IMG/VR virus record: IMGVR_UViG_3300017917_003143 | Span: 279,633-343,632 of that record | Direction: 5' to 3' (one strand) | DNA: 64,000 bases | Shown: positions 1-64,000 of the stretch, in pieces | Layout of the letters: the number at the start of each line of letters is the position of its first letter | Position numbering within the stretch: position 1 is the stretch's first letter | Position numbers and translations under genes: made by a program | The notes under the pieces: model-generated | Databases searched by the model: none | The model's input: only the letters and a program-made list of their open reading frames with translations | Told to the model about the DNA's origin: nothing

Positions 1-1
1 G

Positions 2-250
2 TATTTTCCAAGGATCTCGTATGGCAGGAATACAACTCTTGATGACATTGACCACAGCTGAACCATTGAACAATGCATCTGCTGTTCGGTATGTGATTTC
101 ATCCATGGCAGTCATTGGGTAGACTGGTAATTCTCTGTTGGGCGGCATGTCCAACACTCCGTCGGGATAGAAATTGCCATCACTGGGCAATTTGATGTAA
201 ATGGCCGGTTGACGGAAGAATCGGCGTAGTGGGTTGGCATTATCTGGCAT
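2..250 (-). CDS. Baseplate hub subunit, T4 gp26-like (N-terminal part; truncated by window edge)
   Basis: Manual translation from ATG at 250: MPDNANPLRRFFRQPAIYIKLPSDGNFYPDG...ELPVYPMTAMDEITYRTADALFNG. SD AAGGA on minus strand at 256-260. Not in the ORF track. Confidence 0.7.
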   Translation of the reverse strand, partial: MPDNANPLRRFFRQPAIYIKLPSDGNFYPDGVLDMPPNRELPVYPMTAMDEITYRTADALFNGSAVVNVIKSCIPAIRDPWKI

Positions 251-302
251 GTTTTTCCTTACCATAAATATTTGGATACAACCTTACTTATCGGCGTAGA
301 TT

Positions 303-2699
303 ATGGCAGATTTAGAAAATTCCAGCGAACTGTTGCGACAATCCTTAGATGAATTGCGCAAAACCGGCATGCTCACTGCCAGCACGTTGGACAAGCTAAA
401 TGCAGCCGCTAAAAAAAGCACCAAAGATGTCAAGGATCTTGGAGAAACTACCAAAGAAACTGCCGGTGACGTTGACGACTTTGGAAAGACACTGACCAAA
501 GTCACTCGTGCGCTGATTGATTCTACAGGTGCTATAAGAGAAAACAGAGAAGATTTCCGCAGTCTCAACCCGGCTATCAGAGCATCAGGTATAGCAGTAG
601 GTGCGGCTGGTCGCAAGTTTGGAGATGCGATCAGTGGTGTTGGTGATGCCATCTCTGGCCTTAGTTTATTTTTGGGCCCCAAAGGCAAACTGATTGGTAT
701 CCTGGGCGGTGGCTTATTGTCCGGCCTAGGCAAAGCAGTAGGAGCCAGTTCGGATGCGGCCGCACAATTGGCCGTGCAGTTTGGAGAATTTGCCACAGGT
801 GAATTACAAAATGTAGTCAATGCATATCGTCAAGTGGGAGCAGTGGGCGCGATATCTGCCGGTGGAATGACACAGCTCTATGATCAAGCCATTGCTGCCG
901 GACTGAGCATTGGACAGTTCAGCAAAATCATAGCTGAAAACAGCGAGACACTGGCCAAAGCAACTGGTAGCACTGCCGAAGGTGCCAAGGTGTTGGCACA
1001 AATCGCCAATGTCGGTGACGCCACACAAAAACAATTTTTAGCTCTAGGCATATCAGTTGAACAGACTAGAGAGTTCCAAGCCAAATTCCTAGAACAAAAT
1101 CGAGTCACTGGTCGTATCGCCATCGGCGATACCAAAGCACTGACAGAAGCCAGCAAAGCATACATTTTCCAACTGGATGAGTTGGCCCGAATCACAGGAT
1201 TGAGTAGAGAACAAGCTCAAAAATTATACGACGAACAAAATAGAAACATAAGATTCCGTGCCAGTGTGCGCATGGCCGAACGAGAATTTGGACCAGCCGC
1301 GGCACAAGCCATGAGAGATTCTGTGGCTGTGATCAGTACTGTGAACAAGCAGTTTGGTCAAGGTTTCGCTGACCTTATGGGTCCTGGTGGCGCCTCAACA
1401 GAAGCCGCTAAGAACCTGCAGATAGCTACAGGTAATGCTGCCAAAGGCATCGCTGACATGGTGCGCACCGGACAGATCACTGCGGATCAAGGTGCGGCTA
1501 TGATCCGTCAAGCCATTAGAAACAAGATGGAAGGCCTGGGCGGAGACACATATTTGGGTCTGGTAGGCGGTGTTGAAGGGCCAATGAAGGATCTGCTGTT
1601 GGGCATGGATGACATAGCCATAGCCAACAATCTCAACGTTGAAGAGATGAAAAAGGCTCGTCAAGGTAGCATAGATGCCAGAAAAGCTGAAGATAAAAAT
1701 ACTCAACAGGTCATTGATGCACAGTTAGCACTGCAAAAAATGGCAGTGGAACTTGACAAGATAGTCAGAGATAAAATATTACCTCATGCAGCCACGGCTG
1801 TTAAAACATTCACAGAAACATTGTTGTCGTCGGTCGACTACATCAATGAAAAATTAGGTATTAAACCTGCTGGAGGTGGTGGTGCAGGCGGAGGTGGTGG
1901 AGGTGGCGGCCCAGCAGGTCGCGGAACCGGAACAACACAAGCACCTGCCACAGGTATAGGCGGTGCTGGTGCACCAACACCTGAAGCCGCCGGAACGTTG
2001 GGCGCAATTAGAACACTGATTGGAAAAGCAGAAAGCGGAGGCAACTATAACATATTGGTTGGCGGTAAAAAGGCCGATTTAACAAATATGACGTTGGCAG
2101 AAGTTTACGACTTGCAGAAAAAAATGATGCAACGTGGCAGTGGATTTGAAAGCACTGCGGTGGGCAAGTATCAAATGCTGTATGGCACACTAAGGAGTAC
2201 AGCAAACAAACTTGGACTCGATCCAGCCACTACCAAGTTTGACCAAGCTACCCAAGATAGATTAGCAGACGAACTGATCGTCAGCAATGCCGGTTATAAC
2301 AAATATTCATCAGGTGCTATCAGCAAAGAACGATTCCTTTACAATCTTTCTGCTATCTGGGCAGGCTTACCAAAAGATGCCAGCGGTGTCAGCTATCACA
2401 AAGGAGTGGGTTCTAACAAAGCCACTGTGGGCTGGGAAGAAGCCATGGGCAGTTTTGCCTATGGTGGCATCAGCTCAGGACCAAAGTCGGGTTACATGAG
2501 CATGTTGCACGGCACCGAAGCAGTGATTCCACTGCCAGGCGGTCGCAGTATTCCTGTGGAAATGAACGGGGTTACAGACAAGATTGGCGAACAAGTCACT
2601 ATGATGAGTGCCCAGTTAGATCGATTAGATGAAATGGTTAGTTTGATGAAAACCAACAACGACGTCAACACAAAGATACTTCGCGCCCAGCAAAGTTAG
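303..2699 (+). CDS. Tape-measure-like protein with C-terminal lambda-lysozyme-like muramidase domain
   Basis: 798 aa. Ala/Gly/Gln-rich helical N-terminal ~520 aa, poly-Gly linker, then AESGGNYN...AVGKYQ...FDQATQD...WAGLP lysozyme-like motifs, ending in FAYGG..GP.SGY...LHGTEAVIPL. Confidence 0.7.
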   Translation: MADLENSSELLRQSLDELRKTGMLTASTLDKLNAAAKKSTKDVKDLGETTKETAGDVDDFGKTLTKVTRALIDSTGAIRENREDFRSLNPAIRASGIAVGAAGRKFGDAISGVGDAISGLSLFLGPKGKLIGILGGGLLSGLGKAVGASSDAAAQLAVQFGEFATGELQNVVNAYRQVGAVGAISAGGMTQLYDQAIAAGLSIGQFSKIIAENSETLAKATGSTAEGAKVLAQIANVGDATQKQFLALGISVEQTREFQAKFLEQNRVTGRIAIGDTKALTEASKAYIFQLDELARITGLSREQAQKLYDEQNRNIRFRASVRMAEREFGPAAAQAMRDSVAVISTVNKQFGQGFADLMGPGGASTEAAKNLQIATGNAAKGIADMVRTGQITADQGAAMIRQAIRNKMEGLGGDTYLGLVGGVEGPMKDLLLGMDDIAIANNLNVEEMKKARQGSIDARKAEDKNTQQVIDAQLALQKMAVELDKIVRDKILPHAATAVKTFTETLLSSVDYINEKLGIKPAGGGGAGGGGGGGGPAGRGTGTTQAPATGIGGAGAPTPEAAGTLGAIRTLIGKAESGGNYNILVGGKKADLTNMTLAEVYDLQKKMMQRGSGFESTAVGKYQMLYGTLRSTANKLGLDPATTKFDQATQDRLADELIVSNAGYNKYSSGAISKERFLYNLSAIWAGLPKDASGVSYHKGVGSNKATVGWEEAMGSFAYGGISSGPKSGYMSMLHGTEAVIPLPGGRSIPVEMNGVTDKIGEQVTMMSAQLDRLDEMVSLMKTNNDVNTKILRAQQS

Positions 2700-2708
2700 C
2701 GGTAAATA
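2699..2708 (+). promoter_or_regulatory. Late promoter motif (representative copy; many others listed in findings)
   Basis: GCGGTAAATA; TAAATA core as in T4 TATAAATA; 7 nt before portal ATG. Confidence 0.7.
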
Positions 2709-2715
2709 ATACACT

Positions 2716-4497
2716 ATGTCATGGAAAAAATATTTCAAAGTGGCCAACGTTTCGGGCCAGATGAGCCCTATTTCGGGCAACATACCCCGAGGGCCAAACT
2801 ACGGCACAGGATACGGAACAGACGGTCAAGCACAGACTGAATTCTCCTTCCGCAACTACGCCAGCCGACTGCCTGAAGTATATACAGGGCATCCCAATCG
2901 TTTGGAACGCTACAACCAATACGAAAACATGGACGGCGATTCAGAAATCAATGCCTGCCTTGACATTTTGGCCGAATTCAGCACACAGACCTGTGAATCA
3001 AACGGTACACCATTTGAGATAGATTTCAAAGAAAAACCCACAGATCACGAAGTAGACATCATCAAAAAACAGCTACAGCAGTGGGTCAAACTAAACAAAT
3101 TAGATCAACGTGTGTTTAAAATTTTCCGCAACACCATCAAGTATGGTGATCAGGTATTTGTGCGTGATCCAGAGACATTTGAGATGTACTGGGTGGACAT
3201 GACCAAAGTGGCCCGAGTGATCGTCAATGAGTCTGAAGGCAAACGTCCTGAGCAGTATGTTATCCGTGACATCAATCCCAATTTCCAGAGTCTGAGCATC
3301 GCTGCCAAGACTACAAATGATTACAACACACAACCACCATCGGGCGGTTATTCAGCACCCTACAATTACACAGCACCCAACGCACCTAACTCGTCGGGGC
3401 AGAGCCGTTTCCAGAAGTCTGTGAACGAAACCTGTATCGATGCCAAGCACGTGGTGCATCTCAGTCTGAGTGAAGGTCTTGATTACTACTGGCCATTTGG
3501 ACAATCTATCCTGGAGATGATTTTCAAAGTTTTCAAACAGAAAGAACTGCTTGAAGATGCTATCCTGATCTATCGTGTGCAACGTGCTCCAGAGCGCAGA
3601 GTATTCAAGATTGACGTGGGCAACATGCCTAGCCACTTGGCTATGCAGTTTGTTGAGCGTGTAAAAAACGAAATACATCAACGCCGTATTCCTAACCAAA
3701 CAGGTGGTAGCGCCAATATCATGGATGCTACATATAACCCACTGTCGATCAACGAAGACTACTTCTTTCCACAGACAGCTGACGGACGTGGATCATCAGT
3801 TGAAACCCTGCCCGGTGGTGAAAACTTAGGTCAGATTGATGACTTGAAATATTTCAACAACAAGATGTGCCGTGGTCTGCGTGTGCCCAGCAGTTACTTG
3901 CCCACAGGGCCAGATGATTCAGATCGTCCTATGAATGACGGTCGTGTTGGCACAGCACTCATACAAGAATACCGCTTTAATCAGTACTGTGAGCGTTTAC
4001 AGCGCCAGATTTGCCAGAAACTGGATGATGAATTCAAGATGTTCCTGCGCTGGAGAGGCTTTAACATTGACGCTGGTTTGTTTAATATTGAGTTTGCACC
4101 GCCACAAAATTTTGCCAGTTATCGTCAAGCAGAACTGGATACCACACGTATGACAGCGTTCCAGGGCTTGGAACAGTTGCCGTATATGAGCAAGCGTTTC
4201 TTGATGAAACGTTATCTTGGACTCAGCGAAGAAGAGATCAACGACAACGAACAGCTTTGGAAAGAAGAACGCGATCAACCCGACTTACAAACACAAAGCG
4301 GCCAGGATTTGCGTTCAGTTGGTATTAGCCCTGCAGACATTGAAGCAGATATTGGCGCTGGCGAAGAAATTGCTGCCGCTGGTGGGTCACCCGAAGGTGG
4401 TATCATGCCACCAGGTGGTGCCGCTCCTGTAGAGCCTGGCAGTGCCGCAGCCGGTGCTGGTCCTGCAGGTGGTGCCGCTCCTGTTCCAACAATCTAA
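2716..4497 (+). CDS. gp20: Portal protein (T4 gp20-like)
   Basis: LLEDAILIYRVQRAPERRVFKIDVGNMP, EDYFFP, TLPGGENLGQIDDLKYF motifs; first gene of the head module. Confidence 0.95.
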   Translation: MSWKKYFKVANVSGQMSPISGNIPRGPNYGTGYGTDGQAQTEFSFRNYASRLPEVYTGHPNRLERYNQYENMDGDSEINACLDILAEFSTQTCESNGTPFEIDFKEKPTDHEVDIIKKQLQQWVKLNKLDQRVFKIFRNTIKYGDQVFVRDPETFEMYWVDMTKVARVIVNESEGKRPEQYVIRDINPNFQSLSIAAKTTNDYNTQPPSGGYSAPYNYTAPNAPNSSGQSRFQKSVNETCIDAKHVVHLSLSEGLDYYWPFGQSILEMIFKVFKQKELLEDAILIYRVQRAPERRVFKIDVGNMPSHLAMQFVERVKNEIHQRRIPNQTGGSANIMDATYNPLSINEDYFFPQTADGRGSSVETLPGGENLGQIDDLKYFNNKMCRGLRVPSSYLPTGPDDSDRPMNDGRVGTALIQEYRFNQYCERLQRQICQKLDDEFKMFLRWRGFNIDAGLFNIEFAPPQNFASYRQAELDTTRMTAFQGLEQLPYMSKRFLMKRYLGLSEEEINDNEQLWKEERDQPDLQTQSGQDLRSVGISPADIEADIGAGEEIAAAGGSPEGGIMPPGGAAPVEPGSAAAGAGPAGGAAPVPTI

Positions 4498-4508
4498 TAA
4501 ATAATATT

Positions 4509-4727
4509 ATGTTGCTACTTGAGTTTTTCCATAAAGATCCTGCAGGTTATCAAGACGTTGAAGATGATAACTCACAGCCTCAGCTTGGCCAACTGCGCAA
4601 GACAAAACTCACACTACGCCAGATCAACAAACTGCGTAGAATGAATGATGTGCGTACCTTTGAGTACAAAGAAAAACTCAAAGATGTGCGCAAGCAATAT
4701 CAACCACCTGCCGCACCAGCACTGTAA
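4509..4727 (+). CDS. Small hypothetical protein in head module
   Basis: 72 aa ORF with basic C-terminus; TAAATA 5 nt before its ATG. Confidence 0.7.
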   Translation: MLLLEFFHKDPAGYQDVEDDNSQPQLGQLRKTKLTLRQINKLRRMNDVRTFEYKEKLKDVRKQYQPPAAPAL

Positions 4728-4742
4728 AGCAGGTCTTATCTC

Positions 4743-4770
4743 GGTAGAATGTTCATTTTCTACCACTTTT
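4743..4770 (+). terminator. Possible weak terminator hairpin
   Basis: GGTAGAA (4743-4749) / TTCTACC (4758-4764) followed by ACTTTT. Confidence 0.35.
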
Positions 4771-4840
4771 ACCCCATAAACCGCATAGATTTTGACGTGT
4801 GTCGTAAATATCACACAGAGCCATAACTTGGAGGAACCTC

Positions 4841-5680
4841 ATGAACAAATTTGAACAGCTCATTGAATACGTTATCAACGACGAAGAGCAAAAAGCTCGC
4901 GATCTTTTCCACGAGATCGTAGTTGAAAAAAGCCGCGGCATCTATGAAGAATTGATGGCCGAGGAAGAAATTGAAGAAGCCAAAGACGAAGAAGAACTCG
5001 ACGAAGCCAAAGACGAAGAATCTGATGAAGAAGAACTCGATGAAGCCAAGGACGAGGAAGAACTCGACGAAAGCATGATGGGTGAGATGGGCGGCGATCA
5101 AGCCGACGATCTTATTGACGACATTGAAACCGAAGAACAAGGTCTTTCAATGGAAGGCGAAGACGAAATGGCCGACGAAGAAGGCGGCGAAGATCTTGAA
5201 GATCGCGTAGTTGATCTTGAAGACAAACTTGACGAACTCATGGCAGAATTTGAAGCTCTTATGGGCGACGAAGGCCAAGAGGGCGAAGACGAAATGGACA
5301 TTGAAGTTGGTAGCGACGACGTCGAAACCGACGGCATGGGCGCTGGTGAAGAAGAAGAAATGGATTCTGAATTTGAAACCATGGAAGGTACTGAACTTGA
5401 AGAAGCTATCAATTTGAAAGCCGCTCCTGCTCCAGTTAAGTCTGAAGAAGGTAATATCAACAAGAAATCTACTGTTGCAGCCAACAGTGGTGCAAAGGGC
5501 ATGGATGGTAAGCCTGTAATGAGCGCAGACACACCTGAAAAAGGTCGTCCTGCTCCTACAGCCAAAGACTTGATTAGCGATGTGCAAAATGCTCCAGCAA
5601 AGAGCACAGTTAAACAAGGTCCTGCTACCAAGCCACATTTAGCACAGGCTACTGGTGTAAACACCAAGAGCCCTTACTAA
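4841..5680 (+). CDS. Acidic prohead core protein (gp67/gp68-like position)
   Basis: 279 aa, extremely Glu/Asp-rich with EEELDEAKD repeats; between portal and protease; GGAGG SD at 4830-4834. Confidence 0.7.
   Translation: MNKFEQLIEYVINDEEQKARDLFHEIVVEKSRGIYEELMAEEEIEEAKDEEELDEAKDEESDEEELDEAKDEEELDESMMGEMGGDQADDLIDDIETEEQGLSMEGEDEMADEEGGEDLEDRVVDLEDKLDELMAEFEALMGDEGQEGEDEMDIEVGSDDVETDGMGAGEEEEMDSEFETMEGTELEEAINLKAAPAPVKSEEGNINKKSTVAANSGAKGMDGKPVMSADTPEKGRPAPTAKDLISDVQNAPAKSTVKQGPATKPHLAQATGVNTKSPY
4963..5075 (+). repeat. Coding tandem repeat EEELDEAKD
   Basis: Near-identical gaagaactcga(c/t)gaagccaa(a/g)gacga units. Confidence 0.8.
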
Positions 5681-5697
5681 TAGGTTAGTTCAAGGTT

Positions 5698-6321
5698 ATG
5701 GCTCGTTACCTAAGAGAACACCTTACTTTTGACGCCGCTCGTATTGTACTCGAGGGCGCCGAAGGTAAGGACCTTTATATGAAAGGTATTTGTATCCAGG
5801 GTGGAGTCAAAAACGCCAACGAGCGTGTGTATCCGGTGAGTGAAATTGAAAAAGCTGTTCGTCAAATCAACGAACAGATCCAAGGTGGATACAGTGTTCT
5901 CGGTGAAGTTGATCACCCAGATGACCTTAAGATTAACTTAGATCGTTGCAGTCATATCATGACAGAAATGTGGATGGATGGCCCCAACGGATTTGGTAAG
6001 CTCAAGATTCTCCCAACACCAATGGGTAATTTGGTACGCACCATGCTTGAAAGTGGTGTGAAATTAGGAGTTTCAAGCCGCGGTAGCGGAAACGTTAACG
6101 AGGCCAATGGACATGTCAGTGATTTTGAAATTGTCACTGTCGATGTTGTTGCCCAACCCAGTGCGCCCAACGCATATCCAACAGCCGTATATGAAGGCTT
6201 GATGAACATGAAATATGGTCATCGAGTGTTAGAAATGGCCAAAGATGCTGGAGAGGACAGCAAGGTACAGAGATATTTGAGAGACGAGGTAACTCGCTTG
6301 ATCAAAGATCTCAAGATTTAG
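5698..6321 (+). CDS. gp21: Prohead protease (T4 gp21-like)
   Basis: NANERVYP, LGEVDHP, GKLKILPTPMG, LGVSSRGSG, DVVAQPSAP motifs. Confidence 0.95.
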   Translation: MARYLREHLTFDAARIVLEGAEGKDLYMKGICIQGGVKNANERVYPVSEIEKAVRQINEQIQGGYSVLGEVDHPDDLKINLDRCSHIMTEMWMDGPNGFGKLKILPTPMGNLVRTMLESGVKLGVSSRGSGNVNEANGHVSDFEIVTVDVVAQPSAPNAYPTAVYEGLMNMKYGHRVLEMAKDAGEDSKVQRYLRDEVTRLIKDLKI

Positions 6322-6330
6322 GAGAAACGC

Positions 6331-7419
6331 ATGCTAGATGCCATCAAACCGTTACTAGATAGCGACCTAATCAACGAGGAAACTCGTACAGCGATCTCAG
6401 AACAATGGGAACAAAAGCTGAACGAAGCTCGTGAGGTGGTACGTGCAGAACTCAGAGAAGAGTTTGCACAACGCTATGAGCATGACAAACAAGTGATGGT
6501 GGAAGCCCTAGATCGCATGGTAACAGAAGGTCTCGCCGCAGAGATCCAAGCTGTGCAAGCTGAAAAGCAAGCATTGGCCGAAGATCGCGTCAAGTTCAAT
6601 GTCAAGATGAAGGAATCAGCTACAAAGTTTAACGACTTTATGGTTTCTAAACTTGCAGAAGAAATTGGTGAACTGCGTAAAGATCGCAAAATTCACACAG
6701 AATCAATCCAGAAATTGGAAAGTTTTGTCGTGAAAGCTCTTGCTCAAGAAATCCGTGAATTCGCACAAGACAAGAAGGATGCGGTGGAAACCAAAGTCCG
6801 TTTAGTCCGTGAAGCTCGCAAACAGCTTGAGACATTGAAAGCACGTTTCGTAAAAGAAAGTGCTGACAAGATGAGCAAATCTGTAGCCAAGCATCTCAAG
6901 GCTGAACTTAGTCAACTCCACGAAGACATCAAAGTTGCTCGCGAGAACAATTTTGGTCGTCGTATCTTTGAAGCATACGCCGCTGAATTCGGTGCTACTC
7001 ACCTCAGTGAGAACGCAGAAATCCGTAAGCTCAACAGCGTTATTGCTGCCAAAGATCAGAAGTTGGCTGAAGCCATCAAGATCACCGAGAAGGCTAAAAC
7101 CCTCGTTGAATCAAAAGAACGCGAGATTCGCATAATCCGTGAATCCAATGAGCGAGCAAAGCTCATGGACGAACTGCTTGGACCTCTTAACGAGGAAAAG
7201 GCCGGTGTTATGAAGAATCTGCTAGAAAACGTTCAAACATCCCGTTTAAAGAACGCTTTCGAAAAATATTTGCCAGCTGTGCTCGCAGATAACAAACCAG
7301 CAAAAGCTAAGTCAGTGATTGCTGAGAGTGTTACTGAAGTCACTGGTGATAAATCTGCAAAGGTTGTAGCGGAAGATCGCAGTAATGTGATCGACCTTAA
7401 ACGCCTGGCAGGGCTTTAA
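6331..7419 (+). CDS. gp22: Prohead scaffold protein (T4 gp22-like)
   Basis: 362 aa coiled-coil, E/K-rich, between protease and capsid genes. Confidence 0.85.
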   Translation: MLDAIKPLLDSDLINEETRTAISEQWEQKLNEAREVVRAELREEFAQRYEHDKQVMVEALDRMVTEGLAAEIQAVQAEKQALAEDRVKFNVKMKESATKFNDFMVSKLAEEIGELRKDRKIHTESIQKLESFVVKALAQEIREFAQDKKDAVETKVRLVREARKQLETLKARFVKESADKMSKSVAKHLKAELSQLHEDIKVARENNFGRRIFEAYAAEFGATHLSENAEIRKLNSVIAAKDQKLAEAIKITEKAKTLVESKEREIRIIRESNERAKLMDELLGPLNEEKAGVMKNLLENVQTSRLKNAFEKYLPAVLADNKPAKAKSVIAESVTEVTGDKSAKVVAEDRSNVIDLKRLAGL

Positions 7420-7444
7420 TCTTAGGAAGGAAGAAGGAGACATT

Positions 7445-8647
7445 ATGTCACAAGAACTACTAGAAAGCCGTTGGGATGAGACCAAAGAAGCCCTACTCGA
7501 AGGCCTACAAGGTGCTCGTCGCTCAACCATGGGTGTTGTTTTAGAAAACACTCGCAAATACTTGAAAGAGAATGCTTCTGCAGGCTCAACAGTTTCAGGT
7601 AATATTGCAACATTAAACCGTGTGATCCTACCAGTGATTCGACGTGTTATGCCAACCGTTATCGCTAACGAGTTGGTTGGCGTTCAGCCAATGACAGGTC
7701 CAGTTGGACAGATCCACACATTACGTGTTCGTTATGCTCAGAGCTTGACAGACAACTCAGCCGCACAAACATCAGTTACAGCTGGTGAAGAAGCGTTGAG
7801 CCCATTCAAGATCGCTCAGGCATATTCGCGTCAAGTATCCGGTGTTGCTGGTGATACAGCTACCGAGTACACAGGTGCTAACACAGCAACTCTTGAAGGC
7901 AATGGTGGTCGTCAGATCTCTGTTCAAATCTTGAAGCAAGCTGTTGAAGCTAAGACACGTAAGCTACAAGCTCGTTGGACATTCGAAGCCGCGCAAGATG
8001 CACAAGCTATGCACGGTATCGATATCGAAGCTGAAATCATGGCAGCTCTTGCACAAGAAATTACTGCTGAAATTGACCAGGAGATTCTCCTGTCACTCCG
8101 CACTCTTGCAAGCACAGAGTTTACATACAACCAAGCTACCGTTTCAGGTACAGCTACATTCGTTGGTGACGAACACGCCGCATTGGCAGTTTTGATCAAC
8201 CGTGTTGCTAACTTGATCGCTCAGCGCACACGTCGTGGCGCTGGTAACTGGGCTGTTGTATCCCCAGCTTCATTGACTGTTCTACAGTCTGCAACAACTT
8301 CTGCTTTTGCACGTACAACAGAAGGCACATTCGAAGCACCTACAAACACCAAGTTTGTTGGTACATTGAACGGTGCTATGCGTGTGTTCTGCGACTCTTA
8401 TGCCGCAGACTCAACACCAGTTCTCGTTGGTTACAAAGGCGCAAGCGAAACTGATGCAGCCGCATTCTACTGCCCATACATCCCATTGATGTCAAGCGGT
8501 GTTGTGCTGGATCCAAGCACATTCGAGCCAGTCGTATCGTTCATGACACGTTACGGCTACATCGAACTCACAAACACAGCATCTTCATTCGGTAACGCCG
8601 GTGACTATGTTGGTGAGATTGCTGTTTCTAACTTGTCATTCTCTTAA
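7445..8647 (+). CDS. gp23: Major capsid protein (T4 gp23-like)
   Basis: LVGVQPMTGPVGQIHTLR, KTRKLQARWTFEAAQD, EITAEIDQEI, FYCPYIPL, FMTRYG motifs; strong SD and downstream terminator. Confidence 0.97.
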   Translation: MSQELLESRWDETKEALLEGLQGARRSTMGVVLENTRKYLKENASAGSTVSGNIATLNRVILPVIRRVMPTVIANELVGVQPMTGPVGQIHTLRVRYAQSLTDNSAAQTSVTAGEEALSPFKIAQAYSRQVSGVAGDTATEYTGANTATLEGNGGRQISVQILKQAVEAKTRKLQARWTFEAAQDAQAMHGIDIEAEIMAALAQEITAEIDQEILLSLRTLASTEFTYNQATVSGTATFVGDEHAALAVLINRVANLIAQRTRRGAGNWAVVSPASLTVLQSATTSAFARTTEGTFEAPTNTKFVGTLNGAMRVFCDSYAADSTPVLVGYKGASETDAAAFYCPYIPLMSSGVVLDPSTFEPVVSFMTRYGYIELTNTASSFGNAGDYVGEIAVSNLSFS

Positions 8648-8671
8648 TCCGACACTGGATCAAGAAAACTC

Positions 8672-8699
8672 AAAAACCCGCTTCGGCGGGTTTTTGTTT
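8672..8699 (+). terminator. Rho-independent terminator after capsid gene
   Basis: AAAAACCCGC-TTCG-GCGGGTTTTT hairpin with cUUCGg loop and U tract. Confidence 0.92.
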
Positions 8700-8716
8700 G
8701 GCCGCTAAATATTATC

Positions 8717-8857
8717 ATGATTGCACGTATTAACTTTGGATTAGGAATGCCGGCGGCTCGTCCACAAGCACCCATAGGCAATCCTATCGGGCATACAGTT
8801 CCACAAACACTGCCTCGCCCAGCAGTACATAACTTGATAGTAAAAACAAATGGCTAA
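8717..8857 (+). CDS. 46-aa small ORF (missed by track)
   Basis: MIARINFGLGMPAARPQAPIGNPIGHTVPQTLPRPAVHNLIVKTNG; TAAATA 5 nt upstream; stop overlaps next ATG. Confidence 0.5.
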   Translation: MIARINFGLGMPAARPQAPIGNPIGHTVPQTLPRPAVHNLIVKTNG

Positions 8858-9215
8858 TCCACCTCCACCATATGCAGACATCACTGGCATCAGCCGTACA
8901 GTGATGAAAGACAACGCACAAGAATCATTGGCCAACTACGATGGCAATGCCAGACCCGCAGAGTTCACAGTTGATCAAACCACAAGTAATGTTTACATTG
9001 GTAATGCCACAGGTAATTTGACACAAGTTTGGTCACCCACCGTGGCGATATTTCCTGTGTACACAACTTCTGCGGCTGCTAATCTTGTAGGATCTATAGG
9101 ACAAGCGATCTGTATCAGCGACAGTGCCCAAGGCAGTGACCCCGACGGAATGCTGGCATTTTGGGACACAACACACAATCGCTGGAGTTACGTACACAAC
9201 AATCAAGCAGTATAA
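8850..9215 (+). CDS. Hypothetical virion protein
   Basis: 121 aa; C-terminal module resembles the C-terminus of fibre 21568-25248. Confidence 0.65.
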   Translation: MANPPPPYADITGISRTVMKDNAQESLANYDGNARPAEFTVDQTTSNVYIGNATGNLTQVWSPTVAIFPVYTTSAAANLVGSIGQAICISDSAQGSDPDGMLAFWDTTHNRWSYVHNNQAV

Positions 9216-9223
9216 GTATTGCC

Positions 9224-10288
9224 ATGCAAGACTTGCATTGGCGATATAATTTCAATACAACAAAATTTGACTTTATTGAAAACAATCCACACCAGCATTA
9301 TGAACCACTGCTGAAGCACGTCTACGTGCCCACCTTGGTCATTGATATCAATTTGGTATCTGCCCAGTCATTGGACAAGTACATCAAAAAAGTTTTAGAT
9401 CTTGCTATAGAGCATCGTATTTCTTACCAGCAGATAATATTTGATGGCACACAAGATCCGGTCAATGATTACGCTACCAAAGTCAAAGTTCTTGATCTGT
9501 TTGCCCAGACAGCAGGAATAAAATGCTATTTCGCATTGAGCCAGTTTGATCTACAGACACACCCTTGTCTGGTAGAAATAAACTATCCAAGCTGGTTGTT
9601 TGTGTTCAAAAAACAATCACTGCCTGATTGGAACACAGCCCAGCGCACACACAAATTCAGCTGTCTCAATCGCAATCCTACATTCCATAGATTGATTTTT
9701 TACACCATGATCAAGCAACAAGGTCTGCTGGATGATTTTGTGTATAGTTTCTACAATCGCTGTCCCTATCAAGGACACTTGATAAATCCTATGAAGTATC
9801 GTGGGATTGAAAATTTGGTTGACAGCGACCTTGCACGACAATGCATAGAAAGTTTACAAGACTTTCCGATCAGCTGGGACAACGAAGTGTTAGGTGTCAA
9901 CGATCATTCCATCATGCACCCAGCCTACTCAGATACCTGGTGTAACATAGTGACCGAGACTTCGGCAATCACCAGCTTTACCAGCGAAAAAATTTGGAAA
10001 CCCATGGCCGCTGGACAACTGTTTTTTGTAGTAGGCGCACCCGGAACCTGTGCCTGGTTGAAAAAATTAGGATTCCATACCTTTGATGATGACTACGATT
10101 TCAAAATCAATCTCTCCAGCAGATTAAACATGGTAGTAGAGCGCATCAAAGAACACAGAGATGATGTTCCTGGATGGTGGAATCAGAACAAGTTCCATAT
10201 TGAACACAATTTCCATTGGTTGCGCAGTGGTAATGTAGAGAAAACCCTGCTTGACCCCATAGTAAATCAACTTAACCATAAATACTAG
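9224..10288 (+). CDS. Putative glycosyltransferase-like protein (GT10/GT-B-like C-terminal motif)
   Basis: Likely start ATG 9224 (TAAGTA 5 nt upstream). FSCLNR, NIVTET...FTSEKIWKP...LKKLGFHTF motif; paralog at 56157. Confidence 0.5.
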   Translation: MQDLHWRYNFNTTKFDFIENNPHQHYEPLLKHVYVPTLVIDINLVSAQSLDKYIKKVLDLAIEHRISYQQIIFDGTQDPVNDYATKVKVLDLFAQTAGIKCYFALSQFDLQTHPCLVEINYPSWLFVFKKQSLPDWNTAQRTHKFSCLNRNPTFHRLIFYTMIKQQGLLDDFVYSFYNRCPYQGHLINPMKYRGIENLVDSDLARQCIESLQDFPISWDNEVLGVNDHSIMHPAYSDTWCNIVTETSAITSFTSEKIWKPMAAGQLFFVVGAPGTCAWLKKLGFHTFDDDYDFKINLSSRLNMVVERIKEHRDDVPGWWNQNKFHIEHNFHWLRSGNVEKTLLDPIVNQLNHKY

Positions 10289-10368
10289 TCAACGTAATAA
10301 TGCGTTTTATGCGGATACCACCGCGTAGTGGCTAGAACCCACATCGGACTTCTATAAGGAGAAAACAA

Positions 10369-11217
10369 ATGGGACGTTCTCTCAAAATCCAAAAATACGG
10401 TGCCGCTCAAGGTATCACATATCCAAACAACACTTCTGCTAACACACCAGCAGCCGCTGTGCCAGTTGATCAAGGTTATCCTCAGTTCAGTCAGTTGACT
10501 GATCCTGTGTATTATTCTTCGCTGACAGCATCTAACTTCTATGGTGTCGTTGGTGGTAATAGAACAACTGCAACAACTACAACATTCCCTGTTGTTAAAT
10601 GCGCGGTCAACATTGCTCTTCCAGATGGTTCAGGCCAAGGGGTTGAAGACGGCGTTATTTTACGCCAAAAAGGTGCTCACAAATATCTTGTCATGAGCAG
10701 TGGTCAAGACGTACAAGACGAAGACATGGTTGTTGGAGCTTCTTACTACATCAAAACTTTGGATACAACTAACTGGCAACAAATGGGTGCTCCAGTGGGC
10801 GCACAAGTTGGCACAATCTTTACCTGCACAGCACTGTGCGCCAATCCACAAAACGGTGTTGGTTATTTGGTAGGCCAATGTGTTCTAACCAGTGACTTGA
10901 CTCCAGGACCTGGCTTGATGGCTATCAGCTATGCAGTTGGTGGTGACTCAACCGAAGTCGCTGTTTCCAAGTTGACCAACAAGTTCTTACAAAACTGGGA
11001 TAACTTCCAGAATGCTGCCGGTACTTCATTAGACAGCTATGCTGGCACAGGTAACAACGTAGGTGAAGTCAATTACTCAGGTGAGACCACTTATCTGGCC
11101 AACTTCTTCACTGACGATGCAGGCGCACAAGCAACCAAGTCTGGTGCTGATGCCGCAACATTCAGCAACGGTACAGGCGATATTGAATTGGCACAAGTCG
11201 AGAAGTTTACTTCTTAA
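10369..11217 (+). CDS. Probable abundant virion structural protein
   Basis: 282 aa, T/G/N-rich; strong AAGGAG SD, own late motif at 10279, terminator downstream. Confidence 0.65.
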   Translation: MGRSLKIQKYGAAQGITYPNNTSANTPAAAVPVDQGYPQFSQLTDPVYYSSLTASNFYGVVGGNRTTATTTTFPVVKCAVNIALPDGSGQGVEDGVILRQKGAHKYLVMSSGQDVQDEDMVVGASYYIKTLDTTNWQQMGAPVGAQVGTIFTCTALCANPQNGVGYLVGQCVLTSDLTPGPGLMAISYAVGGDSTEVAVSKLTNKFLQNWDNFQNAAGTSLDSYAGTGNNVGEVNYSGETTYLANFFTDDAGAQATKSGADAATFSNGTGDIELAQVEKFTS

Positions 11218-11231
11218 TTTGAGTTAGTTCC

Positions 11232-11266
11232 AAAATCCTCACAGCTATATACTGTGAGGATTTTTT
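11232..11266 (+). terminator. Terminator hairpin
   Basis: AAAATCCTCACAG-CTATATA-CTGTGAGGATTTT, 13-bp stem plus T tract. Confidence 0.85.
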
Positions 11267-11854
11267 ATGACTACAGCATTTGTATTAGGCAACGGCCGCA
11301 GCCGACAAACAGTTGATCTTGAACAGCTCAAACAGCGTGGGCCAGTCTATGCTTGCAACGCTATCTACAGAGAGTTCACGCCCACTGTGCTTGTGGCCAC
11401 CGATCGGCCCATAGCAGAAGCCATACAAAATTCAGGCTACAGTTTGCAAAACAGATTCCACACACGTCAGCCACTGCCCAATCTAGGTGCCCTGCCGTTG
11501 GATTCAAGATATCGAGGATTTAGTTCTGGGCCCAATGCTGTGGCCCTGGCCTGCAAAGATGGATTCCAGCGTATTTTTATGTTGGGATTTGATCTTGGAA
11601 CTACAAACGGACAGTTCAACAATCTTTACGCTGACACAGAATTTTACAAAAAAAGTTCAGCGCCGCCTACATTCAGCGGAAACTGGGTGAAACAGATAGT
11701 GCAACTGGCCAACGAGTACTCGACCAGAGAATTTATACGGGTAATGGGCCCTGAATCAGCCATGATACCCAGTTTTAACAACATTAAAAATCTACGTGAG
11801 ATGGCAATTCTGGAATTCAAAGACCTGCTAAATACATCAAAAGGCTTGCTATGA
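11267..11854 (+). CDS. CstII/Maf(DUF115)-like Rossmann-fold transferase
   Basis: AFVLGNGRSR...VYACNAIY...VLVATD...SSGPNAVALA...GFQRIFMLGFD, echoing the GNGPS / CN / SG..A..LG...I.L.G.D pattern of GT42/Maf proteins. Confidence 0.55.
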   Translation: MTTAFVLGNGRSRQTVDLEQLKQRGPVYACNAIYREFTPTVLVATDRPIAEAIQNSGYSLQNRFHTRQPLPNLGALPLDSRYRGFSSGPNAVALACKDGFQRIFMLGFDLGTTNGQFNNLYADTEFYKKSSAPPTFSGNWVKQIVQLANEYSTREFIRVMGPESAMIPSFNNIKNLREMAILEFKDLLNTSKGLL

Positions 11855-12477
11855 CCACTTACAAACGCATCGACGGTGATTTTTACATCCAAACTGTCTA
11901 CCCTCCTGAGCAGAAGGTTTATATCGACACGGACACGACTGTGTCTGGTAACTTGGTCGTCCAGGGTAATTTGACCTACATCAATGTTTCTGAGCTCAAC
12001 GTTACAGATCCGTTTATTTTGGTCAACGCTTCCAATACAGGAACATATCAATCAAACTCCGGTCTGCTCACACACAAAACCAGTTCTGACTATGCTGGTA
12101 TCAGATACAACGACAATTCAGGCGCTTGGGAAATCAGCACCAGCACTGGATCTAGCGGAACAACAGGTATATGGCAGCCTTTGATTGCAGGTGGTATCAC
12201 AGCCGCAGGCGCCAACACAGAAATACAGTACAATGATGGTGGCATTCTTGGTGCCAATGCCGCATTTACTTTTGATTATGCAAACGGCCAGATGTCGTTA
12301 GACGGTACCCTGGCCTTGGTATACAACGGTGCGACTCCATCGGCTATTGCTAACACAGCCACAGTGACATCAGATGTTCCAGGCAGTGGCGGGACAGGCA
12401 TATATTTCAACAACAACAGCAATCAAGATGAGTTGATCAGCAAGTCAAAAGCCATCGTGTTTAGCATAATATTCTAA
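11851..12477 (+). CDS. Small fibre-associated protein
   Basis: Carries the GNL..QGNLTYIN...V.DP module shared with the large fibres. Confidence 0.7.
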   Translation: MTTYKRIDGDFYIQTVYPPEQKVYIDTDTTVSGNLVVQGNLTYINVSELNVTDPFILVNASNTGTYQSNSGLLTHKTSSDYAGIRYNDNSGAWEISTSTGSSGTTGIWQPLIAGGITAAGANTEIQYNDGGILGANAAFTFDYANGQMSLDGTLALVYNGATPSAIANTATVTSDVPGSGGTGIYFNNNSNQDELISKSKAIVFSIIF

Positions 12478-12487
12478 GGAAAATAAA

Positions 12488-12802
12488 ATGACGATTCAAG
12501 TAGGAAACGTAACCACATCAGCCGCATCAGTCTACACCAGCGTTGGTAACACAGCTATCACTTTTTTGAGTTTGTGTAACTATACTGCAGGCAACGTGGC
12601 AGCCAATGTTTATGTAGTGCCCAATGGTGATACTGCAGGCAATGACAATGTGATCATCAACAATATTACCATAACTGTAGGCGATACATATCAGCTCTAT
12701 GCTGGTGCAGAAAAACTTTTGTTGGAAAACGGTGACTCAGTTCAAGTTGACGCCAATGCTAACAATGCAATCACTACAGTCACAAGTTACACTTCAATCT
12801 AA
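12488..12802 (+). CDS. Hypothetical virion protein (beta-rich, 104 aa)
   Basis: SD AAGGA; T/N/V-rich; translationally coupled to next gene. Confidence 0.7.
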   Translation: MTIQVGNVTTSAASVYTSVGNTAITFLSLCNYTAGNVAANVYVVPNGDTAGNDNVIINNITITVGDTYQLYAGAEKLLLENGDSVQVDANANNAITTVTSYTSI

Positions 12803-13224
12803 TGGGATACTTTGTCAAAAATCGCAGGCTACAGAGTGGCAGCTCAAGCATCGTAGTTCCGTCAGGTGATTCTGCTGATCGACCCGAAGCTCCGGTTTTT
12901 GGCAGTTTTCGTTACAACACAGACATAGGTACTTTGGAATTTTTCAACGGAACTGTGTTCAAGCAAGTTGGCCTGGGTGGCGAGCTCAATGTTGATGTTT
13001 ATTCAGCCACTGGCGACGGTTCCACTGTTACTTTTACTATTGGCAATACCACAGCGATCAGTGCAGATGATCAAGTCATCGTGTTTGTAGGTTCTATCTA
13101 TCAAGCACCTACTGCCAATTACACCATCACAGGTGCTGGGTACGATATCACATTTGGGTCTGCTCCTCCTGACGGTGAACCCATCAATATCATACGAAAT
13201 CTGGTAGCTCCCTCCACGCCCTAA
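12802..13224 (+). CDS. Stand-alone fibre module protein
   Basis: VP.G..A.RP...G..R.N...LE..G and GDG.T..FT...Q.P...Y...ITF..AP match internal modules of the 13252 and 17925 fibres. Confidence 0.7.
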   Translation: MGYFVKNRRLQSGSSSIVVPSGDSADRPEAPVFGSFRYNTDIGTLEFFNGTVFKQVGLGGELNVDVYSATGDGSTVTFTIGNTTAISADDQVIVFVGSIYQAPTANYTITGAGYDITFGSAPPDGEPINIIRNLVAPSTP

Positions 13225-13251
13225 ACCCATAAATACTAAAAAGGGTGATCA

Positions 13252-16200
13252 ATGGCGATTCAACGAGTTTCCGGCAACATTCTGCAGGACAACCTGCAAC
13301 GTGGTGCCAATCTAAGTATCCAGGGTAATTTAGCCTATTTTGACGTGGTTGATAACCGTGTGGGTATCAACACGAGCACACCCCTGCAAGATCTTTCGAT
13401 TGCTGGCAATCTTGGTGTTGGCAACTACATTGTTGTTGACGCTGAAGTTATTTCCAGTGCTGGCAATATTGTGTTGTTGCCCACAGGCAACGTCAGCGTA
13501 TCTAATGTTTACATACAAGATGTACTGGATCCTATCCAAGCACAAGATGCCGCTACAAAAAATTATGTTGACACATCATTAAGTTCATTCCTGACCTTTG
13601 AAGATGATGGTGCCAACACTACATCTATATCAGCTGGTGACACAGTATTCTTCAATGGCACAGCCAACGAAGTTTCAGTAGTGGTCAGCAGTCTGGCAGT
13701 GACTTTTGGTCTGCCTGATGATGTGATCGTTGGAAACTCATTGTCTGTCACTGGAAACTTTGATGCGGCCAATATCTACACCGGTGGTAACATTATCGCC
13801 ATAGGTAATATTGAAGGTGGTAATATTATTTCTGAAGGCGCCGTGATTGGCAACATACAGATCACAGGCAACATCACCGTCAACAATATTACCGTTTTAG
13901 GCAATACCACATCAAACAACGCCAGCATTGGAAACATACTCACAGTTGGTGGCAACATCACAGGTGGTAACTTGATATCCAACGCAGGTATCTATGGCAC
14001 CACAGCCAATGTCACAGGCAACGTATCAGTTGGTAACTTAACTATAACCAGCACCGCTGCCAACCGAGTGCTGTACACTGATGCTAATAAAAATATTACA
14101 ACCACTGCCAACTTCACCTTTGATGGTTCTCAGTTGGTACTCACAGGTACAGCCAATGTCAGTTCCAATGTGTTTGTTGGCAATCTCTATAGTGCGGCCT
14201 TGATCAATGCTGTAGGCAACATCACTGGATCCAATGTTATAGCCAACGGCAATGTCAATGGAAATTATGTCAACGTTACTAAGGATATCTATGCAGGCGG
14301 TAACGCTATCATTGATGGCAACTTGACAATCAATGGCGATCTGATTTATGAAAACGTCACTACACTAGCAGTTGAAGATCCAATCATCTCTTTGGGTCGT
14401 GGTGCTAACAACACTCCGTTGGTCAGCAATGATGGCAAGGACCGTGGTGAACAACTTTGGTATTATTCTGGCGCAGAAAAATCTGCGTTCATAGGGTATG
14501 ACAACTCGGCTGGCAACCTCATAGCCGCGGTAGATGTAACCATCGCCAACGAGATCGTTACAGTCAATCAGTATGGAACTTGGCAAGTTGGTAATATCTA
14601 TGCCCAAACTGCACTGATCACAGGCAATGTAAGTTTTGGAAATATTTCAACTCCAGGCCAGATATCAGCCACGGGCAACATCACCGGCGGTAATTTGATA
14701 TCCAACGCCATGGTATCAGCCGCTACCACAGTCAACGCCACGGGCAACGTCACGGGTGGTAACCTTGTTTCAAATGCGGCTATTTCTGCCGCGACTACTA
14801 TTTCTGCCACTGGTAATATCACTGGTGGCAACTTAATAAGCAACGCTAATATATCAGCATCGTCTGCTATCTTTGCCACAGGTAACATCACAGGTGGTAA
14901 TCTTGTAAGCAACGCTAATATTTCTGCCGCCAATGCTGTATTTGCTACAGGTAACATCACTGGTGGCAATTTGATATCCAACGCAGGTATCTTTGGAACC
15001 ACTGCTACCATAACTGGTAACATCATAGCTGGCAATGTTTCTACTCTGGGAGTAATCAACGTCACCGGCAATATCACCGGCGGTAACCTGATATCCAATG
15101 CCAACATATCGGCAACCAATGCTGTATTTGCTACCGGTAACGTCACTGCTGGTAATCTTGTAAGTAATGCTTCCATCTCGGCTGCTACAACAATCACAGC
15201 CGTGGGTAATATCACCGGCGGTAATCTTGTAAGCAACGCCAATATATCAGCCACTACCGCTGTATTTGCCACAGGTAACATCACTGGTGGTAATCTTGTT
15301 TCAAATGCCAATATATCAGCGGCATCGTTTATCTTTGCTACCGCTAATATAGTTGGTGGCAACCTAATATCCAATGCAAGAATAGTCGGAAATACTCTTG
15401 ACATTTATGGTGATGCACTGGTAGCTGGTAACTTGACTGTACAAGGAAACTTGACATACATCAACATTGATGATTTGAGAGTTGAGGATCCAATCATCCA
15501 GTTGGGTGGTGGTGCCAATGGTAATGCTTTGGTCACCAACGATGGTAAAGATCGTGGTACCCTACTGACCTATTACACCACAGGTCCTGGTAATGCGTTT
15601 GTTGGATGGGACAACAGTTCTGGTAACATGATTATTGCCAGCAACGTGAGCATAGCCAATGAAATTGTCACAGTCAATGCATATGGAACTTTCCAAGCTG
15701 GTAACATTTATGCTGAGAGTGCTGTCATAACAGGTAACACCAGCTTTGGTAATATTTCAACTCCAGGCCAGATATCAGCCACTGGTAACATCACTGGTGG
15801 TAACTTAATATCTAATGCCAACATATCAGCGGCATCTTTTGTATTTGCTACGGCCAACATTGTTGGTGGAAATCTCGTTTCCAATGCTAATATTTCTGCT
15901 ACCAATGCTGTGTTTGCCACAGGTAACATCACTGGTGGCAATTTGGTTTCAAATGCTTCCATTAGTGCGGCCACAACTATATCAGCCACAGGTAACATCA
16001 CTGGTGGTAATCTTGTATCCAATGCCGCAATATCTGCGGCCACTACAATCAATGCTACAGGTAACATCACAGGTGGTAATCTTGTAAGCAATGCCTCAAT
16101 CAGTGCGGCTACAACTATATCAGCTACTGGTAACATCACCGGTGGCAACATTGTGTCCAATGCTTTGGTAAGTGGAGCCAATGTACAGATTTCTACTCTG

Positions 16201-17856
16201 ACTCCTAATCGAGTGGTGTATGTTGGCACCGATGACTACTTGGTTGACTCAGCTAACTTTACCTTTAACGGTTCTAACGCCAACTTGCAAGGACAGTTGA
16301 TCGTTGATAACTTTACCATAGATGGTACAGCAATAACATCCAATGCTAACATATCAATAGCATCCAGTGTCAACGGCAACATAGCAATCACACCTAACGG
16401 TAGTGGCAATGTTGTGATAGACAACATTTCTATCTCTGACAACACTATCTATTCTACTGCTGGTAATATTGTTCTTGATCCTACTGCTAACATTGTGTTG
16501 CCAGATGAGTTGGCTAACTCTGTGCTGTATCTAACAGCTGGCAAAGAAATACAAACTGCCGCCAACTTTACATTTGATGGTGCTAATCTTGTGTTGTTGG
16601 GCCGGGCCAACATTGATAATGTCACTATAGATGGTACGACCATCAGTAGCAATGCCAATCTATCAATCACAGCCAGCTCGGGCAATTTGTTATTGACTCC
16701 TGGCACCACGGGTGTCACACAGATAAGCTCTACCACAGCACTCACAGTTCCTGTGGGTAACACAGCGCAGAGACCTGCGACACCCGATCAAGGTGCTGTA
16801 CGTTTCAACAGTTCCACTTTGGTATTAGAAGTTTGGGATGGTACGCAGTGGGATGTAGTTGGACAAGATCTGGCCATCATCACCAGCCAAACAATCAACG
16901 GCGACGGAACCACTGTAGCATTTACACTCAACGAAGATACTACATCGGGAGGTATCTTGGTCAGCATCAACGGTGTGAGCCAGATTCCAGATGTTTCGTA
17001 CGGAGTAGTTGGAAACATCATTACCTTCACAGAAGCACCGCAAGTTTCAGACGCTGTTGAAGTACGATTCCTGACACAGATACAAACAGTGACAGAAATT
17101 ACCAACACCGTAGGTAACTCTATCGTTGCTGTGGCAGCCAATGTTTCTCAAGTCAACATCACTGGAAACTTGTTGCCCACGGCCAACGTGATCTATAGTT
17201 TAGGCAACACTAGTTTAAGATGGAAAGATTTATATCTTGCAGGTAATTCTATCTATCTTGGTAATGTCATAATAACTAATGCCACAGGAAATACCGTAAG
17301 TTTCTTTGCGGCAGATGGAGTGACTCCAGCAACTATTTCCAGTGGCGGCGGGTTGAATATCGGCACAGGAAATCTCAGTGTTGGCAATATCTTCAACAAC
17401 AACGCCAACGGTGTAGGTAACATTGGTAGCTCAACTACCTATTTCAATACAGTATTTGCCAAAGCAACGTCAGCGCAATACGCTGACTTGGCCGAATACT
17501 TTGAGTCAGATCAAGAGTATGACACAGGAACAGTGATGATATTTGGCGGGTCTAAAGAAGTGACTAGATCTGTAGAGTACGCTGATCAGCGACTGGCTGG
17601 AATAGTGTCAACAGATCCTGCGTTTGTAATGAATGCAACACAGCCCAATTCTCTACCCATTGCTATGGCAGGACGTGTACCTTGCTGGGTCATTGGTCCT
17701 GTGAGCAAAGGTGACGTTCTGACTACTAGCGGCGTGCCAGGGCATGCTGTCAAGCTGTTCAATGATCACTGGAAACCCGGCGTTATTGTAGGTAAATCGC
17801 TGGAATCATGTCCTGAAGGCCACCATAAAATCATGGTTGTAGTAGGGGCCTGGTAA
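13252..17856 (+). CDS. Long repetitive fibre protein with C-terminal chaperone-like domain
   Basis: 1534 aa, 23-aa ATGNITGGNL repeats; ends YADLAEYF...GIVSTDPAFVMN...IAMAGRVP...KGD. Confidence 0.85.
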   Translation: MAIQRVSGNILQDNLQRGANLSIQGNLAYFDVVDNRVGINTSTPLQDLSIAGNLGVGNYIVVDAEVISSAGNIVLLPTGNVSVSNVYIQDVLDPIQAQDAATKNYVDTSLSSFLTFEDDGANTTSISAGDTVFFNGTANEVSVVVSSLAVTFGLPDDVIVGNSLSVTGNFDAANIYTGGNIIAIGNIEGGNIISEGAVIGNIQITGNITVNNITVLGNTTSNNASIGNILTVGGNITGGNLISNAGIYGTTANVTGNVSVGNLTITSTAANRVLYTDANKNITTTANFTFDGSQLVLTGTANVSSNVFVGNLYSAALINAVGNITGSNVIANGNVNGNYVNVTKDIYAGGNAIIDGNLTINGDLIYENVTTLAVEDPIISLGRGANNTPLVSNDGKDRGEQLWYYSGAEKSAFIGYDNSAGNLIAAVDVTIANEIVTVNQYGTWQVGNIYAQTALITGNVSFGNISTPGQISATGNITGGNLISNAMVSAATTVNATGNVTGGNLVSNAAISAATTISATGNITGGNLISNANISASSAIFATGNITGGNLVSNANISAANAVFATGNITGGNLISNAGIFGTTATITGNIIAGNVSTLGVINVTGNITGGNLISNANISATNAVFATGNVTAGNLVSNASISAATTITAVGNITGGNLVSNANISATTAVFATGNITGGNLVSNANISAASFIFATANIVGGNLISNARIVGNTLDIYGDALVAGNLTVQGNLTYINIDDLRVEDPIIQLGGGANGNALVTNDGKDRGTLLTYYTTGPGNAFVGWDNSSGNMIIASNVSIANEIVTVNAYGTFQAGNIYAESAVITGNTSFGNISTPGQISATGNITGGNLISNANISAASFVFATANIVGGNLVSNANISATNAVFATGNITGGNLVSNASISAATTISATGNITGGNLVSNAAISAATTINATGNITGGNLVSNASISAATTISATGNITGGNIVSNALVSGANVQISTLTPNRVVYVGTDDYLVDSANFTFNGSNANLQGQLIVDNFTIDGTAITSNANISIASSVNGNIAITPNGSGNVVIDNISISDNTIYSTAGNIVLDPTANIVLPDELANSVLYLTAGKEIQTAANFTFDGANLVLLGRANIDNVTIDGTTISSNANLSITASSGNLLLTPGTTGVTQISSTTALTVPVGNTAQRPATPDQGAVRFNSSTLVLEVWDGTQWDVVGQDLAIITSQTINGDGTTVAFTLNEDTTSGGILVSINGVSQIPDVSYGVVGNIITFTEAPQVSDAVEVRFLTQIQTVTEITNTVGNSIVAVAANVSQVNITGNLLPTANVIYSLGNTSLRWKDLYLAGNSIYLGNVIITNATGNTVSFFAADGVTPATISSGGGLNIGTGNLSVGNIFNNNANGVGNIGSSTTYFNTVFAKATSAQYADLAEYFESDQEYDTGTVMIFGGSKEVTRSVEYADQRLAGIVSTDPAFVMNATQPNSLPIAMAGRVPCWVIGPVSKGDVLTTSGVPGHAVKLFNDHWKPGVIVGKSLESCPEGHHKIMVVVGAW
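14668..15370 (+). repeat. 69-nt (23-aa) coding tandem repeat block 1
   Basis: ATGNITGGNL(I/V)SNA.(I/V)SA..... units; consecutive starts at 14668 and 14737 give the 69-nt period. Confidence 0.9.
15778..16170 (+). repeat. 69-nt coding tandem repeat block 2
   Basis: Same unit; preceded by a 32-nt exact duplicate (14641-14672 = 15751-15782). Confidence 0.9.
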
Positions 17857-17924
17857 AAAACTGCACACGAAACCATTTTTTAAACTGCCGCTAAATATAA
17901 TCATAGAGCGGAGCGACATGATTT

Positions 17925-20900
17925 ATGCCAATTACACGGATTAAAAATAACCAAGTTACTGATGCGTCAGCCGGTAACATTTACCTGGGTATCAATGCCG
18001 CAGTTAAACTGCAGGACTACTCAATCACAGCTGGTAAGATTGCCAACAGCTTGGTCTACGGATCAGACCTTACAGTTACAGGTAACTTAACAGTCAATGG
18101 TCAAACAACTACTATCGATACGGTCAGTGTTGTCATTGAAGATCCTATACTGTATTTGGCCGCAAATCAAACAGGCTCTCCAAGTTTAGACATTGGTTAC
18201 ATTGGTGAGCGTGGTACCAGCCAAAATATTGCTTTTGTTTGGGACGAATCCGCAGGTGAGTTTGTCACAGTTTATACCAACGACACCACGACCAACAGCA
18301 CTGTAACCATTGCCAGCTACGCCAACTTCCATACCAACGATGCCAACATTGGTGGTAACATCGTAATCAACGGCACATCGAGTTTTGTTGGAAACATAAC
18401 AGGCAACTTGGCAGTAACAGGTAACTTCCGTGCTGGTAATATCGCTACCGCAGGACAAATTTCTGCCACTGGTAATATTTCTGGTGGTAATTTAATTTCC
18501 AACGCCGCTATATCTGCGGCAACAACTTTAAGTGTAACTGGCAACGCCAACGTTGGCAATCTTGGCACAAACATCATTATAGCTACAGGTAATATCACCA
18601 GCTCTGCAAATGTACAAGCTGGTAACTTGATCGCCAATGGTGCTGTGATTGGCAACGTAACAGTCACAGGCAACTTGAGTCTGGGTAATCTCAGCGTTAC
18701 TGGAGTAATCAATACCACAGGCAACATCACTGGTGGAAACTTGGTTTCCAATGCCATGGTATCAGCCGCTACCACAGTCAATGCTACTGGTAATATCACT
18801 GGTGGTAACTTAGTATCTAATGCTTCTATCTCAGCTGCCACTACAGTCAACGCCACTGGCAACATCACTGGCGGTAATTTAATATCCAATGCCGCTGTTG
18901 TGGCTTCAGGATTGATTTCGTCGGGTACAACTATCAGTGCTACTGGTAACATTACCGGCGGTAATATTATTTCTAACTCTTTGATACAAGGTGGAAATCT
19001 AAGTATCACAGGAGAGGCGCTGATTGCTGGAAACTTGACAGTCCAAGGCAACTTGACATACATCAACATTGATGATTTGCGTGTTGAAGATCCAATCATC
19101 CAGTTGGGCGGCGGTGCCAACGGTAATGCTCTAACAACCAACGACGGTAAAGACCGCGGTGTGTTGATGACCTACTACACATCGGCGCAAGGCAATGCGT
19201 TCATGGGTTGGGATAACTCAACTGGTAACATGATCATTGCTCCAAACGTATCGTTGTCTGGTGAAATAGTCACGGTCAACGGTTGGGGTAACTTCCAATC
19301 AGGTAACGTTTTTGCCACAGGCAATATCACTGCCACAGGCAACATAGCTGGTAACTTTGTAGCACCTGGATCTAACACCCAGGTCATGTACAACAATAAC
19401 GGTCTCATTGCTGGTGATTCGGGCATGACCTATAACGCAACCACAGATGCACTTACTGTGGTTGGAAACATCACTGGTGGTAACTTAGGTACCGCAGGTC
19501 AAGTCACTGCCACAGGTAATATCACTGGCGGTAATATTATCACAGCTGGTAACGTCAACGGTAACGGTGCTTACTTCACCGGTAACATTACCACACTGGG
19601 TAACATCAATGCCACAGCCAACGTTATAGCTACAAACTCTGGTGTGTTTTACGGTAACTCAGTCACAGGTAATGCCGCACTGTTTGCAGGTGTACCTGGA
19701 TTTACCACCTTGGGTTCAAACGTTGTTGTACAGTTTGCTGGTAACGTCAACAACTACAGCCAGATCAACTTTGAGAATACTAACTCAGGCAACCGTGCAT
19801 CTACAGATTACATCCTAACCAATGATCAAGGTACAGACAGCACATACTTTGCTGACTGGGGTATTGCATCAAGCAATCATGACGATCCTACTTTCTTTGG
19901 TGATTCAGGAACTAAAAACGATGCTTACTTGTATGTAGTTGGTAACTCATCCACTGGTTCAGGCAGCCAAAACGTTGGTAACTTGATCTTAGGTTCAACC
20001 AATGGCAACGTTAAGACTTTCGTAGGCAACACAGCACAAGCCAATGTAATAACTACAGCGGCCACAACTGGTTTCTACATTGAAAAAGGCAACTTATACA
20101 CTGCTAATATCACTACCACAGGTAGCCGCATCACAGTCAACAACGGTACAGCTGATATTGACTTTGCTGTCAATGGTACATCAGCTAATATATTCTACAT
20201 TGATGCAGGCACTGGCACAGCCAGCTTTGGTACTTCAACACAGACTACCAATGCTATAGTAGCATTTAACGCTACAAACTCTATCCTGGCTCCTGTTGGT
20301 AATACAGCACAGCGTCCTGGTACAGGTGTTGCTGGTATGGTACGTTTTAACACCACAACATCTAGCTTGGAGTTCTATGATGGCACACAGTGGGTATCCA
20401 CAGGTACTATCTTTACAGTGGTCCAAAGCCAAACATTCAATGGCGATGGTACAACTGTAAACTTTACAATCAACTCTGGCTACACCACAGTCAGCTGTTT
20501 GGTTTCTATCAACGGTATTTTGCAAGTTCCAGTGACAGCCTATGCTGTGTCGGGTACAACACTGACATTTACAGAAGCTCCTGCTGTGGGCGACTTGATC
20601 GAAGTGCGTGAGATTGTTACAACTGTTGCAGTTAAAGGTATCACCAACGCCAACGGTAGTGCTGTAGTTGAAGTATCTGATACTACCAACTATATCCAAA
20701 CCACTGGTAACATCATACCTTCAGGCAACGTATTGTACAACCTAGGATCTGCTACAAACAGATTCAAAGACATATACCTAGCTGGTAACTCTATCACACT
20801 CGGTAACATTGTTCTCAAGAATACATCAGGCAATACTCTGTCATTCTTTGGGCCAGACGGTACCACTCCTGGTACACTGAGTTCTAACAACGTTGACACC

Positions 20901-21488
20901 ACAAGTATTGCTAACGGAACATCAAACGTACAAACATTGACATCGGGTGCTGTTACAATCAGTGCAGGTGGTAATGCTAACGTAGTTGTAGTGGCCAATG
21001 GTTCAGCCACACTCAAAGGCGACCTACTCAATGGTCAAGCCAACGGTGTGGGCAACATTGGTAACTCAACAACATACTTTAATACAGCGTTTATCAAAGC
21101 AACATCTGCACAATACGCTGACTTGGCAGAAAACTATGAGGCAGATGCCACATATGAGCCAGGCACTGTACTTTGCTTTGGTGGAGACAAGGAAGTTATG
21201 ATCTGTAATCAAGCAGATTGTACCAGTGTAGCAGGTGTAGTATCTACTAATCCTAGTTATCTAATGAACTCAGGACAAACTGGCGCACATGTGGCCGCTG
21301 TAGCATTGCAAGGTCGTGTACCAACCAAAGTCACAGGACGCATACGCAAAGGTGATTTGATGGTCAGTGCAGGCGATGGCCGCGCACGAGCCAACAACGA
21401 AGCCCGTGCAGGTACTATCATTGGTAAAGCCCTGGCAGACTTCGATGGTCAAGACGGAGTGATTGAGGTCGTTGTAGGACGAGTTTAA
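17925..21488 (+). CDS. Long repetitive fibre protein with C-terminal chaperone-like domain
   Basis: 1187 aa; same repeats and modules as 13252; ends YADLAENY...GVVSTNPSYLMN...VALQGRVP. Confidence 0.85.
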   Translation: MPITRIKNNQVTDASAGNIYLGINAAVKLQDYSITAGKIANSLVYGSDLTVTGNLTVNGQTTTIDTVSVVIEDPILYLAANQTGSPSLDIGYIGERGTSQNIAFVWDESAGEFVTVYTNDTTTNSTVTIASYANFHTNDANIGGNIVINGTSSFVGNITGNLAVTGNFRAGNIATAGQISATGNISGGNLISNAAISAATTLSVTGNANVGNLGTNIIIATGNITSSANVQAGNLIANGAVIGNVTVTGNLSLGNLSVTGVINTTGNITGGNLVSNAMVSAATTVNATGNITGGNLVSNASISAATTVNATGNITGGNLISNAAVVASGLISSGTTISATGNITGGNIISNSLIQGGNLSITGEALIAGNLTVQGNLTYINIDDLRVEDPIIQLGGGANGNALTTNDGKDRGVLMTYYTSAQGNAFMGWDNSTGNMIIAPNVSLSGEIVTVNGWGNFQSGNVFATGNITATGNIAGNFVAPGSNTQVMYNNNGLIAGDSGMTYNATTDALTVVGNITGGNLGTAGQVTATGNITGGNIITAGNVNGNGAYFTGNITTLGNINATANVIATNSGVFYGNSVTGNAALFAGVPGFTTLGSNVVVQFAGNVNNYSQINFENTNSGNRASTDYILTNDQGTDSTYFADWGIASSNHDDPTFFGDSGTKNDAYLYVVGNSSTGSGSQNVGNLILGSTNGNVKTFVGNTAQANVITTAATTGFYIEKGNLYTANITTTGSRITVNNGTADIDFAVNGTSANIFYIDAGTGTASFGTSTQTTNAIVAFNATNSILAPVGNTAQRPGTGVAGMVRFNTTTSSLEFYDGTQWVSTGTIFTVVQSQTFNGDGTTVNFTINSGYTTVSCLVSINGILQVPVTAYAVSGTTLTFTEAPAVGDLIEVREIVTTVAVKGITNANGSAVVEVSDTTNYIQTTGNIIPSGNVLYNLGSATNRFKDIYLAGNSITLGNIVLKNTSGNTLSFFGPDGTTPGTLSSNNVDTTSIANGTSNVQTLTSGAVTISAGGNANVVVVANGSATLKGDLLNGQANGVGNIGNSTTYFNTAFIKATSAQYADLAENYEADATYEPGTVLCFGGDKEVMICNQADCTSVAGVVSTNPSYLMNSGQTGAHVAAVALQGRVPTKVTGRIRKGDLMVSAGDGRARANNEARAGTIIGKALADFDGQDGVIEVVVGRV

Positions 21489-21506
21489 TCGGTGCTTCTG
21501 TACCAC

Positions 21507-21537
21507 AAAATAGGGCTACTCGTGGCCCTATTTTTTT
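21507..21537 (+). terminator. Rho-independent terminator
   Basis: AAAATAGGGC-TACTCGTG-GCCCTATTTTTTT. Confidence 0.88.
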
Positions 21538-21567
21538 CCATAAATATTGGGTAGACTAAGGTAAAAA

Positions 21568-24500
21568 ATGGGATTAACTAGACCTCGTGCCGCGCAGATA
21601 TATGACATCGACTATAAACAGGCGGTGCGTGTCATAACCACTACTAATATCACGCTGTCGGGTGGTGCGCCTACAGTGGTCGATGGTGTGACATTAAGTT
21701 TAAACGATCGTATTCTTGTCACAGGACAATCAACAGCTAGTCAAAACGGTATCTATCGCGTTAGCGTGGTTGGCACTGGTGCCAATGGTACTTGGGTAAG
21801 AACCACTGATACCAACGAAACTGGAGAGCTGTTGTCGGGTACCATTGTCATGGTCACCGAAGGTTCTACCTATGCTGACACATCTTGGAAACTTACAACC
21901 AATGATCCAATAACTATTGGAACCACAGCACTGACATTTGAGATTAACACTGGCAACGCATTTGGTGTTATCTCTGCCAATGGAACATCTGTTGTAGCAA
22001 ACTCTGCCACAGGTACAGTTACCTTTAGCACAGCCAATAACTTAATCATAACAGGTAATGCTACTTCAGACACAGTGACCTTTGAAGTCAGCCAAAGTCC
22101 TAACTTTACTGGTACAGTAAACATCAGCGGTGTTGTGGGTAGTAACCTTATACCCAGCGCCAACATCACATACAATCTTGGTAACACAACCAACCGTTGG
22201 AAAGACATTTGGCTATCTAACAGCACTATCTATCTTGGTAACGCCCAGATATCTGCCAACGCTACATCACTGATATTGACCAATCCACAAGGTGCGCAAA
22301 CGGTGCTGTCTGGAACCACTCCGGATATATCAGCATCAACTGTTACAGCCACAGGTAATATCACAGGTGGTAATCTTACAACCTCAGGAAGACTATCAGT
22401 TACAGGCAATGCCAATGTAGGTAACTTAGGCACCACCAATGCTGTATTGGCAGGTACGTTGACTGGAGTTACAACTATTTCTGCTTCGGGCAATGCCAAT
22501 GTAGGAAACATAGGTGCTACCAATGCTGTATTGGCAGGAACATTAACAGGTGTTACAACCATATCAGCATCAGGCAATGCCAACGTGGGTAACTTAGGTG
22601 CTACCAATGCTAACCTAAGCGCAATCACTGTGTCGGGCAATGCCAATGTGGGTAACATTGGTGCAACCAATGCCAACGTCACTGCTATCACAGCTACTGG
22701 CAATGCCAACGTGGGTAACTTGGGCTTTGGTACAGGACAGATCACAGGTACTGGTAACATCACTGGCGGTAACTTAAACATTACTGGTAACATAGTTGAT
22801 ACCGGTGCATTATTTTTAATCACTGGATCCAGCGGCAATGTTACTTTAGCCCCTAATGGATCTAATGTAGTTGTAGCAACAACTACTGGTGCCAACATCA
22901 CAGGCACACTCAATGCCACTGGCAATGCCAACGTTGGTAATCTTGGTGCTACCAATGCGGTACTAGCTGGATCGCTGACAGGCGTAACAACAATATCTGC
23001 TTCAGGCAATGCCAACGTAGGTAACTTAGGTGCTACCAACGCTAACTTAACAGCTATCACAGCCACTGGCAACGCCAACGTGGGCAATCTTGGCACAGCT
23101 GGATTGATCGTTGCCACAGGTAACGTCACAGGTGGCAATCTTGTAACAGCAGGTCAAGTAACAGCGTCTGGTAATATCACAGGCAACTACTTGTTGGCCA
23201 ATATTACCTTTGCCAGCGGCTACAATACTACCAAATTATTCAACGGAACCTCAGAAGCCAACATTGGTACATCGGGCGGCAATGCCAACATTACCATTGG
23301 CGGAGTTTCCAATGTCGCTGTGTTTAGTACAGCAGGTGCCAATATCACAGGCACATTGGGTGTCACGGGCAATATCACAGGCGGCAACCTATCAGGTACA
23401 TTGGTCACTGGTACATTAACCACAGCCGCTCAACCCAACATTACATCTGTTGGTACACTGACTAGTGTGTCGGTAACAGGCAACGTGTCAGGTGGCAATC
23501 TGGTCACAACAGGTACAGTGTCAACAGGTACACTGACTACAACAGGAAACGCCACTGTCGCTGGCAACCTTACGGTCAGCGGTAATGTTATATCGGTCAA
23601 CGTCACAAATTTAAACGTAGTCGACCCAATCATTGGAGTTGGCCGAGGAGCCAATGACTCACCACTCACTACCAATGATGGTAAAGATCGAGGTGAACAA
23701 CTTTGGTATTATACCACTTCTGAACAGTCGGCATTTATTGGTTATAAAAACTCTACTGGCAAACTCATAGCCGCAACCAATGTTTCTATTTCCAACGAAG
23801 TAGTCACTGTAAACAGCTATGGTAACCTGGTTGTTGGTGGACTTGAATCCACAACTATATCTTCAAGTGGTAATGCCAACGTCGGTAACTTAGGCACAGC
23901 AGGACAAATTACTGCCACTGGCAATATCACTGGCGGTAACTTAACAACAGCTGGCAACATCACAGGCAACTACTTGTTGGCCAATATTACTTTTGCCAGT
24001 GGATACAATACAACTAGACTATTTAATGGTACGTCAGAAGCCAACATTGGTACATCAGGTGGTAACTTATCTGTAACTATTGGCGGAACAAGCAACGTCA
24101 TGGTTGTTTCTTCGTCTGGTGCCGCTATCACAGGAACGCTAACATCAAGCGGTAACGCCAACGTTGGTAACTTAGGTACTGTAGGGTTGATTGTTGCCAC
24201 AGGTAATGTTACAGGCGGTAATATTGTAACAACAGGTTTGGTCAGCACTGCTACATTGTCTGCCACTGGTAATGCTAATGTAGGCAACTTGGGTGCCACC
24301 AATGCCAACTTAACAGCTATTACTGCCACTGGTAATGCCAATGTGGGCAACTTGGGTACCGCTGGACAAGTCACTGCTACAGGCAATGTCACAGGTGGTA
24401 ACTTGATTACCACAGGCTTGGTATCTATTGGAACTACCCTAAGTGTCACAGGCAATGCCAACGTTGGTAACCTAGGATTTGGCACAGGTCAAATCACAGG

Positions 24501-25248
24501 TACTGGTAACATCACTGGTGGTAACTTAAATCTTACAGGTGGTATATTTGACAGCACTGGTGCGCTGAACTTAACAACCACTACAGCTTCTAATATTGCT
24601 CTAGCAGTGAACAGTAGTAATATCATTGTTGCCACTGCCACTGGTGCCAACGTTACAGGTACACTCAATGCCACAGGTAATGCCAATGTGGGTAACTTAG
24701 GCACATCAGGATTGATTGTTGCTACAGGAAACATTACATCATCTGGCAATGTATCTGGCGGAAACATTTTAGGCAATGGTTATAACCTGACAGGAATCAA
24801 TACGTTTAGTACCATCGCGGTCACAGGTGCTAATACGATCACTGCTGATTCTATTGCGGACACATTGACTTTGGTAGCTGGTGCAGGTATTACCATTGTA
24901 ACCAACGATAGCACAGATACCATCACTATTGCCGCATCTACTTCGGGCAGTGAAATCTTTGTCGATGGTGCCGATTTTGGCACAGTGACAGAAGCAGTGA
25001 CGCTGAGTCAAGACTTAGGATTGATAACCCAGGCTGTTGATGCACAGAGCGACCTTGGCGAGATTGTTACATCGGGTGTTTTCTACCCAACTCAGTTGGT
25101 GCTACCAAGCTACACAGTCGCAACACTGCCCAGTGCTACGATTCCAGCACAGTTTATCTACGTTAGCAACGCTACAGGCGGTGCTATCACAGCTTTTAGT
25201 GACGGAACTAACTGGCGCCGCACCAGCGATAGAAGCATCATTAACTAA
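21568..25248 (+). CDS. Long repetitive fibre protein
   Basis: 1226 aa; N-terminal VRVITTTNITLSG...DGV.L..NDRILV.GQ....QNGIY docking-type motif; 17/21/28-aa GNANVGNLG repeats. Confidence 0.85.
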   Translation: MGLTRPRAAQIYDIDYKQAVRVITTTNITLSGGAPTVVDGVTLSLNDRILVTGQSTASQNGIYRVSVVGTGANGTWVRTTDTNETGELLSGTIVMVTEGSTYADTSWKLTTNDPITIGTTALTFEINTGNAFGVISANGTSVVANSATGTVTFSTANNLIITGNATSDTVTFEVSQSPNFTGTVNISGVVGSNLIPSANITYNLGNTTNRWKDIWLSNSTIYLGNAQISANATSLILTNPQGAQTVLSGTTPDISASTVTATGNITGGNLTTSGRLSVTGNANVGNLGTTNAVLAGTLTGVTTISASGNANVGNIGATNAVLAGTLTGVTTISASGNANVGNLGATNANLSAITVSGNANVGNIGATNANVTAITATGNANVGNLGFGTGQITGTGNITGGNLNITGNIVDTGALFLITGSSGNVTLAPNGSNVVVATTTGANITGTLNATGNANVGNLGATNAVLAGSLTGVTTISASGNANVGNLGATNANLTAITATGNANVGNLGTAGLIVATGNVTGGNLVTAGQVTASGNITGNYLLANITFASGYNTTKLFNGTSEANIGTSGGNANITIGGVSNVAVFSTAGANITGTLGVTGNITGGNLSGTLVTGTLTTAAQPNITSVGTLTSVSVTGNVSGGNLVTTGTVSTGTLTTTGNATVAGNLTVSGNVISVNVTNLNVVDPIIGVGRGANDSPLTTNDGKDRGEQLWYYTTSEQSAFIGYKNSTGKLIAATNVSISNEVVTVNSYGNLVVGGLESTTISSSGNANVGNLGTAGQITATGNITGGNLTTAGNITGNYLLANITFASGYNTTRLFNGTSEANIGTSGGNLSVTIGGTSNVMVVSSSGAAITGTLTSSGNANVGNLGTVGLIVATGNVTGGNIVTTGLVSTATLSATGNANVGNLGATNANLTAITATGNANVGNLGTAGQVTATGNVTGGNLITTGLVSIGTTLSVTGNANVGNLGFGTGQITGTGNITGGNLNLTGGIFDSTGALNLTTTTASNIALAVNSSNIIVATATGANVTGTLNATGNANVGNLGTSGLIVATGNITSSGNVSGGNILGNGYNLTGINTFSTIAVTGANTITADSIADTLTLVAGAGITIVTNDSTDTITIAASTSGSEIFVDGADFGTVTEAVTLSQDLGLITQAVDAQSDLGEIVTSGVFYPTQLVLPSYTVATLPSATIPAQFIYVSNATGGAITAFSDGTNWRRTSDRSIIN
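22400..24770 (+). repeat. Coding repeats GNANVGNLG / GNITGGNL, plus an internal block duplication (23170-23280 vs 23953-24063)
   Basis: Direct inspection of protein and DNA. Confidence 0.85.
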
Positions 25249-25271
25249 TAAATATGATACAGGAATAACAC

Positions 25272-26489
25272 ATGTCAACCCAGATACAATACCGCAGAGG
25301 ATCCAGCTCACAAACAGCCAGCTTTACAGGTGCGTTGGGCGAAATTACCGTTGATACCACTAATAAAGTAGTGGTAGTTCATGACGGAGCCACACTGGGT
25401 GGATTTAGCGGAGTTGGTACTACTGCTACTCAAACGCTGACAAACAAAACACTACAAAGTGCTGTTTTAACAGGCACACTCACAGCCAACGGTGGTACAG
25501 GATCTAGTGGACAATTTTTATCTAGTACAGGCACAGGCGTAGCCTGGGCTACAGTTGACGCTACCAGCATAGCCAACGGTACTTCTGCAATAACTGTCAT
25601 TGCGTCAGGCGGTAATATTCGTGCTAACGTAGGCGGCGCAACCAATACTACATTTACTGCTACTGAAGCCAACGTCAGTGCCAACCTTACTTGTACCGCC
25701 CAGACTGGTCTTGGAACAGCACCTACCACAGCCGCTGTGACCATTGGTGGTAATGAAACAGCTACCAGTTGGACTACCAATGGTATTGGTTTAAGAATCA
25801 ATGCGGCAACTTACACGGATTCAGGCACACCGGCTGCCGGCACAGCCGCATCAAATCATATACATGCTATTGCTCAAGGTACTTTGGCTGCTACCAACGG
25901 CACTGTTACTACTACCAACGCCGCAACATTATACATCGCTGGTGCACCAGTAGCCGGTAGTAATATGACTATTACTAATCCGTATGCCATGCAGATTGCC
26001 GCAGGTAACTTTATAACAGCTGGTAACATTTTAGCGGCATCTAACAATACCAGCAACATCGGTACATCATCTACCAAGTTTGGTAACATTTTTGGTGTCA
26101 CAGTCAATGCCACTTACGCTGACTTGGCCGAACATTACACCACTGATGCTGAATATGAACCAGGTACTGTATTGATATTTGGTGGAGACAAAGAAGTTAC
26201 ACAAAGCACAACGAGCCACGATCCAGCAGTGGCAGGAGTAGTTTCAACCAATCCAGCTTATGTCATGAACATTGATCTGCAAGGTGGTGTAGCAGTAGCA
26301 TTGACCGGACGAGTTCCATGCCGTGTGGTAGGAAAGATAAAGAAAGGTGATTTGTTGGTTACCAGCGCCATTCCTGGTACTGCAACCAAGATGGATACCT
26401 TTGTTCCAGGTAGTGTCATTGGCAAAGCATTGGAAAACTATGACAGTGAAACGCCAGGTAAAATTGAAGTGGTGGTGGGAAGATTATGA
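25272..26489 (+). CDS. Short fibre/receptor-binding protein (Mtd-N-like N-terminus, chaperone-like C-terminus)
   Basis: QIQYRRG...FTGALGEITVDT...VVHDG.T.GG N-terminus; YADLAEHY...GVVSTNPAYVMN...VALTGRVP C-terminus. Confidence 0.8.
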   Translation: MSTQIQYRRGSSSQTASFTGALGEITVDTTNKVVVVHDGATLGGFSGVGTTATQTLTNKTLQSAVLTGTLTANGGTGSSGQFLSSTGTGVAWATVDATSIANGTSAITVIASGGNIRANVGGATNTTFTATEANVSANLTCTAQTGLGTAPTTAAVTIGGNETATSWTTNGIGLRINAATYTDSGTPAAGTAASNHIHAIAQGTLAATNGTVTTTNAATLYIAGAPVAGSNMTITNPYAMQIAAGNFITAGNILAASNNTSNIGTSSTKFGNIFGVTVNATYADLAEHYTTDAEYEPGTVLIFGGDKEVTQSTTSHDPAVAGVVSTNPAYVMNIDLQGGVAVALTGRVPCRVVGKIKKGDLLVTSAIPGTATKMDTFVPGSVIGKALENYDSETPGKIEVVVGRL

Positions 26490-27160
26490 TCAATAAAGAA
26501 CGTTACAGAGCAGACTACAGCGGTGAATTTGTGATTACAAAGATCATCTATAGAGATGGACAAAAAATCACAGAAAAAGAATACATTGAAAATCCCATCA
26601 TCAACCAACATATTTCGGGCAGAGCTGTTGTGATTGGAAACGGGCATAGTCTACGCAATGATGTAGTGACTGCCATAGCCAATCACGGTGGCGGATTGTT
26701 AGGACAGAAAAAACTACAAACCTATGGATGCGAAGGTCTTTGGAAGAAGATGCATTTGGATTTCTGTGTTGAATACGACATTCCAACTCTCAATGAAATA
26801 GTGAGTTCAGGATATGCAGAACGCTCAGTAGTCTATACGCTTACCACAAACTGTTTAAAAATGCCTGGAGAGTTCTATCTTATTCCTTACTGTGTTAGAT
26901 TGGCGCCACCAGCGGCAGCCGCGTATCTTGCCGCATTTGACGGACACCAAGAAATTTTCTTGTTAGGCGTAGATGGAACTACGACCGAACACCACATCGA
27001 TCACAAGCATATAATTGACATCAAACAAGTGCTTGCGGCCTATCCAAACACCAAGTTTTATTTTGTTACAGATGGTGCTGATCCACACAACGAGTGGAGA
27101 GCATTTAGAAATGCAGAAGTTATGGACTATAGACAGTTTATACTTCACTGTGATGTCTGA
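26486..27160 (+). CDS. CstII/Maf-like transferase, paralog of 11267
   Basis: AVVIGNGHSLR...TYGC...AAAYLAAFDGHQEIFLLGVDG; ATGA-coupled to the last fibre gene. Confidence 0.55.
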   Translation: MINKERYRADYSGEFVITKIIYRDGQKITEKEYIENPIINQHISGRAVVIGNGHSLRNDVVTAIANHGGGLLGQKKLQTYGCEGLWKKMHLDFCVEYDIPTLNEIVSSGYAERSVVYTLTTNCLKMPGEFYLIPYCVRLAPPAAAAYLAAFDGHQEIFLLGVDGTTTEHHIDHKHIIDIKQVLAAYPNTKFYFVTDGADPHNEWRAFRNAEVMDYRQFILHCDV

Positions 27161-27585
27161 TACTGTTGTTGAACAGTCGACATCTTTTGTTTGACTTCTT
27201 CAAAGTTTACAGTAGACCATAAGCCAGGATGCAGTGGTCTTGGCCATGTGTTGGAATCAATCCATGCCCAGCCTTGATGTTCATCATTGAGTGTAGGAGT
27301 AAACTCTCCAGCTACACTACAAAAGAACGTATGATAAGAAAAATTTCCGTCAGGGCTGGTAAATTTTTCAATTGGTACCAACTTGATTTCGTTGGGCCAA
27401 AATCCTAATTCTTCAACACACTCTCTTTTGATCGTTTCTAACAATGTTTCATTGGATCTAGCCTTGCCGCCAGGAAGGCCCCAGGTACCGGGATTTCTGT
27501 CGTCATTGCGTAGTAGATAGAGATATCTATCAGTGGATATGCTATAAAACCAAACTCCGACTGCGTTCAAAGGACCAAACTCCAT
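27145..27585 (-). CDS. NUDIX hydrolase
   Basis: WGLPGGKARSNETLLETIKRECVEELG Nudix box. Confidence 0.9.
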   Translation of the reverse strand: MEFGPLNAVGVWFYSISTDRYLYLLRNDDRNPGTWGLPGGKARSNETLLETIKRECVEELGFWPNEIKLVPIEKFTSPDGNFSYHTFFCSVAGEFTPTLNDEHQGWAWIDSNTWPRPLHPGLWSTVNFEEVKQKMSTVQQQYQTSQ

Positions 27586-28955
27586 TCACCTTCGGGATAA
27601 AGACCTTCGTAACTCTTGAGCCACATGTTATCGGCCCAACGATACTGTATTTCGGTGGTCATGTTTGTGACATATTGTACAGCACTAAGGTTTGTGGCCA
27701 AGAACGATATGTTCCATTTCTCTCCATCGTATTCGATGATGTCATTGGTATTAGCGTGTAATATCTCTCCATTGACTCCAGTCCATGCCGCCGCACCACT
27801 GTTGTAATCTGGTGCTCCTGTGTCTCCTACGAGTAGATATCTTTGACCAGCAACTGCTGCCGGCAATCCTGCACCCGGTCCGTTGCGCTGAGGGTCTACT
27901 ATGGCATTCACTGGCTTTAGTGTGTCTTGTGGTAAGGTATCTTCGTCTACAGTGAACAATAAAAATCTATCATCTGTGGGATGATAGGCCACTGTACCTA
28001 CTATTATAGTATCATCAAAGGGATTGTCAAGTCTGACCTGACTGATACCGGGCTGTAAATCGCCAAACAGATTGACCACCGAGTGCCACATTAGATTGCT
28101 AGGAGGACTGGTATCGGGATTGATCGTACCTTCTCCAGGTACCACCGCAGATGGTTCAAGCACTTGCAATTGATTTCCAATCAGCAAGACCTGATAGTTG
28201 TATGGTGTAAATTTTTGCCTTGTGCCCAATAACAAATTGTTATCAATAATGGCCTCACGAAAATCTCCTTTGGCATCGTACATAGAAGCGATAATTTTTT
28301 GTACCACGCCCAGCTTTTTGACTTTGGCTGGAGGAGAAATCCAGATGGGCAATGTAAATCGTAGGCTGGAAATATCAATGGGATCTTCTGTGCCTACAGG
28401 AATAGTACGCTCAGTCCAAGTGGTAGATTCTAATTCACACACTGAAAGACTAGTCCAGTCGAGGAAGTTATCTGTTGACTGTATTTCTAATGCAGGATTG
28501 AACAGCGTTAAGATCTGTTCCAGTATCTGGAATTTTTGATTGGTGTTTGATGTCCATATATCTAGTTTGATCTTGAGATTGAACGGTACGGGCATCAATC
28601 GTTCTATCGTGAAAGCATTGCCTTGTGTGGTTTCGTAGCTTTGTGTGTCGGTATCCCAATAACGCTGACGCACATTGGTTTTTTCAACAAAGTAAGGTTC
28701 TTGCACACGATCTCGAGCATACTCAAGGTCAGTGATATAAAAAGTCATCAGCGGTGTCGACGGTAAAGTGCTGGCAGAGTTGTTCTGTAGCACTGTCTGT
28801 GCTTGTCGGCTGGCATCACCATAACGGATAGGAACTCTTATAAGTCCCTTGACGCCTTCGTCATTGCGACCGTATTCACATTGGAAGTTAGAAAATATCC
28901 TGGTAAACTGTAACAGAAAACGTCGTATCTGCTCGTCGTAAAAAAATTGTTGCAT
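27567..28955 (-). CDS. gp15: Tail completion / sheath stabiliser (T4 gp15-like) with C-terminal extension
   Basis: FFYDEQIRRF, VPIRYG, PVPFNLKIKLDIWT...FQILEQILTLFNP, FTLPIWISPP motifs. Confidence 0.85.
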   Translation of the reverse strand: MQQFFYDEQIRRFLLQFTRIFSNFQCEYGRNDEGVKGLIRVPIRYGDASRQAQTVLQNNSASTLPSTPLMTFYITDLEYARDRVQEPYFVEKTNVRQRYWDTDTQSYETTQGNAFTIERLMPVPFNLKIKLDIWTSNTNQKFQILEQILTLFNPALEIQSTDNFLDWTSLSVCELESTTWTERTIPVGTEDPIDISSLRFTLPIWISPPAKVKKLGVVQKIIASMYDAKGDFREAIIDNNLLLGTRQKFTPYNYQVLLIGNQLQVLEPSAVVPGEGTINPDTSPPSNLMWHSVVNLFGDLQPGISQVRLDNPFDDTIIVGTVAYHPTDDRFLLFTVDEDTLPQDTLKPVNAIVDPQRNGPGAGLPAAVAGQRYLLVGDTGAPDYNSGAAAWTGVNGEILHANTNDIIEYDGEKWNISFLATNLSAVQYVTNMTTEIQYRWADNMWLKSYEGLYPEGEWSLVL

Positions 28956-30283
28956 TAGTTATCTGCCTGAGGTTTAAGGATGTTACTGAGACCTTGACGC
29001 TGTGGAATAGGTCCTCGATCTGCTGTCTGTGTAGTAGCTGTGTTGTTGACGAAACTGCTACGCAAGGTCTTGTTGTCTGGTCCAGGTGTGAGATTGGTCC
29101 GTACAGCATCTTCAATCTTGAGCCAGGCCTTGCCATTGAACCGGAATAGACGGTTTGGAAAATAGTCTAATCGCAAAGCATAATCTCCATCGCGTGGATT
29201 TGGCGGAAACGATATACCAGGTGTCACTGGTAATCCGTTAGGTGCTATACCATCGCCTGTAAGATATCCAGAAGTATATCCATCTCCTCTAGGCGACACA
29301 TTGGCTTGATCTACATCAATGTTGGTATTGTCCACTGTGACCAAAGTATAGTCTGCAGTTGGTATAGAATTAGGATCTGCTGGTGTACCGTCGATATTGG
29401 TAGGTACGATGTAAAATTTAACAGTATCGTAACCACTTAGTGGCACCTCAAACTCAGCCTGCGCCAATATAGCATCGTTGAGTTCATAATCTTTCTTGCG
29501 TGTACCAATGGATTCCTGTATGGTTTCTGGGGTGTAAACTTCCCATTTGGTAGTATCTGTGATTGGCGTATCAACAGGAACATTTTCTTTGGCTTTGTAA
29601 TAAGTGTTACCATCCAGCACGATACTTCCACGTGGATAGTAATTACCTGGATCCCAGATGTTGTCCTGTGCAAATGGTTTGTTGAGTATGTCATTGTACT
29701 CTTGCGCACCAACCAAAGGTGTGGCCTTGACTCGCCACAAGTGTGGTAGCCAAGTTTGACTGAAACCTTCGCTGGCAAAAGCCGCGTCTTGGATCACATA
29801 GTATCTTGGGAGGGCTTTAGGCAACGCAGAGTTCAGTGGATTGTAATCTCGCAAGTTTGGAAATTCCAGCACATCACCGGCCATGAGCTTGCGACCCAAG
29901 GTATCAATCATGTCGTTGTAGTGGAACGTGATAAACAAGGTGTCGTTGTTTAGGAATAAACCAAACTGTGTAAGGTCAAAATCAATGTCTTGCTGATTGT
30001 ACACACCGCGCATGACATAGACGTTGGGACTGTAAGCACGATCTCTGTTTTCTATCAACAGCAGATCTTCAACAAACAGTGGATTTTCATAACTATACGC
30101 TGGCTGGGTGGCATCTTGTGTTCCGCCAGTCTGTGAGCTTGAGTCGTCACCGTGAGGCTTTGGACCCAGATATTTGTGGACATAGATGTCCAGCCCGCCT
30201 ACTGTGTACATTTCGGCTATGGTACGATCTAAAAACTTATAGTCGTTTTGGCGATTGGGGCGGTATAGTGATAATCTTGGCAT
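28955..30283 (-). CDS. gp14: Neck protein / head closure (T4 gp14-like), extended
   Basis: LTQFGLFL.ND.LFITFH, GRKLMAGDVLEFP, FSQTW.PHLW motifs; coupled to gp15. Confidence 0.75.
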   Translation of the reverse strand: MPRLSLYRPNRQNDYKFLDRTIAEMYTVGGLDIYVHKYLGPKPHGDDSSSQTGGTQDATQPAYSYENPLFVEDLLLIENRDRAYSPNVYVMRGVYNQQDIDFDLTQFGLFLNNDTLFITFHYNDMIDTLGRKLMAGDVLEFPNLRDYNPLNSALPKALPRYYVIQDAAFASEGFSQTWLPHLWRVKATPLVGAQEYNDILNKPFAQDNIWDPGNYYPRGSIVLDGNTYYKAKENVPVDTPITDTTKWEVYTPETIQESIGTRKKDYELNDAILAQAEFEVPLSGYDTVKFYIVPTNIDGTPADPNSIPTADYTLVTVDNTNIDVDQANVSPRGDGYTSGYLTGDGIAPNGLPVTPGISFPPNPRDGDYALRLDYFPNRLFRFNGKAWLKIEDAVRTNLTPGPDNKTLRSSFVNNTATTQTADRGPIPQRQGLSNILKPQADN

Positions 30284-30317
30284 AATTTTTGAGCTCTAAA
30301 ACTATTTATTGCTAATC

Positions 30318-30346
30318 TTGACAACAAACTTGTAAGCAACTATAAT
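30318..30346 (+). promoter_or_regulatory. Sigma70 early promoter
   Basis: TTGACA (30318-30323), 17-nt spacer, TATAAT (30341-30346); ATG 6 nt later. Confidence 0.9.
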
Positions 30347-30352
30347 AAAATC

Positions 30353-30613
30353 ATGAACATGGATCAGAGCTTGGCTCACAGCATTGATGAACTAAGAAAA
30401 CAGATAAGCCAAATCAATGCCAAACAGCGGGCAGATCTGCAGAAAATGTTAAACCACTGTCAACATCTTTGGGCAGAAATGAGCAAAGAGCATGTGCGTT
30501 GTCGCAGGGTTTGGCGTCTGACTCCAAAGTATTTGGATTTGGAACAAGAGCTAAAAGACACCCTTAACACAGCGCAACAGCACGTGATTTTGGCTACACT
30601 CATGGGTGGTTGA
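30353..30613 (+). CDS. Early hypothetical protein (86 aa)
   Basis: ORF directly behind a consensus sigma70 promoter. Confidence 0.7.
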   Translation: MNMDQSLAHSIDELRKQISQINAKQRADLQKMLNHCQHLWAEMSKEHVRCRRVWRLTPKYLDLEQELKDTLNTAQQHVILATLMGG

Positions 30614-30638
30614 CCAGAAATCCAAAAAGTAATATAAT
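30610..30638 (+). promoter_or_regulatory. Sigma70 early promoter
   Basis: TTGACC (30610-30615), 17-nt spacer, TATAAT (30633-30638). Confidence 0.85.
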
Positions 30639-30663
30639 TACACATTAGATCATAGGAGCCTGT

Positions 30664-31809
30664 ATGAAAACTGCTACCAAATTTGTCGCTGTCAAACCAC
30701 TGAACCCTCGCAGTCCAGACACCAAATACACTGGACTTGAACCACAGTGGAAAACCCAACCCACTGAAAATCGTGTCAGTGCGCTGAGCGGTGCTTTTTC
30801 TTGGTACAATTATCACTATGGCAAAAAAGAAGCCAAGGACATGATCGTCCAGTGGCTCGAACATCATGGTCGCAGTAAAGATGCCAAAAAGTTCCGAGGC
30901 GTGCCGGACAGCCAAGTCCGGCTGACTCCTGCTTGGTTAGCTCGCATGAGCTTGGTAGGGCTGGATCTGTCAGAACACGAAATGATCCATCTCGACGACC
31001 AGATCAACAAGATGCTGGCTGTCAAACAAGAAGCCAAAGTTGAAAAAACCACAGAAGAAGTCGCTGTGGCAAAAGTCACCATCCAGGACCGACTGCGTGA
31101 GAAAGTCCAGGAATGCGCCGGAGAGCTCGAAGGCTTGTTTGATGATTTTGTCGCCGATGGCGCTAAGATGTCGGCGAGCTGGAAACCCATCGCTACTATC
31201 CGTGGCATGAACGTTGCTCCGCAAATGGTTGGCAGTATCGCTGAAGTATGGCGTGCCAAGCTGGCTGAGTTTGAAGAAGTGCTGGAAGGAAAAGATGCAC
31301 AGTTGGTCGAAGGCTATTCAAACTTCAGTAAAATCCAGATTAAAAACTTGGTAAAATTTGCTGAACAAGTGATCAACGATTGCGGTGCTTATGTCCAGAT
31401 CAAGAAAGTGGAACGCAAGCCACGTGCCAAGAAGGCTGTGAGCCCAGAAAAACAATCAAGCAAATTCAAGTTCCTCAAGGAATTTCCTGAGCTTAAACTG
31501 GTCAGCGAAACACCGGCAAAACTCGTGGGTGCCAGCGAAGCATGGTTGTATGATACCAAGAAACGCAAGCTGATCCACGTCGTGGCAGATCAACACTTGG
31601 GTACATTCAGCGTCAAAGGCTCGAGCATCGTGGGCTTTGACACAGGCGGTAGCAATCAAAAAACCCTGCGCAAGCCCGCAGAACAGCTCAAAGGCTTGCT
31701 GTCCGGTGGAAAACCGGCGGCCCGCAAGTATTTCAAGGATATCAAATCCACAGAAGTCAAGTTCAATGGGCGTGGCAATGAGAACTTGATCATCCTCAAA
31801 GCCTACTAA
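30664..31809 (+). CDS. Early hypothetical protein, Lys-rich C-terminus
   Basis: 381 aa; AGGAG SD; function not recognised. Confidence 0.75.
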   Translation: MKTATKFVAVKPLNPRSPDTKYTGLEPQWKTQPTENRVSALSGAFSWYNYHYGKKEAKDMIVQWLEHHGRSKDAKKFRGVPDSQVRLTPAWLARMSLVGLDLSEHEMIHLDDQINKMLAVKQEAKVEKTTEEVAVAKVTIQDRLREKVQECAGELEGLFDDFVADGAKMSASWKPIATIRGMNVAPQMVGSIAEVWRAKLAEFEEVLEGKDAQLVEGYSNFSKIQIKNLVKFAEQVINDCGAYVQIKKVERKPRAKKAVSPEKQSSKFKFLKEFPELKLVSETPAKLVGASEAWLYDTKKRKLIHVVADQHLGTFSVKGSSIVGFDTGGSNQKTLRKPAEQLKGLLSGGKPAARKYFKDIKSTEVKFNGRGNENLIILKAY

Positions 31810-31833
31810 ATACTGGGGCATAGGAGTGCCCCA
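31807..31833 (+). promoter_or_regulatory. Late motif plus hairpin over gp13 ribosome-binding site
   Basis: TAAATA 31807-31812; stem TGGGGCA (31814-31820) / TGCCCCA (31827-31833) with loop TAGGAG. Confidence 0.65.
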
Positions 31834-32603
31834 TGGCTGAAGCTAACGCATCAACATTAGAAATTTTAAAACAAAACCTCATCGAGTATGTTCGCTTGAC
31901 CTTGGGCGATCAGATCGTTGATCTCGAGCTGGACCCAGCACATTACGAAGCCGCATATCAGCGCACCATTGGCGTGTATCGCCAACGTGCCGAAAATGCC
32001 TATGAGGAAAGTTATATTTTCTTAGAAATGGTGCAAGACGTCAACGTTTATACTCTACCTCAAGAAGTACAGAGTGTGCGTCAACTGTTCCGTAGAACCA
32101 TTGGCAACATGCAAGGACCTTACTCTACCAGTTTTGATCCTTTCTCTAGTGCCACGCTAAACACTTATCTGTTAAACTACAGCAGTGCTGGTGGTCTGGC
32201 AACATATGATTTTTATACCCAGTATGTTGAACTTGCGGCTCGCATGTTTGGTGGATTCGTTAACTACACTTGGAATCCTGTGACCAAGCAACTACAGATA
32301 ATGCGCGATCCCAAAGGTTCAGGCGAAACTATCCTGGTTTGGTGCTACAACTTGAAACCAGAAATTACCTTGCTGAGTGATTTCCAAATTCAGCAATGGG
32401 TGCGAGATTACATGGTAGCCGCTTGTAAAATGATCATAGGTGAAGCACGTGAAAAATTTGCCCAGATCGCCGGACCACAAGGCGGAACCAGCCTAAACGG
32501 TGCTGCCTTGAAGCAAGAAGCACAAGCCCAGATGGACATGAAGATTGAAGAACTCAAACTTTATGTAGACGGTAGCCAGCCACTTACCTTTGTTATTGGC
32601 TAA
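31833..32603 (+). CDS. gp13: Neck protein / head-tail adaptor (T4 gp13-like)
   Basis: YVRLTLG..IVDLELD, QWVRDY.VA.CKMIIGEAREKF...AGPQGG.SLNG motifs. Confidence 0.85.
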   Translation: MAEANASTLEILKQNLIEYVRLTLGDQIVDLELDPAHYEAAYQRTIGVYRQRAENAYEESYIFLEMVQDVNVYTLPQEVQSVRQLFRRTIGNMQGPYSTSFDPFSSATLNTYLLNYSSAGGLATYDFYTQYVELAARMFGGFVNYTWNPVTKQLQIMRDPKGSGETILVWCYNLKPEITLLSDFQIQQWVRDYMVAACKMIIGEAREKFAQIAGPQGGTSLNGAALKQEAQAQMDMKIEELKLYVDGSQPLTFVIG

Positions 32604-32631
32604 ACTTTCTCTTTTAATATAAAGAATATCA

Positions 32632-32640
32632 TGCTATAAT
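32632..32640 (+). promoter_or_regulatory. Extended -10 sigma70 promoter
   Basis: TGcTATAAT, 6 nt before ATG 32647; no convincing -35. Confidence 0.55.
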
Positions 32641-32646
32641 GTCCTT

Positions 32647-33174
32647 ATGGACATCATGATTGACATCGAAACCTGCGGTACAGGACCCGAAGCCTGTATC
32701 TTGACCATTGCCGCCCAGTGTTTCGATCCCTTGCGGCGCACTGAGCTCGAGCAAGAGCGTCAATACTATGCCCGTGTAGATCCCGGCAGTCAACCCGACC
32801 GACGTGTTGAACAAATGACCATAGACTGGTGGGCCACCCAACCCAAAGAAGCACAAGAAGAAGCCTTTGGGGAAGAAGGTCGTGTACCACTCAAACAAGC
32901 ATTAGAAGAACTGGGTCGGATGATCTGGCAGAGCAAACGCTTTTGGGCCAACGGTCCGACCTTTGATGCCAACATTTTAGAGCATGCTTACAAGAGCTAC
33001 AACATGCCCTTGCCTTGGCAATTTTACAATGTGCGCGATGCCCGCACCGTCTACAGTCTTTGTCCAGGACTAAACAAATACCCTGCCAGCCATCATGCGC
33101 TGGAAGACTGCCGCAGGCAGATTTACCTGCTGTGGGATACTCTTGAATTTTTAAAAATAAAGGAACTTGTATGA
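32647..33174 (+). CDS. DEDDh 3'-5' exonuclease (DexA/RNase AS-like)
   Basis: MIDIET, WANGPTFD..IL, RDART, HHALED motifs. Confidence 0.85.
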   Translation: MDIMIDIETCGTGPEACILTIAAQCFDPLRRTELEQERQYYARVDPGSQPDRRVEQMTIDWWATQPKEAQEEAFGEEGRVPLKQALEELGRMIWQSKRFWANGPTFDANILEHAYKSYNMPLPWQFYNVRDARTVYSLCPGLNKYPASHHALEDCRRQIYLLWDTLEFLKIKELV

Positions 33175-33830
33175 TCATTGGAGTTTGTGGATTCATTGGA
33201 TCTGGTAAAGATACCATCGCTGATTACCTTGTGAATATACACGAATTTCGTAGAGAAAGTTTTGCAGGCACCCTCAAAGATGCTTGCGCGGCTGTGTTTG
33301 GCTGGGATCGTACCATGCTGGAAGGGCGTACCAAGCAAAGCCGAGAGTGGCGTGATCAGATCGACGAGTGGTGGAGCAAGCGTTTGGGCCTAGCAGTGAC
33401 GCCTCGTTGGATACTACAGCAGTGGGGCACAGAAGTGTGCCGCAGAGGCTTCCATGATGACATTTGGATTGCCAGCTTGGAAAACAAACTACGGACATCA
33501 AAAGACAGCGTAGTGATCAGCGACTGTAGATTCCCTAATGAGATCAAAGCCATTAGAAATCAAGGGGGCATTGTAATACGAGTGGTGCGAGGACCTGAGC
33601 CTGCGTGGTATGATGATGCTGTGTCTATGAATGCTGGACCCACAAACATGCGTTGGTCAATAGCTAAGATGCATATGGAAAAGCTCAATATCCATGCCAG
33701 CGAAACTGCTTGGGTGGGCACTGAGTTTGATGCGGTAATTGACAACAATGGAACTATGGATCAGCTATATCAGCAGATCAACGATCTTCTTCAAGATCTC
33801 CGCGCTTCCAAGGCAAGTCCGCTCGAGTGA
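33171..33830 (+). CDS. Deoxynucleoside monophosphate kinase (T4 gp1-like)
   Basis: GVCGFIGSGKDT P-loop, PR.ILQ.WGTEVCR, VVISDCRFPNE, H.SE. Confidence 0.92.
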   Translation: MIIGVCGFIGSGKDTIADYLVNIHEFRRESFAGTLKDACAAVFGWDRTMLEGRTKQSREWRDQIDEWWSKRLGLAVTPRWILQQWGTEVCRRGFHDDIWIASLENKLRTSKDSVVISDCRFPNEIKAIRNQGGIVIRVVRGPEPAWYDDAVSMNAGPTNMRWSIAKMHMEKLNIHASETAWVGTEFDAVIDNNGTMDQLYQQINDLLQDLRASKASPLE

Positions 33831-34125
33831 TTTCGATACTGCAATTTAAACAAATACTCTTGAGATTGCGTAGTTCTGAATTGTTAAGATTGCCATCGAC
33901 ATGATACACTAAAATTTGTGCGGTGCTTTTAGCTCTAAACCCACATCGATCACAAGTCATTTTCTTTTTATAACCAGCACTCTGCCAACGCGGTGTCGCT
34001 GGTTTTTGTTTGCGGCCTTTGCGTATGCAGGCATCACACCTACTGCGATAGTAAATTTTATCATCTCGATAGCAGTTGATTGCCGACGGATTGCGGTTAC
34101 AGGCTTTGCATATGGGTCTTGACAT
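33778..34125 (-). CDS. Zn-ribbon / HNH-like endonuclease
   Basis: CKAC..., CDRCGF...YHVDGNLNN...NL..ICLNC; minus-strand TAAATA 5 nt before ATG. Confidence 0.7.
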   Translation of the reverse strand: MSRPICKACNRNPSAINCYRDDKIYYRSRCDACIRKGRKQKPATPRWQSAGYKKKMTCDRCGFRAKSTAQILVYHVDGNLNNSELRNLKSICLNCSIEITRADLPWKRGDLEEDR

Positions 34126-34227
34126 GCACTTATTTAAGACAAAACCTTACGTAAGGGCAAGGATAGACGGCGGTTTTGGTGCCTGCCGCTAAATATGAAT
34201 AGCACTTTTTATTAAAGGAACAGACAC

Positions 34228-37200
34228 ATGGCACTAGTTTCCCCAGGCGTAGAAGTTACAATCATTGACGAAAGTAACTACTTACCAGCCCCAACTAATT
34301 CAGTACCGTTTATCTTGATCGCGACAGCGCAGAACAAGATCAGCGGTAGCGGTGTAGGCGTAGCAGCCGGCACTACAGCGGCCAACGCTAACAGAGTTTA
34401 TTTAATCTCTTCACAGAGAGATTTGGTCAATACGTTTGGTAACCCATTCTTCTACAAGACCACAGCAGGTACACCAATCAATGGTTACGAGCTCAACGAA
34501 TATGGCTTGCTTGCCGCTTACTCAGTCTTGGGTATCAGCAATCGCGCTTACATTCAACGTGCCGACATTGACTTGAGTGAACTCACAGCTACTTTAACCC
34601 GTCCTACAGGCGAACCAAACAATGGTACTTACTGGTTAGATACTAGTTCTACTGCCTGGGGTATTTTTGAGTGGAGTTATACCACTTCAGCGTTCACACT
34701 CAAGACACCTATCGTCATCACTGACGAAAACGACCTTGATGGTGGGTTCCCGAAAGATTCTATCGGTAACATTGGTGACTATTGCGTCAATGCCTTGAAC
34801 ATCAACAACTATGGATATTTCAAGTCTCCAGGTTTGACAGTGACAGACTCTGGCGGTTCAGTTGAAATCGTTCCAGCCAATACTTGGGTATTGATTGGTA
34901 GCGACGACTGGAAAAATTCATGGCCTACAGTGATTGCCAACAACGCCAGCCCAGCATTGACCATTGGTCAATCAATCTTGCTCAATGGCAACATAGTCAC
35001 AGCCACAGGAACCACAGTCACACAATTTGCGATAGATATCAATGATGCAGGTATTCCTGGTGTGTATGCCAATGTAGTTGGTAACAAACTACAGATCTAT
35101 GTTGACGGTAACGGTACCAATGATTTGTCTACTGACGACGGCAACGGTATCCTTAGCATTGAAAACAACAGCGGTACTTTGTTGACTGCTCTAGGTATTA
35201 CAGCTACAGTTTACTATGCTCCTACCTTACAACAGAGTCCAAACTACACTGTTCCACAGTGGAGATCGACTAGTGCCGAACCACATCCAACTGGTTCTGT
35301 ATGGAATAAGATCAATAACGTAAACCAAGGTGCAGATCTTGTTGTTAAAAAGTACGACAGCACAGTAGGATTGTTTGTACAACAAAATTGCCCACTTTAT
35401 GCCAACGATCAAAGCGCAAACAAGGCTTTAGATCCAGCTGGTGGTGGTAGAAACATCACTGTTGGTACTACCTACGCTCAATACAATGTTGAAGTTCTTG
35501 ATGCACTAACTGGTGCCGCGACTTTCACAATGAAACTGTTTGAACGTGCAGCCACAGGCAACACTATCATCACAGGTAACACTACAACTCCTGTGTTTGT
35601 AAACGGTAATACTTTTGAAATATCTTGGAGCACTAAAAACAGCGATGTTTTAAGTGGACCAGTCACAGCTACCTTGGCTGGAACTGATGCCACAGCATTT
35701 GTCACAGCATTCTTGGCAGCAATTCCAAGTGGTGCACCTGTCACAGCTGGCGTAACATCAGACGGTGCAGTACAGATACAGCACACACAAGGCGGTGATG
35801 TGATTCTCAAAGATATCACAGGAACTCCAGTGGATGATGCCGGTATCACTACTTCGGTTGCAGGAGTACGTGCTGGCAAAGACAATGATTTGATCCTCAG
35901 CAACTGGGTCACATTGTTCCCAGATTATTTCCCACAAGGTGTAGCCCCTGATCAAGATCCAACTGATGGACGTCTATGGTACTACTCAGCCACAGATCAA
36001 GTTGACATCATGATCCAGAACAACGGTCAATGGGTTGGCTATCAGACAGTGAACTCAGATGTTCGTGGATTTGATCTAATGGCCACAGACCCTAATGGTC
36101 CAATTATTTCTGTGACTGCCCCAACTATAAACAGTGAGGGTAATCCTTTGGTTTATGGCGACCTGTGGATTGATACTTCTGATCTTGAAGCATATCCCAT
36201 CATCAAACGCTATCAATCAGTTGACGGACAAGACCAATGGGTATTGATTGACAACACCGATCAAACCACTGAAAATGGTGTGTTGTTTGCTGATTTCCGT
36301 TGGGCACCCAATGGATCAACAAATCCAATCACAGATCCAATTCCAACAATCAAGAGCTTGCTAAATTCAAGTTACCTTGATCCAGATGCTCCAACTTCTA
36401 CCTTGTATCCTGAAGGCATGTTAGGTTTCAACCTACGCCGTTCCGGATTCAATGTCAAGAGCTTCCAAGTTGATTACTTCAACACACGTGATTTCCCTGA
36501 CATGGATCCAATGGTTGTAACACAGACCAATGCTTGGGTCACAGCCAGCGGATTGCAAGACAACGGTGCTCCATACATGGGCCGTAAAGCAGTGCGCAAT
36601 CTTGTTGTACAGGCAATGAAGGCAAGTATTGATGGTAATCAAGATCTGCGCGAAGAACAACGCCAGTTCAACTTGATTGCTACACCTAACTATCCTGAGT
36701 TGATTCCTAACATGATAGCACTCAACAACGAGCGTAGCCAAACAGCATTCGTGGTTGGTGACACACCAATGCGCTTGCCTGACACAGCTGACGCGATCAC
36801 TGCTTGGGCAACCAATGCCAATGGTGTTGGACTCGATAGCGAAGATGGTTTGGTTACATCCGATCCGTACTTGGGCACATTCTACCCAAGCTGTGAAACC
36901 ACAGACTTGACAGGTTCCACAGTGGTACAACCACCGAGCCACATGATGTTGCGTACTATCCTGCGCAGTGACGAAGTGAGCTTCCCTTGGTTGGCACCAG
37001 CTGGTACACGTCGTGGTATCGTTGACAACGCATTTGCGTTGGGTTATGTAAATGCACAGACAGGACAGTTTGTTTCAACAGCTATCCGTCAAAGCATACG
37101 TGACACCTTGTATGAAAACAAGATCAATCCGATCACATTCATTCCAGGTGCTGGCATTACTAACTACGGTAACAAGACTGAAGCCGCTACACCAAGCGCA

Positions 37201-37545
37201 CTTGATCGTATCAACGTAGCACGATTGGTTTGCTTCATCCGTGCAAGACTTGAAAGCATTGGTAAGAGCTTTGTGTTTGAACCCAATGATCAGATCACAC
37301 GTGATGAGATCAGCAACGCTATCAGTAACTTGATGAACGACTTGGTTGCCAAGCGTGGTATCTATGATTACTTGGTTGTGTGTGATGATACTAACAATAC
37401 ACCGTCACGTATCGATCGCAACGAGCTTTGGGTCGATATTGCTATCGAGCCGGTTAAAGCAGTTGAATTCATCTACATACCAGTTCGAATCAAGAACACA
37501 GGTGAGATATCTTCCGGGCAGGTTGCGACATCAACTACCGTCTAA
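34228..37545 (+). CDS. gp18: Tail sheath protein (T4 gp18-like), enlarged
   Basis: MALVSPGVEVTIIDES N-terminus; FNLIATP.YPE, PWLAPAG..RG, LYENKINPI, ALDRINVARL, LWVDIAIEPVKAVEFIYIP C-terminus. Confidence 0.95.
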   Translation: MALVSPGVEVTIIDESNYLPAPTNSVPFILIATAQNKISGSGVGVAAGTTAANANRVYLISSQRDLVNTFGNPFFYKTTAGTPINGYELNEYGLLAAYSVLGISNRAYIQRADIDLSELTATLTRPTGEPNNGTYWLDTSSTAWGIFEWSYTTSAFTLKTPIVITDENDLDGGFPKDSIGNIGDYCVNALNINNYGYFKSPGLTVTDSGGSVEIVPANTWVLIGSDDWKNSWPTVIANNASPALTIGQSILLNGNIVTATGTTVTQFAIDINDAGIPGVYANVVGNKLQIYVDGNGTNDLSTDDGNGILSIENNSGTLLTALGITATVYYAPTLQQSPNYTVPQWRSTSAEPHPTGSVWNKINNVNQGADLVVKKYDSTVGLFVQQNCPLYANDQSANKALDPAGGGRNITVGTTYAQYNVEVLDALTGAATFTMKLFERAATGNTIITGNTTTPVFVNGNTFEISWSTKNSDVLSGPVTATLAGTDATAFVTAFLAAIPSGAPVTAGVTSDGAVQIQHTQGGDVILKDITGTPVDDAGITTSVAGVRAGKDNDLILSNWVTLFPDYFPQGVAPDQDPTDGRLWYYSATDQVDIMIQNNGQWVGYQTVNSDVRGFDLMATDPNGPIISVTAPTINSEGNPLVYGDLWIDTSDLEAYPIIKRYQSVDGQDQWVLIDNTDQTTENGVLFADFRWAPNGSTNPITDPIPTIKSLLNSSYLDPDAPTSTLYPEGMLGFNLRRSGFNVKSFQVDYFNTRDFPDMDPMVVTQTNAWVTASGLQDNGAPYMGRKAVRNLVVQAMKASIDGNQDLREEQRQFNLIATPNYPELIPNMIALNNERSQTAFVVGDTPMRLPDTADAITAWATNANGVGLDSEDGLVTSDPYLGTFYPSCETTDLTGSTVVQPPSHMMLRTILRSDEVSFPWLAPAGTRRGIVDNAFALGYVNAQTGQFVSTAIRQSIRDTLYENKINPITFIPGAGITNYGNKTEAATPSALDRINVARLVCFIRARLESIGKSFVFEPNDQITRDEISNAISNLMNDLVAKRGIYDYLVVCDDTNNTPSRIDRNELWVDIAIEPVKAVEFIYIPVRIKNTGEISSGQVATSTTV

Positions 37546-37562
37546 AGGTATCGCTAATGCAG

Positions 37563-37591
37563 AAAAATGGGGCTTAGGCCCCATTTTTTTT
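37563..37591 (+). terminator. Rho-independent terminator after sheath gene
   Basis: AAAAATGGGGC-TTAG-GCCCCATTTTTTTT. Confidence 0.9.
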
Positions 37592-37632
37592 GGTCTCATC
37601 TCAGATAAATAATTGCATAATAGGAGAATGAT

Positions 37633-38274
37633 ATGGCAGTCTCATCGTTAAACAAAATGACAGTGCCTTTGGCAAGTGATCAATCAAGTCCAACACAAGG
37701 CTTGCTCATGCCCAAGCTCAAGTATCGCTTCCGTGCGGTATTTGAAAATTTAGGTGTTAGTACACCAAGAACTGAATTGACCAAACAGGTTATGGATTTT
37801 ACACGTCCTTCGGTCAGTTTTGAAGAAATGGTCGTTGACATCTATAACAGTAAATTATATCTGGCTGGTAAACACAGCTGGGAAGCAATCGCAGTCAATT
37901 TGCGTGATGATGCAGGCGGTCAAGTTACCAAACTTATTGGCGAACAGCTACAGAAACAGCTAGACTTTGTTGAACAAGCGTCAGCGGCTGCTGGTATTGA
38001 CTACAAGTTTACAACACGTCTTGAGATCCTTGACGGAGGCAATGGTGCGGCAACTCCTGTAGTCCTTGAAACTTGGAAATTGTATGGTTGTTACTTGACA
38101 TCAGTCAACTACAACGATCTCAACTACGGTGAAAGTGCTCCAGTTACAATCACAATGAACATCCGATTTGACAACGCTGTTCAGACTCCAGAAGAAACTA
38201 GTGGAATTGGTATACAGGTTGGTAGTCAGTTTTCTAGATCTATCGATAGAGCAACTGGTCCAATAACAGGATAA
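37633..38274 (+). CDS. gp19: Tail tube protein (T4 gp19-like)
   Basis: PKLKYRFR, RPSVSF, LAGKHSW, ETWKLYGCYL..VNY.DLNY, I..NIRFDNA. Confidence 0.9.
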   Translation: MAVSSLNKMTVPLASDQSSPTQGLLMPKLKYRFRAVFENLGVSTPRTELTKQVMDFTRPSVSFEEMVVDIYNSKLYLAGKHSWEAIAVNLRDDAGGQVTKLIGEQLQKQLDFVEQASAAAGIDYKFTTRLEILDGGNGAATPVVLETWKLYGCYLTSVNYNDLNYGESAPVTITMNIRFDNAVQTPEETSGIGIQVGSQFSRSIDRATGPITG

Positions 38275-38279
38275 TAGTT

Positions 38280-39482
38280 ATGGCCTTTGGAGAGGACTTC
38301 CTCAAGGGGTTCTTTGGAAGTGACTATCTAAAGGACTACACACATGCCAGCAAAACTTTCCGCGCAGGTGGTTATGAGCTGGCTCCTCGTTATAAGTTTC
38401 TTTTTCACGTTTACTTCAATCTCAACACTGTTGAAATTCCAAAATTAAAAGAAGTATTTGCTCGAGCCGATCAGGACAACCTTGGTCTCTTGGTCAAAAC
38501 AGCACAGCTTCCTAATTATAACATTGAAGTTGATACTATGAATCAGTACAATCGTAAGAGACTGATTCAGAAAAAAATTGAATACAATCCATGCCAGATA
38601 TCGTTCCACGATGATGGATCAGATCTGGCAAGGAATCTTTGGTACAACTACTTTGCTTACTACTACAAAGACCCTACCCAACAATACTGGGGAGTACCTG
38701 TCACACAAGGCAGTCTTGGACAGAGTGGCAATGGTGGTGATCCAAAAATGAGTTACAATGGTAGAGATATCTACTCTACAGATCGCACAGTCAACGACTG
38801 GGGTTATATTGGCGAAAGCTACAGTGACGGCGCAGTGGGCGTGAGCGGAAAACCACCATTCTTTAGAGATATTACGATTTATGGTTTTGATCAAAATAAT
38901 TTCTGTGCTTATGTTCTAGTAAATCCAATGATCACCGAATGGCGCCATGATACATATGATTACAGCCAAGGTGGCGGATTGATGGAACATCAAATGACTT
39001 TGAGATACGAAACAGTAAAATATTATCAAGGCAAACTTGATGCCAACCGACCTACTGCCAACGCCAAAGGTTTTGCAGATCCTGCACGGTACGATACACA
39101 ACCCAGTCCGTTGCTTCGTGGTACAAAAGCCACTGTGCTTGGACCAGGTGGCTTGGTAGATACTGTAGGAGGTATAGTGAACGACTTACAAAGCGGATCA
39201 GTGTTGGGTATCATTGGTGCTGTACAAAAAGCAGGATCAGCATACCAAACATTCAAAGGAAAGAATTTGCAGAGTATTGTTCGTAACGAAGCCAATGCCG
39301 TGGTTAAAGATGTGATACGTGGACAACTACCAGGAGCAGTGAGACAAGTGGCCAATGCCGCTGATGGGTTCTTCTTCCCCAAGGTACCTACGCAGACTAA
39401 TCCAACTACCACTGCACCAGCCACACCAAGATCAGCCACACCGACCTTGCAAGGCCCGGCCACCCAGGACGTTCCAAGATGA
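38280..39482 (+). CDS. Tube-like baseplate-tube junction protein (gp54/gp48-like)
   Basis: VKTAQLP.Y......NQYNRKR..Q.KIEY.P..ISFHDD tube-type motifs; follows gp19. Confidence 0.6.
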   Translation: MAFGEDFLKGFFGSDYLKDYTHASKTFRAGGYELAPRYKFLFHVYFNLNTVEIPKLKEVFARADQDNLGLLVKTAQLPNYNIEVDTMNQYNRKRLIQKKIEYNPCQISFHDDGSDLARNLWYNYFAYYYKDPTQQYWGVPVTQGSLGQSGNGGDPKMSYNGRDIYSTDRTVNDWGYIGESYSDGAVGVSGKPPFFRDITIYGFDQNNFCAYVLVNPMITEWRHDTYDYSQGGGLMEHQMTLRYETVKYYQGKLDANRPTANAKGFADPARYDTQPSPLLRGTKATVLGPGGLVDTVGGIVNDLQSGSVLGIIGAVQKAGSAYQTFKGKNLQSIVRNEANAVVKDVIRGQLPGAVRQVANAADGFFFPKVPTQTNPTTTAPATPRSATPTLQGPATQDVPR

Positions 39483-39838
39483 GCACAGTCAATTACGTTG
39501 ATCCAAAATTGGATCCCACAGTCAGGGTATTTGATCAGTTTTATGATTTTGCTGTAGAAGTTCCAGCTGATCAATACGACGTGGTCTACAGTTATTTTAA
39601 AAAAGTTTTTTCAGACAATCTTGCCGCTAAAAATTTCACAGTCACTTTGTTCCAAGTGGCTGACTATCAAAAAAGACCAGTGTTAGAAGTGCTGGCAGAA
39701 ATACAAGGTCAGAGCCAACTACAGCTGACATCAACATTGTGTTACTATCTCAACAATCAACGCAGTAATTCTACCTTGTTGGGAGTCAATGCTTTGGTAC
39801 AACCCAACTACTATGCCGCACGTAATGTATTACCATGA
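39479..39838 (+). CDS. Hypothetical protein (119 aa)
   Basis: ATGA-coupled on both sides. Confidence 0.7.
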   Translation: MSTVNYVDPKLDPTVRVFDQFYDFAVEVPADQYDVVYSYFKKVFSDNLAAKNFTVTLFQVADYQKRPVLEVLAEIQGQSQLQLTSTLCYYLNNQRSNSTLLGVNALVQPNYYAARNVLP

Positions 39839-40269
39839 GCAGGAACTATGCACAGGGATTCTTTGAAGTAGCGAATCCAAAAAAATATCTTGGCAAGGGC
39901 AAGCCCAAATACCGATCAGGTTGGGAACATGCCTTCATGCGTTTTTGCGACAACAATGATGCCATAGTGGGCTGGGCCAGCGAAAGCATTTCTATACCCT
40001 ATCGTAATCCACTGACAGGCAAGATGACCAACTACATTCCGGATTTCTTGATACAGTATCGCACTCGTACCAACGAAGTAAAAACCGAACTGATTGAAAT
40101 CAAACCCAAAAAGCAAAGCATTTTAGAAAGCAAGATGAGCGTGAGAGATCGTGCCATTGTTGCTGTAAACTATGCCAAATGGGACGCCGCAACCAAATGG
40201 TGTCGCCGGCAAGGGCTAACATTCCGTGTGATTACCGAAGACGATATCTTCCGCAACGGCAAGAAATAA
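39835..40269 (+). CDS. Head completion nuclease (T4 gp4-like, PD-(D/E)xK)
   Basis: YRSGWE..FM.FCD, WASE...IPY, Y.PDF, LIEIKP, VN.AKW.AA..WC. Confidence 0.85.
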   Translation: MSRNYAQGFFEVANPKKYLGKGKPKYRSGWEHAFMRFCDNNDAIVGWASESISIPYRNPLTGKMTNYIPDFLIQYRTRTNEVKTELIEIKPKKQSILESKMSVRDRAIVAVNYAKWDAATKWCRRQGLTFRVITEDDIFRNGKK

Positions 40270-40285
40270 TGCGGTAAATACCCGC

Positions 40286-40783
40286 ATGACTAAGAAATTA
40301 GAAGAACTGTTTGATCTACCTCGCAAAGAGGACGCCCAGGGCACAGACGATCCTGAGGATTCACACCCAGGCAACGATGTTGAAACCAATCTTCCAGTAT
40401 TGCCCGAAGCCTTGGCAGCACTGGACAAGATAGAGTCTGCTCTGCCAGCTGTGCGTGGCCTAGAAGCATCTGATCAGGAAATGGATGATCTCGCCAAAAA
40501 AGCCACTGAAAGTTTTGACAACCTCATGGACTTGGGCATGCAAGTAGACAGCCGTTATGCCAGCGAAATCTTTGCAGTGGCAGGTGCCATGTTAGGGCAT
40601 GCGATCACAGCCAAAACAGCCAAACTAAACAAAAAGCTCAAAATGATCGATCTACAGCTCAAAAAAGCCAAGCTCGATCAAGACAACGACGAACCCTCTG
40701 TGTCCACCGGTACCGGTGTGCTGTTGGATCGCAATGAAATACTGGAACGCTTGAGCAAGCGCGAACAACCAAAGAAGCCTTGA
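40286..40783 (+). CDS. Putative terminase small subunit (gp16-like)
   Basis: 165 aa helical protein ending KL..LQ...DRNEILERL; weak resemblance only. Confidence 0.45.
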   Translation: MTKKLEELFDLPRKEDAQGTDDPEDSHPGNDVETNLPVLPEALAALDKIESALPAVRGLEASDQEMDDLAKKATESFDNLMDLGMQVDSRYASEIFAVAGAMLGHAITAKTAKLNKKLKMIDLQLKKAKLDQDNDEPSVSTGTGVLLDRNEILERLSKREQPKKP

Positions 40784-40811
40784 TAGGCTAAATATGATAT
40801 AGGGGATTGAT

Positions 40812-41414
40812 ATGAAAACTTTTGCAGAATACTTAACAGAATCCAAGCACACATACGATTATCGTATTAAAATAGCAGGGGATATTCCTCCTGATTTTAT
40901 GAGCGGGTTCAAAGAAAAGCTCAAGCAATTTGACGTGGTGTCAATGAGCGCACCTAAGAAAACACCGGTGCAAAAACAGTTGTCTGATTTTCCTCAGTAC
41001 AACAATGAAAGCATGACTTTCATGGATGTTACTTTTAACTATCCAGCAACACCGCCACAGATCACACAGATCGCTCAGTTATTGGGCCTTGATCCTAACC
41101 GTATCATCATGCAAGATTCTAAGTATGCTGACAGTATTGATCAAGAACGTGCCAAACAAGATGCAGAGAGCAAAAACTTGCTGACTGACACAGATTATCC
41201 AGCTCCTGACAAAGAACAAAAAGCACTATCCAAAGACTACGCAGTCGGCCCCTACGATCATGCTGTGGTCAAGAATGCTTACAAGAGTGATTTCACCGTG
41301 GCAGGAGGCAAGACTCCGCCTGCAGTGAGTTCCAATGATTTCCCAATGGGACAAAAGAGTCCAGTTGGAACAACTAAAAATAAATTGCCAGCTGTACACA
41401 GCAACGCCAGATAA
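40812..41414 (+). CDS. Putative internal head protein
   Basis: Starts MKTFAEYLTE, like the T4 capsid-targeting sequence MKTYQEFIAE. Confidence 0.55.
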   Translation: MKTFAEYLTESKHTYDYRIKIAGDIPPDFMSGFKEKLKQFDVVSMSAPKKTPVQKQLSDFPQYNNESMTFMDVTFNYPATPPQITQIAQLLGLDPNRIIMQDSKYADSIDQERAKQDAESKNLLTDTDYPAPDKEQKALSKDYAVGPYDHAVVKNAYKSDFTVAGGKTPPAVSSNDFPMGQKSPVGTTKNKLPAVHSNAR

Positions 41415-41425
41415 GGAAAAAACAA

Positions 41426-43066
41426 ATGAATAACATGTATGACATACTCGGTAAAATGAATTTGCTGGAAGGCAAAGGTAGCAAACCTGACTTCCTTGAT
41501 CTGGACAAAGATGGCAACAAAAAAGAACCAATGAAGTCAGCGGCCAAGGAAGTTGATGAAGCATCATATTCTGCCAAAGCCGCTCGTGCTGGCAAAGACA
41601 TTGGCAAGCCAGGCAAAGCATTTGCACAGATAGCTGCCAAAGCTGGCAAGGCCTATGGTAGCAAAGAGCGTGGCGAGAAAGTTGCTGGTGCTGTGTTGGC
41701 CAAACTCCGTGCCAAAGAAGATGTGGCACAAGAAGGCAACAAGTTCACAGGCAATCTAGCCAAGGCTCGTGCCGCAGGCAAAAAAGTAGCAGACCTTGAT
41801 GGTGACGGAGACATGGAGCCAGTGCGCGAAGGTAATCTTGAAGAACTTGACATGAAGTTGCTCAAAGGACTACAAGGTGCAATGAGCAAGAATCAAAAGG
41901 ATCCAGAGAGCGAGCGCAACATCCACAAGAAATATGGATACCGCAGTGATCGTGACGAGACATCAGACGACGACTATGATGAGCACGGCAATCTCAAAGA
42001 CAAGAAAAAAGCCAAGCACAAAGATGATGGTCCTAAGAAAAAAGGACGCCCCAAAGGTTCAGGCCGTAAACTTGGAGCCAAAGGTCCTACAGGCAAGAGC
42101 AAATTGCTCCGTATGAAAGAAGACGAAACACAGTTGGTAGACAAAGGCGAATACGATCGCGAAGGCGACATGGCCAAAGAGCAGTTGCACACTATCGAAG
42201 CCGCTGCCAAAGAATTACACAGTATCCTTGGCGATGATCAGAACTTGCCAGAATGGGTGCAATCAAAGATTACCAAGGCCATGGACTACATTGACACAGC
42301 ACGTGACTATATGTTGAGCCAAAGGCACGATCAAGAAGAAATGCCTGTGGCTGAAAAGGCTGTGAGCAAAGCACAACAACGTTTCATGGGCATGGCACAT
42401 GCCATGCAAAAGGGCGAAAAGATTCCTGGCGCCAGCAAGGAATTAAAGCAAGTAGCCAAGACCATGAAGAAGGGTGACGTAGAAGATTTTGCTAAAACCA
42501 AACACTCAGGTCTTCCTGAAAAGAAAAAGAAGGAAGAAGAAGTCGAAGAAACCACAGTGGCTGGTAGCGTAGCACCTGCACCTGCTGGCGGAAAAGGAAA
42601 AAAAGGTATGGTATTTGGCAAGGGAGTATATGAAAACAAGATCGCTGAGAGCTTTGACAAGAAATTAGGCGAAGTGCTCAACGAAGGCATGAGCATCAAT
42701 ATGAGCATGGGCGAAGACGGACAGAAAAGCCTTACAGTCAACGCCACAGATGACGATGCTGTAAAACTTGCGCAGATTCTCAAATTGGCTGGCATGGGTT
42801 CAAGCCATGGTTACCAAGACGCATGCCCTGCATGTGGACAGCAAGATTGTGGTTGTGAACAGATGGACGAAGCACAAGATGATTTGGCCAATTCTCCTGA
42901 TGAAGAAACAGAAACAACAGAATACATGACCAAAACGATCGCCGGCGGCTTGAACAAGAACAAGGTAACAGGAATGACTACAATACCTGTGGTGCCTACC
43001 CAGCAAGTCACTGAAGCTGAGATTGAAAAAGATCTCATGAATCTTTACAAACAGTTTAAAGCATAA
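41426..43066 (+). CDS. K/E-rich putative internal head (poly)protein
   Basis: 546 aa low-complexity modules separated by hydrophobic-X-E sites. Confidence 0.5.
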   Translation: MNNMYDILGKMNLLEGKGSKPDFLDLDKDGNKKEPMKSAAKEVDEASYSAKAARAGKDIGKPGKAFAQIAAKAGKAYGSKERGEKVAGAVLAKLRAKEDVAQEGNKFTGNLAKARAAGKKVADLDGDGDMEPVREGNLEELDMKLLKGLQGAMSKNQKDPESERNIHKKYGYRSDRDETSDDDYDEHGNLKDKKKAKHKDDGPKKKGRPKGSGRKLGAKGPTGKSKLLRMKEDETQLVDKGEYDREGDMAKEQLHTIEAAAKELHSILGDDQNLPEWVQSKITKAMDYIDTARDYMLSQRHDQEEMPVAEKAVSKAQQRFMGMAHAMQKGEKIPGASKELKQVAKTMKKGDVEDFAKTKHSGLPEKKKKEEEVEETTVAGSVAPAPAGGKGKKGMVFGKGVYENKIAESFDKKLGEVLNEGMSINMSMGEDGQKSLTVNATDDDAVKLAQILKLAGMGSSHGYQDACPACGQQDCGCEQMDEAQDDLANSPDEETETTEYMTKTIAGGLNKNKVTGMTTIPVVPTQQVTEAEIEKDLMNLYKQFKA

Positions 43067-43740
43067 TGAAAACACTGCGCGAATACATCACTGAATCAGA
43101 ACAATGGATGGATAACCCAGCCGTTGGTGATGACTTTGCGATCAACATCAAAGAAGATTGTTTGATTGAAAGCCATATCATCGCAGTAGAAGAAGATAGA
43201 CTCTGCATCGAAGCTGATGAAAAATTGATGGCCATATTAGAAAGTTATGGATATCAATTAGAAGACAAGTGTTCTGTCTGCGGGCACGAAGCCTGCACCT
43301 GCGAAGATCTTGATGAAATGATGAGCGTGGACGATGTGTTGGTCAGTGAAGATCCCACAGAAGAAGAGCCAATGACTCCTGGTCGTGATGATCCAGATGG
43401 TACTACAGCCGATGATCCAATCGGCGAAGATTCTGGCGAAGAAGATGGCATGCCATTGGATATCGACGAAGCTGAATATCAAGGTCGCAAAGTGCCCTTG
43501 GGTAAGCCCATGCGTGGTGATGTCAAGAAGTTCAAAGTTTATGTGCGTGATCCCAGCACTGGCAATGTAAAAAAAGTCAACTTTGGCCACGGTGGTACAT
43601 CGGCTAAACGTCTTGGTCAGAAGACCATGAAGATCAAAAAATCAAATCCTGCACGTCGTAGATCATTCCGTGCTCGCCACAACTGCGACAATCCAGGACC
43701 AAGAACCAAAGCAAGATATTGGTCTTGCCGTGCGTGGTAA
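43066..43740 (+). CDS. Putative internal head protein with basic C-terminal domain
   Basis: Starts MKTLREYITE; acidic middle; basic KKFKVYV...VKKVNFG...RARHNCD...KARYWSC end. Confidence 0.55.
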   Translation: MKTLREYITESEQWMDNPAVGDDFAINIKEDCLIESHIIAVEEDRLCIEADEKLMAILESYGYQLEDKCSVCGHEACTCEDLDEMMSVDDVLVSEDPTEEEPMTPGRDDPDGTTADDPIGEDSGEEDGMPLDIDEAEYQGRKVPLGKPMRGDVKKFKVYVRDPSTGNVKKVNFGHGGTSAKRLGQKTMKIKKSNPARRRSFRARHNCDNPGPRTKARYWSCRAW

Positions 43741-43755
43741 ACAAGGAAAATAAAA

Positions 43756-44034
43756 ATGGCCGCAAACGTATACACATCATTGGCTAATGCCACAGTCTAT
43801 ACAGATAAACTACAGATAATTACTACTTCAAACGCTGTAACATACCAGGTTTATGCTACAGCACTGGGCTCTGCTCCAGCAGTTGGTAATATTTACAGCG
43901 AACCTATTAACATTCCAGCCCATACCGTGTTTGAAGTATATGCCGGTGCCGGTAACAAAGTTACTGTGGCTGGTTCTAATTGGACAGCACTTGAATTAGG
44001 GACAGCGAGTTCAGCACAAGAAAGCGTGTTCTAA
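43756..44034 (+). CDS. Hypothetical protein (92 aa)
   Basis: SD AAGGA; beta-rich composition. Confidence 0.7.
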   Translation: MAANVYTSLANATVYTDKLQIITTSNAVTYQVYATALGSAPAVGNIYSEPINIPAHTVFEVYAGAGNKVTVAGSNWTALELGTASSAQESVF

Positions 44035-44035
44035 A

Positions 44036-44449
44036 ATGAGAGCACGAGAGTTTGTCACAGAAGACGCTGGATTCAACGGGTTTGATCACGACGAGTCTAC
44101 CGGTCGTCGACGTCCTACTAAAAAACACCAAAAAGGTCATCCTGACAATTGGTACGTAGCTACCAGTCCGGGTGCCATGCGTATTGACAACCTTGACAAG
44201 TATTATGATCTATATCGTATGAGTATGATCATGGCTGGCGGCCCCACAGATGACGTAGCTGATGAAGAATCTTACATAGCCAACAGTCCTGTGTTGAGTG
44301 GGTATACTGATGAGGATGATGAAAAAATTAAGTACGCTGCCAAACGCATGGGCGGAGTGATCAGAGATATTGCACCACCTGGCAGCCGCGAACCTCAAGA
44401 TACACAGAAACAGAGTCCAATCAAAGCATTCAAAGGTTACCCAAAATGA
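44036..44449 (+). CDS. Putative internal head protein, paralog 1
   Basis: MRAREFVTE...SPIKAFKGYPK. Confidence 0.6.
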   Translation: MRAREFVTEDAGFNGFDHDESTGRRRPTKKHQKGHPDNWYVATSPGAMRIDNLDKYYDLYRMSMIMAGGPTDDVADEESYIANSPVLSGYTDEDDEKIKYAAKRMGGVIRDIAPPGSREPQDTQKQSPIKAFKGYPK

Positions 44450-44832
44450 GAGCACGTGAGTTTATCACCGAACAAGAAAATCTTGCACCTGAGCAAGCCG
44501 CTCCCATGCGACAAACTTATGTGATTCCTGGACTCAGCGCCGCGGATCCTTACAAAAATTATAGATTTGGTGTGGCCATAGCACGAGCCAGATCTGATCA
44601 AACACCCGATGACATCAACCCACACCGACCCGAGTGGTCAAAAGAAACACCATTTGGTGAGCATGGTGTGGTAGTGGGCATGAATGCAGGAATCAAACCT
44701 GTGATTGATGCCGCACTGAAGATGACAGGTACCCCAGGTGGCAAACGAATAGTATCAACTCCAGCCAGCGACGAGCCAGAGTTCGTGGAAAAAATCAGTC
44801 CAATCAAACCCTTTAAAGGATATCCACGGTAA
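44446..44832 (+). CDS. Putative internal head protein, paralog 2
   Basis: MRAREFITE...SPIKPFKGYPR. Confidence 0.6.
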   Translation: MRAREFITEQENLAPEQAAPMRQTYVIPGLSAADPYKNYRFGVAIARARSDQTPDDINPHRPEWSKETPFGEHGVVVGMNAGIKPVIDAALKMTGTPGGKRIVSTPASDEPEFVEKISPIKPFKGYPR

Positions 44833-46439
44833 TGGCCACGCCAAATCCCTCAGAAGTAGCACCATGGTATCTGCGTAACATAACGCAGGCCCTGGAACTG
44901 GACGAAGCCACAGGCAATGTATTTGTCCGTACCAATGCGGCCATACTTGGCAATGTATCAGTGGGTAATGTATCTATTGGCGCATTAGGCAACATTGACC
45001 TAACAGGTAACACCATGCCGGTGTCTGTTATAGGCGATGTCACAGTTCTACAAGGCACCAATCCTTGGGTAGTCACTGGCAACACAAATGTAGCTATCAC
45101 ATCGGGCAATGTAGGCATCACAGGCAATGTCAACGTCACACAAGGTACAACACCTTGGACAGTGTCCGGCAATGTGGGGATCTCAGGCACAGCCAATGTT
45201 GTGTTGGCCGAAGATGCCAATGTAGTCATCTCAGGATTCAGCGGTGCTGTGTCAGATGCGTTTGGCCGACTGCGTGTGAGCGAACCTTACACCCTGTTTG
45301 ACACACAGGCTCGTTATTTTGATCATCAACAGTTTGCCAGCAACGTCACAGGCACTGGCAACGTTGTTTACGTACAAAATCAAAGCTCGTATCAACTCAA
45401 TGTGGGTTCAGCATCAGGCGACAGCGTACTAAGAGAAACCTTAAAAGCATTTCCTTATCAACCAGGCAAGAGTCAACTTACATTAAACACATTCTGTTTT
45501 AACACACCCAAGACCAATCTGCGCCAGCGTGTGGGATTGTTTGATGCTGACAACGGTGTGTTCTTTGAAAACGATGGAGAATACAACTACTTTGTGATCA
45601 GATCAGGCTCCACAGGAGTAGAAGAGCGTGTGCGTCAAGACGCCTGGAACGGCAATCAACTGCTTGGAGTAGTCAACACCAATAATCCCTCAGGTATAAA
45701 TCTATATCCTGATCGTACCCAGATCATGTTTGCTGACGTAGAGTGGTTGGGTGTGGGTTCGGTGCGTGTAGGATTTGTGATCAACGGTGCTTATGTCATC
45801 TGTCACACATTTAATCATGCTAACCAACCAGGCAATACAAAAGTCTACATGACCACGGCTACCTTGCCCATACGCTATGAGATAACCAACACTGGTGCTA
45901 CTACTGGTGCCAGCATGATGACACAGATATGTAGCTCGGTGATTTCTGAAGGGGGATTCCAGTTAGCAGGATCAGGTAATCCTCGTGCGGCCTCGCATGT
46001 TATAGGTACTCCGGTTCGATTGCCCAACGATCAGAGTTTTAAACCAGTGCTGTCAATCAGATTAAAGAGCACCAACTTAGATGCCGTGGTCATTCCTATC
46101 AACTATTCTTTGGTTCCTGTTGCACAGAGTTTATTCCAATACCGAATCTATAAAAAAGCTGTCACATCAGGCGGCTCATGGGTCAGTTCAGCCGCAGACA
46201 GTTCAGTGGAATACAATCTTGCACCTACCGCATTGGTATCTGGAGATATAGCGGAACAAACTTTTCTAAACTCCAGTAACCAAAGTAGTCAAGCACCTAC
46301 ACAGACATCATTTACATTCGTATATCAATTGGAGCGAGAGCCATTTACAGGCGTAGCATATGAATATGTGATCATGGCTGCCACCACAGGTACTAATCAA
46401 GACGTTTACGCCAGCATTGAATGGCAGGAGATTACATAA
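44832..46439 (+). CDS. Probable virion structural protein
   Basis: 535 aa; GNV repeats at N-terminus, DAFGRLRVSEPYTLFD motif, beta-sandwich-like composition. Confidence 0.6.
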   Translation: MATPNPSEVAPWYLRNITQALELDEATGNVFVRTNAAILGNVSVGNVSIGALGNIDLTGNTMPVSVIGDVTVLQGTNPWVVTGNTNVAITSGNVGITGNVNVTQGTTPWTVSGNVGISGTANVVLAEDANVVISGFSGAVSDAFGRLRVSEPYTLFDTQARYFDHQQFASNVTGTGNVVYVQNQSSYQLNVGSASGDSVLRETLKAFPYQPGKSQLTLNTFCFNTPKTNLRQRVGLFDADNGVFFENDGEYNYFVIRSGSTGVEERVRQDAWNGNQLLGVVNTNNPSGINLYPDRTQIMFADVEWLGVGSVRVGFVINGAYVICHTFNHANQPGNTKVYMTTATLPIRYEITNTGATTGASMMTQICSSVISEGGFQLAGSGNPRAASHVIGTPVRLPNDQSFKPVLSIRLKSTNLDAVVIPINYSLVPVAQSLFQYRIYKKAVTSGGSWVSSAADSSVEYNLAPTALVSGDIAEQTFLNSSNQSSQAPTQTSFTFVYQLEREPFTGVAYEYVIMAATTGTNQDVYASIEWQEIT

Positions 46440-47143
46440 TGAAAAAACTATTAGCCATTCTACTATTTGTACCCGTGGCAGTATGGGCACAAATCAATCA
46501 ACAATGTCCACAGTTTACCAGTCACGGCACACCTGCTTATCAAGCACAGCCAGGTGATCAAGAACTGTGTAAAACAAACTATGCTGTCATCCATCGTTGT
46601 TCAGTCAAAGCACCTGTGGCAGTGTTTGAACATTTGACAGTGGCCGCAATGACAGGTCCTGCCAAACGTAAAGACAACTTCCGACCAGATCCTGCTGTAC
46701 ATCCAGAATGTCAAGCTACCTTGGCCGACTATGCCACAGTGGGCCGCACACACGATCGCGGACACATGGCTCCGGCGGCTAACAACACACAAAATGATCA
46801 GATCATGAGCGAAAGCTTCTTCTTATCAAACATGGTAGCACAAGTGGCCAACAACAATCGTGGTATCTGGAAACAGTTGGAAACTTGGGAACGTGACTGG
46901 GCCATGAAAGGCGGAGACTTCTACATCATCTCCGGTGGTATCTTTGATCAAGGTCATCCAGTGACAGGCAATGGATTGGGCATACCCACACGCCTTTACA
47001 AAGTCATACACGAAAAAGCATCAGGACAGACCATGGCATATCTCATGCCCAATGCTCCACTACCTGTTGCAGATTTACCTAAGTATCAAGTTCCACTGGA
47101 AGCAGTAGAACAAGCCACAGGCTTCCGTTTTCCTTTTAGATGA
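46439..47143 (+). CDS. Non-specific DNA/RNA endonuclease (NucA/Serratia family) with signal peptide
   Basis: Start ATG 46439 (TAATG coupling); MKKLLAILLFVPVAVWA signal; DRGHMAP, ESFFLSNM.AQ...NRGIWKQLE. Confidence 0.9.
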   Translation: MKKLLAILLFVPVAVWAQINQQCPQFTSHGTPAYQAQPGDQELCKTNYAVIHRCSVKAPVAVFEHLTVAAMTGPAKRKDNFRPDPAVHPECQATLADYATVGRTHDRGHMAPAANNTQNDQIMSESFFLSNMVAQVANNNRGIWKQLETWERDWAMKGGDFYIISGGIFDQGHPVTGNGLGIPTRLYKVIHEKASGQTMAYLMPNAPLPVADLPKYQVPLEAVEQATGFRFPFR

Positions 47144-47343
47144 CCGCAGAAGAACTACAGAGACTCGCTGGTATAGGAGTTTATCGACCATATAACCTGC
47201 CTCCAACGGCAGGTTCTAACATCAGCATCACTGGCAATGAAAAAGGCGAGCTGATGAAAAAACACAACATCCAGCCAGGCACACCTGAGTGGTTCCAGTT
47301 ATGGTTCAGTAAGCCTTACTTGACTGGTGAGCATCCTCTTTGA
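47140..47343 (+). CDS. Small hypothetical protein (67 aa)
   Basis: ATGA-coupled; ELQRLAGI motif. Confidence 0.65.
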   Translation: MTAEELQRLAGIGVYRPYNLPPTAGSNISITGNEKGELMKKHNIQPGTPEWFQLWFSKPYLTGEHPL

Positions 47344-47851
47344 GACCCAAGTAAAGATTCCAGCTGGGGTGCCGTACACCGCGATAGGTGCTTTTCACAG
47401 AGTTGACCAAGGCCCAGTAGTTAGGCTTTACAGGAGCTTTGTTTGGCCTCCAGATCTTGTTGCCTTTTTCTGAGTTACACTCTTTACAGGCAGTGACACA
47501 GTTTTCCCACGTAGTGGTTCCGCCTTGTGCTCGAGGTAGCACATGATCGATGGTGAGTTCACGGCCGTTGAATGTTTCGTCGCAGTATTGGCAAGTGAAT
47601 AGATCTCGTAGATAAAGATTCTGCCTGCTGAATCGCATGCCGCCATTTTTGCCAAAACCTCGCTTGGTCACGGCCACAGCAGGGACTCGCATCTCCAGCT
47701 TGGCGCTTCGTACGACCCAATCATCATACCATTCTAACACTTGGATTTTGTCCAAGAAGAATAGTTTAACCGCTGTTTGCCAATCAATTGTGCTGAGTGG
47801 CAAGTAATTGACCGGTTGGTAGTCCGGTGCTAATATAAGGGTATCACTCAT
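47306..47851 (-). CDS. HNH endonuclease (McrA-like)
   Basis: RDLFTCQYC...LTIDHVLPRAQGG...WENCVTACKECNSEKG. Confidence 0.92.
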   Translation of the reverse strand: MSDTLILAPDYQPVNYLPLSTIDWQTAVKLFFLDKIQVLEWYDDWVVRSAKLEMRVPAVAVTKRGFGKNGGMRFSRQNLYLRDLFTCQYCDETFNGRELTIDHVLPRAQGGTTTWENCVTACKECNSEKGNKIWRPNKAPVKPNYWALVNSVKSTYRGVRHPSWNLYLGLKEDAHQSSKAY

Positions 47852-47889
47852 AAGAATATTTATATGCTAACATTTTGGTAAGTAATACT

Positions 47890-49455
47890 ATGTCAAAGAG
47901 TTTAGAAGGTGTATTAGTCAAGGCTCCTCATCGGCGCCAACCCTACACTGAACAACAAATCGAAGAATTCGTGAAATGTGCAGACCCTATCACAGGTCCT
48001 CATTATTTCATGTCAAACTTCTTTTTCATCCAACATCCTTTGCATGGCAAGATGTTGTACCAGCCCTATGAATTCCAAGACAGGCTGATAGAAACATATC
48101 ACAATTATAGATTCTCTATCAGCATGATGCCACGACAAACGGGCAAATCGACCTCGGCTGCTGGCTATCTTTTATGGTACGCTATGTTTGTACCAGACTC
48201 GACAATTTTGGTCGCGGCGCACAAGTATTTAGGCGCACAAGAAATTATGCAACGTGTACGATATGCTTATGAAGCCTGTCCAGATCATATCCGTGCTGGT
48301 GTGACATCGTACAATAAAGGATCTATAGAATTTGATAACGGTAGTCGTATTGTAGCACAAACTACTACTGAAAATACCGGTCGTGGTATGTCTATCACAC
48401 TCCTGTACTGTGACGAGTTTGCATTTGTAAGACCTACCATAGCCAAAGAGTTTTGGACTTCTATCACTCCTACATTGTCAACTGGTGGTAAGGCGATCAT
48501 TACATCAACACCAAACTCAGACGAAGATCAGTTTGCCTTGATCTGGAAGCTGGCCAACAAGCTGGAGGATGACTATGGCAACCCAACAGAGATAGGCCAA
48601 AACGGATTCCGTGCGTTCCGTGCGTTTTGGAGAGAGCACCCAGATCGTGACGAAAATTGGGCAAAACAACAAAGAGCAATACTGGGTGAAGAACGATTCC
48701 GTCGAGAGATGGACTGCGAATTCATCATCGATGATGAAACATTGATAGCACCTACCAAACTAGTTGATCTGACATCAAGAGACCCATTGTATAAAACAGG
48801 ACAGGTGCGCTGGTTCCAGAACCCACAACCTGATCGATTCTATGTAGTAGCGTTAGACCCCAGTCTGGGCACCGGCGGCGACCCTGCTGCCATACAAGTG
48901 TTTGATGCCAACACCACCGAGCAAATAGCCGAATGGAGGCACAACAGGACCACGATACCTGAACAGGTACGTATCCTGGCAGATATCTGCAAACACATCA
49001 ACGAAAAGATCAAAGATTCAAAGAGTATCTACTACAGCATAGAAAACAACACCATTGGCGAAGCCGCACTGATATCTATAGCAGAGTACGGCGAAGAAAA
49101 CATACAGGGCTATTTCCTCAGCGAATCAGGTGGCACCAGCGGGCGTAGATATCGTAAAGGATTTAACACTACTAACAAGCCCAAGCTGGCAGCTTGTGCC
49201 AAGATGAAAAATCTGATAGAAACAGGGCGCATGAAAATACACTCAGCCAGCTTAGTCACTGAGCTTAAAAACTTTATCGCATCGGGCGCTGGATATGCCG
49301 CAAAAGCTGGAGAAACTGATGATTTAGTGATGGCTACTATACTTGCAGTGCGCATGATGCAACTGTTGCAGAGCTATCACACTGAACTGGACACGCAATT
49401 ACGAGATCACAGCGACACGGTCATAGAACCCATGCCATTCATAGCAGCCTTCTAA
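47890..49455 (+). CDS. gp17: Terminase large subunit (T4 gp17-like)
   Basis: PRQTGKS Walker A, LLYCDEFAF Walker B, ITSTPN, ALDPSLG, DDLVMA nuclease motifs; likely start ATG 47890. Confidence 0.96.
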   Translation: MSKSLEGVLVKAPHRRQPYTEQQIEEFVKCADPITGPHYFMSNFFFIQHPLHGKMLYQPYEFQDRLIETYHNYRFSISMMPRQTGKSTSAAGYLLWYAMFVPDSTILVAAHKYLGAQEIMQRVRYAYEACPDHIRAGVTSYNKGSIEFDNGSRIVAQTTTENTGRGMSITLLYCDEFAFVRPTIAKEFWTSITPTLSTGGKAIITSTPNSDEDQFALIWKLANKLEDDYGNPTEIGQNGFRAFRAFWREHPDRDENWAKQQRAILGEERFRREMDCEFIIDDETLIAPTKLVDLTSRDPLYKTGQVRWFQNPQPDRFYVVALDPSLGTGGDPAAIQVFDANTTEQIAEWRHNRTTIPEQVRILADICKHINEKIKDSKSIYYSIENNTIGEAALISIAEYGEENIQGYFLSESGGTSGRRYRKGFNTTNKPKLAACAKMKNLIETGRMKIHSASLVTELKNFIASGAGYAAKAGETDDLVMATILAVRMMQLLQSYHTELDTQLRDHSDTVIEPMPFIAAF

Positions 49456-49468
49456 TAAATACATTACT

Positions 49469-50863
49469 ATGAGTCAATCAAACACTGCTTCCCAACAATT
49501 ATATGATCTATTAGTTTCGCGCGATTTTGAGCCCGAAGCACTGGACGCCGCTGGCAAACCCGCTGCCGACCCGGGCGAAGCAGATATCATCAGTTTTGAT
49601 TACAAGACACAGGAAAAAGATTACGGTACTGTGGTGCTGGTAATTGACGAAGAAAACAATCTTGATGTGTACTACGGCGACAACATGGGTCGCGCCATGG
49701 AAGGCGAAGACAAGGGAGACTGGTATGATTTCCTTTATCTCTTGCGTATGTTTGCCAAGCGCAATTTATTGACATTCAGCCTTAAAAATCTATCTCGACT
49801 CAAGTACAGCATGAGAACCATGGCCGCTGTCAAAGAGAGCTTGTTTGAAGGATACTACGGTAACCGCCGAGTCAGCTACAGCGATCAGCCCAACAAAGCA
49901 CGTTTGGTAATCAAACATAATCGCAATCTGGGTGAAGGTGATGCACGTTTCCGTCATATCGAAAGTTTGTTTGTAGAAAACGACAAGGGCGAACGATTCC
50001 GTGTACCATCGAAAAGTTTAATCGAAGGACGCATACTTGCTCGCCATGTAGCCGAAGGTGGCAATCCATACGATGCATTTGGTCAACACATATCTGAAAT
50101 GGTCAAAGATTTAAAAACATTGGCCAACTTCGTCAGAGTAGCCCGCCACAAAGATTACACAGGCGAAGCAAGCCACATGGTAGAAAGCGCCATCAAGCAT
50201 TACACAGAACTCAAAGCCAAAGCCAAGCGCATGATCAGTCGTCGTGGGTATCACGAAGCATTGGACAGTTTTGATCCGTCAGTAATCACACCAGTTGACG
50301 AAGCAGTTGAAACCATTAGAGAACTATTTGTACAGCAAACACTAGATCCTCGTGTAGAGCAGGCTTTGCCTGTGCTGGCCAGATTGCAAGAACAAGAAAC
50401 CATCATGAAAGAAGTAAATGATTTTGAGTCCTGGACCAATCAGATGATGGAAGGAACCTGGGCACTGGCAGATACACCTGAACTAGTAAAAAAACTACAG
50501 GATCTGATGAGCAAGGAACTCATAGTGGGTCCTGATGCTACCAATGCCACAGAACAATTATATGATCTCGTGGGAGACGATCAACTGTTTGACATACTTG
50601 ACGATATAGCTCAAGTCAATCCAGACGCCAATGCCTGGGATGATCCAAGAGTACAACAGAGACTGGCTCAATTAGGAGTGGCCATGCCCAGTGTAAATGC
50701 CCAAGCCGACTCTGATAAAGATCTTGATACCACTGATCTCAAAGAAGGATCGTGCAACATGACTCGTGAAGGTGTAGAATGTCCTGTACACGGAATGAAC
50801 GAATGTGGTATGTACGAATCTCGTGATTTAGAAAGAATCAAGACTCTCGCTGTAGTAAAATGA
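49469..50863 (+). CDS. Hypothetical late protein (464 aa)
   Basis: TAAATA 7 nt upstream; ends CPVHG...ERIKTLAVVK. Confidence 0.7.
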   Translation: MSQSNTASQQLYDLLVSRDFEPEALDAAGKPAADPGEADIISFDYKTQEKDYGTVVLVIDEENNLDVYYGDNMGRAMEGEDKGDWYDFLYLLRMFAKRNLLTFSLKNLSRLKYSMRTMAAVKESLFEGYYGNRRVSYSDQPNKARLVIKHNRNLGEGDARFRHIESLFVENDKGERFRVPSKSLIEGRILARHVAEGGNPYDAFGQHISEMVKDLKTLANFVRVARHKDYTGEASHMVESAIKHYTELKAKAKRMISRRGYHEALDSFDPSVITPVDEAVETIRELFVQQTLDPRVEQALPVLARLQEQETIMKEVNDFESWTNQMMEGTWALADTPELVKKLQDLMSKELIVGPDATNATEQLYDLVGDDQLFDILDDIAQVNPDANAWDDPRVQQRLAQLGVAMPSVNAQADSDKDLDTTDLKEGSCNMTREGVECPVHGMNECGMYESRDLERIKTLAVVK

Positions 50864-51435
50864 ATTGCTATCGCGTAAATTCTCAACTTTGGTTAGCAGA
50901 CGATTTTTTCACCAACGAGCGGTTCAAAGAGATTAAAAATCTTTATCGCAACAATCGTGTGCCATTTACCATGCAATACGACAATCGGTTGTTGACCCCT
51001 TGGGACTCTACACCTGAGCTACAAGAAATAGTACAGCAAGAAACGCAACGTATTTCAGAAATAGTCAAACAACCACTGTCTCCGCAAGTGGCTTACATTA
51101 GCATCGATCTTGCTGGAAGTTCTATCATGATGCATCGACTGCATCCGGATATCTACGTACAGGCACAGATAGTGCTCGGCGAAACATCAGATGCGATGAT
51201 GGATTTTGCTTTTTGTAACAATCAAGAAATCAATAGATCTTCTGAGCTGGACTATCAACCTATACGTAAGATCAGCAGGCACGATGTGGACTTGGCACAC
51301 TATCATCCCAATTCAGCATCGATCTATTTTAACGATCCAAGGGGGTTTGTGGGCATGCTTGGTCAAGTACCAAGAAACACAGTGAGAGAAGTCCTGGTAC
51401 TCAGTTACACACGTTATACTGAAACACAACACTAG
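50860..51435 (+). CDS. Degenerate 2OG-Fe(II) oxygenase-like protein
   Basis: Aligns by eye with 51401-51964, but has HRL in place of HxD. Confidence 0.4.
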   Translation: MNCYRVNSQLWLADDFFTNERFKEIKNLYRNNRVPFTMQYDNRLLTPWDSTPELQEIVQQETQRISEIVKQPLSPQVAYISIDLAGSSIMMHRLHPDIYVQAQIVLGETSDAMMDFAFCNNQEINRSSELDYQPIRKISRHDVDLAHYHPNSASIYFNDPRGFVGMLGQVPRNTVREVLVLSYTRYTETQH

Positions 51436-51964
51436 ACCGAGTTCCTAATCCTCTCATTACCTGATGTACTTTTGAATCAATATTGAGATTGATATAACCG
51501 TGGTTGGGTCGTATAGCGATCTCATGAGGGGGTTCCACATGCATGAATTCGACCCCGTGGCAGGGCTCATTGGAATCAGAATGCACATCTACATAAACTT
51601 GATATGTGACAACGATATCGGTAGCATCTGAGTGTGGCTGGCAACCAAAGTTAGGCAGATCCAACCAATATTTCACGACCATGAGATTTAGATCCTGTCC
51701 AGTGATCTCATTGAGTTTGGGTATGATATCCAATCCAATCTGCTGTAATCTTTCATAGTCGGCGCCAGGCTTTAACCATAGACGATGATGCGGCCTGGTG
51801 ACTTCGAATTCGTTGCCCTCATTGACTGTGATGTCCTGTAACCATTGTAAAGTCTCAGCCGAAAAGCACTGATCTACTTCCCAGCAGTTGGGAGCCACTG
51901 ATTCGATCAAACAAGTTTCGTCATAAATCTTGACTTGCTGTGCAGATGTGTTATACTGTGTCAT
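51401..51964 (-). CDS. 2OG-Fe(II) oxygenase-like protein
   Basis: WLD.PNF..QPHSD...YQVY...G.EF...N.GY.N.N...H; likely start ATG 51964. Confidence 0.65.
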   Translation of the reverse strand: MTQYNTSAQQVKIYDETCLIESVAPNCWEVDQCFSAETLQWLQDITVNEGNEFEVTRPHHRLWLKPGADYERLQQIGLDIIPKLNEITGQDLNLMVVKYWLDLPNFGCQPHSDATDIVVTYQVYVDVHSDSNEPCHGVEFMHVEPPHEIAIRPNHGYINLNIDSKVHQVMRGLGTRSSVVFQYNVCN

Positions 51965-52019
51965 ATGCTGATATTTAAGTACCAAATCGCATCTTCAGAA
52001 GAAAAATCACCTTTTGACG

Positions 52020-52047
52020 TTGACAGTATAAATATCTATGCTACACT
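52020..52047 (+). promoter_or_regulatory. Nested sigma70 and late promoters for gp32
   Basis: TTGACA (52020-52025), 16 nt, TGcTACACT; TATAAATA (52027-52034) inside the spacer. Confidence 0.65.
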
Positions 52048-52110
52048 CAGTAGGGTGTATGCAAGGCATATATAGGCAATTTAAAATTTCTTGAAAGGAC
52101 AATTTCTATT

Positions 52111-53100
52111 ATGGCATCTTTAGCAGAAATCCGCGCTCGACTACAAGCCGCAGAGTCGAACAAAGGCGGTAATCAACAATCAGGCGGCGACAACGCAATT
52201 TATCCCCACTGGAACATCGACGAAGGACAGAGTGCAACACTCCGTTTCCTACCTGACGGTGACTCAAAGAACACTTTCTTCTGGGTTGAACGTGCGATGA
52301 TCAAACTGCCATTCAATGGCATCAAAGGGGAAATGGAATCCAAACAGGTCCAAGTGCAAGTTCCTTGTGTGGAAATGTGGGGTGAGGCATGTCCTATCCT
52401 TGCAGAAGTTCGCACATGGTTCAAAGACAAAGCTCTTGAAGACATGGGCCGTAAGTATTGGAAAAAGCGTAGTTACATCATGCAAGGTTTCGTTCGTGAG
52501 AACCCACTTGCAGATGACAAGACACCGGAGAATCCGATCCGCCGATTCATCATCGGTCCTCAGATTTTCCAAACAATCAAGTCAGCACTCATGGATCCAG
52601 AATTGGAAGAGTTGCCAACTGACTTGATGCGTGGTCTGGACTTCCGTATCACCAAGACAAGCAAAGGTGGATACGCAGACTACTCAACTTCTAAATGGGC
52701 TCGTAAGGAAAGCGCATTGACTGAAGCAGAACAAGCCGCTCTTGAGGCACATGGTTTGTTCACGCTCTCCGACTTCCTTCCTAAGAAACCATCAGAGGCC
52801 GAACTCAAAGTCATGAAAGAAATGTTTGAAGCTTCGGTTGATGGCAAACCTTATGATCCCGACCGTTGGGGTGCGTACTTCCGCCCTGCTGGTGTAGCGG
52901 CTCCGCAAGGTTCTTCCGCAGGCTCTGAAACTGTAGCAGAACAAGCCGCACCAGTAGCAAAGGCCGCGCCTGCTTCTTCTACCAGCTCGTTTGATGAAGA
53001 GGATGATGCACCGGCTGCCACAGCACCGGTAGAAGCCAAGCCAACTCAGAAGGCTGAGGATATCTTGGCAATGATCCGCGCTCGTCAGAACAAACAGTAA
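52111..53100 (+). CDS. gp32: Single-stranded DNA-binding protein (T4 gp32-like)
   Basis: A.LRFLP, CPIL, YWKKRSY, D...G.DFRI.K...GGYADYS.SKW; acidic tail. Confidence 0.92.
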   Translation: MASLAEIRARLQAAESNKGGNQQSGGDNAIYPHWNIDEGQSATLRFLPDGDSKNTFFWVERAMIKLPFNGIKGEMESKQVQVQVPCVEMWGEACPILAEVRTWFKDKALEDMGRKYWKKRSYIMQGFVRENPLADDKTPENPIRRFIIGPQIFQTIKSALMDPELEELPTDLMRGLDFRITKTSKGGYADYSTSKWARKESALTEAEQAALEAHGLFTLSDFLPKKPSEAELKVMKEMFEASVDGKPYDPDRWGAYFRPAGVAAPQGSSAGSETVAEQAAPVAKAAPASSTSSFDEEDDAPAATAPVEAKPTQKAEDILAMIRARQNKQ

Positions 53101-53115
53101 TATATACGAGCACTC

Positions 53116-53148
53116 AGCACAAGGGTATCTTGCCCTTGTGCTTCTTCT
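53116..53148 (+). terminator. Hairpin / terminator between gp32 and uvsX
   Basis: AGCACAAGGG-TATCTTG-CCCTTGTGCT then TCTTCT. Confidence 0.65.
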
Positions 53149-53165
53149 CAAACAATAGGTGAAAT

Positions 53166-54224
53166 ATGGGTAAACCCTTTGACGTATCTAAATTCCGGAA
53201 GGAAATTACAAAATCTATCGACGGCTTGTCGATTGGATTCAACGATCCTACAGATTGGATCTCCACAGGCAACTTTGCGCTTAACTACCTTATCTCGGGC
53301 GACTTCAACAAAGGCGTACCGTTGGGCAAAGTCACTGTGTTTGCTGGCGAATCAGGTGCTGGCAAATCGTATATCTGTTCAGGCAATATCATCAAGAACG
53401 CACAAGAACAAGGTATCTTTGTTGTACTGATCGACTCAGAGAACGCACTAGACGAAGCTTGGTTACATGCGTTGGGCGTAAGCACCGATGAATCAAAATT
53501 GCTTAAACTCAGCATGGCCATGATCGACGATGTGGCCAAAACCATTTCGACATTCATGGGCGATTACAAGGCCTTGCCCGATGGTGAGCGTCCTAAAGTA
53601 TTGTTTGTGATTGACTCACTGGGTATGTTGCTCACCCCTACTGATATCAATCAGTTTGACAGTGGTGATTTAAAAGGTGACTTGGGTCGTAAGCCTAAAG
53701 CACTCACCGCCTTGGTTCGTAACTGTGTCAACATGTTTGGTAGTTATAATGTAGGTTTGGTGTGTACTAATCACACATACGCAAGCCAAGATATGTTTGA
53801 CCCAGATGACAAGATCTCAGGTGGACAAGGCTTCATCTACGCAAGTTCTATCGTTGTTGCTATGAAGAAACTCAAGCTCAAAGAGGACGAGGATGGCAAC
53901 AAGATCAGTGACGTTATGGGTATTCGTTCGGCCTGTAAGGTCATGAAAACACGTTATGCCAAACCCTTCGAAGGTGTACAGGTCAAGATTCCTTATGAGA
54001 CAGGTATGAATCCTTATTCAGGACTCACTGACTTGGCTGAAAAGAAAGGCTTGCTTAAGAAAGATGGTAACAGACTTATGTTTGTGACCAGCGAAGGCGA
54101 GATTATCAAATACTTCCGCAAAGGATGGGAATCCAATGAAGATGGATGCCTTGACAAGGTCATGGTCGATTTTAAAAATCAGAAGACCGAGGTAAGTACA
54201 GCTGAATCAGAACAGGAGGAATAA
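53166..54224 (+). CDS. uvsX: RecA-like recombinase UvsX
   Basis: GESGAGKS Walker A, IDSENA, VIDSLG, NHTY, SGG.GFIYASS. Confidence 0.95.
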   Translation: MGKPFDVSKFRKEITKSIDGLSIGFNDPTDWISTGNFALNYLISGDFNKGVPLGKVTVFAGESGAGKSYICSGNIIKNAQEQGIFVVLIDSENALDEAWLHALGVSTDESKLLKLSMAMIDDVAKTISTFMGDYKALPDGERPKVLFVIDSLGMLLTPTDINQFDSGDLKGDLGRKPKALTALVRNCVNMFGSYNVGLVCTNHTYASQDMFDPDDKISGGQGFIYASSIVVAMKKLKLKEDEDGNKISDVMGIRSACKVMKTRYAKPFEGVQVKIPYETGMNPYSGLTDLAEKKGLLKKDGNRLMFVTSEGEIIKYFRKGWESNEDGCLDKVMVDFKNQKTEVSTAESEQEE

Positions 54225-54227
54225 CTG

Positions 54228-54467
54228 ATGTCAGTGGAATTAGCAAGTGAACTTTGGTCAGAAATCAAACGATATGTCAACTCTGTAGACCGTAACGAAG
54301 CCGCAGAAACCGTAGTTAGTATTCTCATCGACAACGACATTGATGCAGAAGATATCAAATCAGCTTTCAAAGGTGATGGTGATATCAAACGTGCATTGGC
54401 AGAATATCTCAAGGAAGAAGAAGAACTTGAGGAAGAAGAAGAGGATGACTACGAGGATGACTATTGA
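54228..54467 (+). CDS. Small acidic hypothetical protein
   Basis: 79 aa with poly-E/D tail; SD AGGAGG. Confidence 0.7.
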   Translation: MSVELASELWSEIKRYVNSVDRNEAAETVVSILIDNDIDAEDIKSAFKGDGDIKRALAEYLKEEEELEEEEEDDYEDDY

Positions 54468-55726
54468 TGAAAGACAAGAAGTATTTTCCTATTAAGACTG
54501 CCACAGCATGTCAACTTAAATGGAGCTGGAGTACAATTTTATTGTGGCAAGGCATAACAAGATCTTGCCACAGAACATCAGATTCAGAATTGACTGCAGA
54601 AAACTTCTTCGACTTTCATAATACCAAACTCAAACTGCAAGACAGACAGGCCATGCTCGATGGGCAATGGCCGGAAAAAAACTGTTCTTATTGTAAAAAT
54701 ATCGAAGCTCGTGGTGGTACAAGCGATCGTATACGCATGACAAGCATACCTGACCTTTACCCCAACGAGTTAGATGATGATCCTACAAAACTCATAGTCG
54801 ATCCTTCTATAGTTGAAGTATATTTCAACAATACTTGTAATCTTGGTTGCTTGTACTGTAATTTAGGATTTAGTTCGGTTAATGAAGACGAAAATCGGCG
54901 TTACGGTGATTTCCGTTACGGTGAAGTTCGACTGATCGCGAGGCCCAAAGGACAGTATAAAAATCTTGTTCCTTATTTTTGGAAATGGTTTGAAAAAGAT
55001 TTTCAGAAAGTCAAACGACTGCATATACTTGGCGGAGAACCGTTTTTACAAAAAGAGTTGTTTGTGCTGTTAGACAAGATCGAACAGTTACCCAATCCCA
55101 ACTGCGAACTAAATGTAGTCACAAACTTGATGTGCGACGAAAAAGTACTGGATGAGTTTATAGCCCGTTGCAAAAAACTATTAGTTGGTCGAGCACTCAA
55201 AAGAGTTGATATCACTTGTAGCATCGATTGCTGGGGCGCCGATCAAGAACATGTGCGTTGGGGGATCAAGATGGATCAATGGGAAAAAAACTTTCGCACC
55301 TTGCTACAATACAAATGGCTGAAAATCAATATCAACCAAACGATCACTGTGTTAACGATAAAAACCATGCCAGACCTCCTGAGAAAATTAAAGGAATGGC
55401 AAAAGATACATCCTGTTGGGCATTTCTTCAGCGAAGGTGAACCTCTAATCGAATGTTTAGAAATTGATGTCCTGGGCCATGATATTTTTAGCAAAGAGAT
55501 CAGTGAAATCTTAGATATCATGCCAGAAACCAATGACGAAGAAATCTTGACAAAAAAGTACATGGATAGTATACTGTCAAAACTCGTTGGAACTAAACCC
55601 GATCCGAGACGCATGAAAGATCTAAAGGCTTTCTTAGATGAAAAGGATCGTAGACGTGGCACTGACTGGAAACAAGTTTTCCCCTGGGTACAAGAAGAAT
55701 TTAAAAAATGTGGTATAGCCGAGTAG
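54467..55726 (+). CDS. Radical SAM protein
   Basis: CNLGCLYC (CxxxCxxC), GGEPF; N-terminal Cys cluster (SCH...CSYC). Confidence 0.88.
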   Translation: MKDKKYFPIKTATACQLKWSWSTILLWQGITRSCHRTSDSELTAENFFDFHNTKLKLQDRQAMLDGQWPEKNCSYCKNIEARGGTSDRIRMTSIPDLYPNELDDDPTKLIVDPSIVEVYFNNTCNLGCLYCNLGFSSVNEDENRRYGDFRYGEVRLIARPKGQYKNLVPYFWKWFEKDFQKVKRLHILGGEPFLQKELFVLLDKIEQLPNPNCELNVVTNLMCDEKVLDEFIARCKKLLVGRALKRVDITCSIDCWGADQEHVRWGIKMDQWEKNFRTLLQYKWLKININQTITVLTIKTMPDLLRKLKEWQKIHPVGHFFSEGEPLIECLEIDVLGHDIFSKEISEILDIMPETNDEEILTKKYMDSILSKLVGTKPDPRRMKDLKAFLDEKDRRRGTDWKQVFPWVQEEFKKCGIAE

Positions 55727-56160
55727 TAGCGAACTTAGGATCGATTCCTGACTTTATAGCACACTATGAACGTGAGCTAGATGAAGCACGTCGGGAATGC
55801 CGCATCGGTGGAATGGTCGAACACAACATCAAAGAACTTCCGGGCATCACCGAACATAGATTCAATCAACTGCAAGAGATAGAAGCAGTACTCAACTATC
55901 TCAACATACAACTACGAAAAATCCGCCGCCGCCACTTTCAGAAGTATCTCGAAGCATATCAACGTGCCTTGACATCAAGAGATGCTGAAAAGTATGTAGA
56001 TGGTGAAGATGAAGTCATAGACTTTGAAACTATCATCAACGAAGTAGCCTTGTTGCGTAACAAGTGGCTGGGTATCATGAAAGGTCTGGATACCAAGCAG
56101 TGGCAGATGGGGCATATCGTGCGACTGCGTACTGCAGGCATGGAAGATATACAGGTATGA
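55708..56160 (+). CDS. uvsY: Recombination mediator UvsY-like
   Basis: 150 aa helical; LR.IR..HF..YLE.Y...LTSRDAEKYVDGE...LLRNKWLGI.KG. Confidence 0.75.
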   Translation: MWYSRVVANLGSIPDFIAHYERELDEARRECRIGGMVEHNIKELPGITEHRFNQLQEIEAVLNYLNIQLRKIRRRHFQKYLEAYQRALTSRDAEKYVDGEDEVIDFETIINEVALLRNKWLGIMKGLDTKQWQMGHIVRLRTAGMEDIQV

Positions 56161-57179
56161 CCTCTCGTTTGCGTAGAGCAGACCCTTATGTATATTATGA
56201 TGTATGGAGAAACATTGGATCATATGCGTTGAGATCCGGAGAGTTCTCCTCCATACTTGAACAGGATTTTGAGACAGCTGGAATACCCAAAGATCAAGTC
56301 AAAGATTTTGTCTGGATATTTGATCACAAGCCCGAGGGCATCTCTGCAGAAGACATGCAAGGCTTTTATGAATATTTTAAAAGTCTTGGAGTTCCAGACA
56401 AAAACTTTCGTGTGGCATTTAGTTGCGTAGAAGACATTGACGCATTGCCATATCCAGCTGTGTGTTTACCGGATCGCTTGATCTACAATGGCAATTGGTA
56501 CATGCATCTCAAGCACTACAACATTGACTGGGAAAATTTGCCAATGACTCACAAGATAGTGTGTTTAATGCGCAGGCCCAGCGTAGGACGAGGCAATCTA
56601 GCCAAGCGATTATTGGCCAAGATTGGGCCAGACAATCTCATAATGACTTTTGGTACCAATGGCGAGCACTGTGACGAATCAGTCAAAAAGCTAATATGGC
56701 CACATTCATTTCCCATGATCGTGGACAGACCCATGGCCGACCAAGTGTTCCAGCATCGTATAGATCATGATTTTTTCTACAAGGCTCCTGTGAACTTGAT
56801 AGTAGAGAGTTCCAGCCAAATAGATCCAAACACTTGGCGCAGTATTTTTATCACAGAAAAGACATTCAAAGCCCTGGCTTGGTATCAGTTTCCAATGTGG
56901 TATGCAGTACCAGGTCTGGTTGATCAAGTCCGACAGATGGGCTTTGATGTGTTTGATGATATTTTCAACGGTCATGTGTATGACAAAGAATCTGATCCTT
57001 GGGTGCGTATGACCCAAGTTGTGCAGTTGGCCAAACAGATGTGTGATCAAGACTTGCCACGATTGAGAAAAGCACACTGGCACCGGCTACAAAAAAATGC
57101 AGAGCTGATTGAAAAGATACATAATGAAGCAATTACAAAACATACACAAGCATTACATAAACTAACCAATGACATCTAA
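56157..57179 (+). CDS. Putative glycosyltransferase-like protein, paralog of 9224
   Basis: Start ATG 56157; NLIVES...FITEKTFKA...QMGFDVFDD. Confidence 0.5.
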   Translation: MTSRLRRADPYVYYDVWRNIGSYALRSGEFSSILEQDFETAGIPKDQVKDFVWIFDHKPEGISAEDMQGFYEYFKSLGVPDKNFRVAFSCVEDIDALPYPAVCLPDRLIYNGNWYMHLKHYNIDWENLPMTHKIVCLMRRPSVGRGNLAKRLLAKIGPDNLIMTFGTNGEHCDESVKKLIWPHSFPMIVDRPMADQVFQHRIDHDFFYKAPVNLIVESSSQIDPNTWRSIFITEKTFKALAWYQFPMWYAVPGLVDQVRQMGFDVFDDIFNGHVYDKESDPWVRMTQVVQLAKQMCDQDLPRLRKAHWHRLQKNAELIEKIHNEAITKHTQALHKLTNDI

Positions 57180-57930
57180 ATTTGTTAATCCTCAAGCCAG
57201 TCATGAACACAGTCTGAGAACGCTCAACGACCTGTATGAGCATGACGATTTCATGGAAAGCGTAGGCCGTGTGGTAGATCTTGGTTGCGGATACGATGCT
57301 TTAGATCTGCAATGGTGGGCCACACGGACCACACGCGACGATGATCCTCTACCGTTGAATATACAGTGCGTTGGTATTGATCTGATTGATACGATCAGTA
57401 GAGAAGCAAGACAAAACAACGTAACATATCAGCGCGGAGATTTGGAAACAGTACAACAGCCCAAACGTGCTTATGACATAGTGTGGTGTCACGATACTTT
57501 CCAGTACATGATCAACCCGCTACAATGTTTGGTCAATTGGCGTAACTTATGCACAGCCAACGGAATGTTAGTATTGATACTACCACAAACTACCAACATA
57601 GAATTCAATCGACAGGCATTCGATCAACCATCAGGATGCTACTATAATCATACCATGGTCAGTCTCATACACATGCTGGCCGTCACAGGATGGGATTGTC
57701 GTAGCGGATTTTTTAAAAAAGCACCCAACGATCCATGGCTACATGCCATAGTTTACAAGAGCGATCAAGAGCCCAGCGATCCACGTGGTACCTCATGGTA
57801 CAGTCTTGCCGAAAAGGGTCTACTACCGGCCAGCGCAGAAGAATCTATCAACAAATACGGTTACTTGCGACAGCACGATCTTGTGTTACCTTGGATTGAC
57901 AAGAGCCTGAGCTGGATGGGGCATCAGTAA
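57169..57930 (+). CDS. Class I SAM-dependent methyltransferase
   Basis: VVDLGCG, VGIDL, YDIVWCHD.FQY, G.LVL.LP. Confidence 0.85.
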   Translation: MTSKFVNPQASHEHSLRTLNDLYEHDDFMESVGRVVDLGCGYDALDLQWWATRTTRDDDPLPLNIQCVGIDLIDTISREARQNNVTYQRGDLETVQQPKRAYDIVWCHDTFQYMINPLQCLVNWRNLCTANGMLVLILPQTTNIEFNRQAFDQPSGCYYNHTMVSLIHMLAVTGWDCRSGFFKKAPNDPWLHAIVYKSDQEPSDPRGTSWYSLAEKGLLPASAEESINKYGYLRQHDLVLPWIDKSLSWMGHQ

Positions 57931-57954
57931 TCCAAGACCGTAATATGTGCCTAT

Positions 57955-57962
57955 TATAAATA
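57955..57962 (+). promoter_or_regulatory. T4-type late promoter TATAAATA
   Basis: Exact T4 gp55 consensus, 5 nt before ATG 57968. Confidence 0.75.
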
Positions 57963-57967
57963 TGCAC

Positions 57968-58732
57968 ATGAACAAAATCGTATTGGTTACCGGGGGATTT
58001 GACCCTGTACATTCTGGACACATCGCGTATTTCAAAGCCGCACGAGCTCTCGGCGACACTCTAATCGTTGGATTAAATTCTGACGAATGGCTCGAGCGTA
58101 AAAAAGGACGTGCATTCATGCCATGGAATGAGCGTCTTTGCGTGATCAATAATCTATCCATGGTCGATGAAGTCTACACGTTTGATGATGAAGACGGATC
58201 AGCCCGACATTTTATACAACAGGTGCGGGCACACTATCCCATGGCTGAGCTGATATTTGCCAATGGTGGCGATCGCACAGACAAAAACATTCCTGAAATG
58301 GATGTTGTTGACCCCAATCTAAAATTTGTGTTTGGTGTGGGCGGATTCAACAAGGCCAACTCCAGTAGCTGGATACTGGAAGAATGGCGAGCACCAAAGA
58401 CAGAAAGACCTTGGGGGTATTATCGTGTGCTACATGAACCTAACAAAAATGTAAAACTAAAAGAGCTCACGGTCGAACCTGGCAAAACTCTCAGCATGCA
58501 ACGCCATGCTGATCGAGGAGAGCTTTGGTTTGTCAGCGAAGGCGAAGCTACGCTGTACACGATCAACCGAAAATCTGACGCAGAGCTACACGGTCGATAC
58601 ACACGCAATCAAATGATCGTAATCAATCGTCAAGAGTGGCATCAGCTGGCCAACGAAGGCACAGAACCTCTCAAAGTCATCGAAATACAATACGGTGATC
58701 GATGTGAGGAAAATGACATAGAACGACAATGA
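57968..58732 (+). CDS. HIGH-motif nucleotidyltransferase (TagD/RfaE-like) fused to cupin (mannose-6-phosphate isomerase type II-like)
   Basis: GGFDPVHSGH, VGLNSD, FANGGDR; then RPWG.Y.V, LSMQRH..R.E.W, IEIQYG...E.DIER. Confidence 0.88.
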   Translation: MNKIVLVTGGFDPVHSGHIAYFKAARALGDTLIVGLNSDEWLERKKGRAFMPWNERLCVINNLSMVDEVYTFDDEDGSARHFIQQVRAHYPMAELIFANGGDRTDKNIPEMDVVDPNLKFVFGVGGFNKANSSSWILEEWRAPKTERPWGYYRVLHEPNKNVKLKELTVEPGKTLSMQRHADRGELWFVSEGEATLYTINRKSDAELHGRYTRNQMIVINRQEWHQLANEGTEPLKVIEIQYGDRCEENDIERQ

Positions 58733-59415
58733 ATGACATTATTCCTATCTTTGTAGGATATGATCCGCGAGAAGCTATAGCCTTTCACACTTGTGTGAAC
58801 TCAATCATACGTCATGCTACACAACCAGTGGCCATACATCCAGTAGCTCTCAATCTGTTTAAAGACTACAATGAGACACACACTGACGGTAGCAATCATT
58901 TTATCTACACGCGATTCCTTGTGCCGCACTTGATGGGTTGGAAAGGTTGGGCTATATTCATTGACGGTGACATGATCTTGAGAGATGATATCACCAAACT
59001 CTGGAATCTACGTGAGACAGACAAAGATGTCATGGTAATCAAACACGATTACAAAACCCGTATGCCTGTAAAATACTTAGGAGCAAAGAATGAAGACTAT
59101 CCTAGAAAAAATTGGAGTAGTGTTATTTTGTGGAATTGTAGTAGCTTTCCTAACAGGAAACTTACCCCTGAGTTCGTCCAACAATCCACGGGTAGTTTCC
59201 TCCACCGTTTCTCGTGGTTAAACGATGAACGAATCGGTGAGCTACCACCCGAGTGGAATTGGTTACCCGATGAATACGGTGTCAATCCTGATGCCAAGCT
59301 CTTGCACTATACTCTAGGTACGCCCTGCTTCCATGAATTTGCCGACACACCACAAAGTGAAGAATGGCATAGAGAACGCATACTAACAGAATACTGCCAA
59401 CAAAGGAACATATAA
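58729..59415 (+). CDS. GT-A glycosyltransferase (GT8-like)
   Basis: IFVGYDPRE, FIYTRFLVP, FIDGD (DxD), KNWSSV, LP.EWN, HYT.G.P. Confidence 0.8.
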   Translation: MNDIIPIFVGYDPREAIAFHTCVNSIIRHATQPVAIHPVALNLFKDYNETHTDGSNHFIYTRFLVPHLMGWKGWAIFIDGDMILRDDITKLWNLRETDKDVMVIKHDYKTRMPVKYLGAKNEDYPRKNWSSVILWNCSSFPNRKLTPEFVQQSTGSFLHRFSWLNDERIGELPPEWNWLPDEYGVNPDAKLLHYTLGTPCFHEFADTPQSEEWHRERILTEYCQQRNI

Positions 59416-59416
59416 A

Positions 59417-60070
59417 ATGATAGACCAACTGGAAATGAGAGAAGGCCTTTGGTGGCCAAAAAATGAAGTCAGGTGTTTCAATTGGACCAAGAAAGAATCG
59501 GACCTGCCTGAGCACTTGATGACACATGTTCCTGAAAAGAAAGTCATGGTACAAGCCGGGGGCAACATGGGTTGGTTCACCCAGATATATGCCAAACAGT
59601 TTGAACGGGTGTATGTGTTTGAACCCGATAACATAAATTTCCTTTGCCTGACTCTTAATAATCCCGAGCGCCATGTCATGAAATATCAGGCCTGCATTGG
59701 TAACGAGCGCAACCTGGTCAGTGTGACCTGGAGAGAGGATGATCGAGGTAAAAATCACATAGCCGGCGGACAAGATCTAGTAAAGATGGCCAAGAAGGGC
59801 AAGCAGGCAGACAACATACCCACCTTGATGATCGACGACTTAAATCTTGATGCATGTTCTTACATACACTTGGACATTGAAGGATTTGAATGGTTTGCTC
59901 TTAACGGTGCAGAACAAACAATCAAAAAATATCTGCCGATCATCGCTGTGGAAGAAGCTGGGCACGGCCTGAGATATGACAAACCTTTTCCTGAAGTTGA
60001 AAAATATCTTGCTCAGTTTGGATATAGAATCATAGACAGATATCGACACGAAGCAGTTTTTTCTGTATGA
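59417..60070 (+). CDS. FkbM-family methyltransferase
   Basis: QAGGNMG, VYVFEPD, IDDLNL, IHLDIEGFE..AL.GA..TI. Confidence 0.9.
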   Translation: MIDQLEMREGLWWPKNEVRCFNWTKKESDLPEHLMTHVPEKKVMVQAGGNMGWFTQIYAKQFERVYVFEPDNINFLCLTLNNPERHVMKYQACIGNERNLVSVTWREDDRGKNHIAGGQDLVKMAKKGKQADNIPTLMIDDLNLDACSYIHLDIEGFEWFALNGAEQTIKKYLPIIAVEEAGHGLRYDKPFPEVEKYLAQFGYRIIDRYRHEAVFSV

Positions 60071-60822
60071 AAGCATTTGTAATCTATTTGCCCACCCGGC
60101 CACACAGCGTTGAATCGTCTGCTGTGATGATAAAAAATCTCAAGAGATACGGAATCGACGCTGAACTGTTTGAAGGGACCACCGGTGACCAAGCCGTAGC
60201 CTTGGCTGAAAAATCTAAAAAAACTCTGTATCCATACAGCATCAAAAACCGAGTGCTTGACGAGCATGATGTTGAGCAGTTGATACGTCCAGAACTATAC
60301 GAAGAATTTAAAAAAAAGCATCGTTATGAAATAATCGAGCGCCAGTTAATCGACGAAACAGAACAAGCCAAGATGAGTCGTCCGGGAGTGATTGGGTGTT
60401 TCTATAGCCACTACAACTTATGGAAACGATGTGTAGATCTTGATGAACCCATCATGATTTTTGAAGATGACGTTAAATTCTATCGTGGTTACTATCCTGT
60501 AGAGTTTGATGGGGTCTTGATCTTGAGCCTGGGAAAAAGCTCGTTTATGTCAGACCCACAAAAGAGCTATCTCGAAAACCCAACAGGCCCTGTACAAGCT
60601 CGTAAATGGCAAAATTTTAGCATGCCTGGCGCCAGTGGTTATGCCATACAGCCCGATGCCGCGAGAGCACTGATTAAATTTTATCGACCTTATTGGTACC
60701 CGGCAGACAATGCTATAAATCAGTTTGTGGTTCCTATACACATCAGTACCTACATCATGGGCCGCAACACTTTGCCCGAGGAAGGAAACATCTCAATGAC
60801 CAAGGCCAAGGATTGGTTATGA
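60067..60822 (+). CDS. GT25-like glycosyltransferase
   Basis: KAFVIYL, IGCFYSH..LW..C, IFEDD, GASGY.I.P..A. Confidence 0.82.
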   Translation: MKAFVIYLPTRPHSVESSAVMIKNLKRYGIDAELFEGTTGDQAVALAEKSKKTLYPYSIKNRVLDEHDVEQLIRPELYEEFKKKHRYEIIERQLIDETEQAKMSRPGVIGCFYSHYNLWKRCVDLDEPIMIFEDDVKFYRGYYPVEFDGVLILSLGKSSFMSDPQKSYLENPTGPVQARKWQNFSMPGASGYAIQPDAARALIKFYRPYWYPADNAINQFVVPIHISTYIMGRNTLPEEGNISMTKAKDWL

Positions 60823-61727
60823 AGGTAGGAATATTTTACAACTCAATCAGCAATCCTGCCAAGTTTTCCAACAAAGTGATGTTAATGGACAACTTCAAAG
60901 CTGGTGTGCTGGCCAATGGCGATGAAGTAATAGAGTTTAAAGATAACAATTTGCCCAACCAGCCATTGGGTGCTGGATTCGTTCTTGGCTACACGCTGGA
61001 AGATAATTTTAGAAAAAAGATCATTGACTGTTTGCGCAATCAAAACACACCTGCTATCTTTGTTGACAGCAACATCCTGCACTATGCAAGAAAAGAACAC
61101 GAGTGGCACAGATACAGTTTAGGCAGTGTCTACCCAGATTCGGGAACTTATTTCTTTGGAGAACTGGACAGAACCAAGTGGCAAACTTACAGTGCCTGGC
61201 ACAGTGCTGAATTAAAGCCCTGGCGGACAGCAGGACAACACATACTGATACTCTGCCAGAGACCCAAGGGATTTAACATGTTCACAGATCAGGAAGCCTG
61301 GCTAGATGCGACCATTGCCAAGATTCGCAAACATAGCCAACGTCCTATAATGATCCGGATGCACCCTGGTGACGGAACCAGAGAAAAACAAATACACAAG
61401 ATCCAGAAAAAGTACGGAACCACGGTCACGATATCCACGCATGACAACATACGCGAAGCTCTGGTCAATTGTTGGTGTACTGTGGGATTAAACTCAACAC
61501 CAAATGTAGTCGCGGCCATCGAAGGTATACCGGGTTACATCGAAGATCCTCAGCACAGCTGGGCCAACGGAATCGCGTTTACTGACTTGTCTCAGATTGG
61601 GAACCCGCCCAGGCCAGATCGCACAGAGTGGATCCATAAGATTGCCAACATACACTGGAGCAATCAAGAAGTAAGATCGGGAAAACTCTGGTCAACAATC
61701 AAGACTTATATCGAGCAGTCTCGTTGA
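60819..61727 (+). CDS. KpsS/KpsC-like (capsule synthesis, GT-B) protein
   Basis: Start ATG 60819; ILILCQ, I.IR.HP, NST..V.A.I.GIP. Confidence 0.55.
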   Translation: MKVGIFYNSISNPAKFSNKVMLMDNFKAGVLANGDEVIEFKDNNLPNQPLGAGFVLGYTLEDNFRKKIIDCLRNQNTPAIFVDSNILHYARKEHEWHRYSLGSVYPDSGTYFFGELDRTKWQTYSAWHSAELKPWRTAGQHILILCQRPKGFNMFTDQEAWLDATIAKIRKHSQRPIMIRMHPGDGTREKQIHKIQKKYGTTVTISTHDNIREALVNCWCTVGLNSTPNVVAAIEGIPGYIEDPQHSWANGIAFTDLSQIGNPPRPDRTEWIHKIANIHWSNQEVRSGKLWSTIKTYIEQSR

Positions 61728-62490
61728 CGAATACTGCCAATTCTTTCCTGGTGCCTTTGGCAGTCCAAATATAACTGTCAGGGTGCATGTTCCAATCAAT
61801 GTAAGACATAGGTAGTTGCCCATGCTGATATCGAGGAACGATAGGATCTAATACATCTTGATCCAACCCCCAGTAAACATAATCGCGCTCAAACCAAGAT
61901 TTTAATTCTTGTGCGTAATCTGACAGGAATTGTTGGCATGCAGGAGTAGCATTGAGCCAAAGGCCTCCTGCAAGGTATCTGGCACGTTTACCAGTGATGT
62001 GATGTATATAAAAATCGTGTGATTCATTGAGAGCAGGCACGCTCTTCCGTACCACAGCATCTACATCGATGGCCAATACTTGAGTGCGCCGATATAGGTC
62101 AGACAAACGAATGAATCTGGCACAAGCATAGTATGTTTTTTGCAGGCGCTCAATCACGCTACGATCATTGCCTTTGCCCATGGCGTTTAAAGTCCGATCA
62201 TAACGACTTTTTTCTGGCTCTGTGATGGGTACTTGTGCCCAACGCTGTGCGGCTGGTCTAAATAGATCTTCTGTGACGTGTTCCCAGGACACTGAAACTT
62301 TTTTCTCCTGACAAAAATCAATTTGATCGTTGCGTGGATTGAACAAGTGCAAATGTATGCTCAATTTTGTGTTGTGCTGGATACTGTTTATGAACGCATG
62401 ACCGAATTCATCAAAGTATTGTGAGTCACAAGCAGAGTAGACAAATAAATCTTGATGATGGCAGGTTCCGTGTAGCTCGGGTAACTTCAT
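61699..62490 (-). CDS. Putative GT-A nucleotide-sugar transferase
   Basis: Start ATG 62490; YYACARF, AIDVD (DxD), WGLDQD.L. Confidence 0.55.
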   Translation of the reverse strand: MKLPELHGTCHHQDLFVYSACDSQYFDEFGHAFINSIQHNTKLSIHLHLFNPRNDQIDFCQEKKVSVSWEHVTEDLFRPAAQRWAQVPITEPEKSRYDRTLNAMGKGNDRSVIERLQKTYYACARFIRLSDLYRRTQVLAIDVDAVVRKSVPALNESHDFYIHHITGKRARYLAGGLWLNATPACQQFLSDYAQELKSWFERDYVYWGLDQDVLDPIVPRYQHGQLPMSYIDWNMHPDSYIWTAKGTRKELAVFVNETARYKS

Positions 62491-62491
62491 A

Positions 62492-62505
62492 GTTAAATAT
62501 TTAAC
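62492..62505. promoter_or_regulatory. Palindromic bidirectional late promoter
   Basis: GTTAAATATTTAAC, a perfect 14-bp palindrome with TAAATA on both strands, between divergent ATGs 62490 and 62509. Confidence 0.75.
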
Positions 62506-62508
62506 CTT

Positions 62509-63360
62509 ATGATCATCGCCTATTTTCCAAAACAATGTGCCCAAAACAGTGGTCCTGTCTTGGAAGCCATGCTGGCCAGTTTGAAAGCCGCTGGCCACAC
62601 CTGTGTTGAAAACAGTTATGATGCAGATGCGGCCATCATATGGTCGGTGTTGTGGTCGGGACGCATGGCTCGCAATCATGAAGTCTGGGTGCGATATAGA
62701 GATGCCAAGAAGCCAGTGATCGTAGTAGATGTGGGTGCTTTGTATCGCGGCGAAACCTGGAAGATAGCGGTAAACTCGATCACGGCCAATGGCTATTATG
62801 GACACACAGAAAACCTGGATTGGGATCGCCCTAAAAAGTTAGGCATCAGCTTGGCCATCAACCTCAGTCGTAATCCCAGGATCGTCATTGCGGCACAGCA
62901 TGCCCGCAGTCTACAGGTGGCAGGTTTGGTTAGCATAGAAGGTTGGATCTGGTCTCAGGTGGAAGAACTTAGAAAGGTCACAGACAGGCCCATAGTGGTC
63001 AGACCTCATCCTAGGAGCCCGCTTGATAGCTCCATCCATATCCATTTGCCCAAGGATGTAATAATAGAACAGCCGCAGAAAATAGCCAACACCTACGACA
63101 GCTATAACTTGGCCTTTGATTGCCATGCCATGGTCAACCATAATTCAGGTCCTGGCATACAGGCTGCCTTGGCTGGAACCAGACCCATTGTGGATTCTAG
63201 CAGTCTAGCACACCCAGTCAGCATCCGCATAGAGGACATCGAACAGCCTTACACAGTAGATCGCGATCAGTGGCTGGTAGAAATATGCCACACAGAATAC
63301 ACAGTAGATGAAATAAAACAAGGGCGATGGATAGACCGCCTACAGCCAGGACTCAGATGA
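62509..63360 (+). CDS. KpsS/KpsC-like protein, paralog of 60819
   Basis: IVIAAQ, IVVRPHP, NSGPGIQAALAG, DR.QWL..I... Confidence 0.55.
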   Translation: MIIAYFPKQCAQNSGPVLEAMLASLKAAGHTCVENSYDADAAIIWSVLWSGRMARNHEVWVRYRDAKKPVIVVDVGALYRGETWKIAVNSITANGYYGHTENLDWDRPKKLGISLAINLSRNPRIVIAAQHARSLQVAGLVSIEGWIWSQVEELRKVTDRPIVVRPHPRSPLDSSIHIHLPKDVIIEQPQKIANTYDSYNLAFDCHAMVNHNSGPGIQAALAGTRPIVDSSSLAHPVSIRIEDIEQPYTVDRDQWLVEICHTEYTVDEIKQGRWIDRLQPGLR

Positions 63361-64000
63361 CAGAAGAAACCAAAGAAGAAAAAAGGAAGCGCAAACTGGA
63401 AGCCATGGCCCAGCGCGATCAAAAAATAACTGCTGGCTTTGTTGACTGTGCTTGCCTTATACATGACACACTCTACGACTGGACTTATGTAGAGCGTCTG
63501 TACAACAGCTTGTGTAGGAATCTGACTCCGCAGGTACGTTTACATGTTTACACAGAAAAGAATCGCCCAGTTCCAGATCATATGATACATCATCCACTGC
63601 AAGAATGGCCTGGCATACGAGGTCCAAAAAGATCCTGGTGGTATAAAATACAGTTGTTTAATTCCCAATATCACAGCAATCCTATGATTTATTTTGATCT
63701 GGATACAGTGATCACAGGAAACATCGATTGGATCTGGCGCTTGCCTACCGCACAGTTTTGGGCAGTGCAAGACTTTAAGTATCTTTTCAAAAGCAGGAAT
63801 CCAGTGATCAATAGTTCCGTGATGTGGTTCAATCCTGCACAATGGAATCATGTCTATCAAGAATTTGACCCAGATGAAATAGTCAGAGCACGTGGAAAAT
63901 GGCACGGTGATCAAGATTTCATACAGGAAAAGATACCCATGGAGAAATGCCGTTATTTTCCCATAGATCAGGTGCGTAGCTGGCGCTGGGAACTCAAAGA
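63357..64000 (+). CDS. GT-A glycosyltransferase (truncated by window edge)
   Basis: Manual translation from ATG 63357: ...YVERLYNSL.RNL...WWYKIQLF...YFDLDTVITGNID...NSSVMWF...GDQDFI. Not in the ORF track. Confidence 0.75.
   Translation, partial: MTEETKEEKRKRKLEAMAQRDQKITAGFVDCACLIHDTLYDWTYVERLYNSLCRNLTPQVRLHVYTEKNRPVPDHMIHHPLQEWPGIRGPKRSWWYKIQLFNSQYHSNPMIYFDLDTVITGNIDWIWRLPTAQFWAVQDFKYLFKSRNPVINSSVMWFNPAQWNHVYQEFDPDEIVRARGKWHGDQDFIQEKIPMEKCRYFPIDQVRSWRWELK

Follow-up and report, generated by a model that had tools for sequence, protein, structure and literature searches.

Late promoters of bacteriophage T4 are read by a sigma factor, gp55, through a -10-like box (TATAAATA) that spans -13 to -6 (PMC2988020), has no accompanying -35 element, occurs on both strands in front of virion genes and is avoided elsewhere in the genome. 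In this textbook system the promoter sits about one leader length (~25-30 nt) ahead of a gene led by a Shine-Dalgarno (SD) sequence. A related motif, ATAAATA, was predicted as the late promoter of the Rak2-like jumbo phages CBB and GAP32 (PMC5259590), which belong to the same supergroup as the phage studied here by major capsid, portal and gp55-like sigma, although its spacing to the start codon was not analysed. Leaderless mRNAs are known from other settings, i.e. the cI mRNA of lambda transcribed from PRM, with its 5'-terminal AUG translated without an SD (PMC10491246); the -10 motifs lying a few bp upstream of the ATG, with a specific spacing requirement and no SD, in Deinococcus-Thermus and other leaderless-rich bacteria (PMC12340547); and the middle/late transcripts of the large Thermus myovirus phiYS40, for which a link to initiation-factor balance was proposed (Sevostyanova et al. 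2007, as summarised in PMC3594737).

Here we analysed a 64,000-nt window (positions 279,633 to 343,632 of IMG/VR record IMGVR_UViG_3300017917_003143) of an uncultured freshwater, T4-related jumbo phage of 343,632 bp, together with the rest of its genome and its relatives. About half of its predicted T4-type late promoters lie 4-9 nt before the start codon with no SD, and many late genes are therefore probably expressed from leaderless mRNAs, an inference from sequence made without RNA 5'-end data; only head genes of relatives, as assembled contigs, were found in public RNA runs. The initial annotation had listed 13 TAA(A/G)TA motifs at a fixed short spacing from an ATG, none with a clear SD, and all 13 were confirmed. 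Expressed as d, the number of bases between the motif end and the ATG, eight sites have d=5 (4509, 8717, 9224, 34125 on the minus strand, 40286, 47851 on the minus strand, 47890 and 57968), four have d=7 (2716, 49469, and 51964 and 62490 on the minus strand) and one has d=9 (62509). None has a GGAG/GAGG/AGGA core in -16..-3, although this is partly forced because the motif occupies that space.

The enrichment is far beyond chance. In the whole genome the TAARTA-to-ATG histogram showed 23 occurrences at d=5 and 12 at d=7, against about 4 per other distance. Using motif-blind gene calls (our own simple ones), 31 genes carried the motif at d=4-9 against 2.84±1.63 (maximum 8) in 300 dinucleotide shuffles, and for d=5 alone the figures were 12 against 0.5; about 3 of the roughly 40 short-spaced sites are expected by chance. 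In an unbiased hexamer-by-offset count, TAAATA at offset 5 was the second commonest upstream word after AGGAGA. Of all TAAATA copies, 56% lie in the 6.8% of the genome that is intergenic, and 20 of 21 plus-strand copies in the window precede genes. TAAGTA is much less specific, with 18% of copies intergenic and only 3 of 12 plus-strand copies in the window preceding a gene.

Interestingly, the distance histogram is bimodal. About 40 sites lie at 4-9 nt (0 of 40 with an SD core), almost none at 10-15 nt, and about 41 at 16 nt or more, nearly all with an SD. The gap at d=10-15 was found in this genome, in G002 and in about 1 Mb of relatives. In 141 long-spaced sites of relatives the SD core never starts less than 5 nt after the motif (at 5 nt in 18 sites and at 6 nt in 20), although this boundary is not independent of the spacing gap. 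ATG is the start codon in 38 of 40 short-class genes against 162 of 199 SD genes (Fisher p=0.035), whereas 5'-end structure and A at +4 do not clearly differ from other genes.

Short-class promoters precede genes of several functions. The portal gene (phrog_213, E 1e-108) starts at 2716, 7 nt after TAAATA at 2703-2708 (element 2703-2718, plus strand), and the portal stop codon is directly followed by TAAATA at 4498-4503, 5 nt before the ATG at 4509 of a 72-aa ORF (4498-4511, plus). After the major capsid gene, a hairpin plus T-run at 8677-8695 (dG -9.8) is followed by TAAATA at 8706-8711 and, 5 nt later, the ATG at 8717 (8677-8719, plus), one of three such terminator-motif-ATG modules. The TAAGTA variant at 9213-9218 lies 5 nt before the ATG at 9224 of a 354-aa protein (9213-9226, plus), and TAAATA at 34131-34136 on the minus strand lies 5 nt before the ATG at 34125 of an HNH-endonuclease-like ORF (34123-34136; phrog_2255, E 3e-5). 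TAAATA at 40275-40280 precedes by 5 nt the ATG at 40286 (40275-40288, plus; 165 aa). A 38-bp divergent intergenic region (47849-47892) contains two back-to-back sites, TAAATA at 47857-47862 (minus) 5 nt before the HNH ATG at 47851 and TAAGTA at 47879-47884 (plus) 5 nt before the TerL ATG at 47890. The TerL stop codon is directly followed by TAAATA, 7 nt before the ATG at 49469 of a virion structural protein (49456-49471, plus). TAAATA at 51972-51977 (minus) lies 7 nt before the ATG at 51964 (51962-51977), and TATAAATA ending at 57962 lies 5 nt before the ATG at 57968 of a heptose kinase/adenylyltransferase-like gene (57957-57970, plus). Finally, an 18-bp divergent intergenic region (62488-62511) contains the palindrome TTAAATATTTAA, in which TAAATA at 62494-62499 (plus) lies 9 nt before the ATG at 62509 and TAAATA at 62498-62503 (minus) lies 7 nt before the ATG at 62490.

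The initial annotation had also claimed that genes likely needed in quantity carry the motif further upstream plus a strong SD, and this holds for the four genes concerned. The head operon (4841-8647, ending with the major capsid gene at 7445-8647) is preceded by TAAATA at 4805-4810 and 30 nt containing GGAGG before the ATG at 4841 (4805-4843, plus); gene 10369 has TAAATA at 10279-10284 (d=84) and AAGGAG; the probable sheath gene (1105 aa) has TAAATA and 32 nt with an SD before the ATG at 34228 (34190-34230, plus); and the tail tube gene (phrog_4542, E 6e-51) has TAAATA and 21 nt with TAGGAG before the ATG at 37633 (37606-37635, plus). Two minimal-leader promoters have d=16, one before the ATG at 11851 (11829-11853, plus), where the SD (AAGG) starts 7 nt after the motif, and one before the ATG at 13252 of a 1534-aa protein (13230-13254, plus), where it starts about 6 nt after the motif. 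Further leadered promoters with an SD were found between 17892 and 40814, with TAAATA at 17892 (d=27), 21541 (d=21), 25249 (d=17), 31807 (d=20) and 40789 (d=17) on the plus strand, and at 30303-30308 (d=19) on the minus strand.

The geometry is conserved gene by gene across 160 related environmental loci while the flanking sequence diverges. All 65 ortholog upstreams of the gene at 4509 have d=4-8, 67 of 69 of that at 49469 have d=4-7, 23 of 25 of that at 40286 have d=4-5, 4 of 4 of that at 9224 have d=5, and 7 of 7 of that at 51964 are short. For TerL, 30 of 69 ortholog upstreams are short, many of them TAAGTA. Among 61 distinct portal ortholog upstreams, 46 are short without an SD, the others having a 17-49 nt leader, mostly with an SD, on the same start codon (MSWK.../MA...); none has a spacing of 8-16 nt, and at least five short-long switches are forced on the portal tree. 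Conversely, 46 of 55 orthologs of the gene at 4841 have d=28-35 and all 55 have an SD, and the major capsid gene itself has an SD and no motif in 43 of 43.

A gp55-family late sigma factor is encoded 6 kb upstream of the window (genome 272941-273837; phrog_12791, E 1.3e-77; phrog_234, E 6.5e-23; tblastn against T4 gp55, E 2e-6), followed by gp47/gp46 homologues, which also lie near gene 55 in T4. As in T4, there is no -35-like conservation upstream of the core (nothing is conserved from -25 to -3). However, only the 6-nt core is invariant, the first two T4 positions are not conserved and TATAAATA occurs just 12 times in the genome. No T4-type gp45 clamp was detected with T4 gp45 by tblastn (E<=10) or with Pfam PF02916 (E<=1), a different clamp not being excluded; the activation mechanism may therefore differ from T4. 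The CBB paper reports no gp33 in that relative (PMC5259590). The initial annotation did not see that the spacing is a clade-specific departure from T4. T4 has no short class (mode about 28 nt), nor do the cultured relatives Vibrio phage 2.275.O, PA5oct and Serratia phage BF, whose motif lies 22-34 nt upstream with an SD. Orthologs in these phages have 26-31 nt leaders with an SD, e.g. the 49469 homologues of Vibrio phage 2.275.O and Serratia phage BF (d=26 and d=31). phiYS40 differs in infecting a host phylum in which leaderless genes are common anyway, in using host-sigma-type promoters and in having been shown experimentally; the Deinococcus-Thermus motifs are read by a cellular housekeeping sigma, whereas here two designs coexist within one promoter class and orthologs toggle between them; and lambda cI is a single regulatory gene of a temperate phage rather than dozens of late genes.

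We consider it most likely (probability about 0.75) that TAAATA is the -10-like core of late promoters read by host RNA polymerase carrying the phage gp55-family sigma, with transcription inferred to start at the 5th-6th base after the motif. On T4 geometry, d=5 puts the A of ATG at +1, so that short-class mRNAs (mode 5, then 7) would begin at the AUG or 1-4 nt before it and be translated by 5'-AUG (70S-type) initiation, although whether the 1-4 nt leader remaining at d=7-9 is translatable in the unknown host is uncertain. In the second design an SD is packed right at the predicted 5' end or a little further down. Spacings of 10-15 nt would give a leader too short for an SD plus spacer and too long for leaderless initiation. 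The two-tier scheme proposed in the initial annotation, with low-copy proteins made from leaderless mRNA, fits the annotations, although expression tiers are inferred: the short class holds the portal, TerL, two HNH endonucleases, the baseplate hub, a gp25-like wedge protein and several enzymes, while the SD class holds the head operon with the major capsid protein, the probable sheath, tube, adaptor and fibres.

Among alternatives, it is possible but unlikely that TAAATA is a late promoter serving genes further downstream, the abutting gene being translated mainly from read-through polycistronic mRNA by termination-reinitiation or 70S scanning, as described on unstructured RNA (PMC9031893), with the close spacing reflecting only genome compaction. 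Many short-class genes do lie 11-16 nt behind a co-oriented gene (e.g. 2716, 4509, 40286 and 49469), and in some TerL orthologs the motif overlaps the upstream stop codon, so read-through could contribute to their translation. Yet compaction alone would not forbid d=10-15 nor fix d at 4-7 across diverged relatives, divergent pairs and post-terminator sites have no upstream cistron to couple to, and an SD appears when the motif moves away in orthologs. We also regard as improbable that the motif acts in the RNA as an SD-independent translation enhancer or ribosome standby site. It is A/U-rich, at a fixed short distance from the ATG and without an SD, but the signal is one exact hexamer (single-base variants are 6-13% intergenic against 56% for TAAATA), is purged from coding sequence on the sense strand, matches the T4 late box in a phage with a gp55 homologue, and also lies 16-35 nt upstream of SD-led genes, which do not need an enhancer. 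An endonucleolytic processing site trimming long late transcripts is less likely still; primer-extension ends cannot distinguish initiation from processing, a caveat also made for T4 (PMC2988020), but no nuclease or structural context was identified, the promoter system is homologous to a known one, and the motif also occurs at divergent regions and directly after terminators, where a promoter is required anyway. An artefact of chance motifs plus mis-assigned start codons, suggested by the poor specificity of TAAGTA, by a few sites preceding GTG, TTG or ORF-internal codons and by the roughly 3 chance sites, is largely refuted by the about 11-fold enrichment and conservation in 60 or more distinct upstream sequences per gene; protein similarity to orthologs beginning at residues 1-3 and use of the same ATG by SD-led orthologs also speak against it.

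More speculatively, and in our view unlikely, this abundant clade may bias host ribosomes toward 5'-AUG / 70S-type initiation late in infection, a phage-programmed switch of translation-initiation mode. The phage itself encodes IF1, found in 8 of 8 clade genomes checked and absent from T4, Vibrio phage 2.275.O, PA5oct and Serratia phage BF, and the clade's putative initiation toolkit also comprises an initiator-like tRNA-Met with a C1xA72 mismatch, peptide deformylase and ribosomal protein bS21. The link is only clade-level, however, as phage Phosso has IF1 without the geometry, and bS21 and the initiator-like tRNA also occur in relatives that lack it.

The TAAATA-N4-7-ATG rule fixes start codons that SD-based gene finders miss or extend, e.g. 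TerL, whose ORF can be extended to an upstream TTG at 47875, and orthologs that toggle between 5-7 nt and about 21 nt plus an SD are natural spacing variants for studying how leaderless and SD initiation trade off. The T4 promoter type has here been moved hard against the start codon for dozens of genes, an arrangement kept by selection across a widespread environmental clade. It would mean that leaderless translation can carry a large share of a lytic programme in a phage whose other genes use strong SDs, one promoter class then giving two expression tiers simply through spacing, and it bears on why huge phages carry translation-initiation genes.

The genome is a 343,632-bp viral contig with a G+C content of 45% and an estimated completeness of 99%, the best DNA match being in a pond metagenome. 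Its final 64 kb (positions 279,633–343,632) carry the portal (phrog_213), the major capsid protein (phrog_138), TerL, the tail tube, the adaptor, fibres and other virion genes. No reference phage matched at the DNA level (megablast of 10 kb), although the capsid protein is 64–67% identical to those of Vibrio phage 2.275.O, Pseudomonas phage PA5oct, Sinorhizobium phage Phosso and Serratia phage BF, which belong to the T4-related 'Rak2-like' jumbo phages. Interestingly, a 298-amino-acid homologue of the T4 late sigma gp55 is encoded 6 kb upstream of the window (phrog_12791, E 1e-77; phrog_234, E 6e-23; tblastn against T4 gp55, E 2e-6), followed by gp47/gp46 homologues, which also lie near gene 55 in T4. 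A SegE-like GIY-YIG endonuclease lies next to gp46 (positions 4660–5094 of the stretch L011).

All 13 motif/ATG pairs reported in the initial annotation, which read them as implying leaderless late transcripts, were found exactly where it had placed them. Genome-wide, the distance from TAA(A/G)TA to the next ATG spiked at 5 nt (23 cases) and 7 nt (12 cases) over a background of about 4. Using our own motif-blind gene calls (405 genes, 93% coding), 31 genes had the motif 4–9 nt before the start, against 2.84 ± 1.63 (maximum 8) in 300 dinucleotide shuffles, and an unbiased hexamer-by-offset count placed TAAATA at offset 5 second only to the Shine-Dalgarno (SD) word AGGAGA. TAAATA was 56% intergenic in a genome that is only 6.8% intergenic, while its single-base variants were 6–13% intergenic, and 20 of its 21 plus-strand copies in the window precede genes. 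TAAGTA was far less specific, but is conserved in front of TerL orthologues: in many diverged lineages (loci L173–L252), as at 47879–47884 of the window, TerL uses this variant (GGTAAGTA, GATAAGTA or TATAAGTA) rather than TAAATA at d = 5 (d being the number of bases between motif and ATG), possibly representing a conserved weaker promoter.

The distance distribution was bimodal, with 34 TAAATA sites at 4–9 nt, 2 at 10–15 nt and about 32 at 16–27 nt. Counting both variants, about 40 'short' sites had no SD, while almost all of about 41 'long' sites had an SD between motif and ATG. Nothing was conserved upstream of the hexamer, as expected for a promoter without a −35 element. The T4 late box occupies −13 to −6 (PMC2988020), and the sixth base after the motif is therefore inferred to be +1, such that a 5-nt gap would make the A of ATG the first transcribed base. 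An internal calibration agrees with this, as in 141 long-class sites from relatives the SD core never began less than 5 nt after the motif and piled up at 5–6 nt (18 and 20 sites respectively), i.e. the shortest leaders would start with the SD, although this boundary is the same phenomenon as the 10–15 nt gap and not independent of it. Two divergent gene pairs are only 38 bp (HNH/TerL) and 18 bp (62490/62509) apart, each gene having its own motif and the second pair sharing the palindrome TTAAATATTTAA. Intrinsic terminators were found directly upstream of only 3 of 40 short-class sites, including 8717 behind the major capsid gene, and are hence not a general feature. Short-class genes started with ATG in 38 of 40 cases, against 162 of 199 for SD genes (p = 0.035). 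Weaker 5′ RNA structure in short-class genes was significant in only one of four window sizes, and A at +4 (50% against 38%) gave no firm distinction either.

Two scans of IMG/VR with the portal and TerL proteins returned 160 loci from many metagenomes, at 72–94% protein identity. The pooled histogram of the 80 portal loci (about 1 Mb) repeated the pattern, with 77 sites at d = 5, 37 at d = 7 and almost nothing from 8 to 15. The architecture was gene-specific and conserved while the flanks diverged: among distinct upstream sequences, 65 of 65 were short for orf4509, 67 of 69 for orf49469, 23 of 25 for orf40286 and 30 of 69 for TerL. For the portal, 46 of 61 were short without an SD, 14 were long (11 of them with an SD) and 1 had an SD and no motif. 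In contrast, the head-operon promoter (4841) had the motif at 28–35 nt in 46 of 55 sequences, all 55 with an SD, and the major capsid protein had an SD and no motif in 43 of 43. Short and long portal orthologues use the same start codon (MSWK... or MA...), which rules out mis-annotated starts. On a portal tree, well-supported branches force at least five short–long switches, and no portal orthologue had a spacing of 8–16 nt. The head genes (prohead core/protease, scaffold and capsid; window 4800–7900) have relatives at 90–95% nucleotide identity in estuary and freshwater metagenomes and in freshwater metatranscriptomes, with the highest depth over the capsid gene, and the clade is widespread and probably active in nature. 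However, the runs were all assembled contigs and the RNA runs contained only head genes of relatives, with little or no coverage of the portal region, nothing over the portal or orf4509 promoters and no 5′ pile-ups, and a second search on TerL/orf49469 returned no RNA run.

Whole-genome histograms showed the short class in this phage and in a complete relative, G002 (352,754 bp), but not in T4, Vibrio phage 2.275.O, PA5oct or Serratia phage BF, whose modes lie at 22–34 nt. Counts of TAAATA-N4-7-ATG against the reversed control extended this, as all eight clade genomes checked, this phage included, were enriched (34/13, 34/21, 33/16, 43/20, 36/19, 48/16, 40/10 and 22/3), while the four outgroups were not (16/20, 13/15, 39/58 and 15/49). 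The orthologous portal genes of Vibrio phage 2.275.O and T4 have the motif 30 and 28 nt upstream, respectively, with an SD, and the orf49469 homologues of 2.275.O and BF have it 26 and 31 nt upstream, also with an SD. The leadered state is therefore the general one, and the ATG-abutting state is a derived feature of this environmental clade.

Interestingly, the genome encodes several translation-related functions. A 72-amino-acid homologue of initiation factor IF1 (PF01176, 74.5 bits; genome 94279–94494, + strand; outside the window) has a probable TTG start, and its TAA stop codon forms the first three bases of the TAAATA promoter of the next gene (d = 5), an arrangement also seen in the genomes G001, G002, G005 and G012. 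Only 36 of 50,697 reference phage records have an IF1 homologue. IF1 was present in 8 of 8 clade genomes checked and absent from T4, Vibrio phage 2.275.O, PA5oct and Serratia phage BF, but was also found in Phosso, which showed no enrichment of the short spacing (8 against 6), so that this co-occurrence is suggestive only. The clade-level associations amount to a single evolutionary event. A ribosomal protein bS21 gene (PF01165, 61 bits; genome 38897–39109, + strand) with a TTG start and a strong SD (AAGGAGG) has TAAATA 30 nt upstream and is probably a late gene. We rejected bS21 as the factor linked to the leaderless geometry, as it is present in this phage, Vibrio phage 2.275.O and PA5oct but absent from G002, which has the geometry; it is also absent from BF and T4. 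The closest 'bacterial' bS21 matches (57–58%) were 5–11 kb contigs binned into Chitinophagales and Polynucleobacter MAGs from a single study, probably mis-binned phage fragments that do not allow a host to be called. One of three tRNA-Met(CAT) genes (genome 204409–204483) has the C1xA72 mismatch and A73 typical of bacterial initiator tRNA, but lacks the three G-C pairs in the anticodon stem; G002 has a copy with GGG/CCC, and PA5oct, which lacks the geometry, also has a C1xA72 tRNA-Met. This initiator-like tRNA is accompanied by 31 other tRNAs, the cluster of 32 (genome 188959–208566) including a tRNA with anticodon CTA, which would read the amber codon, and enclosing a permuted (two-piece) tmRNA gene (genome 203303–203716) with tag ANDEVYALAA. 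G002 has a similar tmRNA (ANDEQFALAA), which may hint at the host lineage. No IF3 or S1 domains were found. A functional link with the geometry is possible, since IF1 and extra initiator tRNA stimulate leaderless translation in vitro (PMC9031893), but it is not shown.

The short class comprises the portal, TerL, two HNH endonucleases, a baseplate hub/lysozyme, a gp25-like wedge protein, two virion proteins, a peptide deformylase, two radical-SAM proteins, a thymidylate synthase, a phosphoesterase, a heptose kinase-like protein and several small ORFs. The two HNH endonuclease genes (window 47306–47851 and 33778–34125, both on the minus strand) each have their own ATG-abutting promoter, one of them back-to-back with TerL in the 38-bp divergent region that is kept by the closest relatives (loci L173–L177). 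The peptide deformylase gene (phrog_2890, E 6e-42; genome 120685–121134) is itself behind a short-class promoter (d = 5), and both radical-SAM genes (genome 116677–117801 and 12446–13528) have the motif 4 nt before the start, one of them with a GTG start that is atypical for this class. The SD class comprises the head operon, the tube, the probable sheath, the adaptor, large fibre-like proteins and other virion proteins. In the absence of expression data, this fits the split between low-copy and bulk proteins proposed in the initial annotation, albeit with exceptions, since fibres are not bulk proteins.

A related late motif, ATAAATA, was previously predicted for CBB and GAP32 (PMC5259590), while PA5oct transcriptomics reported only sigma70-like promoters (PMC7318152). 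Leaderless middle/late mRNAs are documented for Thermus phage phiYS40 (PMC3594737) and −10 boxes adjacent to ORFs for Deinococcus-Thermus (PMC12340547), whereas phiKZ early and AR9 transcripts are leadered. Full-text searches found no report of leaderless transcripts from gp55-type promoters, and the novelty here therefore lies in the inferred occurrence of a known kind of leaderless arrangement at a known kind of late promoter.

We propose that the gp55-type holoenzyme opens at TAAATA and starts 5–6 nt downstream. Of the alternatives, i.e. read-through plus coupling, an RNA-level enhancer, a processing site or, least of all, an artefact, each fails on at least one of the following: the hexamer specificity, the forbidden gap, the divergent and post-terminator contexts, the appearance of an SD in long-spacing orthologues, or the shuffle statistics. 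In this model, which is inferred without mapped transcript 5′ ends, the RNA would begin with AUG where the gap is 4–5 nt and would carry a 1–4 nt stub where it is 7–9 nt, many d = 7 sites having a conserved A at the fifth base after the motif. Such RNAs lack any SD and would be read by 5′-AUG/70S initiation, which is generally less efficient than SD-led initiation in SD-using bacteria. Genes needing high output would keep an SD on a leader trimmed to the minimum, and spacings of 10–15 nt would be selected against because they serve neither mode.

What the first reader, a model, noticed from the sequence alone, without database searches (positions are those of the whole stretch)
7393..50860. 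Scaffold C-terminal motif LxRLAG recurs in unrelated late proteins
Seen: the scaffold ends DLKRLAGL (7393-7416); similar segments are QILKLAGM (42773-42796), ELQRLAGI (47152-47175) and, more weakly, ERIKTLAV (50831-50854). Knowledge: scaffold C-termini commonly bind the inner capsid surface (for example P22). Inference: this may be a second short capsid-docking signal that cargo proteins borrow from the scaffold.
Basis: partly seen in the sequence, partly recalled or inferred. Interest (0 to 1): 0.6.

Follow-up and report, generated by a model that had tools for sequence, protein, structure and literature searches.

The report
Shared scaffold-tail peptide on virion proteins
A short peptide (roughly E-L-K-R-L-A-G-I) that ends the head-scaffolding protein of this 344-kb jumbo phage also sits, conserved, on several unrelated proteins here and in distant relatives, where the carriers checked are virion proteins, so it is probably an address tag for the assembling head, although binding has not been shown.

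Summary
Three are real, conserved instances of one short linear motif (hydrophobic-x-[KR]-[KR]-L-A-G-[ILMV]).

- **Scaffold:** the motif ends the scaffold in the window, in 120 close metagenomic homologues and in PA5oct, Atu_ph07 and Phosso. Rak2/CBB/121Q-type phages carry degenerate forms.
- **67-aa protein:** the motif is nearly invariant at the N-terminus across the sampled relatives (477 relatives in IMG/VR).
- **546-aa protein:** the motif is conserved in the full-length homologues, and distant ones hold 2-3 copies.
- **Statistics:** a profile built only from the 67-aa family in other genomes ranks the scaffold C-terminus and the 546-aa site second and third in this proteome (0.07 expected). 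It finds strong extra copies in PA5oct (E 5e-5, 2.6e-4), Atu_ph07 (1.8e-4, on a Nudix enzyme) and Vibrio phage 2.275.O. T4-type control phages give none or one.
- **Carriers:** the PA5oct carriers were detected in virions by mass spectrometry, and the CBB carrier is annotated as a structural protein.
- **Fourth site (ERIKTLAV):** it lacks the glycine and scores at noise level, but the Phosso orthologue ends in a canonical copy.

Docking to the capsid protein is inferred only. The complex prediction gave weak support (0.45, best control 0.00). Verdict: real motif, probably a prohead-addressing peptide, a new variant of a known kind.

The parts
6331..7419 (+). Head scaffolding protein (362 aa): two long helices and a disordered C-terminal tail.
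   Evidence: It lies between the protease and the capsid protein. It matches phrog_10922, and its homologues are annotated as scaffolding protein. AF2 gives helices 16-205 and 224-318, with the tail 320-362 below pLDDT 50.
7384..7416 (+). Scaffold C-terminal motif NVIDLKRLAGL (residues 352-362, followed by the stop codon).
   Evidence: It is almost invariant in 120 homologues of 78-100% identity, although residues 319-350 vary. It is conserved as ELRRLAGIK, ELRRLAGIEK and DLKRLAGIKK in PA5oct, Phosso and Atu_ph07, and is degenerate in 2.275.O, CBB, Yen9-04 and 121Q-like phages. Score 14.7 bits, E 0.041.
47140..47343 (+). Conserved 67-aa protein with the motif at its N-terminus. Its last 38 bases overlap the convergent HNH gene.
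   Evidence: IMG/VR holds 477 relatives. 24 columns are invariant across 25 sequences. There is no Pfam, PHROG or Atlas annotation. AF2 gives a helix at 3-9 and then a disordered linker at 15-29, with mean pLDDT 59.
47143..47175 (+). Motif copy TAEELQRLAGI (residues 2-12).
   Evidence: The orthologues read M..[SE]EL[KR][KR]LAGI[TN]EF almost without exception.
41426..43066 (+). 546-aa mosaic, acidic, low-complexity protein with a DUF3008 module (312-367), one motif copy and a Cys-rich knuckle just after it.
   Evidence: Family hits are, and the modules are shared with cyanophage proteins. Its make-up resembles the phrog_15988 virion structural proteins of CBB and 2.275.O: acidic, with LAG copies, and in the 2.275.O protein a Cys knuckle too.
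42764..42796 (+). Motif copy KLAQILKLAGM (residues 447-457).
   Evidence: It is conserved as A..LA.[IL]LK[LM]AG[LMV] in the full-length IMG/VR homologues. Divergent homologues carry 2-3 copies, such as ...RRMMEMAGL and ...RRMREMAGI. Score 13.5 bits.
49469..50863 (+). 464-aa virion structural protein (phrog_13484), just downstream of the large terminase gene.
   Evidence: The PA5oct orthologue EST35_0206 is a structural protein found by ESI-MS/MS.
50825..50857 (+). Weak, glycine-less motif-like C-terminal helix DLERIKTLAVV (residues 453-463).
   Evidence: It scores 6.7-8.0 bits, which is noise level. Close orthologues keep ELERIRSLAAVQ*. The Phosso orthologue ends ...ARLRKLAGI*, a canonical copy. 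The Atu_ph07, PA5oct, 2.275.O and CBB orthologues do not.
7445..8647 (+). Major capsid protein (Gp23 family), the proposed receptor of the motif.
   Evidence: Pfam Gp23, E 4e-99. The complex prediction with scaffold residues 318-362 gave weak support: 0.45 against a best control of 0.00.
5698..6321 (+). Prohead protease (Peptidase_S77, T4 gp21 type).
43066..43740 (+). 224-aa protein with a T4-CTS-like N-terminus (MKTLREYITE). It also has a segment paralogous to the motif-plus-knuckle region of the 546-aa protein in which the motif has decayed (KLMAILESYGY).
   Evidence: Sequence. BLASTP aligns 546-aa residues 421-498 with residues 21-104 of this protein at E 3e-4.
44036..44832 (+). Two small genes (137 and 128 aa) with T4-CTS-like N-termini, MRAREFVTE and MRAREFITE. 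They are the neighbouring 'first' address signal.
   Evidence: In relatives the 67-aa gene lies inside arrays of such genes.

Best explanation
The segment is a short linear motif: an amphipathic helix of about ten residues closed by Ala-Gly-hydrophobic. The consensus is [DE]-[LI]-[KR]-[KR]-L-A-G-[ILMV], with hydrophobic residues 2, 5 and 8 positions before the glycine.

It forms the extreme C-terminus of the head scaffolding protein of a clade of jumbo phages with a T4-type head module. The clade includes this genome and its many metagenomic relatives, PA5oct, Atu_ph07 and Phosso, with degenerate forms in Rak2/CBB/121Q-type phages.

The proposed mechanism has three steps.
- **Scaffold docking:** the flexible scaffold tail docks through this helix onto the inner face of the capsid-protein lattice during prohead assembly.
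- **Cargo docking:** unrelated proteins carry the same peptide at a terminus or in a disordered linker, sometimes in 2-3 copies, and use the same site to be built into the prohead.
- **After assembly:** the prohead protease degrades the scaffold while the cargo stays in the head.

What is shown:
- The motif, its conservation, its enrichment and its preference for termini.
- The virion status of the PA5oct carriers (mass spectrometry) and the structural-protein annotation of the CBB carrier.

What is inferred:
- That the peptide binds at all.
- That the receptor is the capsid protein.
- That the carriers in this genome are packaged.
For: 1. **Scaffold conservation.** The scaffold C-terminus is conserved over large distances, at 31-40% overall identity. 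It is almost invariant in 120 close homologues although the preceding 30 residues vary.
2. **Orthologue conservation.** The motif is conserved in orthologues of the 67-aa protein and of the 546-aa protein. Distant homologues of the latter hold 2-3 copies.
3. **Independent profile.** A profile from the 67-aa family in other genomes picks the scaffold C-terminus and the 546-aa site as hits 2 and 3 of this proteome. The expected number of hits at 13.5 bits or more is 0.07.
4. **Replication in other genomes.**
   - PA5oct: 4 hits at 15 bits or more against 0.045 expected. They are EST35_0235 (27.4), EST35_0203 (24.9, and 18.7 at its N-terminus) and the scaffold (20.0).
   - Atu_ph07: the scaffold (33.6) and a Nudix hydrolase that starts MNIDKLKKLAGIKK (26.3, E 1.8e-4; the Nudix domain begins after residue 13).
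   - Vibrio phage 2.275.O: a 111-aa protein that ends ...ISRLAGVTNEDG* (16.0).
   - Phosso: a 976-aa virion-protein orthologue that ends ...RLRKLAGI* (15.0).
5. **Termini.** Four of the six non-scaffold hits at 15 bits or more lie at a terminus.
6. **Carriers are virion proteins.**
   - EST35_0203, EST35_0235 and EST35_0206 are marked ESI-MS/MS in the PA5oct record. The base rate there is 93 of 461 proteins (PMC7318152).
   - CBB_213 is annotated 'structural protein' and belongs to phrog_15988.
   - A further carrier in this genome, at genome positions 116133-116669, has two tandem motif-like copies at its C-terminus. It matches phrog_13138, a virion structural protein.
7. **Scaffold removal.** The PA5oct scaffold itself lacks the MS mark, as expected for a protein removed at maturation.
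8. **Natural controls.** T4-type phages whose gp22 lacks the motif give 0, 0 and 1 hits at 12 bits or more.
9. **Gene context.** In relatives the 67-aa gene lies in arrays of genes with T4-CTS-like N-termini.
10. **Disorder.** The motif sits on a disordered tail or linker in the AF2 models.
11. **Complex prediction.** Capsid protein plus scaffold residues 318-362 scored 0.45, with 0.00 as the best of 3 controls: weak support.
12. **Precedents.** These are the T4 capsid targeting sequence (PMC3012670) and the RIIK motif shared by the 80alpha scaffold and SaPI1 CpmB, which binds the capsid protein (PMC5644958).
Against: - There is no direct evidence of binding.
- The complex score is in the band the tool itself calls more often wrong than right without a good prior. 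One of the three runs gave 0.01, and the partner pLDDT was 45-50.
- No proteomics exists for this genome. The 67-aa, 546-aa and Nudix carriers are not known to be packaged.
- Ala-Gly-hydrophobic after an amphipathic helix is also a generic helix C-cap. A natural false positive of 16 bits occurs in S-PM2.
- Two of the PA5oct copies and the 546-aa copy are internal, not terminal.
- The PA5oct carriers lie in regions where most genes are structural, so their virion status is weaker evidence than the genome-wide base rate suggests.
- T4-type phages with homologous capsid protein and protease do without the motif.
- CBB shows no enrichment with the strict profile.
Confidence: 0.5

Rival explanations
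1. The motif is an address peptide, but its receptor is not the capsid protein. It joins the scaffolding core itself, by pairing with other copies of the motif or with the scaffold's long helices, as is assumed for the T4 capsid targeting sequence. Alternatively it binds the portal.
For: T4 internal proteins are said to be targeted into the scaffolding core (PMC3012670). The complex prediction with the capsid protein is only weak. Multi-copy carriers would fit a multivalent core network as well as a lattice. The 67-aa gene sits among CTS-type genes in relatives.
Against: A motif at the very end of the scaffold would have to bind the scaffold itself. In solved cases (P22, and 80alpha in PMC5644958) the scaffold C-terminus contacts the capsid protein. 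The unrelated-protein controls scored 0.00. No test with the scaffold body or the portal was possible, because only one complex job is allowed.
Confidence: 0.2
2. The motif is a recognition or exosite signal for the gp21-type prohead protease. It marks substrates (the scaffold and some head proteins) for processing rather than for incorporation.
For: All carriers coexist with a Peptidase_S77 protease. In most 67-aa orthologues the motif is followed at once by I-[TN]-E, which fits the T4 protease rule (L/I-x-E; the rule is from my own knowledge). The PA5oct copies are followed by V-x-E within 4-9 residues.
Against: The capsid protein, the main substrate, has no copy. The window's own 67-aa protein lacks the I-x-E site. 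[LIV]-x-E is frequent by chance. The protease itself was not tested as a partner.
Confidence: 0.1
3. There is no shared function. The similarity is a generic helix-capping pattern (amphipathic helix plus Ala-Gly-hydrophobic) that arose independently. The statistics are inflated by choosing the pattern after seeing it.
For: The literal pattern in this genome alone is only about ten times over expectation. A profile built from 7 distant scaffolds gives a top hit of 16.4 bits, against a shuffle mean of 12.1 and maximum of 19.0. S-PM2 gives a 16-bit false positive. The fourth site is noise.
Against: The profile was built from sequences independent of the hits. The result replicates in four other genomes with E down to 5e-5. 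The motif is the best-conserved part of otherwise fast-evolving regions. It prefers termini, tracks the presence of the motif on the scaffold, and its tested carriers are virion proteins.
Confidence: 0.08

Closest known systems
T4 capsid targeting sequence (CTS) of internal proteins IPI-III and Alt
   Same: Both are short peptides on otherwise unrelated, fast-evolving proteins in a phage with a gp21/gp22/gp23-type head module. The CTS directs proteins into the prohead (PMC3012670). This genome also has CTS-like N-termini next door.
   Different: The sequence is different. The CTS is N-terminal only and is cut off by gp21. The present motif occurs at N-termini, at C-termini and internally, sometimes in several copies, and it is shared with the major scaffold protein's C-terminus. 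Cleavage and targeting are untested.
RIIK C-terminal motif shared by the phage 80alpha scaffolding protein and SaPI1 CpmB
   Same: A motif near the scaffold C-terminus contacts the capsid protein's inner surface, and a second, otherwise unrelated protein carries the same motif and uses the same site (PMC5644958).
   Different: In that case the second protein belongs to a satellite and competes to change capsid size. Here the carriers are the phage's own virion proteins and enzymes, there are many of them, and binding is not demonstrated.
C-terminal coat-binding domain of the P22 scaffolding protein
   Same: Both are a basic C-terminal helical element on a flexible tail of an elongated helical scaffold that is needed to bind coat protein (established knowledge).
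   Different: P22 uses a helix-turn-helix of about 30 residues and is not known to share it with cargo proteins. The scaffold families are unrelated.
Encapsulin cargo-loading peptides
   Same: Both are short conserved terminal peptides, rich in small and hydrophobic residues, on unrelated cargo enzymes, and they dock on the inner face of an HK97-fold shell (established knowledge). The Nudix enzyme of Atu_ph07 with an N-terminal copy fits this picture.
   Different: Encapsulins have no scaffold or protease, and the peptide sequence is different. This is an analogy only.
C-terminus of T4 gp68-type prohead core proteins
   Same: T4-type, KVP40-type, Vi01-type and D504 core proteins end in a basic stretch followed by [LM]-G-[LI]...RRKALGLS*...KRQQMGL*...FRKMMGLSKNK*. 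The last of these resembles the CBB scaffold end ...SRNAGISKNR*.
   Different: The register of the hydrophobic residues differs (A-L-G against L-A-G). No homology was shown, and I know of no described function for that tail. This is a lead, not a test.

Membership tests
Scaffold C-terminal capsid-binding motif (P22 / 80alpha type) | It lies at the extreme C-terminus of the scaffolding protein, on a flexible tail. | tested here: met
   Residues 352-362 of 362 carry the motif. The tail 320-362 is disordered in AF2. The same position holds in 7 distant phages.
Scaffold C-terminal capsid-binding motif (P22 / 80alpha type) | It is conserved more strongly than the neighbouring sequence. | tested here: met
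   The last 12 residues are almost invariant in 120 homologues, while residues 319-350 vary.
Scaffold C-terminal capsid-binding motif (P22 / 80alpha type) | It binds the inner surface of the major capsid protein. | tested here: inconclusive
   The complex prediction scored 0.45 against a best control of 0.00. The verdict was 'weak support', and no interface was given.
Scaffold C-terminal capsid-binding motif (P22 / 80alpha type) | It is required for prohead assembly. | not testable with these tools
   This needs genetics in a cultured relative.
Capsid targeting signal (T4 CTS type) | A short peptide shared by otherwise unrelated proteins of one phage. | tested here: met
   There is no BLASTP similarity among the carriers outside the motif. 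The motif is enriched in 4 genomes.
Capsid targeting signal (T4 CTS type) | The carriers are found inside virions. | tested here: inconclusive
   The PA5oct carriers EST35_0203 and EST35_0235 carry the ESI-MS/MS mark, and CBB_213 is annotated 'structural protein'. Location in head or tail is not known, and there are no data for this genome.
Capsid targeting signal (T4 CTS type) | N-terminal position, with removal by the prohead protease at L/I-x-E. | tested here: not met
   Only some copies are N-terminal. Others are C-terminal or internal. The window's 67-aa protein lacks a cleavage site after the motif. It is therefore not a member of the T4 CTS family in sequence or layout.
Capsid targeting signal (T4 CTS type) | The peptide is sufficient to package a foreign protein. 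| not testable with these tools
   This needs a reporter fusion experiment.

The most novel reading that the evidence does not exclude
A modular 'LAG-box' address peptide is shared by the scaffold and a changing set of a dozen or more unrelated virion proteins and enzymes (including a Nudix hydrolase) across the PA5oct / Atu_ph07 / Rak2-like jumbo phages and their very abundant freshwater relatives. Cargo and scaffold compete for one site on the gp23-type lattice, so that cargo load is set by motif copy number. This would be a second, scaffold-mimicking packaging code beside the T4-type CTS. It could be used to load foreign proteins into jumbo-phage heads.
Probability: 0.3. Interest if true: 0.75.

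Novelty: new variant of a known kind. Interest (0 to 1): 0.6.

Why it matters
How jumbo phages sort dozens of proteins into their heads is largely unknown outside T4 and the phiKZ group. A ten-residue peptide shared by the scaffold and the cargo would help in three ways:
- It gives a simple, testable rule for a large and environmentally abundant clade.
- It gives a way to predict head cargo, including enzymes possibly delivered into the host, from sequence alone.
- It gives a handle for loading foreign proteins into these capsids.

I found no paper that mentions the motif.

Tried and rejected
- **Literal pattern count in this genome.** [LIVM].[RK]LAG[LIVM] gives 2 hits plus the 67-aa ORF. This is too weak and was chosen after the fact, so I replaced it with profiles built from independent sequences.
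- **Profile from 7 distant scaffold C-termini.** The top hit is the 67-aa N-terminus at 16.4 bits, but shuffles reach 19. It is suggestive only, because the input is heterogeneous.
- **The fourth site as a true instance.** It cannot be accepted on its score. It is kept as 'possible' only because of the Phosso orthologue.
- **Homologues of the 67-aa protein.**
  - tblastn against cultured phages found none.
  - A search of five clade genomes found none at E up to 10.
  - A search of four T4-type genomes found none.
  - So the motif hits elsewhere are not hidden homologues of it.
- **Orthologues of the two small Atu_ph07 carriers in Phosso.** None were found, so their conservation could not be tested.
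- **Recent DNA transfer between the sites.** Rejected, because synonymous positions differ.
- **My recollection that T4-like cyanophages are rich in this motif.** Not borne out for S-PM2.
- **T4-type gp22 C-termini.** They have no such motif.
- **Protein Atlas search on the 67-aa protein.** It returned only unnamed viral clusters.
- **Literature searches for the peptide strings.** They returned only irrelevant papers.
- **Complex prediction.** It gave weak support, not a pass to lean on.
- **Internal low-scoring hits.** Those in the MoxR-type ATPase of PA5oct and in the 148-aa CBB protein that I read as LigT-like were judged chance.
- **One paper search.** It failed on a term that was too short.


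Full report
**What the window is.** The window is the last 64 kb of a single 343,632-bp contig. This is a jumbo phage whose head module is of the T4 type. The genes are:
- portal, 2716-4497
- a small core protein, 4509-4727
- an acidic core protein, 4841-5680
- a Peptidase_S77 (gp21-type) protease, 5698-6321
- a 362-aa all-helical protein, 6331-7419
- a Gp23-family major capsid protein, 7445-8647

Further downstream lie:
- tail tube, head closure and virion structural genes
- a non-specific endonuclease
- the T4-type large terminase, 47875-49455
- a conserved virion structural protein, 49469-50863

The nearest cultured relatives are PA5oct, Phosso, Atu_ph07, Vibrio phage 2.275.O and the Rak2/CBB/121Q group, at 31-40% identity in the scaffold. 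Metagenomes hold thousands of closer relatives.

**The observation.** ORF 6331-7419 is the scaffold by three criteria:
- its position between the protease and the capsid protein
- its predicted structure (helices 16-205 and 224-318, then a disordered tail 320-362)
- the annotation of its homologues

In PA5oct this protein is one of the few in its neighbourhood without a virion mass-spectrometry mark, as expected for a scaffold that is removed.

**Conservation.**
- *Scaffold tail.* The tail ...[DE][LI]KRLAGL is almost invariant in 120 homologues of 78-100% identity, whereas the 30 residues before it vary. Distant phages keep it at the same place. PA5oct has EELRRLAGIK*, Phosso ELRRLAGIEK* and Atu_ph07 DLKRLAGIKK*. 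More degenerate forms are LDRLTKIAGIRK* (2.275.O), ISRNAGISKNR* (CBB), ISRYAGIKKKR* (Yen9-04) and LDVLSGINKK* (121Q-like).
- *67-aa ORF.* It is a real gene family with 477 IMG/VR relatives. 24 columns are invariant, and the N-terminus reads M..[SE]EL[KR][KR]LAGI[TN]EF nearly without exception.
- *546-aa protein.* It is a mosaic, acidic protein. Its motif A..LA.[IL]LK[LM]AG[LMV] is kept in the full-length homologues, and divergent homologues carry two or three copies.
- *464-aa protein.* It keeps a C-terminal amphipathic helix (ELERIRSLAAVQ* in 72%-identical orthologues) but has no glycine.

**Statistics.** To avoid circularity I built an 11-column matrix from 15 distinct N-termini of the 67-aa family found in other genomes. 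I then scanned whole proteomes made by a simple greedy ORF caller.

| Genome | Hit | Score (bits) | Expectation |
|---|---|---|---|
| This genome | own 67-aa family member | 19.6 | trivial hit |
| This genome | scaffold C-terminus | 14.7 | E 0.041 |
| This genome | 546-aa site | 13.5 | 0.07 hits at 13.5 or more |
| PA5oct | EST35_0235 | 27.4 | E 5e-5 |
| PA5oct | EST35_0203, internal copy | 24.9 | E 2.6e-4 |
| PA5oct | scaffold | 20.0 | E 3e-3 |
| PA5oct | EST35_0203, N-terminal copy | 18.7 | E 6.5e-3 |
| Atu_ph07 | scaffold | 33.6 | not computed |
| Atu_ph07 | Nudix hydrolase starting MNIDKLKKLAGIKK | 26.3 | E 1.8e-4 |
| Atu_ph07 | 113-aa protein starting MDIERLKILAGLE | 10.8 | not significant alone |
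| 2.275.O | 111-aa protein ending ...ISRLAGVTNEDG* | 16.0 | E 0.029 |
| Phosso | scaffold | 26.0 | not computed |
| Phosso | 976-aa protein ending ...RLRKLAGI* | 15.0 | not computed for Phosso |

In this genome 200 shuffles gave 0.175 hits at 12 bits or more.

As natural controls I scanned three T4-type phages whose gp22 lacks the motif. They gave 0, 0 and 1 hits at 12 bits or more, the one being an HNH-like KRLYGIT. CBB shows no enrichment with this strict matrix.

Four of the six non-scaffold hits at 15 bits or more are at a protein terminus. The carriers share no other similarity. The DNA of the window's sites agrees only where the residues force it. Selection therefore acts on the peptide.

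**Who the carriers are.**
- *PA5oct.* EST35_0203 and EST35_0235 are 'structural protein, ESI-MS/MS', as is EST35_0206, the orthologue of the window's 464-aa protein. The phage has 93 virion proteins out of 461 (PMC7318152).
- *CBB and 2.275.O.* CBB_213 and its 2.275.O orthologue (phrog_15988, virion structural protein) carry two and three relaxed copies, and the 2.275.O protein has a Cys-rich knuckle as well. In make-up they resemble the window's 546-aa protein.
- *This genome, outside the window.* A 178-aa protein at genome positions 116133-116669 (phrog_13138, virion structural protein) ends in two tandem motif-like copies.
- *Relatives.* The 67-aa gene lies in arrays of small genes whose N-termini look like the T4 capsid targeting sequence. 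The window's 546-aa gene is followed by three such genes.

**The fourth site.** By score it is noise. However, the Phosso orthologue of the same virion protein ends in a canonical copy at the same place. The other orthologues do not. I treat it as a possible decayed instance, not as evidence.

**Mechanism.** The motif sits on disordered tails or linkers. It is basic and amphipathic and ends in Ala-Gly-hydrophobic. This looks like a peptide that folds on binding.

The simplest reading is that the scaffold tail and the carriers use one receptor in the prohead. By analogy with P22 and 80alpha the receptor would be the inner face of the capsid protein.

The details are:
- it scored 0.45, with 0.00 as the best of three controls
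- the three runs gave 0.01, 0.45 and 0.46
- the partner pLDDT was 45-50
- the runs agreed in at least 61% of contacts
- the mark was reached by 51 of 78 solved complexes and 2 of 108 mismatched pairs, but scores of 0.60 or under are called weak

I therefore keep the scaffold core, the portal and the protease as alternative receptors.

**Comparison with what is known.** Functionally the closest cases are the T4 capsid targeting sequence (PMC3012670) and the RIIK motif shared by the 80alpha scaffold and SaPI1 CpmB, which binds the capsid protein (PMC5644958). The motif is not a member of the T4 CTS family, because its sequence, positions and copy number differ and no cleavage rule holds. The nearest sequence resemblance I saw is to the C-termini of gp68-type core proteins, which is only a lead. 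No paper found mentions the motif.

**Verdict.** The motif is real, conserved and clade-wide. I rate it a new variant of a known kind, with interest 0.6.

Noticed in passing
window 43066-43095, 44036-44062, 44446-44472; also L011, L020, L058, L072, L087: Three adjacent genes start MKTLREYITE, MRAREFVTE and MRAREFITE, close to the T4 capsid targeting sequence. In relatives, ten or more consecutive small genes start M[RK].x[ED][LF][IVFL]. Two of them I read as a nucleotidyltransferase-like and a HAD-like enzyme, from their sequence motifs only.
   Followed up: partly
L020 3382-3564, L058 4101-4361, L072 3811-4071, L087 3897-4082, L011 4770-4961; compare window 7445-7600: Small proteins in relatives begin MKI[KR][ED][IL].E[ST]A[ST]AGATSAG.... 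This copies the presumed maturation cleavage site and new N-terminus of the major capsid protein (YLKE / NASAGSTVSGNIATLN). The own genome has that string only in the capsid protein.
   Followed up: partly
window 42797-42870 (546-aa), 50750-50820 (464-aa), 43280-43320 (224-aa); PA5oct EST35_0203 residues 21-36; 2.275.O 411-aa protein: Cys-rich knuckles lie next to the motif in several carriers across three genomes. Examples are C..C....C.C and ...ECPVHG. phrog_32143 matches the one in the 464-aa protein. They may form a small metal-binding module coupled to the helix.
   Followed up: no
window 47306-47851 (- strand): An HNH endonuclease gene lies between the 67-aa gene and the large terminase gene and overlaps the 67-aa ORF's 3' end by 38 bases. 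Of the 80 fetched loci, only the three where the 67-aa gene neighbours the terminase gene show this endonuclease; in the other 77 the gene lies in a different context. That suggests a recent homing-type insertion.
   Followed up: partly
window 46421-47143: A DNA/RNA non-specific endonuclease (Endonuclease_NS) lies directly upstream of the 67-aa gene. Its N-terminal hydrophobic stretch looks like a signal peptide.
   Followed up: no
window 7270-7330 and scaffold orthologues L001-L007: A second conserved element, [LV]-[TA]-E-x(0-2)-[VI]-[TK]-T/G-G-[DN]-[RK], lies about 30 residues before the scaffold C-terminus in all clade members. It may be a protease site that would free the motif-bearing tail. 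The 67-aa family has a similar ISITGNEK after its motif.
   Followed up: no
L246, L247, L249, L250 (gp68-type genes of T4-type phages): gp68-type prohead core proteins end in a basic run plus [LM]-G-[LI], for example RRKALGLS* and FRKMMGLSKNK*. This is reminiscent of the jumbo-phage scaffold tail and especially of the CBB form ...NAGISKNR*.
   Followed up: no
window 42359-42526 (546-aa residues 312-367) and 42077-42325: The 546-aa protein shares a DUF3008 module and a second module (residues 218-299) with many T4-like cyanophage proteins at 52-62% identity. This is module exchange between very different phage groups.
   Followed up: no

What the first reader, a model, noticed from the sequence alone, without database searches (positions are those of the whole stretch)
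11267..27160. Two CstII/Maf-like transferase genes bracket the fibre array: candidate fibre glycosylation system
Seen: paralogs 11267-11854 and 26486-27160 are the genes immediately before and after the fibre array (11851-26489), each overlapping the adjacent fibre gene by ATGA. Both show the GNG.S / C.. / A..LA..G...I.LLG.D pattern, and the fibres are very Ser/Thr-rich. Knowledge: this pattern is typical of GT42 sialyltransferases (Campylobacter CstII) and Maf/DUF115 proteins, which transfer CMP-activated nonulosonic sugars; Maf proteins O-glycosylate flagellin. Inference: the phage may glycosylate its own fibres, for receptor mimicry, protease shielding or host-range tuning.
Basis: partly seen in the sequence, partly recalled or inferred. 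Interest (0 to 1): 0.82.

Follow-up and report, generated by a model that had tools for sequence, protein, structure and literature searches.

The report
Sialyltransferase-like genes flanking phage fibres
Two small, distantly related genes that bracket the tail-fibre genes of an uncultured 344-kb T4-like jumbo phage belong to the enzyme superfamily that attaches sialic-acid-like sugars, so the phage may sugar-coat its fibres, but only the first gene looks like a working enzyme and no glycan has been shown.

Summary
ORF A (11267-11854, 195 aa) and ORF B (26486-27160, 224 aa) are real, distantly paralogous genes (hhalign E 1.4e-21). Each shares an ATGA stop/start overlap with the adjacent fibre-module gene.

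The fold assignment also holds. Family profiles hit only GT42 sialyltransferases in the PDB (E 4e-8 to 1e-6). AlphaFold models match CstI/CstII and the DUF115 enzyme MptE well above background (Z 9-11).

The order MCP-A-[fibre array]-B-NUDIX-gp15 is conserved in about 160 metagenomic loci. It recurs in outline in the distant jumbo phage XacN1, whose virions stain for glycoprotein.

Three refinements are needed:
- Only family A keeps the full donor-site motif set. The window's B lineage has lost most of it and the about 20-aa lid, although deeper B-type relatives keep both.
- The GT42 catalytic histidine is absent from both, and neither reaches a Pfam threshold.
- A-like genes sit away from fibres in other phage lineages.

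Fibre glycosylation is therefore a reasonable but untested hypothesis. Most likely A is a CMP-ulosonic-acid transferase acting on virion proteins, and B is a degenerate partner. The phage family itself is uncharacterised.

The parts
11238..11266 (+). Conserved 13-bp hairpin plus T-run ending at the ATG of ORF A. It probably terminates the upstream head-module transcript, and its 3' arm contains A's Shine-Dalgarno sequence (GAGGA).
   Evidence: RNA fold -20.9 kcal/mol, z -5.7. The structure is kept in about 83 related loci with many compensatory stem changes.
11267..11854 (+). ORF A, 195 aa. A single-domain GT42/DUF115-superfamily protein that keeps a complete set of donor-site motifs (GNGxSR, YxCN..YR, ATD, SSGPNA, GfDlG) and a lid with FNN.Y...FYK. 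It is the putative CMP-ulosonic-acid transferase.
11851..12477 (+). 208-aa conserved protein, S+T 21.6%, the first gene of the fibre module. Its start overlaps the stop of A (ATGA). A TAAATAC late-promoter-like motif lies 22 nt upstream, inside A.
12488..12802 (+). 104-aa conserved small protein of the fibre module.
12802..13224 (+). 140-aa conserved protein resembling the N-terminal parts of phage fibre and virion proteins.
13252..17856 (+). Fibre protein, 1534 aa, with a FapA-type beta-solenoid, 23-aa repeats and a C-terminal domain matching phrog_22593.
17925..21488 (+). Fibre protein, 1187 aa, with a Phage_T7_tail-like segment and the same C-terminal phrog_22593 domain.
21568..25248 (+). 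Fibre protein, 1226 aa (tail-fibre phrog_11518), S+T 26%.
25272..26489 (+). Last fibre protein, 405 aa, with an Mtd_N N-terminus and a C-terminal phrog_22593 domain. Its stop overlaps the start of B.
26486..27160 (+). ORF B, 224 aa. A divergent paralog of A with a conserved 45-aa N-terminal beta-hairpin extension and an HGGGLLG insertion. It has no lid, and its donor-site motifs are degenerate across the family.
27145..27585 (-). Convergent NUDIX hydrolase gene, followed by gp15 (tail sheath stabiliser). This is the conserved downstream boundary of the module.

Best explanation
ORF A is a minimal, single-domain member of the superfamily that unites GT42 sialyltransferases (CstI/CstII), Maf/DUF115 flagellin nonulosonic-acid transferases and WaaZ-type Kdo transferases.

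It sits in the structural-gene block and is translationally coupled to the first fibre-module gene. Late expression is inferred from that position and from nearby late-promoter-like motifs, and has not been shown.

It most likely binds a CMP-activated 2-keto-3-deoxy sugar acid in the pocket formed by GNGxSR, CN..Y, SSG and G.D under a flexible NN.Y..Y lid. It would transfer that sugar in the cytoplasm to Ser/Thr on virion proteins before assembly. In this clade the neighbouring fibre proteins are the likeliest acceptors. The simplest donor would be CMP-Kdo from the presumed Gram-negative host, or a nonulosonic acid if one is available.

ORF B descends from a second transferase of the same kind that marked the distal end of the fibre array. 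In the window's lineage it has lost the lid and most donor-binding residues but keeps its own invariant polar residues. It is therefore more likely a non-catalytic partner or targeting subunit, or an enzyme with altered chemistry, than a second sialyltransferase.

Shown: the genes, their paralogy, the fold, homology to GT42, the pattern of motif conservation and loss, and the conserved gene order.

Inferred: enzymatic activity, donor, acceptor and timing of expression.
For: Homology:
- The A-family profile A5 hits only GT42 enzymes in the PDB: 9c08 at 4e-8, CstII at 6.5e-8, CstI at 1.5e-6.
- The mixed A3 profile gives CstII 3e-8 over nearly the full length, against MptE at 0.71.
- PHROG 4603, labelled 'alpha-2,3-sialyltransferase', matches at 9e-8.

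Fold:
- Foldseek top hits are CstII and CstI for both models.
- VIA Z-scores of 9.4-11.1 for CstI/II and MptE compare with no more than 6.7 for the next fold.
- DUF115 proteins in AFDB clusters match at TM 0.57-0.71, and up to 0.86 for unnamed relatives.
- A Campylobacterota Maf cluster matches B at TM 0.65.
- Atlas neighbours carry MptE-like, WaaZ_KDO_III and CST-I domains.

Active-site conservation:
- G8 N9 G10 R13 N31 G88 G107 D109 N119 are invariant, and S12 C30 Y34 D46 N118 Y121 Y127 nearly so, across 60 representatives at 29-52% identity.
- In the HMM alignments printed, G8 N9 G10, S12, C30, N31 and Y34 align with the same-numbered residues of CstII.
- The D46...S86/87...D109 pattern has the spacing of the residues required in Maf enzymes (CbMaf D272, S334, D357; bioRxiv 10.1101/2020.06.03.131540).

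Context:
- ATGA coupling.
- Conserved order MCP-g282-A-fibres-B-NUDIX-gp15.
- B abuts the last fibre gene in 73 loci.
- XacN1 has two tandem A-like genes, then a sugar-type O-methyltransferase-glycosyltransferase fusion, then four large S/T-rich proteins, then gp15. Its virions show periodate-Schiff-positive bands (PMC5852040).
- One relative has a B-type gene plus a methyltransferase inside the fibre array.
- Deeper B-type proteins keep GNGxSR, CN and the lid.
- A tandem fusion of a canonical DUF115 domain with an A-like domain exists.
- Maf enzymes can use Kdo as well as nonulosonic acids.
Against: - There is no biochemical or proteomic evidence for this phage.
- The GT42 catalytic base (His188 in CstII, His202 in CstI; PMC4202792) has no conserved counterpart.
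- Neither protein reaches the Pfam gathering score for CST-I or MptE-like, and NCBIfam finds nothing.
- Structurally, the archaeal pyrophosphokinase MptE matches as well as CstII does, and thiamin pyrophosphokinases also match B.
- A has no acceptor-recognition domain of the kind Maf proteins carry.
- No CMP-sugar synthetase was found in the 64-kb window.
- A-like genes lie between portal and prohead protease in another T4-like lineage, and between gp59 and gp32 in pelagiphages. The family is therefore not tied to fibres.
- Conserved gene order within one phage clade may reflect only a collinear structural module.
- PA5oct and a Vibrio jumbo phage with 67%-identical capsid proteins lack both genes.
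Confidence: 0.45

Rival explanations
1. A (and ancestrally B) are genuine CMP-sugar transferases, but the acceptor is not the fibre. They would modify another virion protein such as a capsid or decoration protein, or a host envelope glycan such as the LPS core, as WaaZ and CstII do, for example to mask receptors late in infection.
For: - GT42 enzymes and WaaZ act on lipooligosaccharide, not protein (PMC4202792; Atlas WaaZ_KDO_III neighbours).
- A-like genes sit in the head module between portal and gp21 in another lineage, and away from structural genes in pelagiphages.
- A lies at the junction with the head module, 2.6 kb after the capsid gene.
- A has no protein-acceptor domain.
Against: - In this clade a conserved terminator-like hairpin separates A from the head genes, and A is translationally coupled to the fibre module.
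- B is glued to the last fibre gene in 73 loci.
- The XacN1 arrangement repeats the association with large S/T-rich tail-module proteins.
Confidence: 0.2
2. A and B are not glycosyltransferases. They would be nucleotide-dependent enzymes of the MptE / thiamin-pyrophosphokinase type, or otherwise neofunctionalised DUF115 proteins with an unknown small-molecule substrate. Their position next to the fibres would be incidental.
For: - MptE HPPK is the top VIA match for both models (Z 9.8 and 11.1), and thiamin pyrophosphokinases reach Z 8.3-9.0 for B.
- The only credible Swiss-Prot match is MptE.
- The weak Pfam hit is to MptE-like.
- B's N-terminal hairpin aligns with the N-terminus of MptE.
- The catalytic His of GT42 is missing.
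Against: - At the sequence level the family profile prefers GT42 by about 7 orders of magnitude over MptE (3e-8 against 0.71; MptE is absent at E<=1).
- The GT42 CMP-site motifs are position-for-position conserved in A.
- No pterin or thiamin genes are nearby.
- Gene neighbours and fusions in relatives are glycosyltransferases and sugar-type methyltransferases.
Confidence: 0.12
3. One or both proteins, especially B, are non-enzymatic fibre assembly or attachment factors built on a dead transferase scaffold. This would be analogous in position to the tail-fibre chaperone or adhesin genes that follow fibre genes in many phages.
For: - B occupies the classic chaperone slot, immediately after and overlapping the last fibre gene, in 73 loci.
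- B has lost GNG (N52 in 11 of 121 sequences), the C-N motif, the SSG motif, half of the G.D aspartates and the lid.
- The C-terminal 120 aa of the preceding fibre are conserved alongside B, with median 48-100% identity depending on B identity.
- B still has many invariant residues of its own.
Against: - A keeps a full catalytic-looking motif set under strong conservation.
- Deeper B-type proteins keep the motifs.
- In 3-14% of locus pairs, depending on how similar the B proteins are, the preceding fibre C-termini are unrelated.
- No known fibre chaperone has this fold (my knowledge).
- PA5oct-type relatives assemble fibres without A or B.
Confidence: 0.18

Closest known systems
Campylobacter jejuni CstII / CstI and related GT42 lipooligosaccharide sialyltransferases (PDB 1ro7, 2p2v, 9c08)
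   Same: - They are the only solved proteins found by the family profiles (E 4e-8 to 1e-6).
- They are the best Foldseek matches for both models.
- The N-terminal GNGxS and CN..Y motifs, the S-G helix cap and the G.D strand end fall at equivalent positions.
- A flexible lid follows the G.D strand in A.
   Different: - A and B are 195-224 aa, against a catalytic core of about 260-290 aa.
- The catalytic His188/His202 is absent.
- The residue at the CstII Asn51 position is an invariant Asp in A.
- The lid sequence differs (NN.Y...Y instead of Y156/Y162) and is deleted in B.
- The Pfam CST-I score is below threshold.
- The known acceptors are glycolipids, not proteins.
Maf (motility accessory factor) flagellin nonulosonic-acid O-glycosyltransferases, Pfam PF01973 (DUF115 / MptE-like)
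   Same: - Same core fold (AFDB DUF115 clusters; Atlas Maf cluster at TM 0.65 for B).
- An Asp...Ser...Asp pattern like the residues essential in Maf.
- They are encoded beside the filamentous, S/T-rich surface protein they would modify.
- Maf enzymes can use Kdo from an ordinary E. coli host.
- Maf-2 needs a separately encoded specificity factor. This is a precedent for a two-protein system.
   Different: - Maf proteins are 400-700 aa, with N-terminal and TPR or other acceptor-binding domains. A and B consist of the bare central domain.
- PF01973 scores 19 bits against a cut-off of 34.6 for A, and finds nothing for B.
- The proposed acceptor would be a phage fibre rather than flagellin.
WaaZ-type Kdo transferases (Pfam PF27901 WaaZ_KDO_III; CAZy GT73, from my knowledge)
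   Same: - Short single-domain proteins of about 200-280 aa.
- Atlas feature neighbours of both A and B (scores 0.86-0.87).
- The donor, CMP-Kdo, is available in Gram-negative hosts without phage-encoded biosynthesis.
   Different: - The link is only a language-model and feature lead. The Pfam copy available here does not report this family.
- WaaZ acts on the LPS inner core.
MptE, archaeal 6-hydroxymethyl-7,8-dihydropterin pyrophosphokinase (PDB 8sd5)
   Same: - Top VIA structural match for A (Z 9.8) and B (Z 11.1).
- It aligns with B's N-terminal hairpin.
- Similar size (about 215-240 aa).
   Different: - Sequence-profile similarity is insignificant (E 0.71).
- It is a kinase using ATP, in a pterin-pathway context that is absent here.
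Phage- and virus-encoded virion glycosylation: XacN1 glycoprotein bands (PMC5852040), and chlorovirus PBCV-1 and mycobacteriophage capsid/tail glycosylation (my knowledge)
   Same: - Virus-encoded transferases located in or beside structural modules.
- XacN1 carries A-like genes in the equivalent slot and has periodate-Schiff-positive virion proteins.
   Different: - Those systems use GT-A/GT-B enzymes with NDP-hexoses.
- None is reported to use a GT42/DUF115-type enzyme or a CMP-ulosonic acid.
- The XacN1 authors attributed the staining to other glycosyltransferases (ORF328, ORF334) and did not identify the glycosylated proteins.

Membership tests
GT42 sialyltransferases (Pfam PF06002 CST-I) | Score above the Pfam CST-I gathering threshold | tested here: not met
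   A scores 11.4 bits against a cut-off of 25 (E 0.22), and only over residues 4-36. B has no hit. Only 2 of 60 A-like representatives reach E<0.01.
GT42 sialyltransferases (Pfam PF06002 CST-I) | Significant sequence homology to characterised GT42 enzymes | tested here: met
   Family profiles against the PDB give 9c08 at 4.1e-8, CstII at 6.5e-8 and CstI at 1.5e-6, with no other family below E 0.1. The A3 profile aligns CstII residues 3-214 at 3e-8.
GT42 sialyltransferases (Pfam PF06002 CST-I) | Modified GT-A / Rossmann fold of CstII | tested here: met
   Foldseek gives A to 1ro8 at E 6e-5 and B to 2p56 at E 8e-5, both with probability 1.00. VIA Z-scores are 9.4-9.5, against no more than 6.7 for unrelated folds. 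TM-scores are only 0.4-0.5.
GT42 sialyltransferases (Pfam PF06002 CST-I) | CMP-binding motifs: N-terminal GNGxS, C-N..Y, S-G, and the G.D strand end | tested here: met
   This is met for A and its family: the motifs are invariant or nearly so in 121 close and 60 distant sequences, and they align with the same positions of CstII. It is not met for the B family: N52 is kept in 11 of 121, the C-N and S-G motifs are lost, and D163 splits D 53 / N 50.
GT42 sialyltransferases (Pfam PF06002 CST-I) | Catalytic general base His188 (CstII) / His202 (CstI) | tested here: not met
   No conserved His is present in family A. The aligned segment is PPT.GNW. B has His residues nearby, but they are not conserved. 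The role of the His is taken from PMC4202792.
GT42 sialyltransferases (Pfam PF06002 CST-I) | Lid with phosphate-binding tyrosines that closes over CMP-sugar | tested here: inconclusive
   A has a low-pLDDT insert of about 28 aa after G.D, with conserved N118 N119 Y121 Y127, but its spacing differs from CstII Y156/Y162. The insert is deleted in the window's B and most of its family, and is present in deeper B-type proteins.
GT42 sialyltransferases (Pfam PF06002 CST-I) | Transfer of sialic acid from CMP-Neu5Ac to a glycan acceptor | not testable with these tools
   This needs an enzyme assay.
Maf / DUF115 (Pfam PF01973 MptE-like) | Score above the PF01973 gathering threshold | tested here: not met
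   A scores 19.2 bits against 34.6 (residues 71-114 only). B has no hit. 5 of 60 representatives reach E<0.01. The fused relative P0274 has a separate N-terminal domain that does pass, at 49.9 bits.
Maf / DUF115 (Pfam PF01973 MptE-like) | DUF115 core fold | tested here: met
   Proteins named DUF115 in AFDB clusters match at E 1e-8 to 1e-5 and TM 0.57-0.71 by query. An Atlas Maf cluster matches B at TM 0.65 over 184 residues.
Maf / DUF115 (Pfam PF01973 MptE-like) | Essential acidic and Ser residues (M. magneticum E324/D415; CbMaf D272, S334, D357) | tested here: inconclusive
   A has invariant D46, S86/S87 and D109, with the same Ser-to-Asp spacing of 22-23 residues. No direct alignment to a Maf sequence was made. 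The Maf residues are from bioRxiv 10.1101/2020.06.03.131540.
Maf / DUF115 (Pfam PF01973 MptE-like) | Multi-domain architecture with acceptor-binding domains (Maf_flag10_N, TPR) or a GlfM partner | tested here: not met
   A and B are single-domain proteins of 195 and 224 aa. B adds only a 45-aa hairpin.
MptE (archaeal HPPK) | Structural similarity to MptE | tested here: met
   8sd5 gives Z 9.8 for A and Z 11.1 for B. The top Swiss-Prot AFDB hit is the Pyrococcus HPPK.
MptE (archaeal HPPK) | Sequence homology and a pterin-biosynthesis gene context | tested here: not met
   Profile E-value is 0.71, and MptE is absent at E<=1. No pterin or folate genes lie near A or B.
WaaZ Kdo transferase (PF27901 / GT73) | Match to the WaaZ_KDO_III model | tested here: inconclusive
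   The only link is Atlas feature neighbours whose members carry PF27901 (scores 0.86-0.87). The local Pfam scan reported no such family.

The most novel reading that the evidence does not exclude
The A/B pair would be a phage-encoded O-glycosylation system that decorates tail fibres with a CMP-activated ulosonic acid (Kdo or a sialic-acid-like nonulosonic acid). A would be the minimal catalytic subunit. The degenerate paralog B, translationally coupled to the last fibre gene, would act as the acceptor-targeting or scaffolding subunit, functionally like GlfM for Maf-2. That would be the first sialic-acid-type glycosylation of a bacteriophage virion. It would also define a family of more than 1200 clusters of minimal protein-modifying DUF115 enzymes that is widespread in jumbo and T4-like phages.
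Probability: 0.2. Interest if true: 0.85.

Novelty: new variant of a known kind. Interest (0 to 1): 0.58.

Why it matters
Glycosylation of phage virions has been reported only rarely. As far as I could find, it has never been linked to sialyltransferase/Maf-type enzymes (literature searches found nothing).

If A modifies fibres, this large phage-specific family would point to a hidden layer of receptor-binding-protein chemistry in environmental jumbo phages. The family comprises 1214 clusters at 50% identity and is unannotated in Pfam and NCBIfam. Such chemistry could affect adsorption, host range, protease or antibody resistance, and the interpretation of fibre structures.

The family would also offer very small (about 195 aa) ulosonic-acid transferases for glyco-engineering. 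The active-plus-degenerate paralog pair bracketing a hypervariable fibre cassette is a tidy system for studying how pseudoenzymes arise.

If the hypothesis is wrong, the result is still useful: these 'hypothetical proteins' can now be annotated as a GT42/DUF115-superfamily family.

Tried and rejected
- Megablast of 18 kb against 50,697 phage records found no match. The window is an uncultured phage, and by coordinates it appears to be the last 64 kb of a 343.6-kb IMG/VR contig.
- tblastn of B against phage records found nothing. A hit only two pelagiphages and XacN1.
- The positional counterparts in PA5oct (genes 0156, 0157 and 0160) were compared with A, g208 and B. They are unrelated, so PA5oct virion proteomics cannot be transferred.
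- XacN1 ORF374 is not similar to g208. It is instead a second A-like paralog.
- NCBIfam has no hit for A or B.
- A single-sequence search of XacN1 ORF375 against the PDB found nothing.
- The B-only profile against the PDB gave only spurious ankyrin/DARPin hits on the AAYLAAFDGH segment.
- The AFDB Swiss-Prot search found only MptE at modest E. No reviewed WaaZ or Maf entry surfaced.
- The sigma-70 promoter and terminator scan was not enriched over shuffles and missed the hairpin before A, because its stem extends into the T-run.
- T4's TATAAATA motif is not enriched.
- I considered whether S/T richness marks acceptor sites. I rejected it as evidence because such composition is typical of fibres.
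- I considered a DNA-hypermodification role for A and B. I rate it unlikely given their place in the structural operon, but the separate sugar-gene cluster at 54-62 kb could serve that purpose.
- Read laying and the look-up of sequencing runs were not used, because expression data for an uncultured phage would not settle function.
- No model coordinates were available to scripts. I could not test whether conserved residues cluster in 3D, or map His188 structurally.

Full report
**1. What is in the sequence**

The window carries the structural region of a T4-superfamily jumbo phage. Genes recognised include:
- portal (Portal_T4), prohead protease gp21 and capsid gp23 in relatives;
- gp15, gp13 and sheath in relatives;
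- terminase, gp32 and a RecA-family recombinase in the window.

The capsid protein is 64-67% identical to those of Vibrio phage 2.275.O, PA5oct and Rak2-related jumbo phages. No nucleotide-level relative exists among 50,697 phage records.

An IMG/VR contig of 343,632 bp encodes a B protein identical to the window's. By coordinates the window appears to be its last 64 kb.

ORF A (11267-11854) and ORF B (26486-27160) are intact + strand ORFs.

Between A and B lie three small conserved genes (208, 104 and 140 aa) and four fibre-like genes (1534, 1187, 1226 and 405 aa). Their fibre-like features are:
- tail-fibre Pfam and PHROG matches;
- 23-aa shaft repeats;
- S+T of 20-26%.

**2. A and B are paralogs of the GT42/DUF115 superfamily**

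The pairwise match is weak: 26% identity, E 3e-6. Profiles built from 21 homologs each align over 164 columns at E 1.4e-21.

Single-sequence Pfam hits are sub-threshold. A scores 19 bits to MptE-like and 11 bits to CST-I, and B has no hit. PHROGs places A in phrog_30607, and more weakly in phrog_4603, which is labelled 'alpha-2,3-sialyltransferase'.

Family profiles are decisive:
- An A-like profile of 60 representatives at 29-52% identity finds only GT42 sialyltransferases in the PDB: 9c08 at 4e-8, CstII at 6.5e-8 and CstI at 1.5e-6.
- A mixed A+B+XacN1+pelagiphage profile aligns CstII nearly end to end at 3e-8. MptE scores 0.71 with the same profile.

AlphaFold models are confident (pLDDT 87 and 88). 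Their structural matches are:
- Foldseek top hits are CstII and CstI for both.
- VIA-align gives MptE Z 9.8 and CstII Z 9.4 for A. For B it gives MptE 11.1, CstI 9.5, CstII 9.4 and thiamin pyrophosphokinases 8.3-9.0. Unrelated folds score 6.7 or lower.
- AFDB clusters return DUF115 proteins.
- The Atlas returns a Campylobacterota Maf cluster for B, at TM 0.65.
- Language-model neighbours carry MptE-like, WaaZ_KDO_III and CST-I domains.

One of the two best structural matches, MptE, is nonetheless a kinase.

**3. Only A looks catalytically intact**

Across 121 close sequences, family A conserves these motifs:
- LGNGxSR, YxCN..YR, ATD, SGY and TR;
- SSGPNA and GfDlG;
- a following insert of low model confidence carrying FNN.yAdT.FYK and PPT.GNW.

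Across 60 distant representatives, G8 N9 G10 R13 N31 G88 G107 D109 N119 are invariant. S12 C30 Y34 D46 N118 Y121 Y127 are nearly so.

In the HMM alignments, G8/N9/G10/S12/C30/N31/Y34 coincide with the same-numbered residues of CstII. SSG...G.D coincides with CstII S132-G133...G152.D154. D46 falls at the position of CstII Asn51.

The GT42 catalytic base (His188/His202; PMC4202792) has no conserved equivalent. Maf enzymes of the same fold depend instead on two acidic residues and a Ser (bioRxiv 10.1101/2020.06.03.131540). A's D46, S86/87 and D109 have the matching order and Ser-to-Asp spacing. This last point is inferred and was not tested by alignment.

Family B differs. In 121 sequences:
- the Asn of GNG is kept in only 11;
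- the C-N and S-G motifs are gone;
- the G.D aspartate splits D 53 / N 50;
- the lid of about 20 aa is deleted.

B does have its own invariant features:
- an N-terminal hairpin (R.dY.GE...NpI.NqHiSGRA);
- an HrGGLLg.KklQTYg insertion;
- FDGH.E;
- a C-terminal yCDv.

Deeper-branching B-type proteins occupy the same slot before NUDIX-gp15 and have the same N-terminal extension. They still carry GNGxSR, CN and the NN.Y lid. The ancestral arrangement was probably two competent enzymes, and the window's B lineage is a degenerated or repurposed copy.

A natural fusion of a canonical DUF115 domain with an A-like domain (P0274) shows that two such domains can work within one protein.

**4. Context**

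In about 160 IMG/VR loci, plus loci from other assemblies, the order is MCP-(g121, g375)-g282-A-[g208 g104 g140]-variable fibre array-B-NUDIX(-)-gp15(-). B identities in these loci range from 41 to 100%. Where both genes are visible, the A-to-B distance is 8 to 14.6 kb.

B's start abuts the stop of the last fibre gene in 73 loci, whatever that gene's length: an ATGA overlap in 35 and TAATG in 11. The C-terminal 120 residues of that gene are themselves fairly conserved.

A conserved hairpin with compensatory changes separates A from the head genes and ends at A's ATG.

TAAATAC motifs lie 11-26 nt before several structural genes, including g208 and the first long fibre. They resemble a T4-type late promoter.

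Three pieces of context favour a glycan-modifying role:
- In XacN1, two tandem A-like genes are followed by a TylF-type O-methyltransferase fused to a glycosyltransferase, then four large proteins with 22-29% S+T, then gp15 and sheath. XacN1 virions show at least two periodate-Schiff-positive bands (PMC5852040 and its Supplementary Fig. S4). The authors did not connect these observations.
- In another relative, a B-type gene and a class I methyltransferase sit inside the fibre array.
- Viral Atlas clusters fuse this fold to GT2 or methyltransferase domains.

Three pieces of context weigh against a fibre-specific role:
- An A-like gene lies between portal and gp21 in another T4-like lineage.
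- In pelagiphages, A-like genes lie between gp59 and gp32. In HTVC008M they lie beside a carbamoyltransferase and 2OG oxygenases.
- PA5oct and the Vibrio phage lack the genes altogether.

**5. Donor**

No CMP-sugar synthetase was found in the window. A separate sugar-modification cluster lies at 54-62 kb. It encodes a twitch radical SAM protein, two methyltransferases, an RfaE-domain-II-like nucleotidyltransferase fused to a cupin, a GT8 and a GT25.

The cultured phages with the most similar capsid proteins infect Gram-negative bacteria, which make CMP-Kdo (established knowledge). Maf enzymes can transfer Kdo. CMP-Kdo is therefore the most economical candidate donor. This is inference.

**6. 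Verdict**

Membership of the GT42/Maf superfamily is solid at the level of fold and homology. The proteins do not meet the defining thresholds or the catalytic-His criterion of GT42, and they lack Maf's architecture. They are best described as a distinct, phage-specific, minimal branch of that superfamily, comprising 1214 clusters at 50% identity.

My best explanation, at confidence about 0.45, is that A is an active CMP-ulosonic-acid transferase modifying virion proteins, with fibres the likeliest acceptors, and that B is a degenerate partner. Three rivals remain open: a different acceptor, a non-transferase chemistry, and a non-catalytic assembly role.

Noticed in passing
window 11238-11266, and the equivalent position in about 83 related loci (e.g. 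L016, L010, L023): A perfect 13-bp hairpin plus T-run ends exactly at the ATG of ORF A (MFE -20.9 kcal/mol, z -5.7). The structure is conserved with many compensatory stem changes. The 3' arm contains the Shine-Dalgarno sequence, and the loop keeps a TA..TAC motif resembling the TAAATAC promoter-like element. It may be a terminator that doubles as a translational gate, or a promoter nested in a terminator loop.
   Followed up: partly
window 11829, 13230, 31807, 40275, 49456 (+ strand): TAAATAC occurs 7 times in the window, which is not enriched overall. Five copies lie 11-26 nt upstream of start codons of structural or late genes. This suggests it is the late-promoter core of this phage group (compare T4 TATAAATA).
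   Followed up: partly
window 54464-62805: A cluster of sugar and modification genes: a twitch-domain radical SAM protein, a class I methyltransferase, an RfaE-domain-II-like nucleotidyltransferase fused to a mannose-6-P-isomerase-type cupin, a GT8, an FkbM methyltransferase, a GT25 and unknowns. It could build a glycan for virion or host surfaces, or hypermodify DNA.
   Followed up: partly
L169 (XacN1, AP018399.1 249342-264341): XacN1 was described as lacking tail-fibre homologs. Four large S/T-rich ORFs (369-372) occupy the slot before gp15, headed by two A-like genes and a methyltransferase-glycosyltransferase fusion. They are candidates for the unidentified periodate-Schiff-positive virion proteins.
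   Followed up: partly
L005 (HTVC008M 752-4983) and L170 (Mosig 7001-7846): Pelagiphage A-like genes lie between the gp59 and gp32 genes. In HTVC008M two copies bracket a carbamoyltransferase, two 2OG-Fe(II) oxygenases and a DUF6552 gene. This is another 'bracketing' arrangement, around tailoring enzymes rather than fibres.
   Followed up: partly
window 13252-26489: Three of the four fibre proteins (1534, 1187 and 405 aa) share a C-terminal domain matching phrog_22593. The array is mosaic among relatives, with segments shuffled in different orders between the conserved A and B anchors.
   Followed up: no
L171 4278-5585 (P0274): A 435-aa protein that fuses a canonical MptE-like/DUF115 domain (above the Pfam threshold) to an A-like domain. 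It is a natural tandem of the two kinds of domain.
   Followed up: partly
window 47306-47851 (- strand): An HNH endonuclease gene lies immediately upstream of the large terminase gene and on the opposite strand.
   Followed up: no
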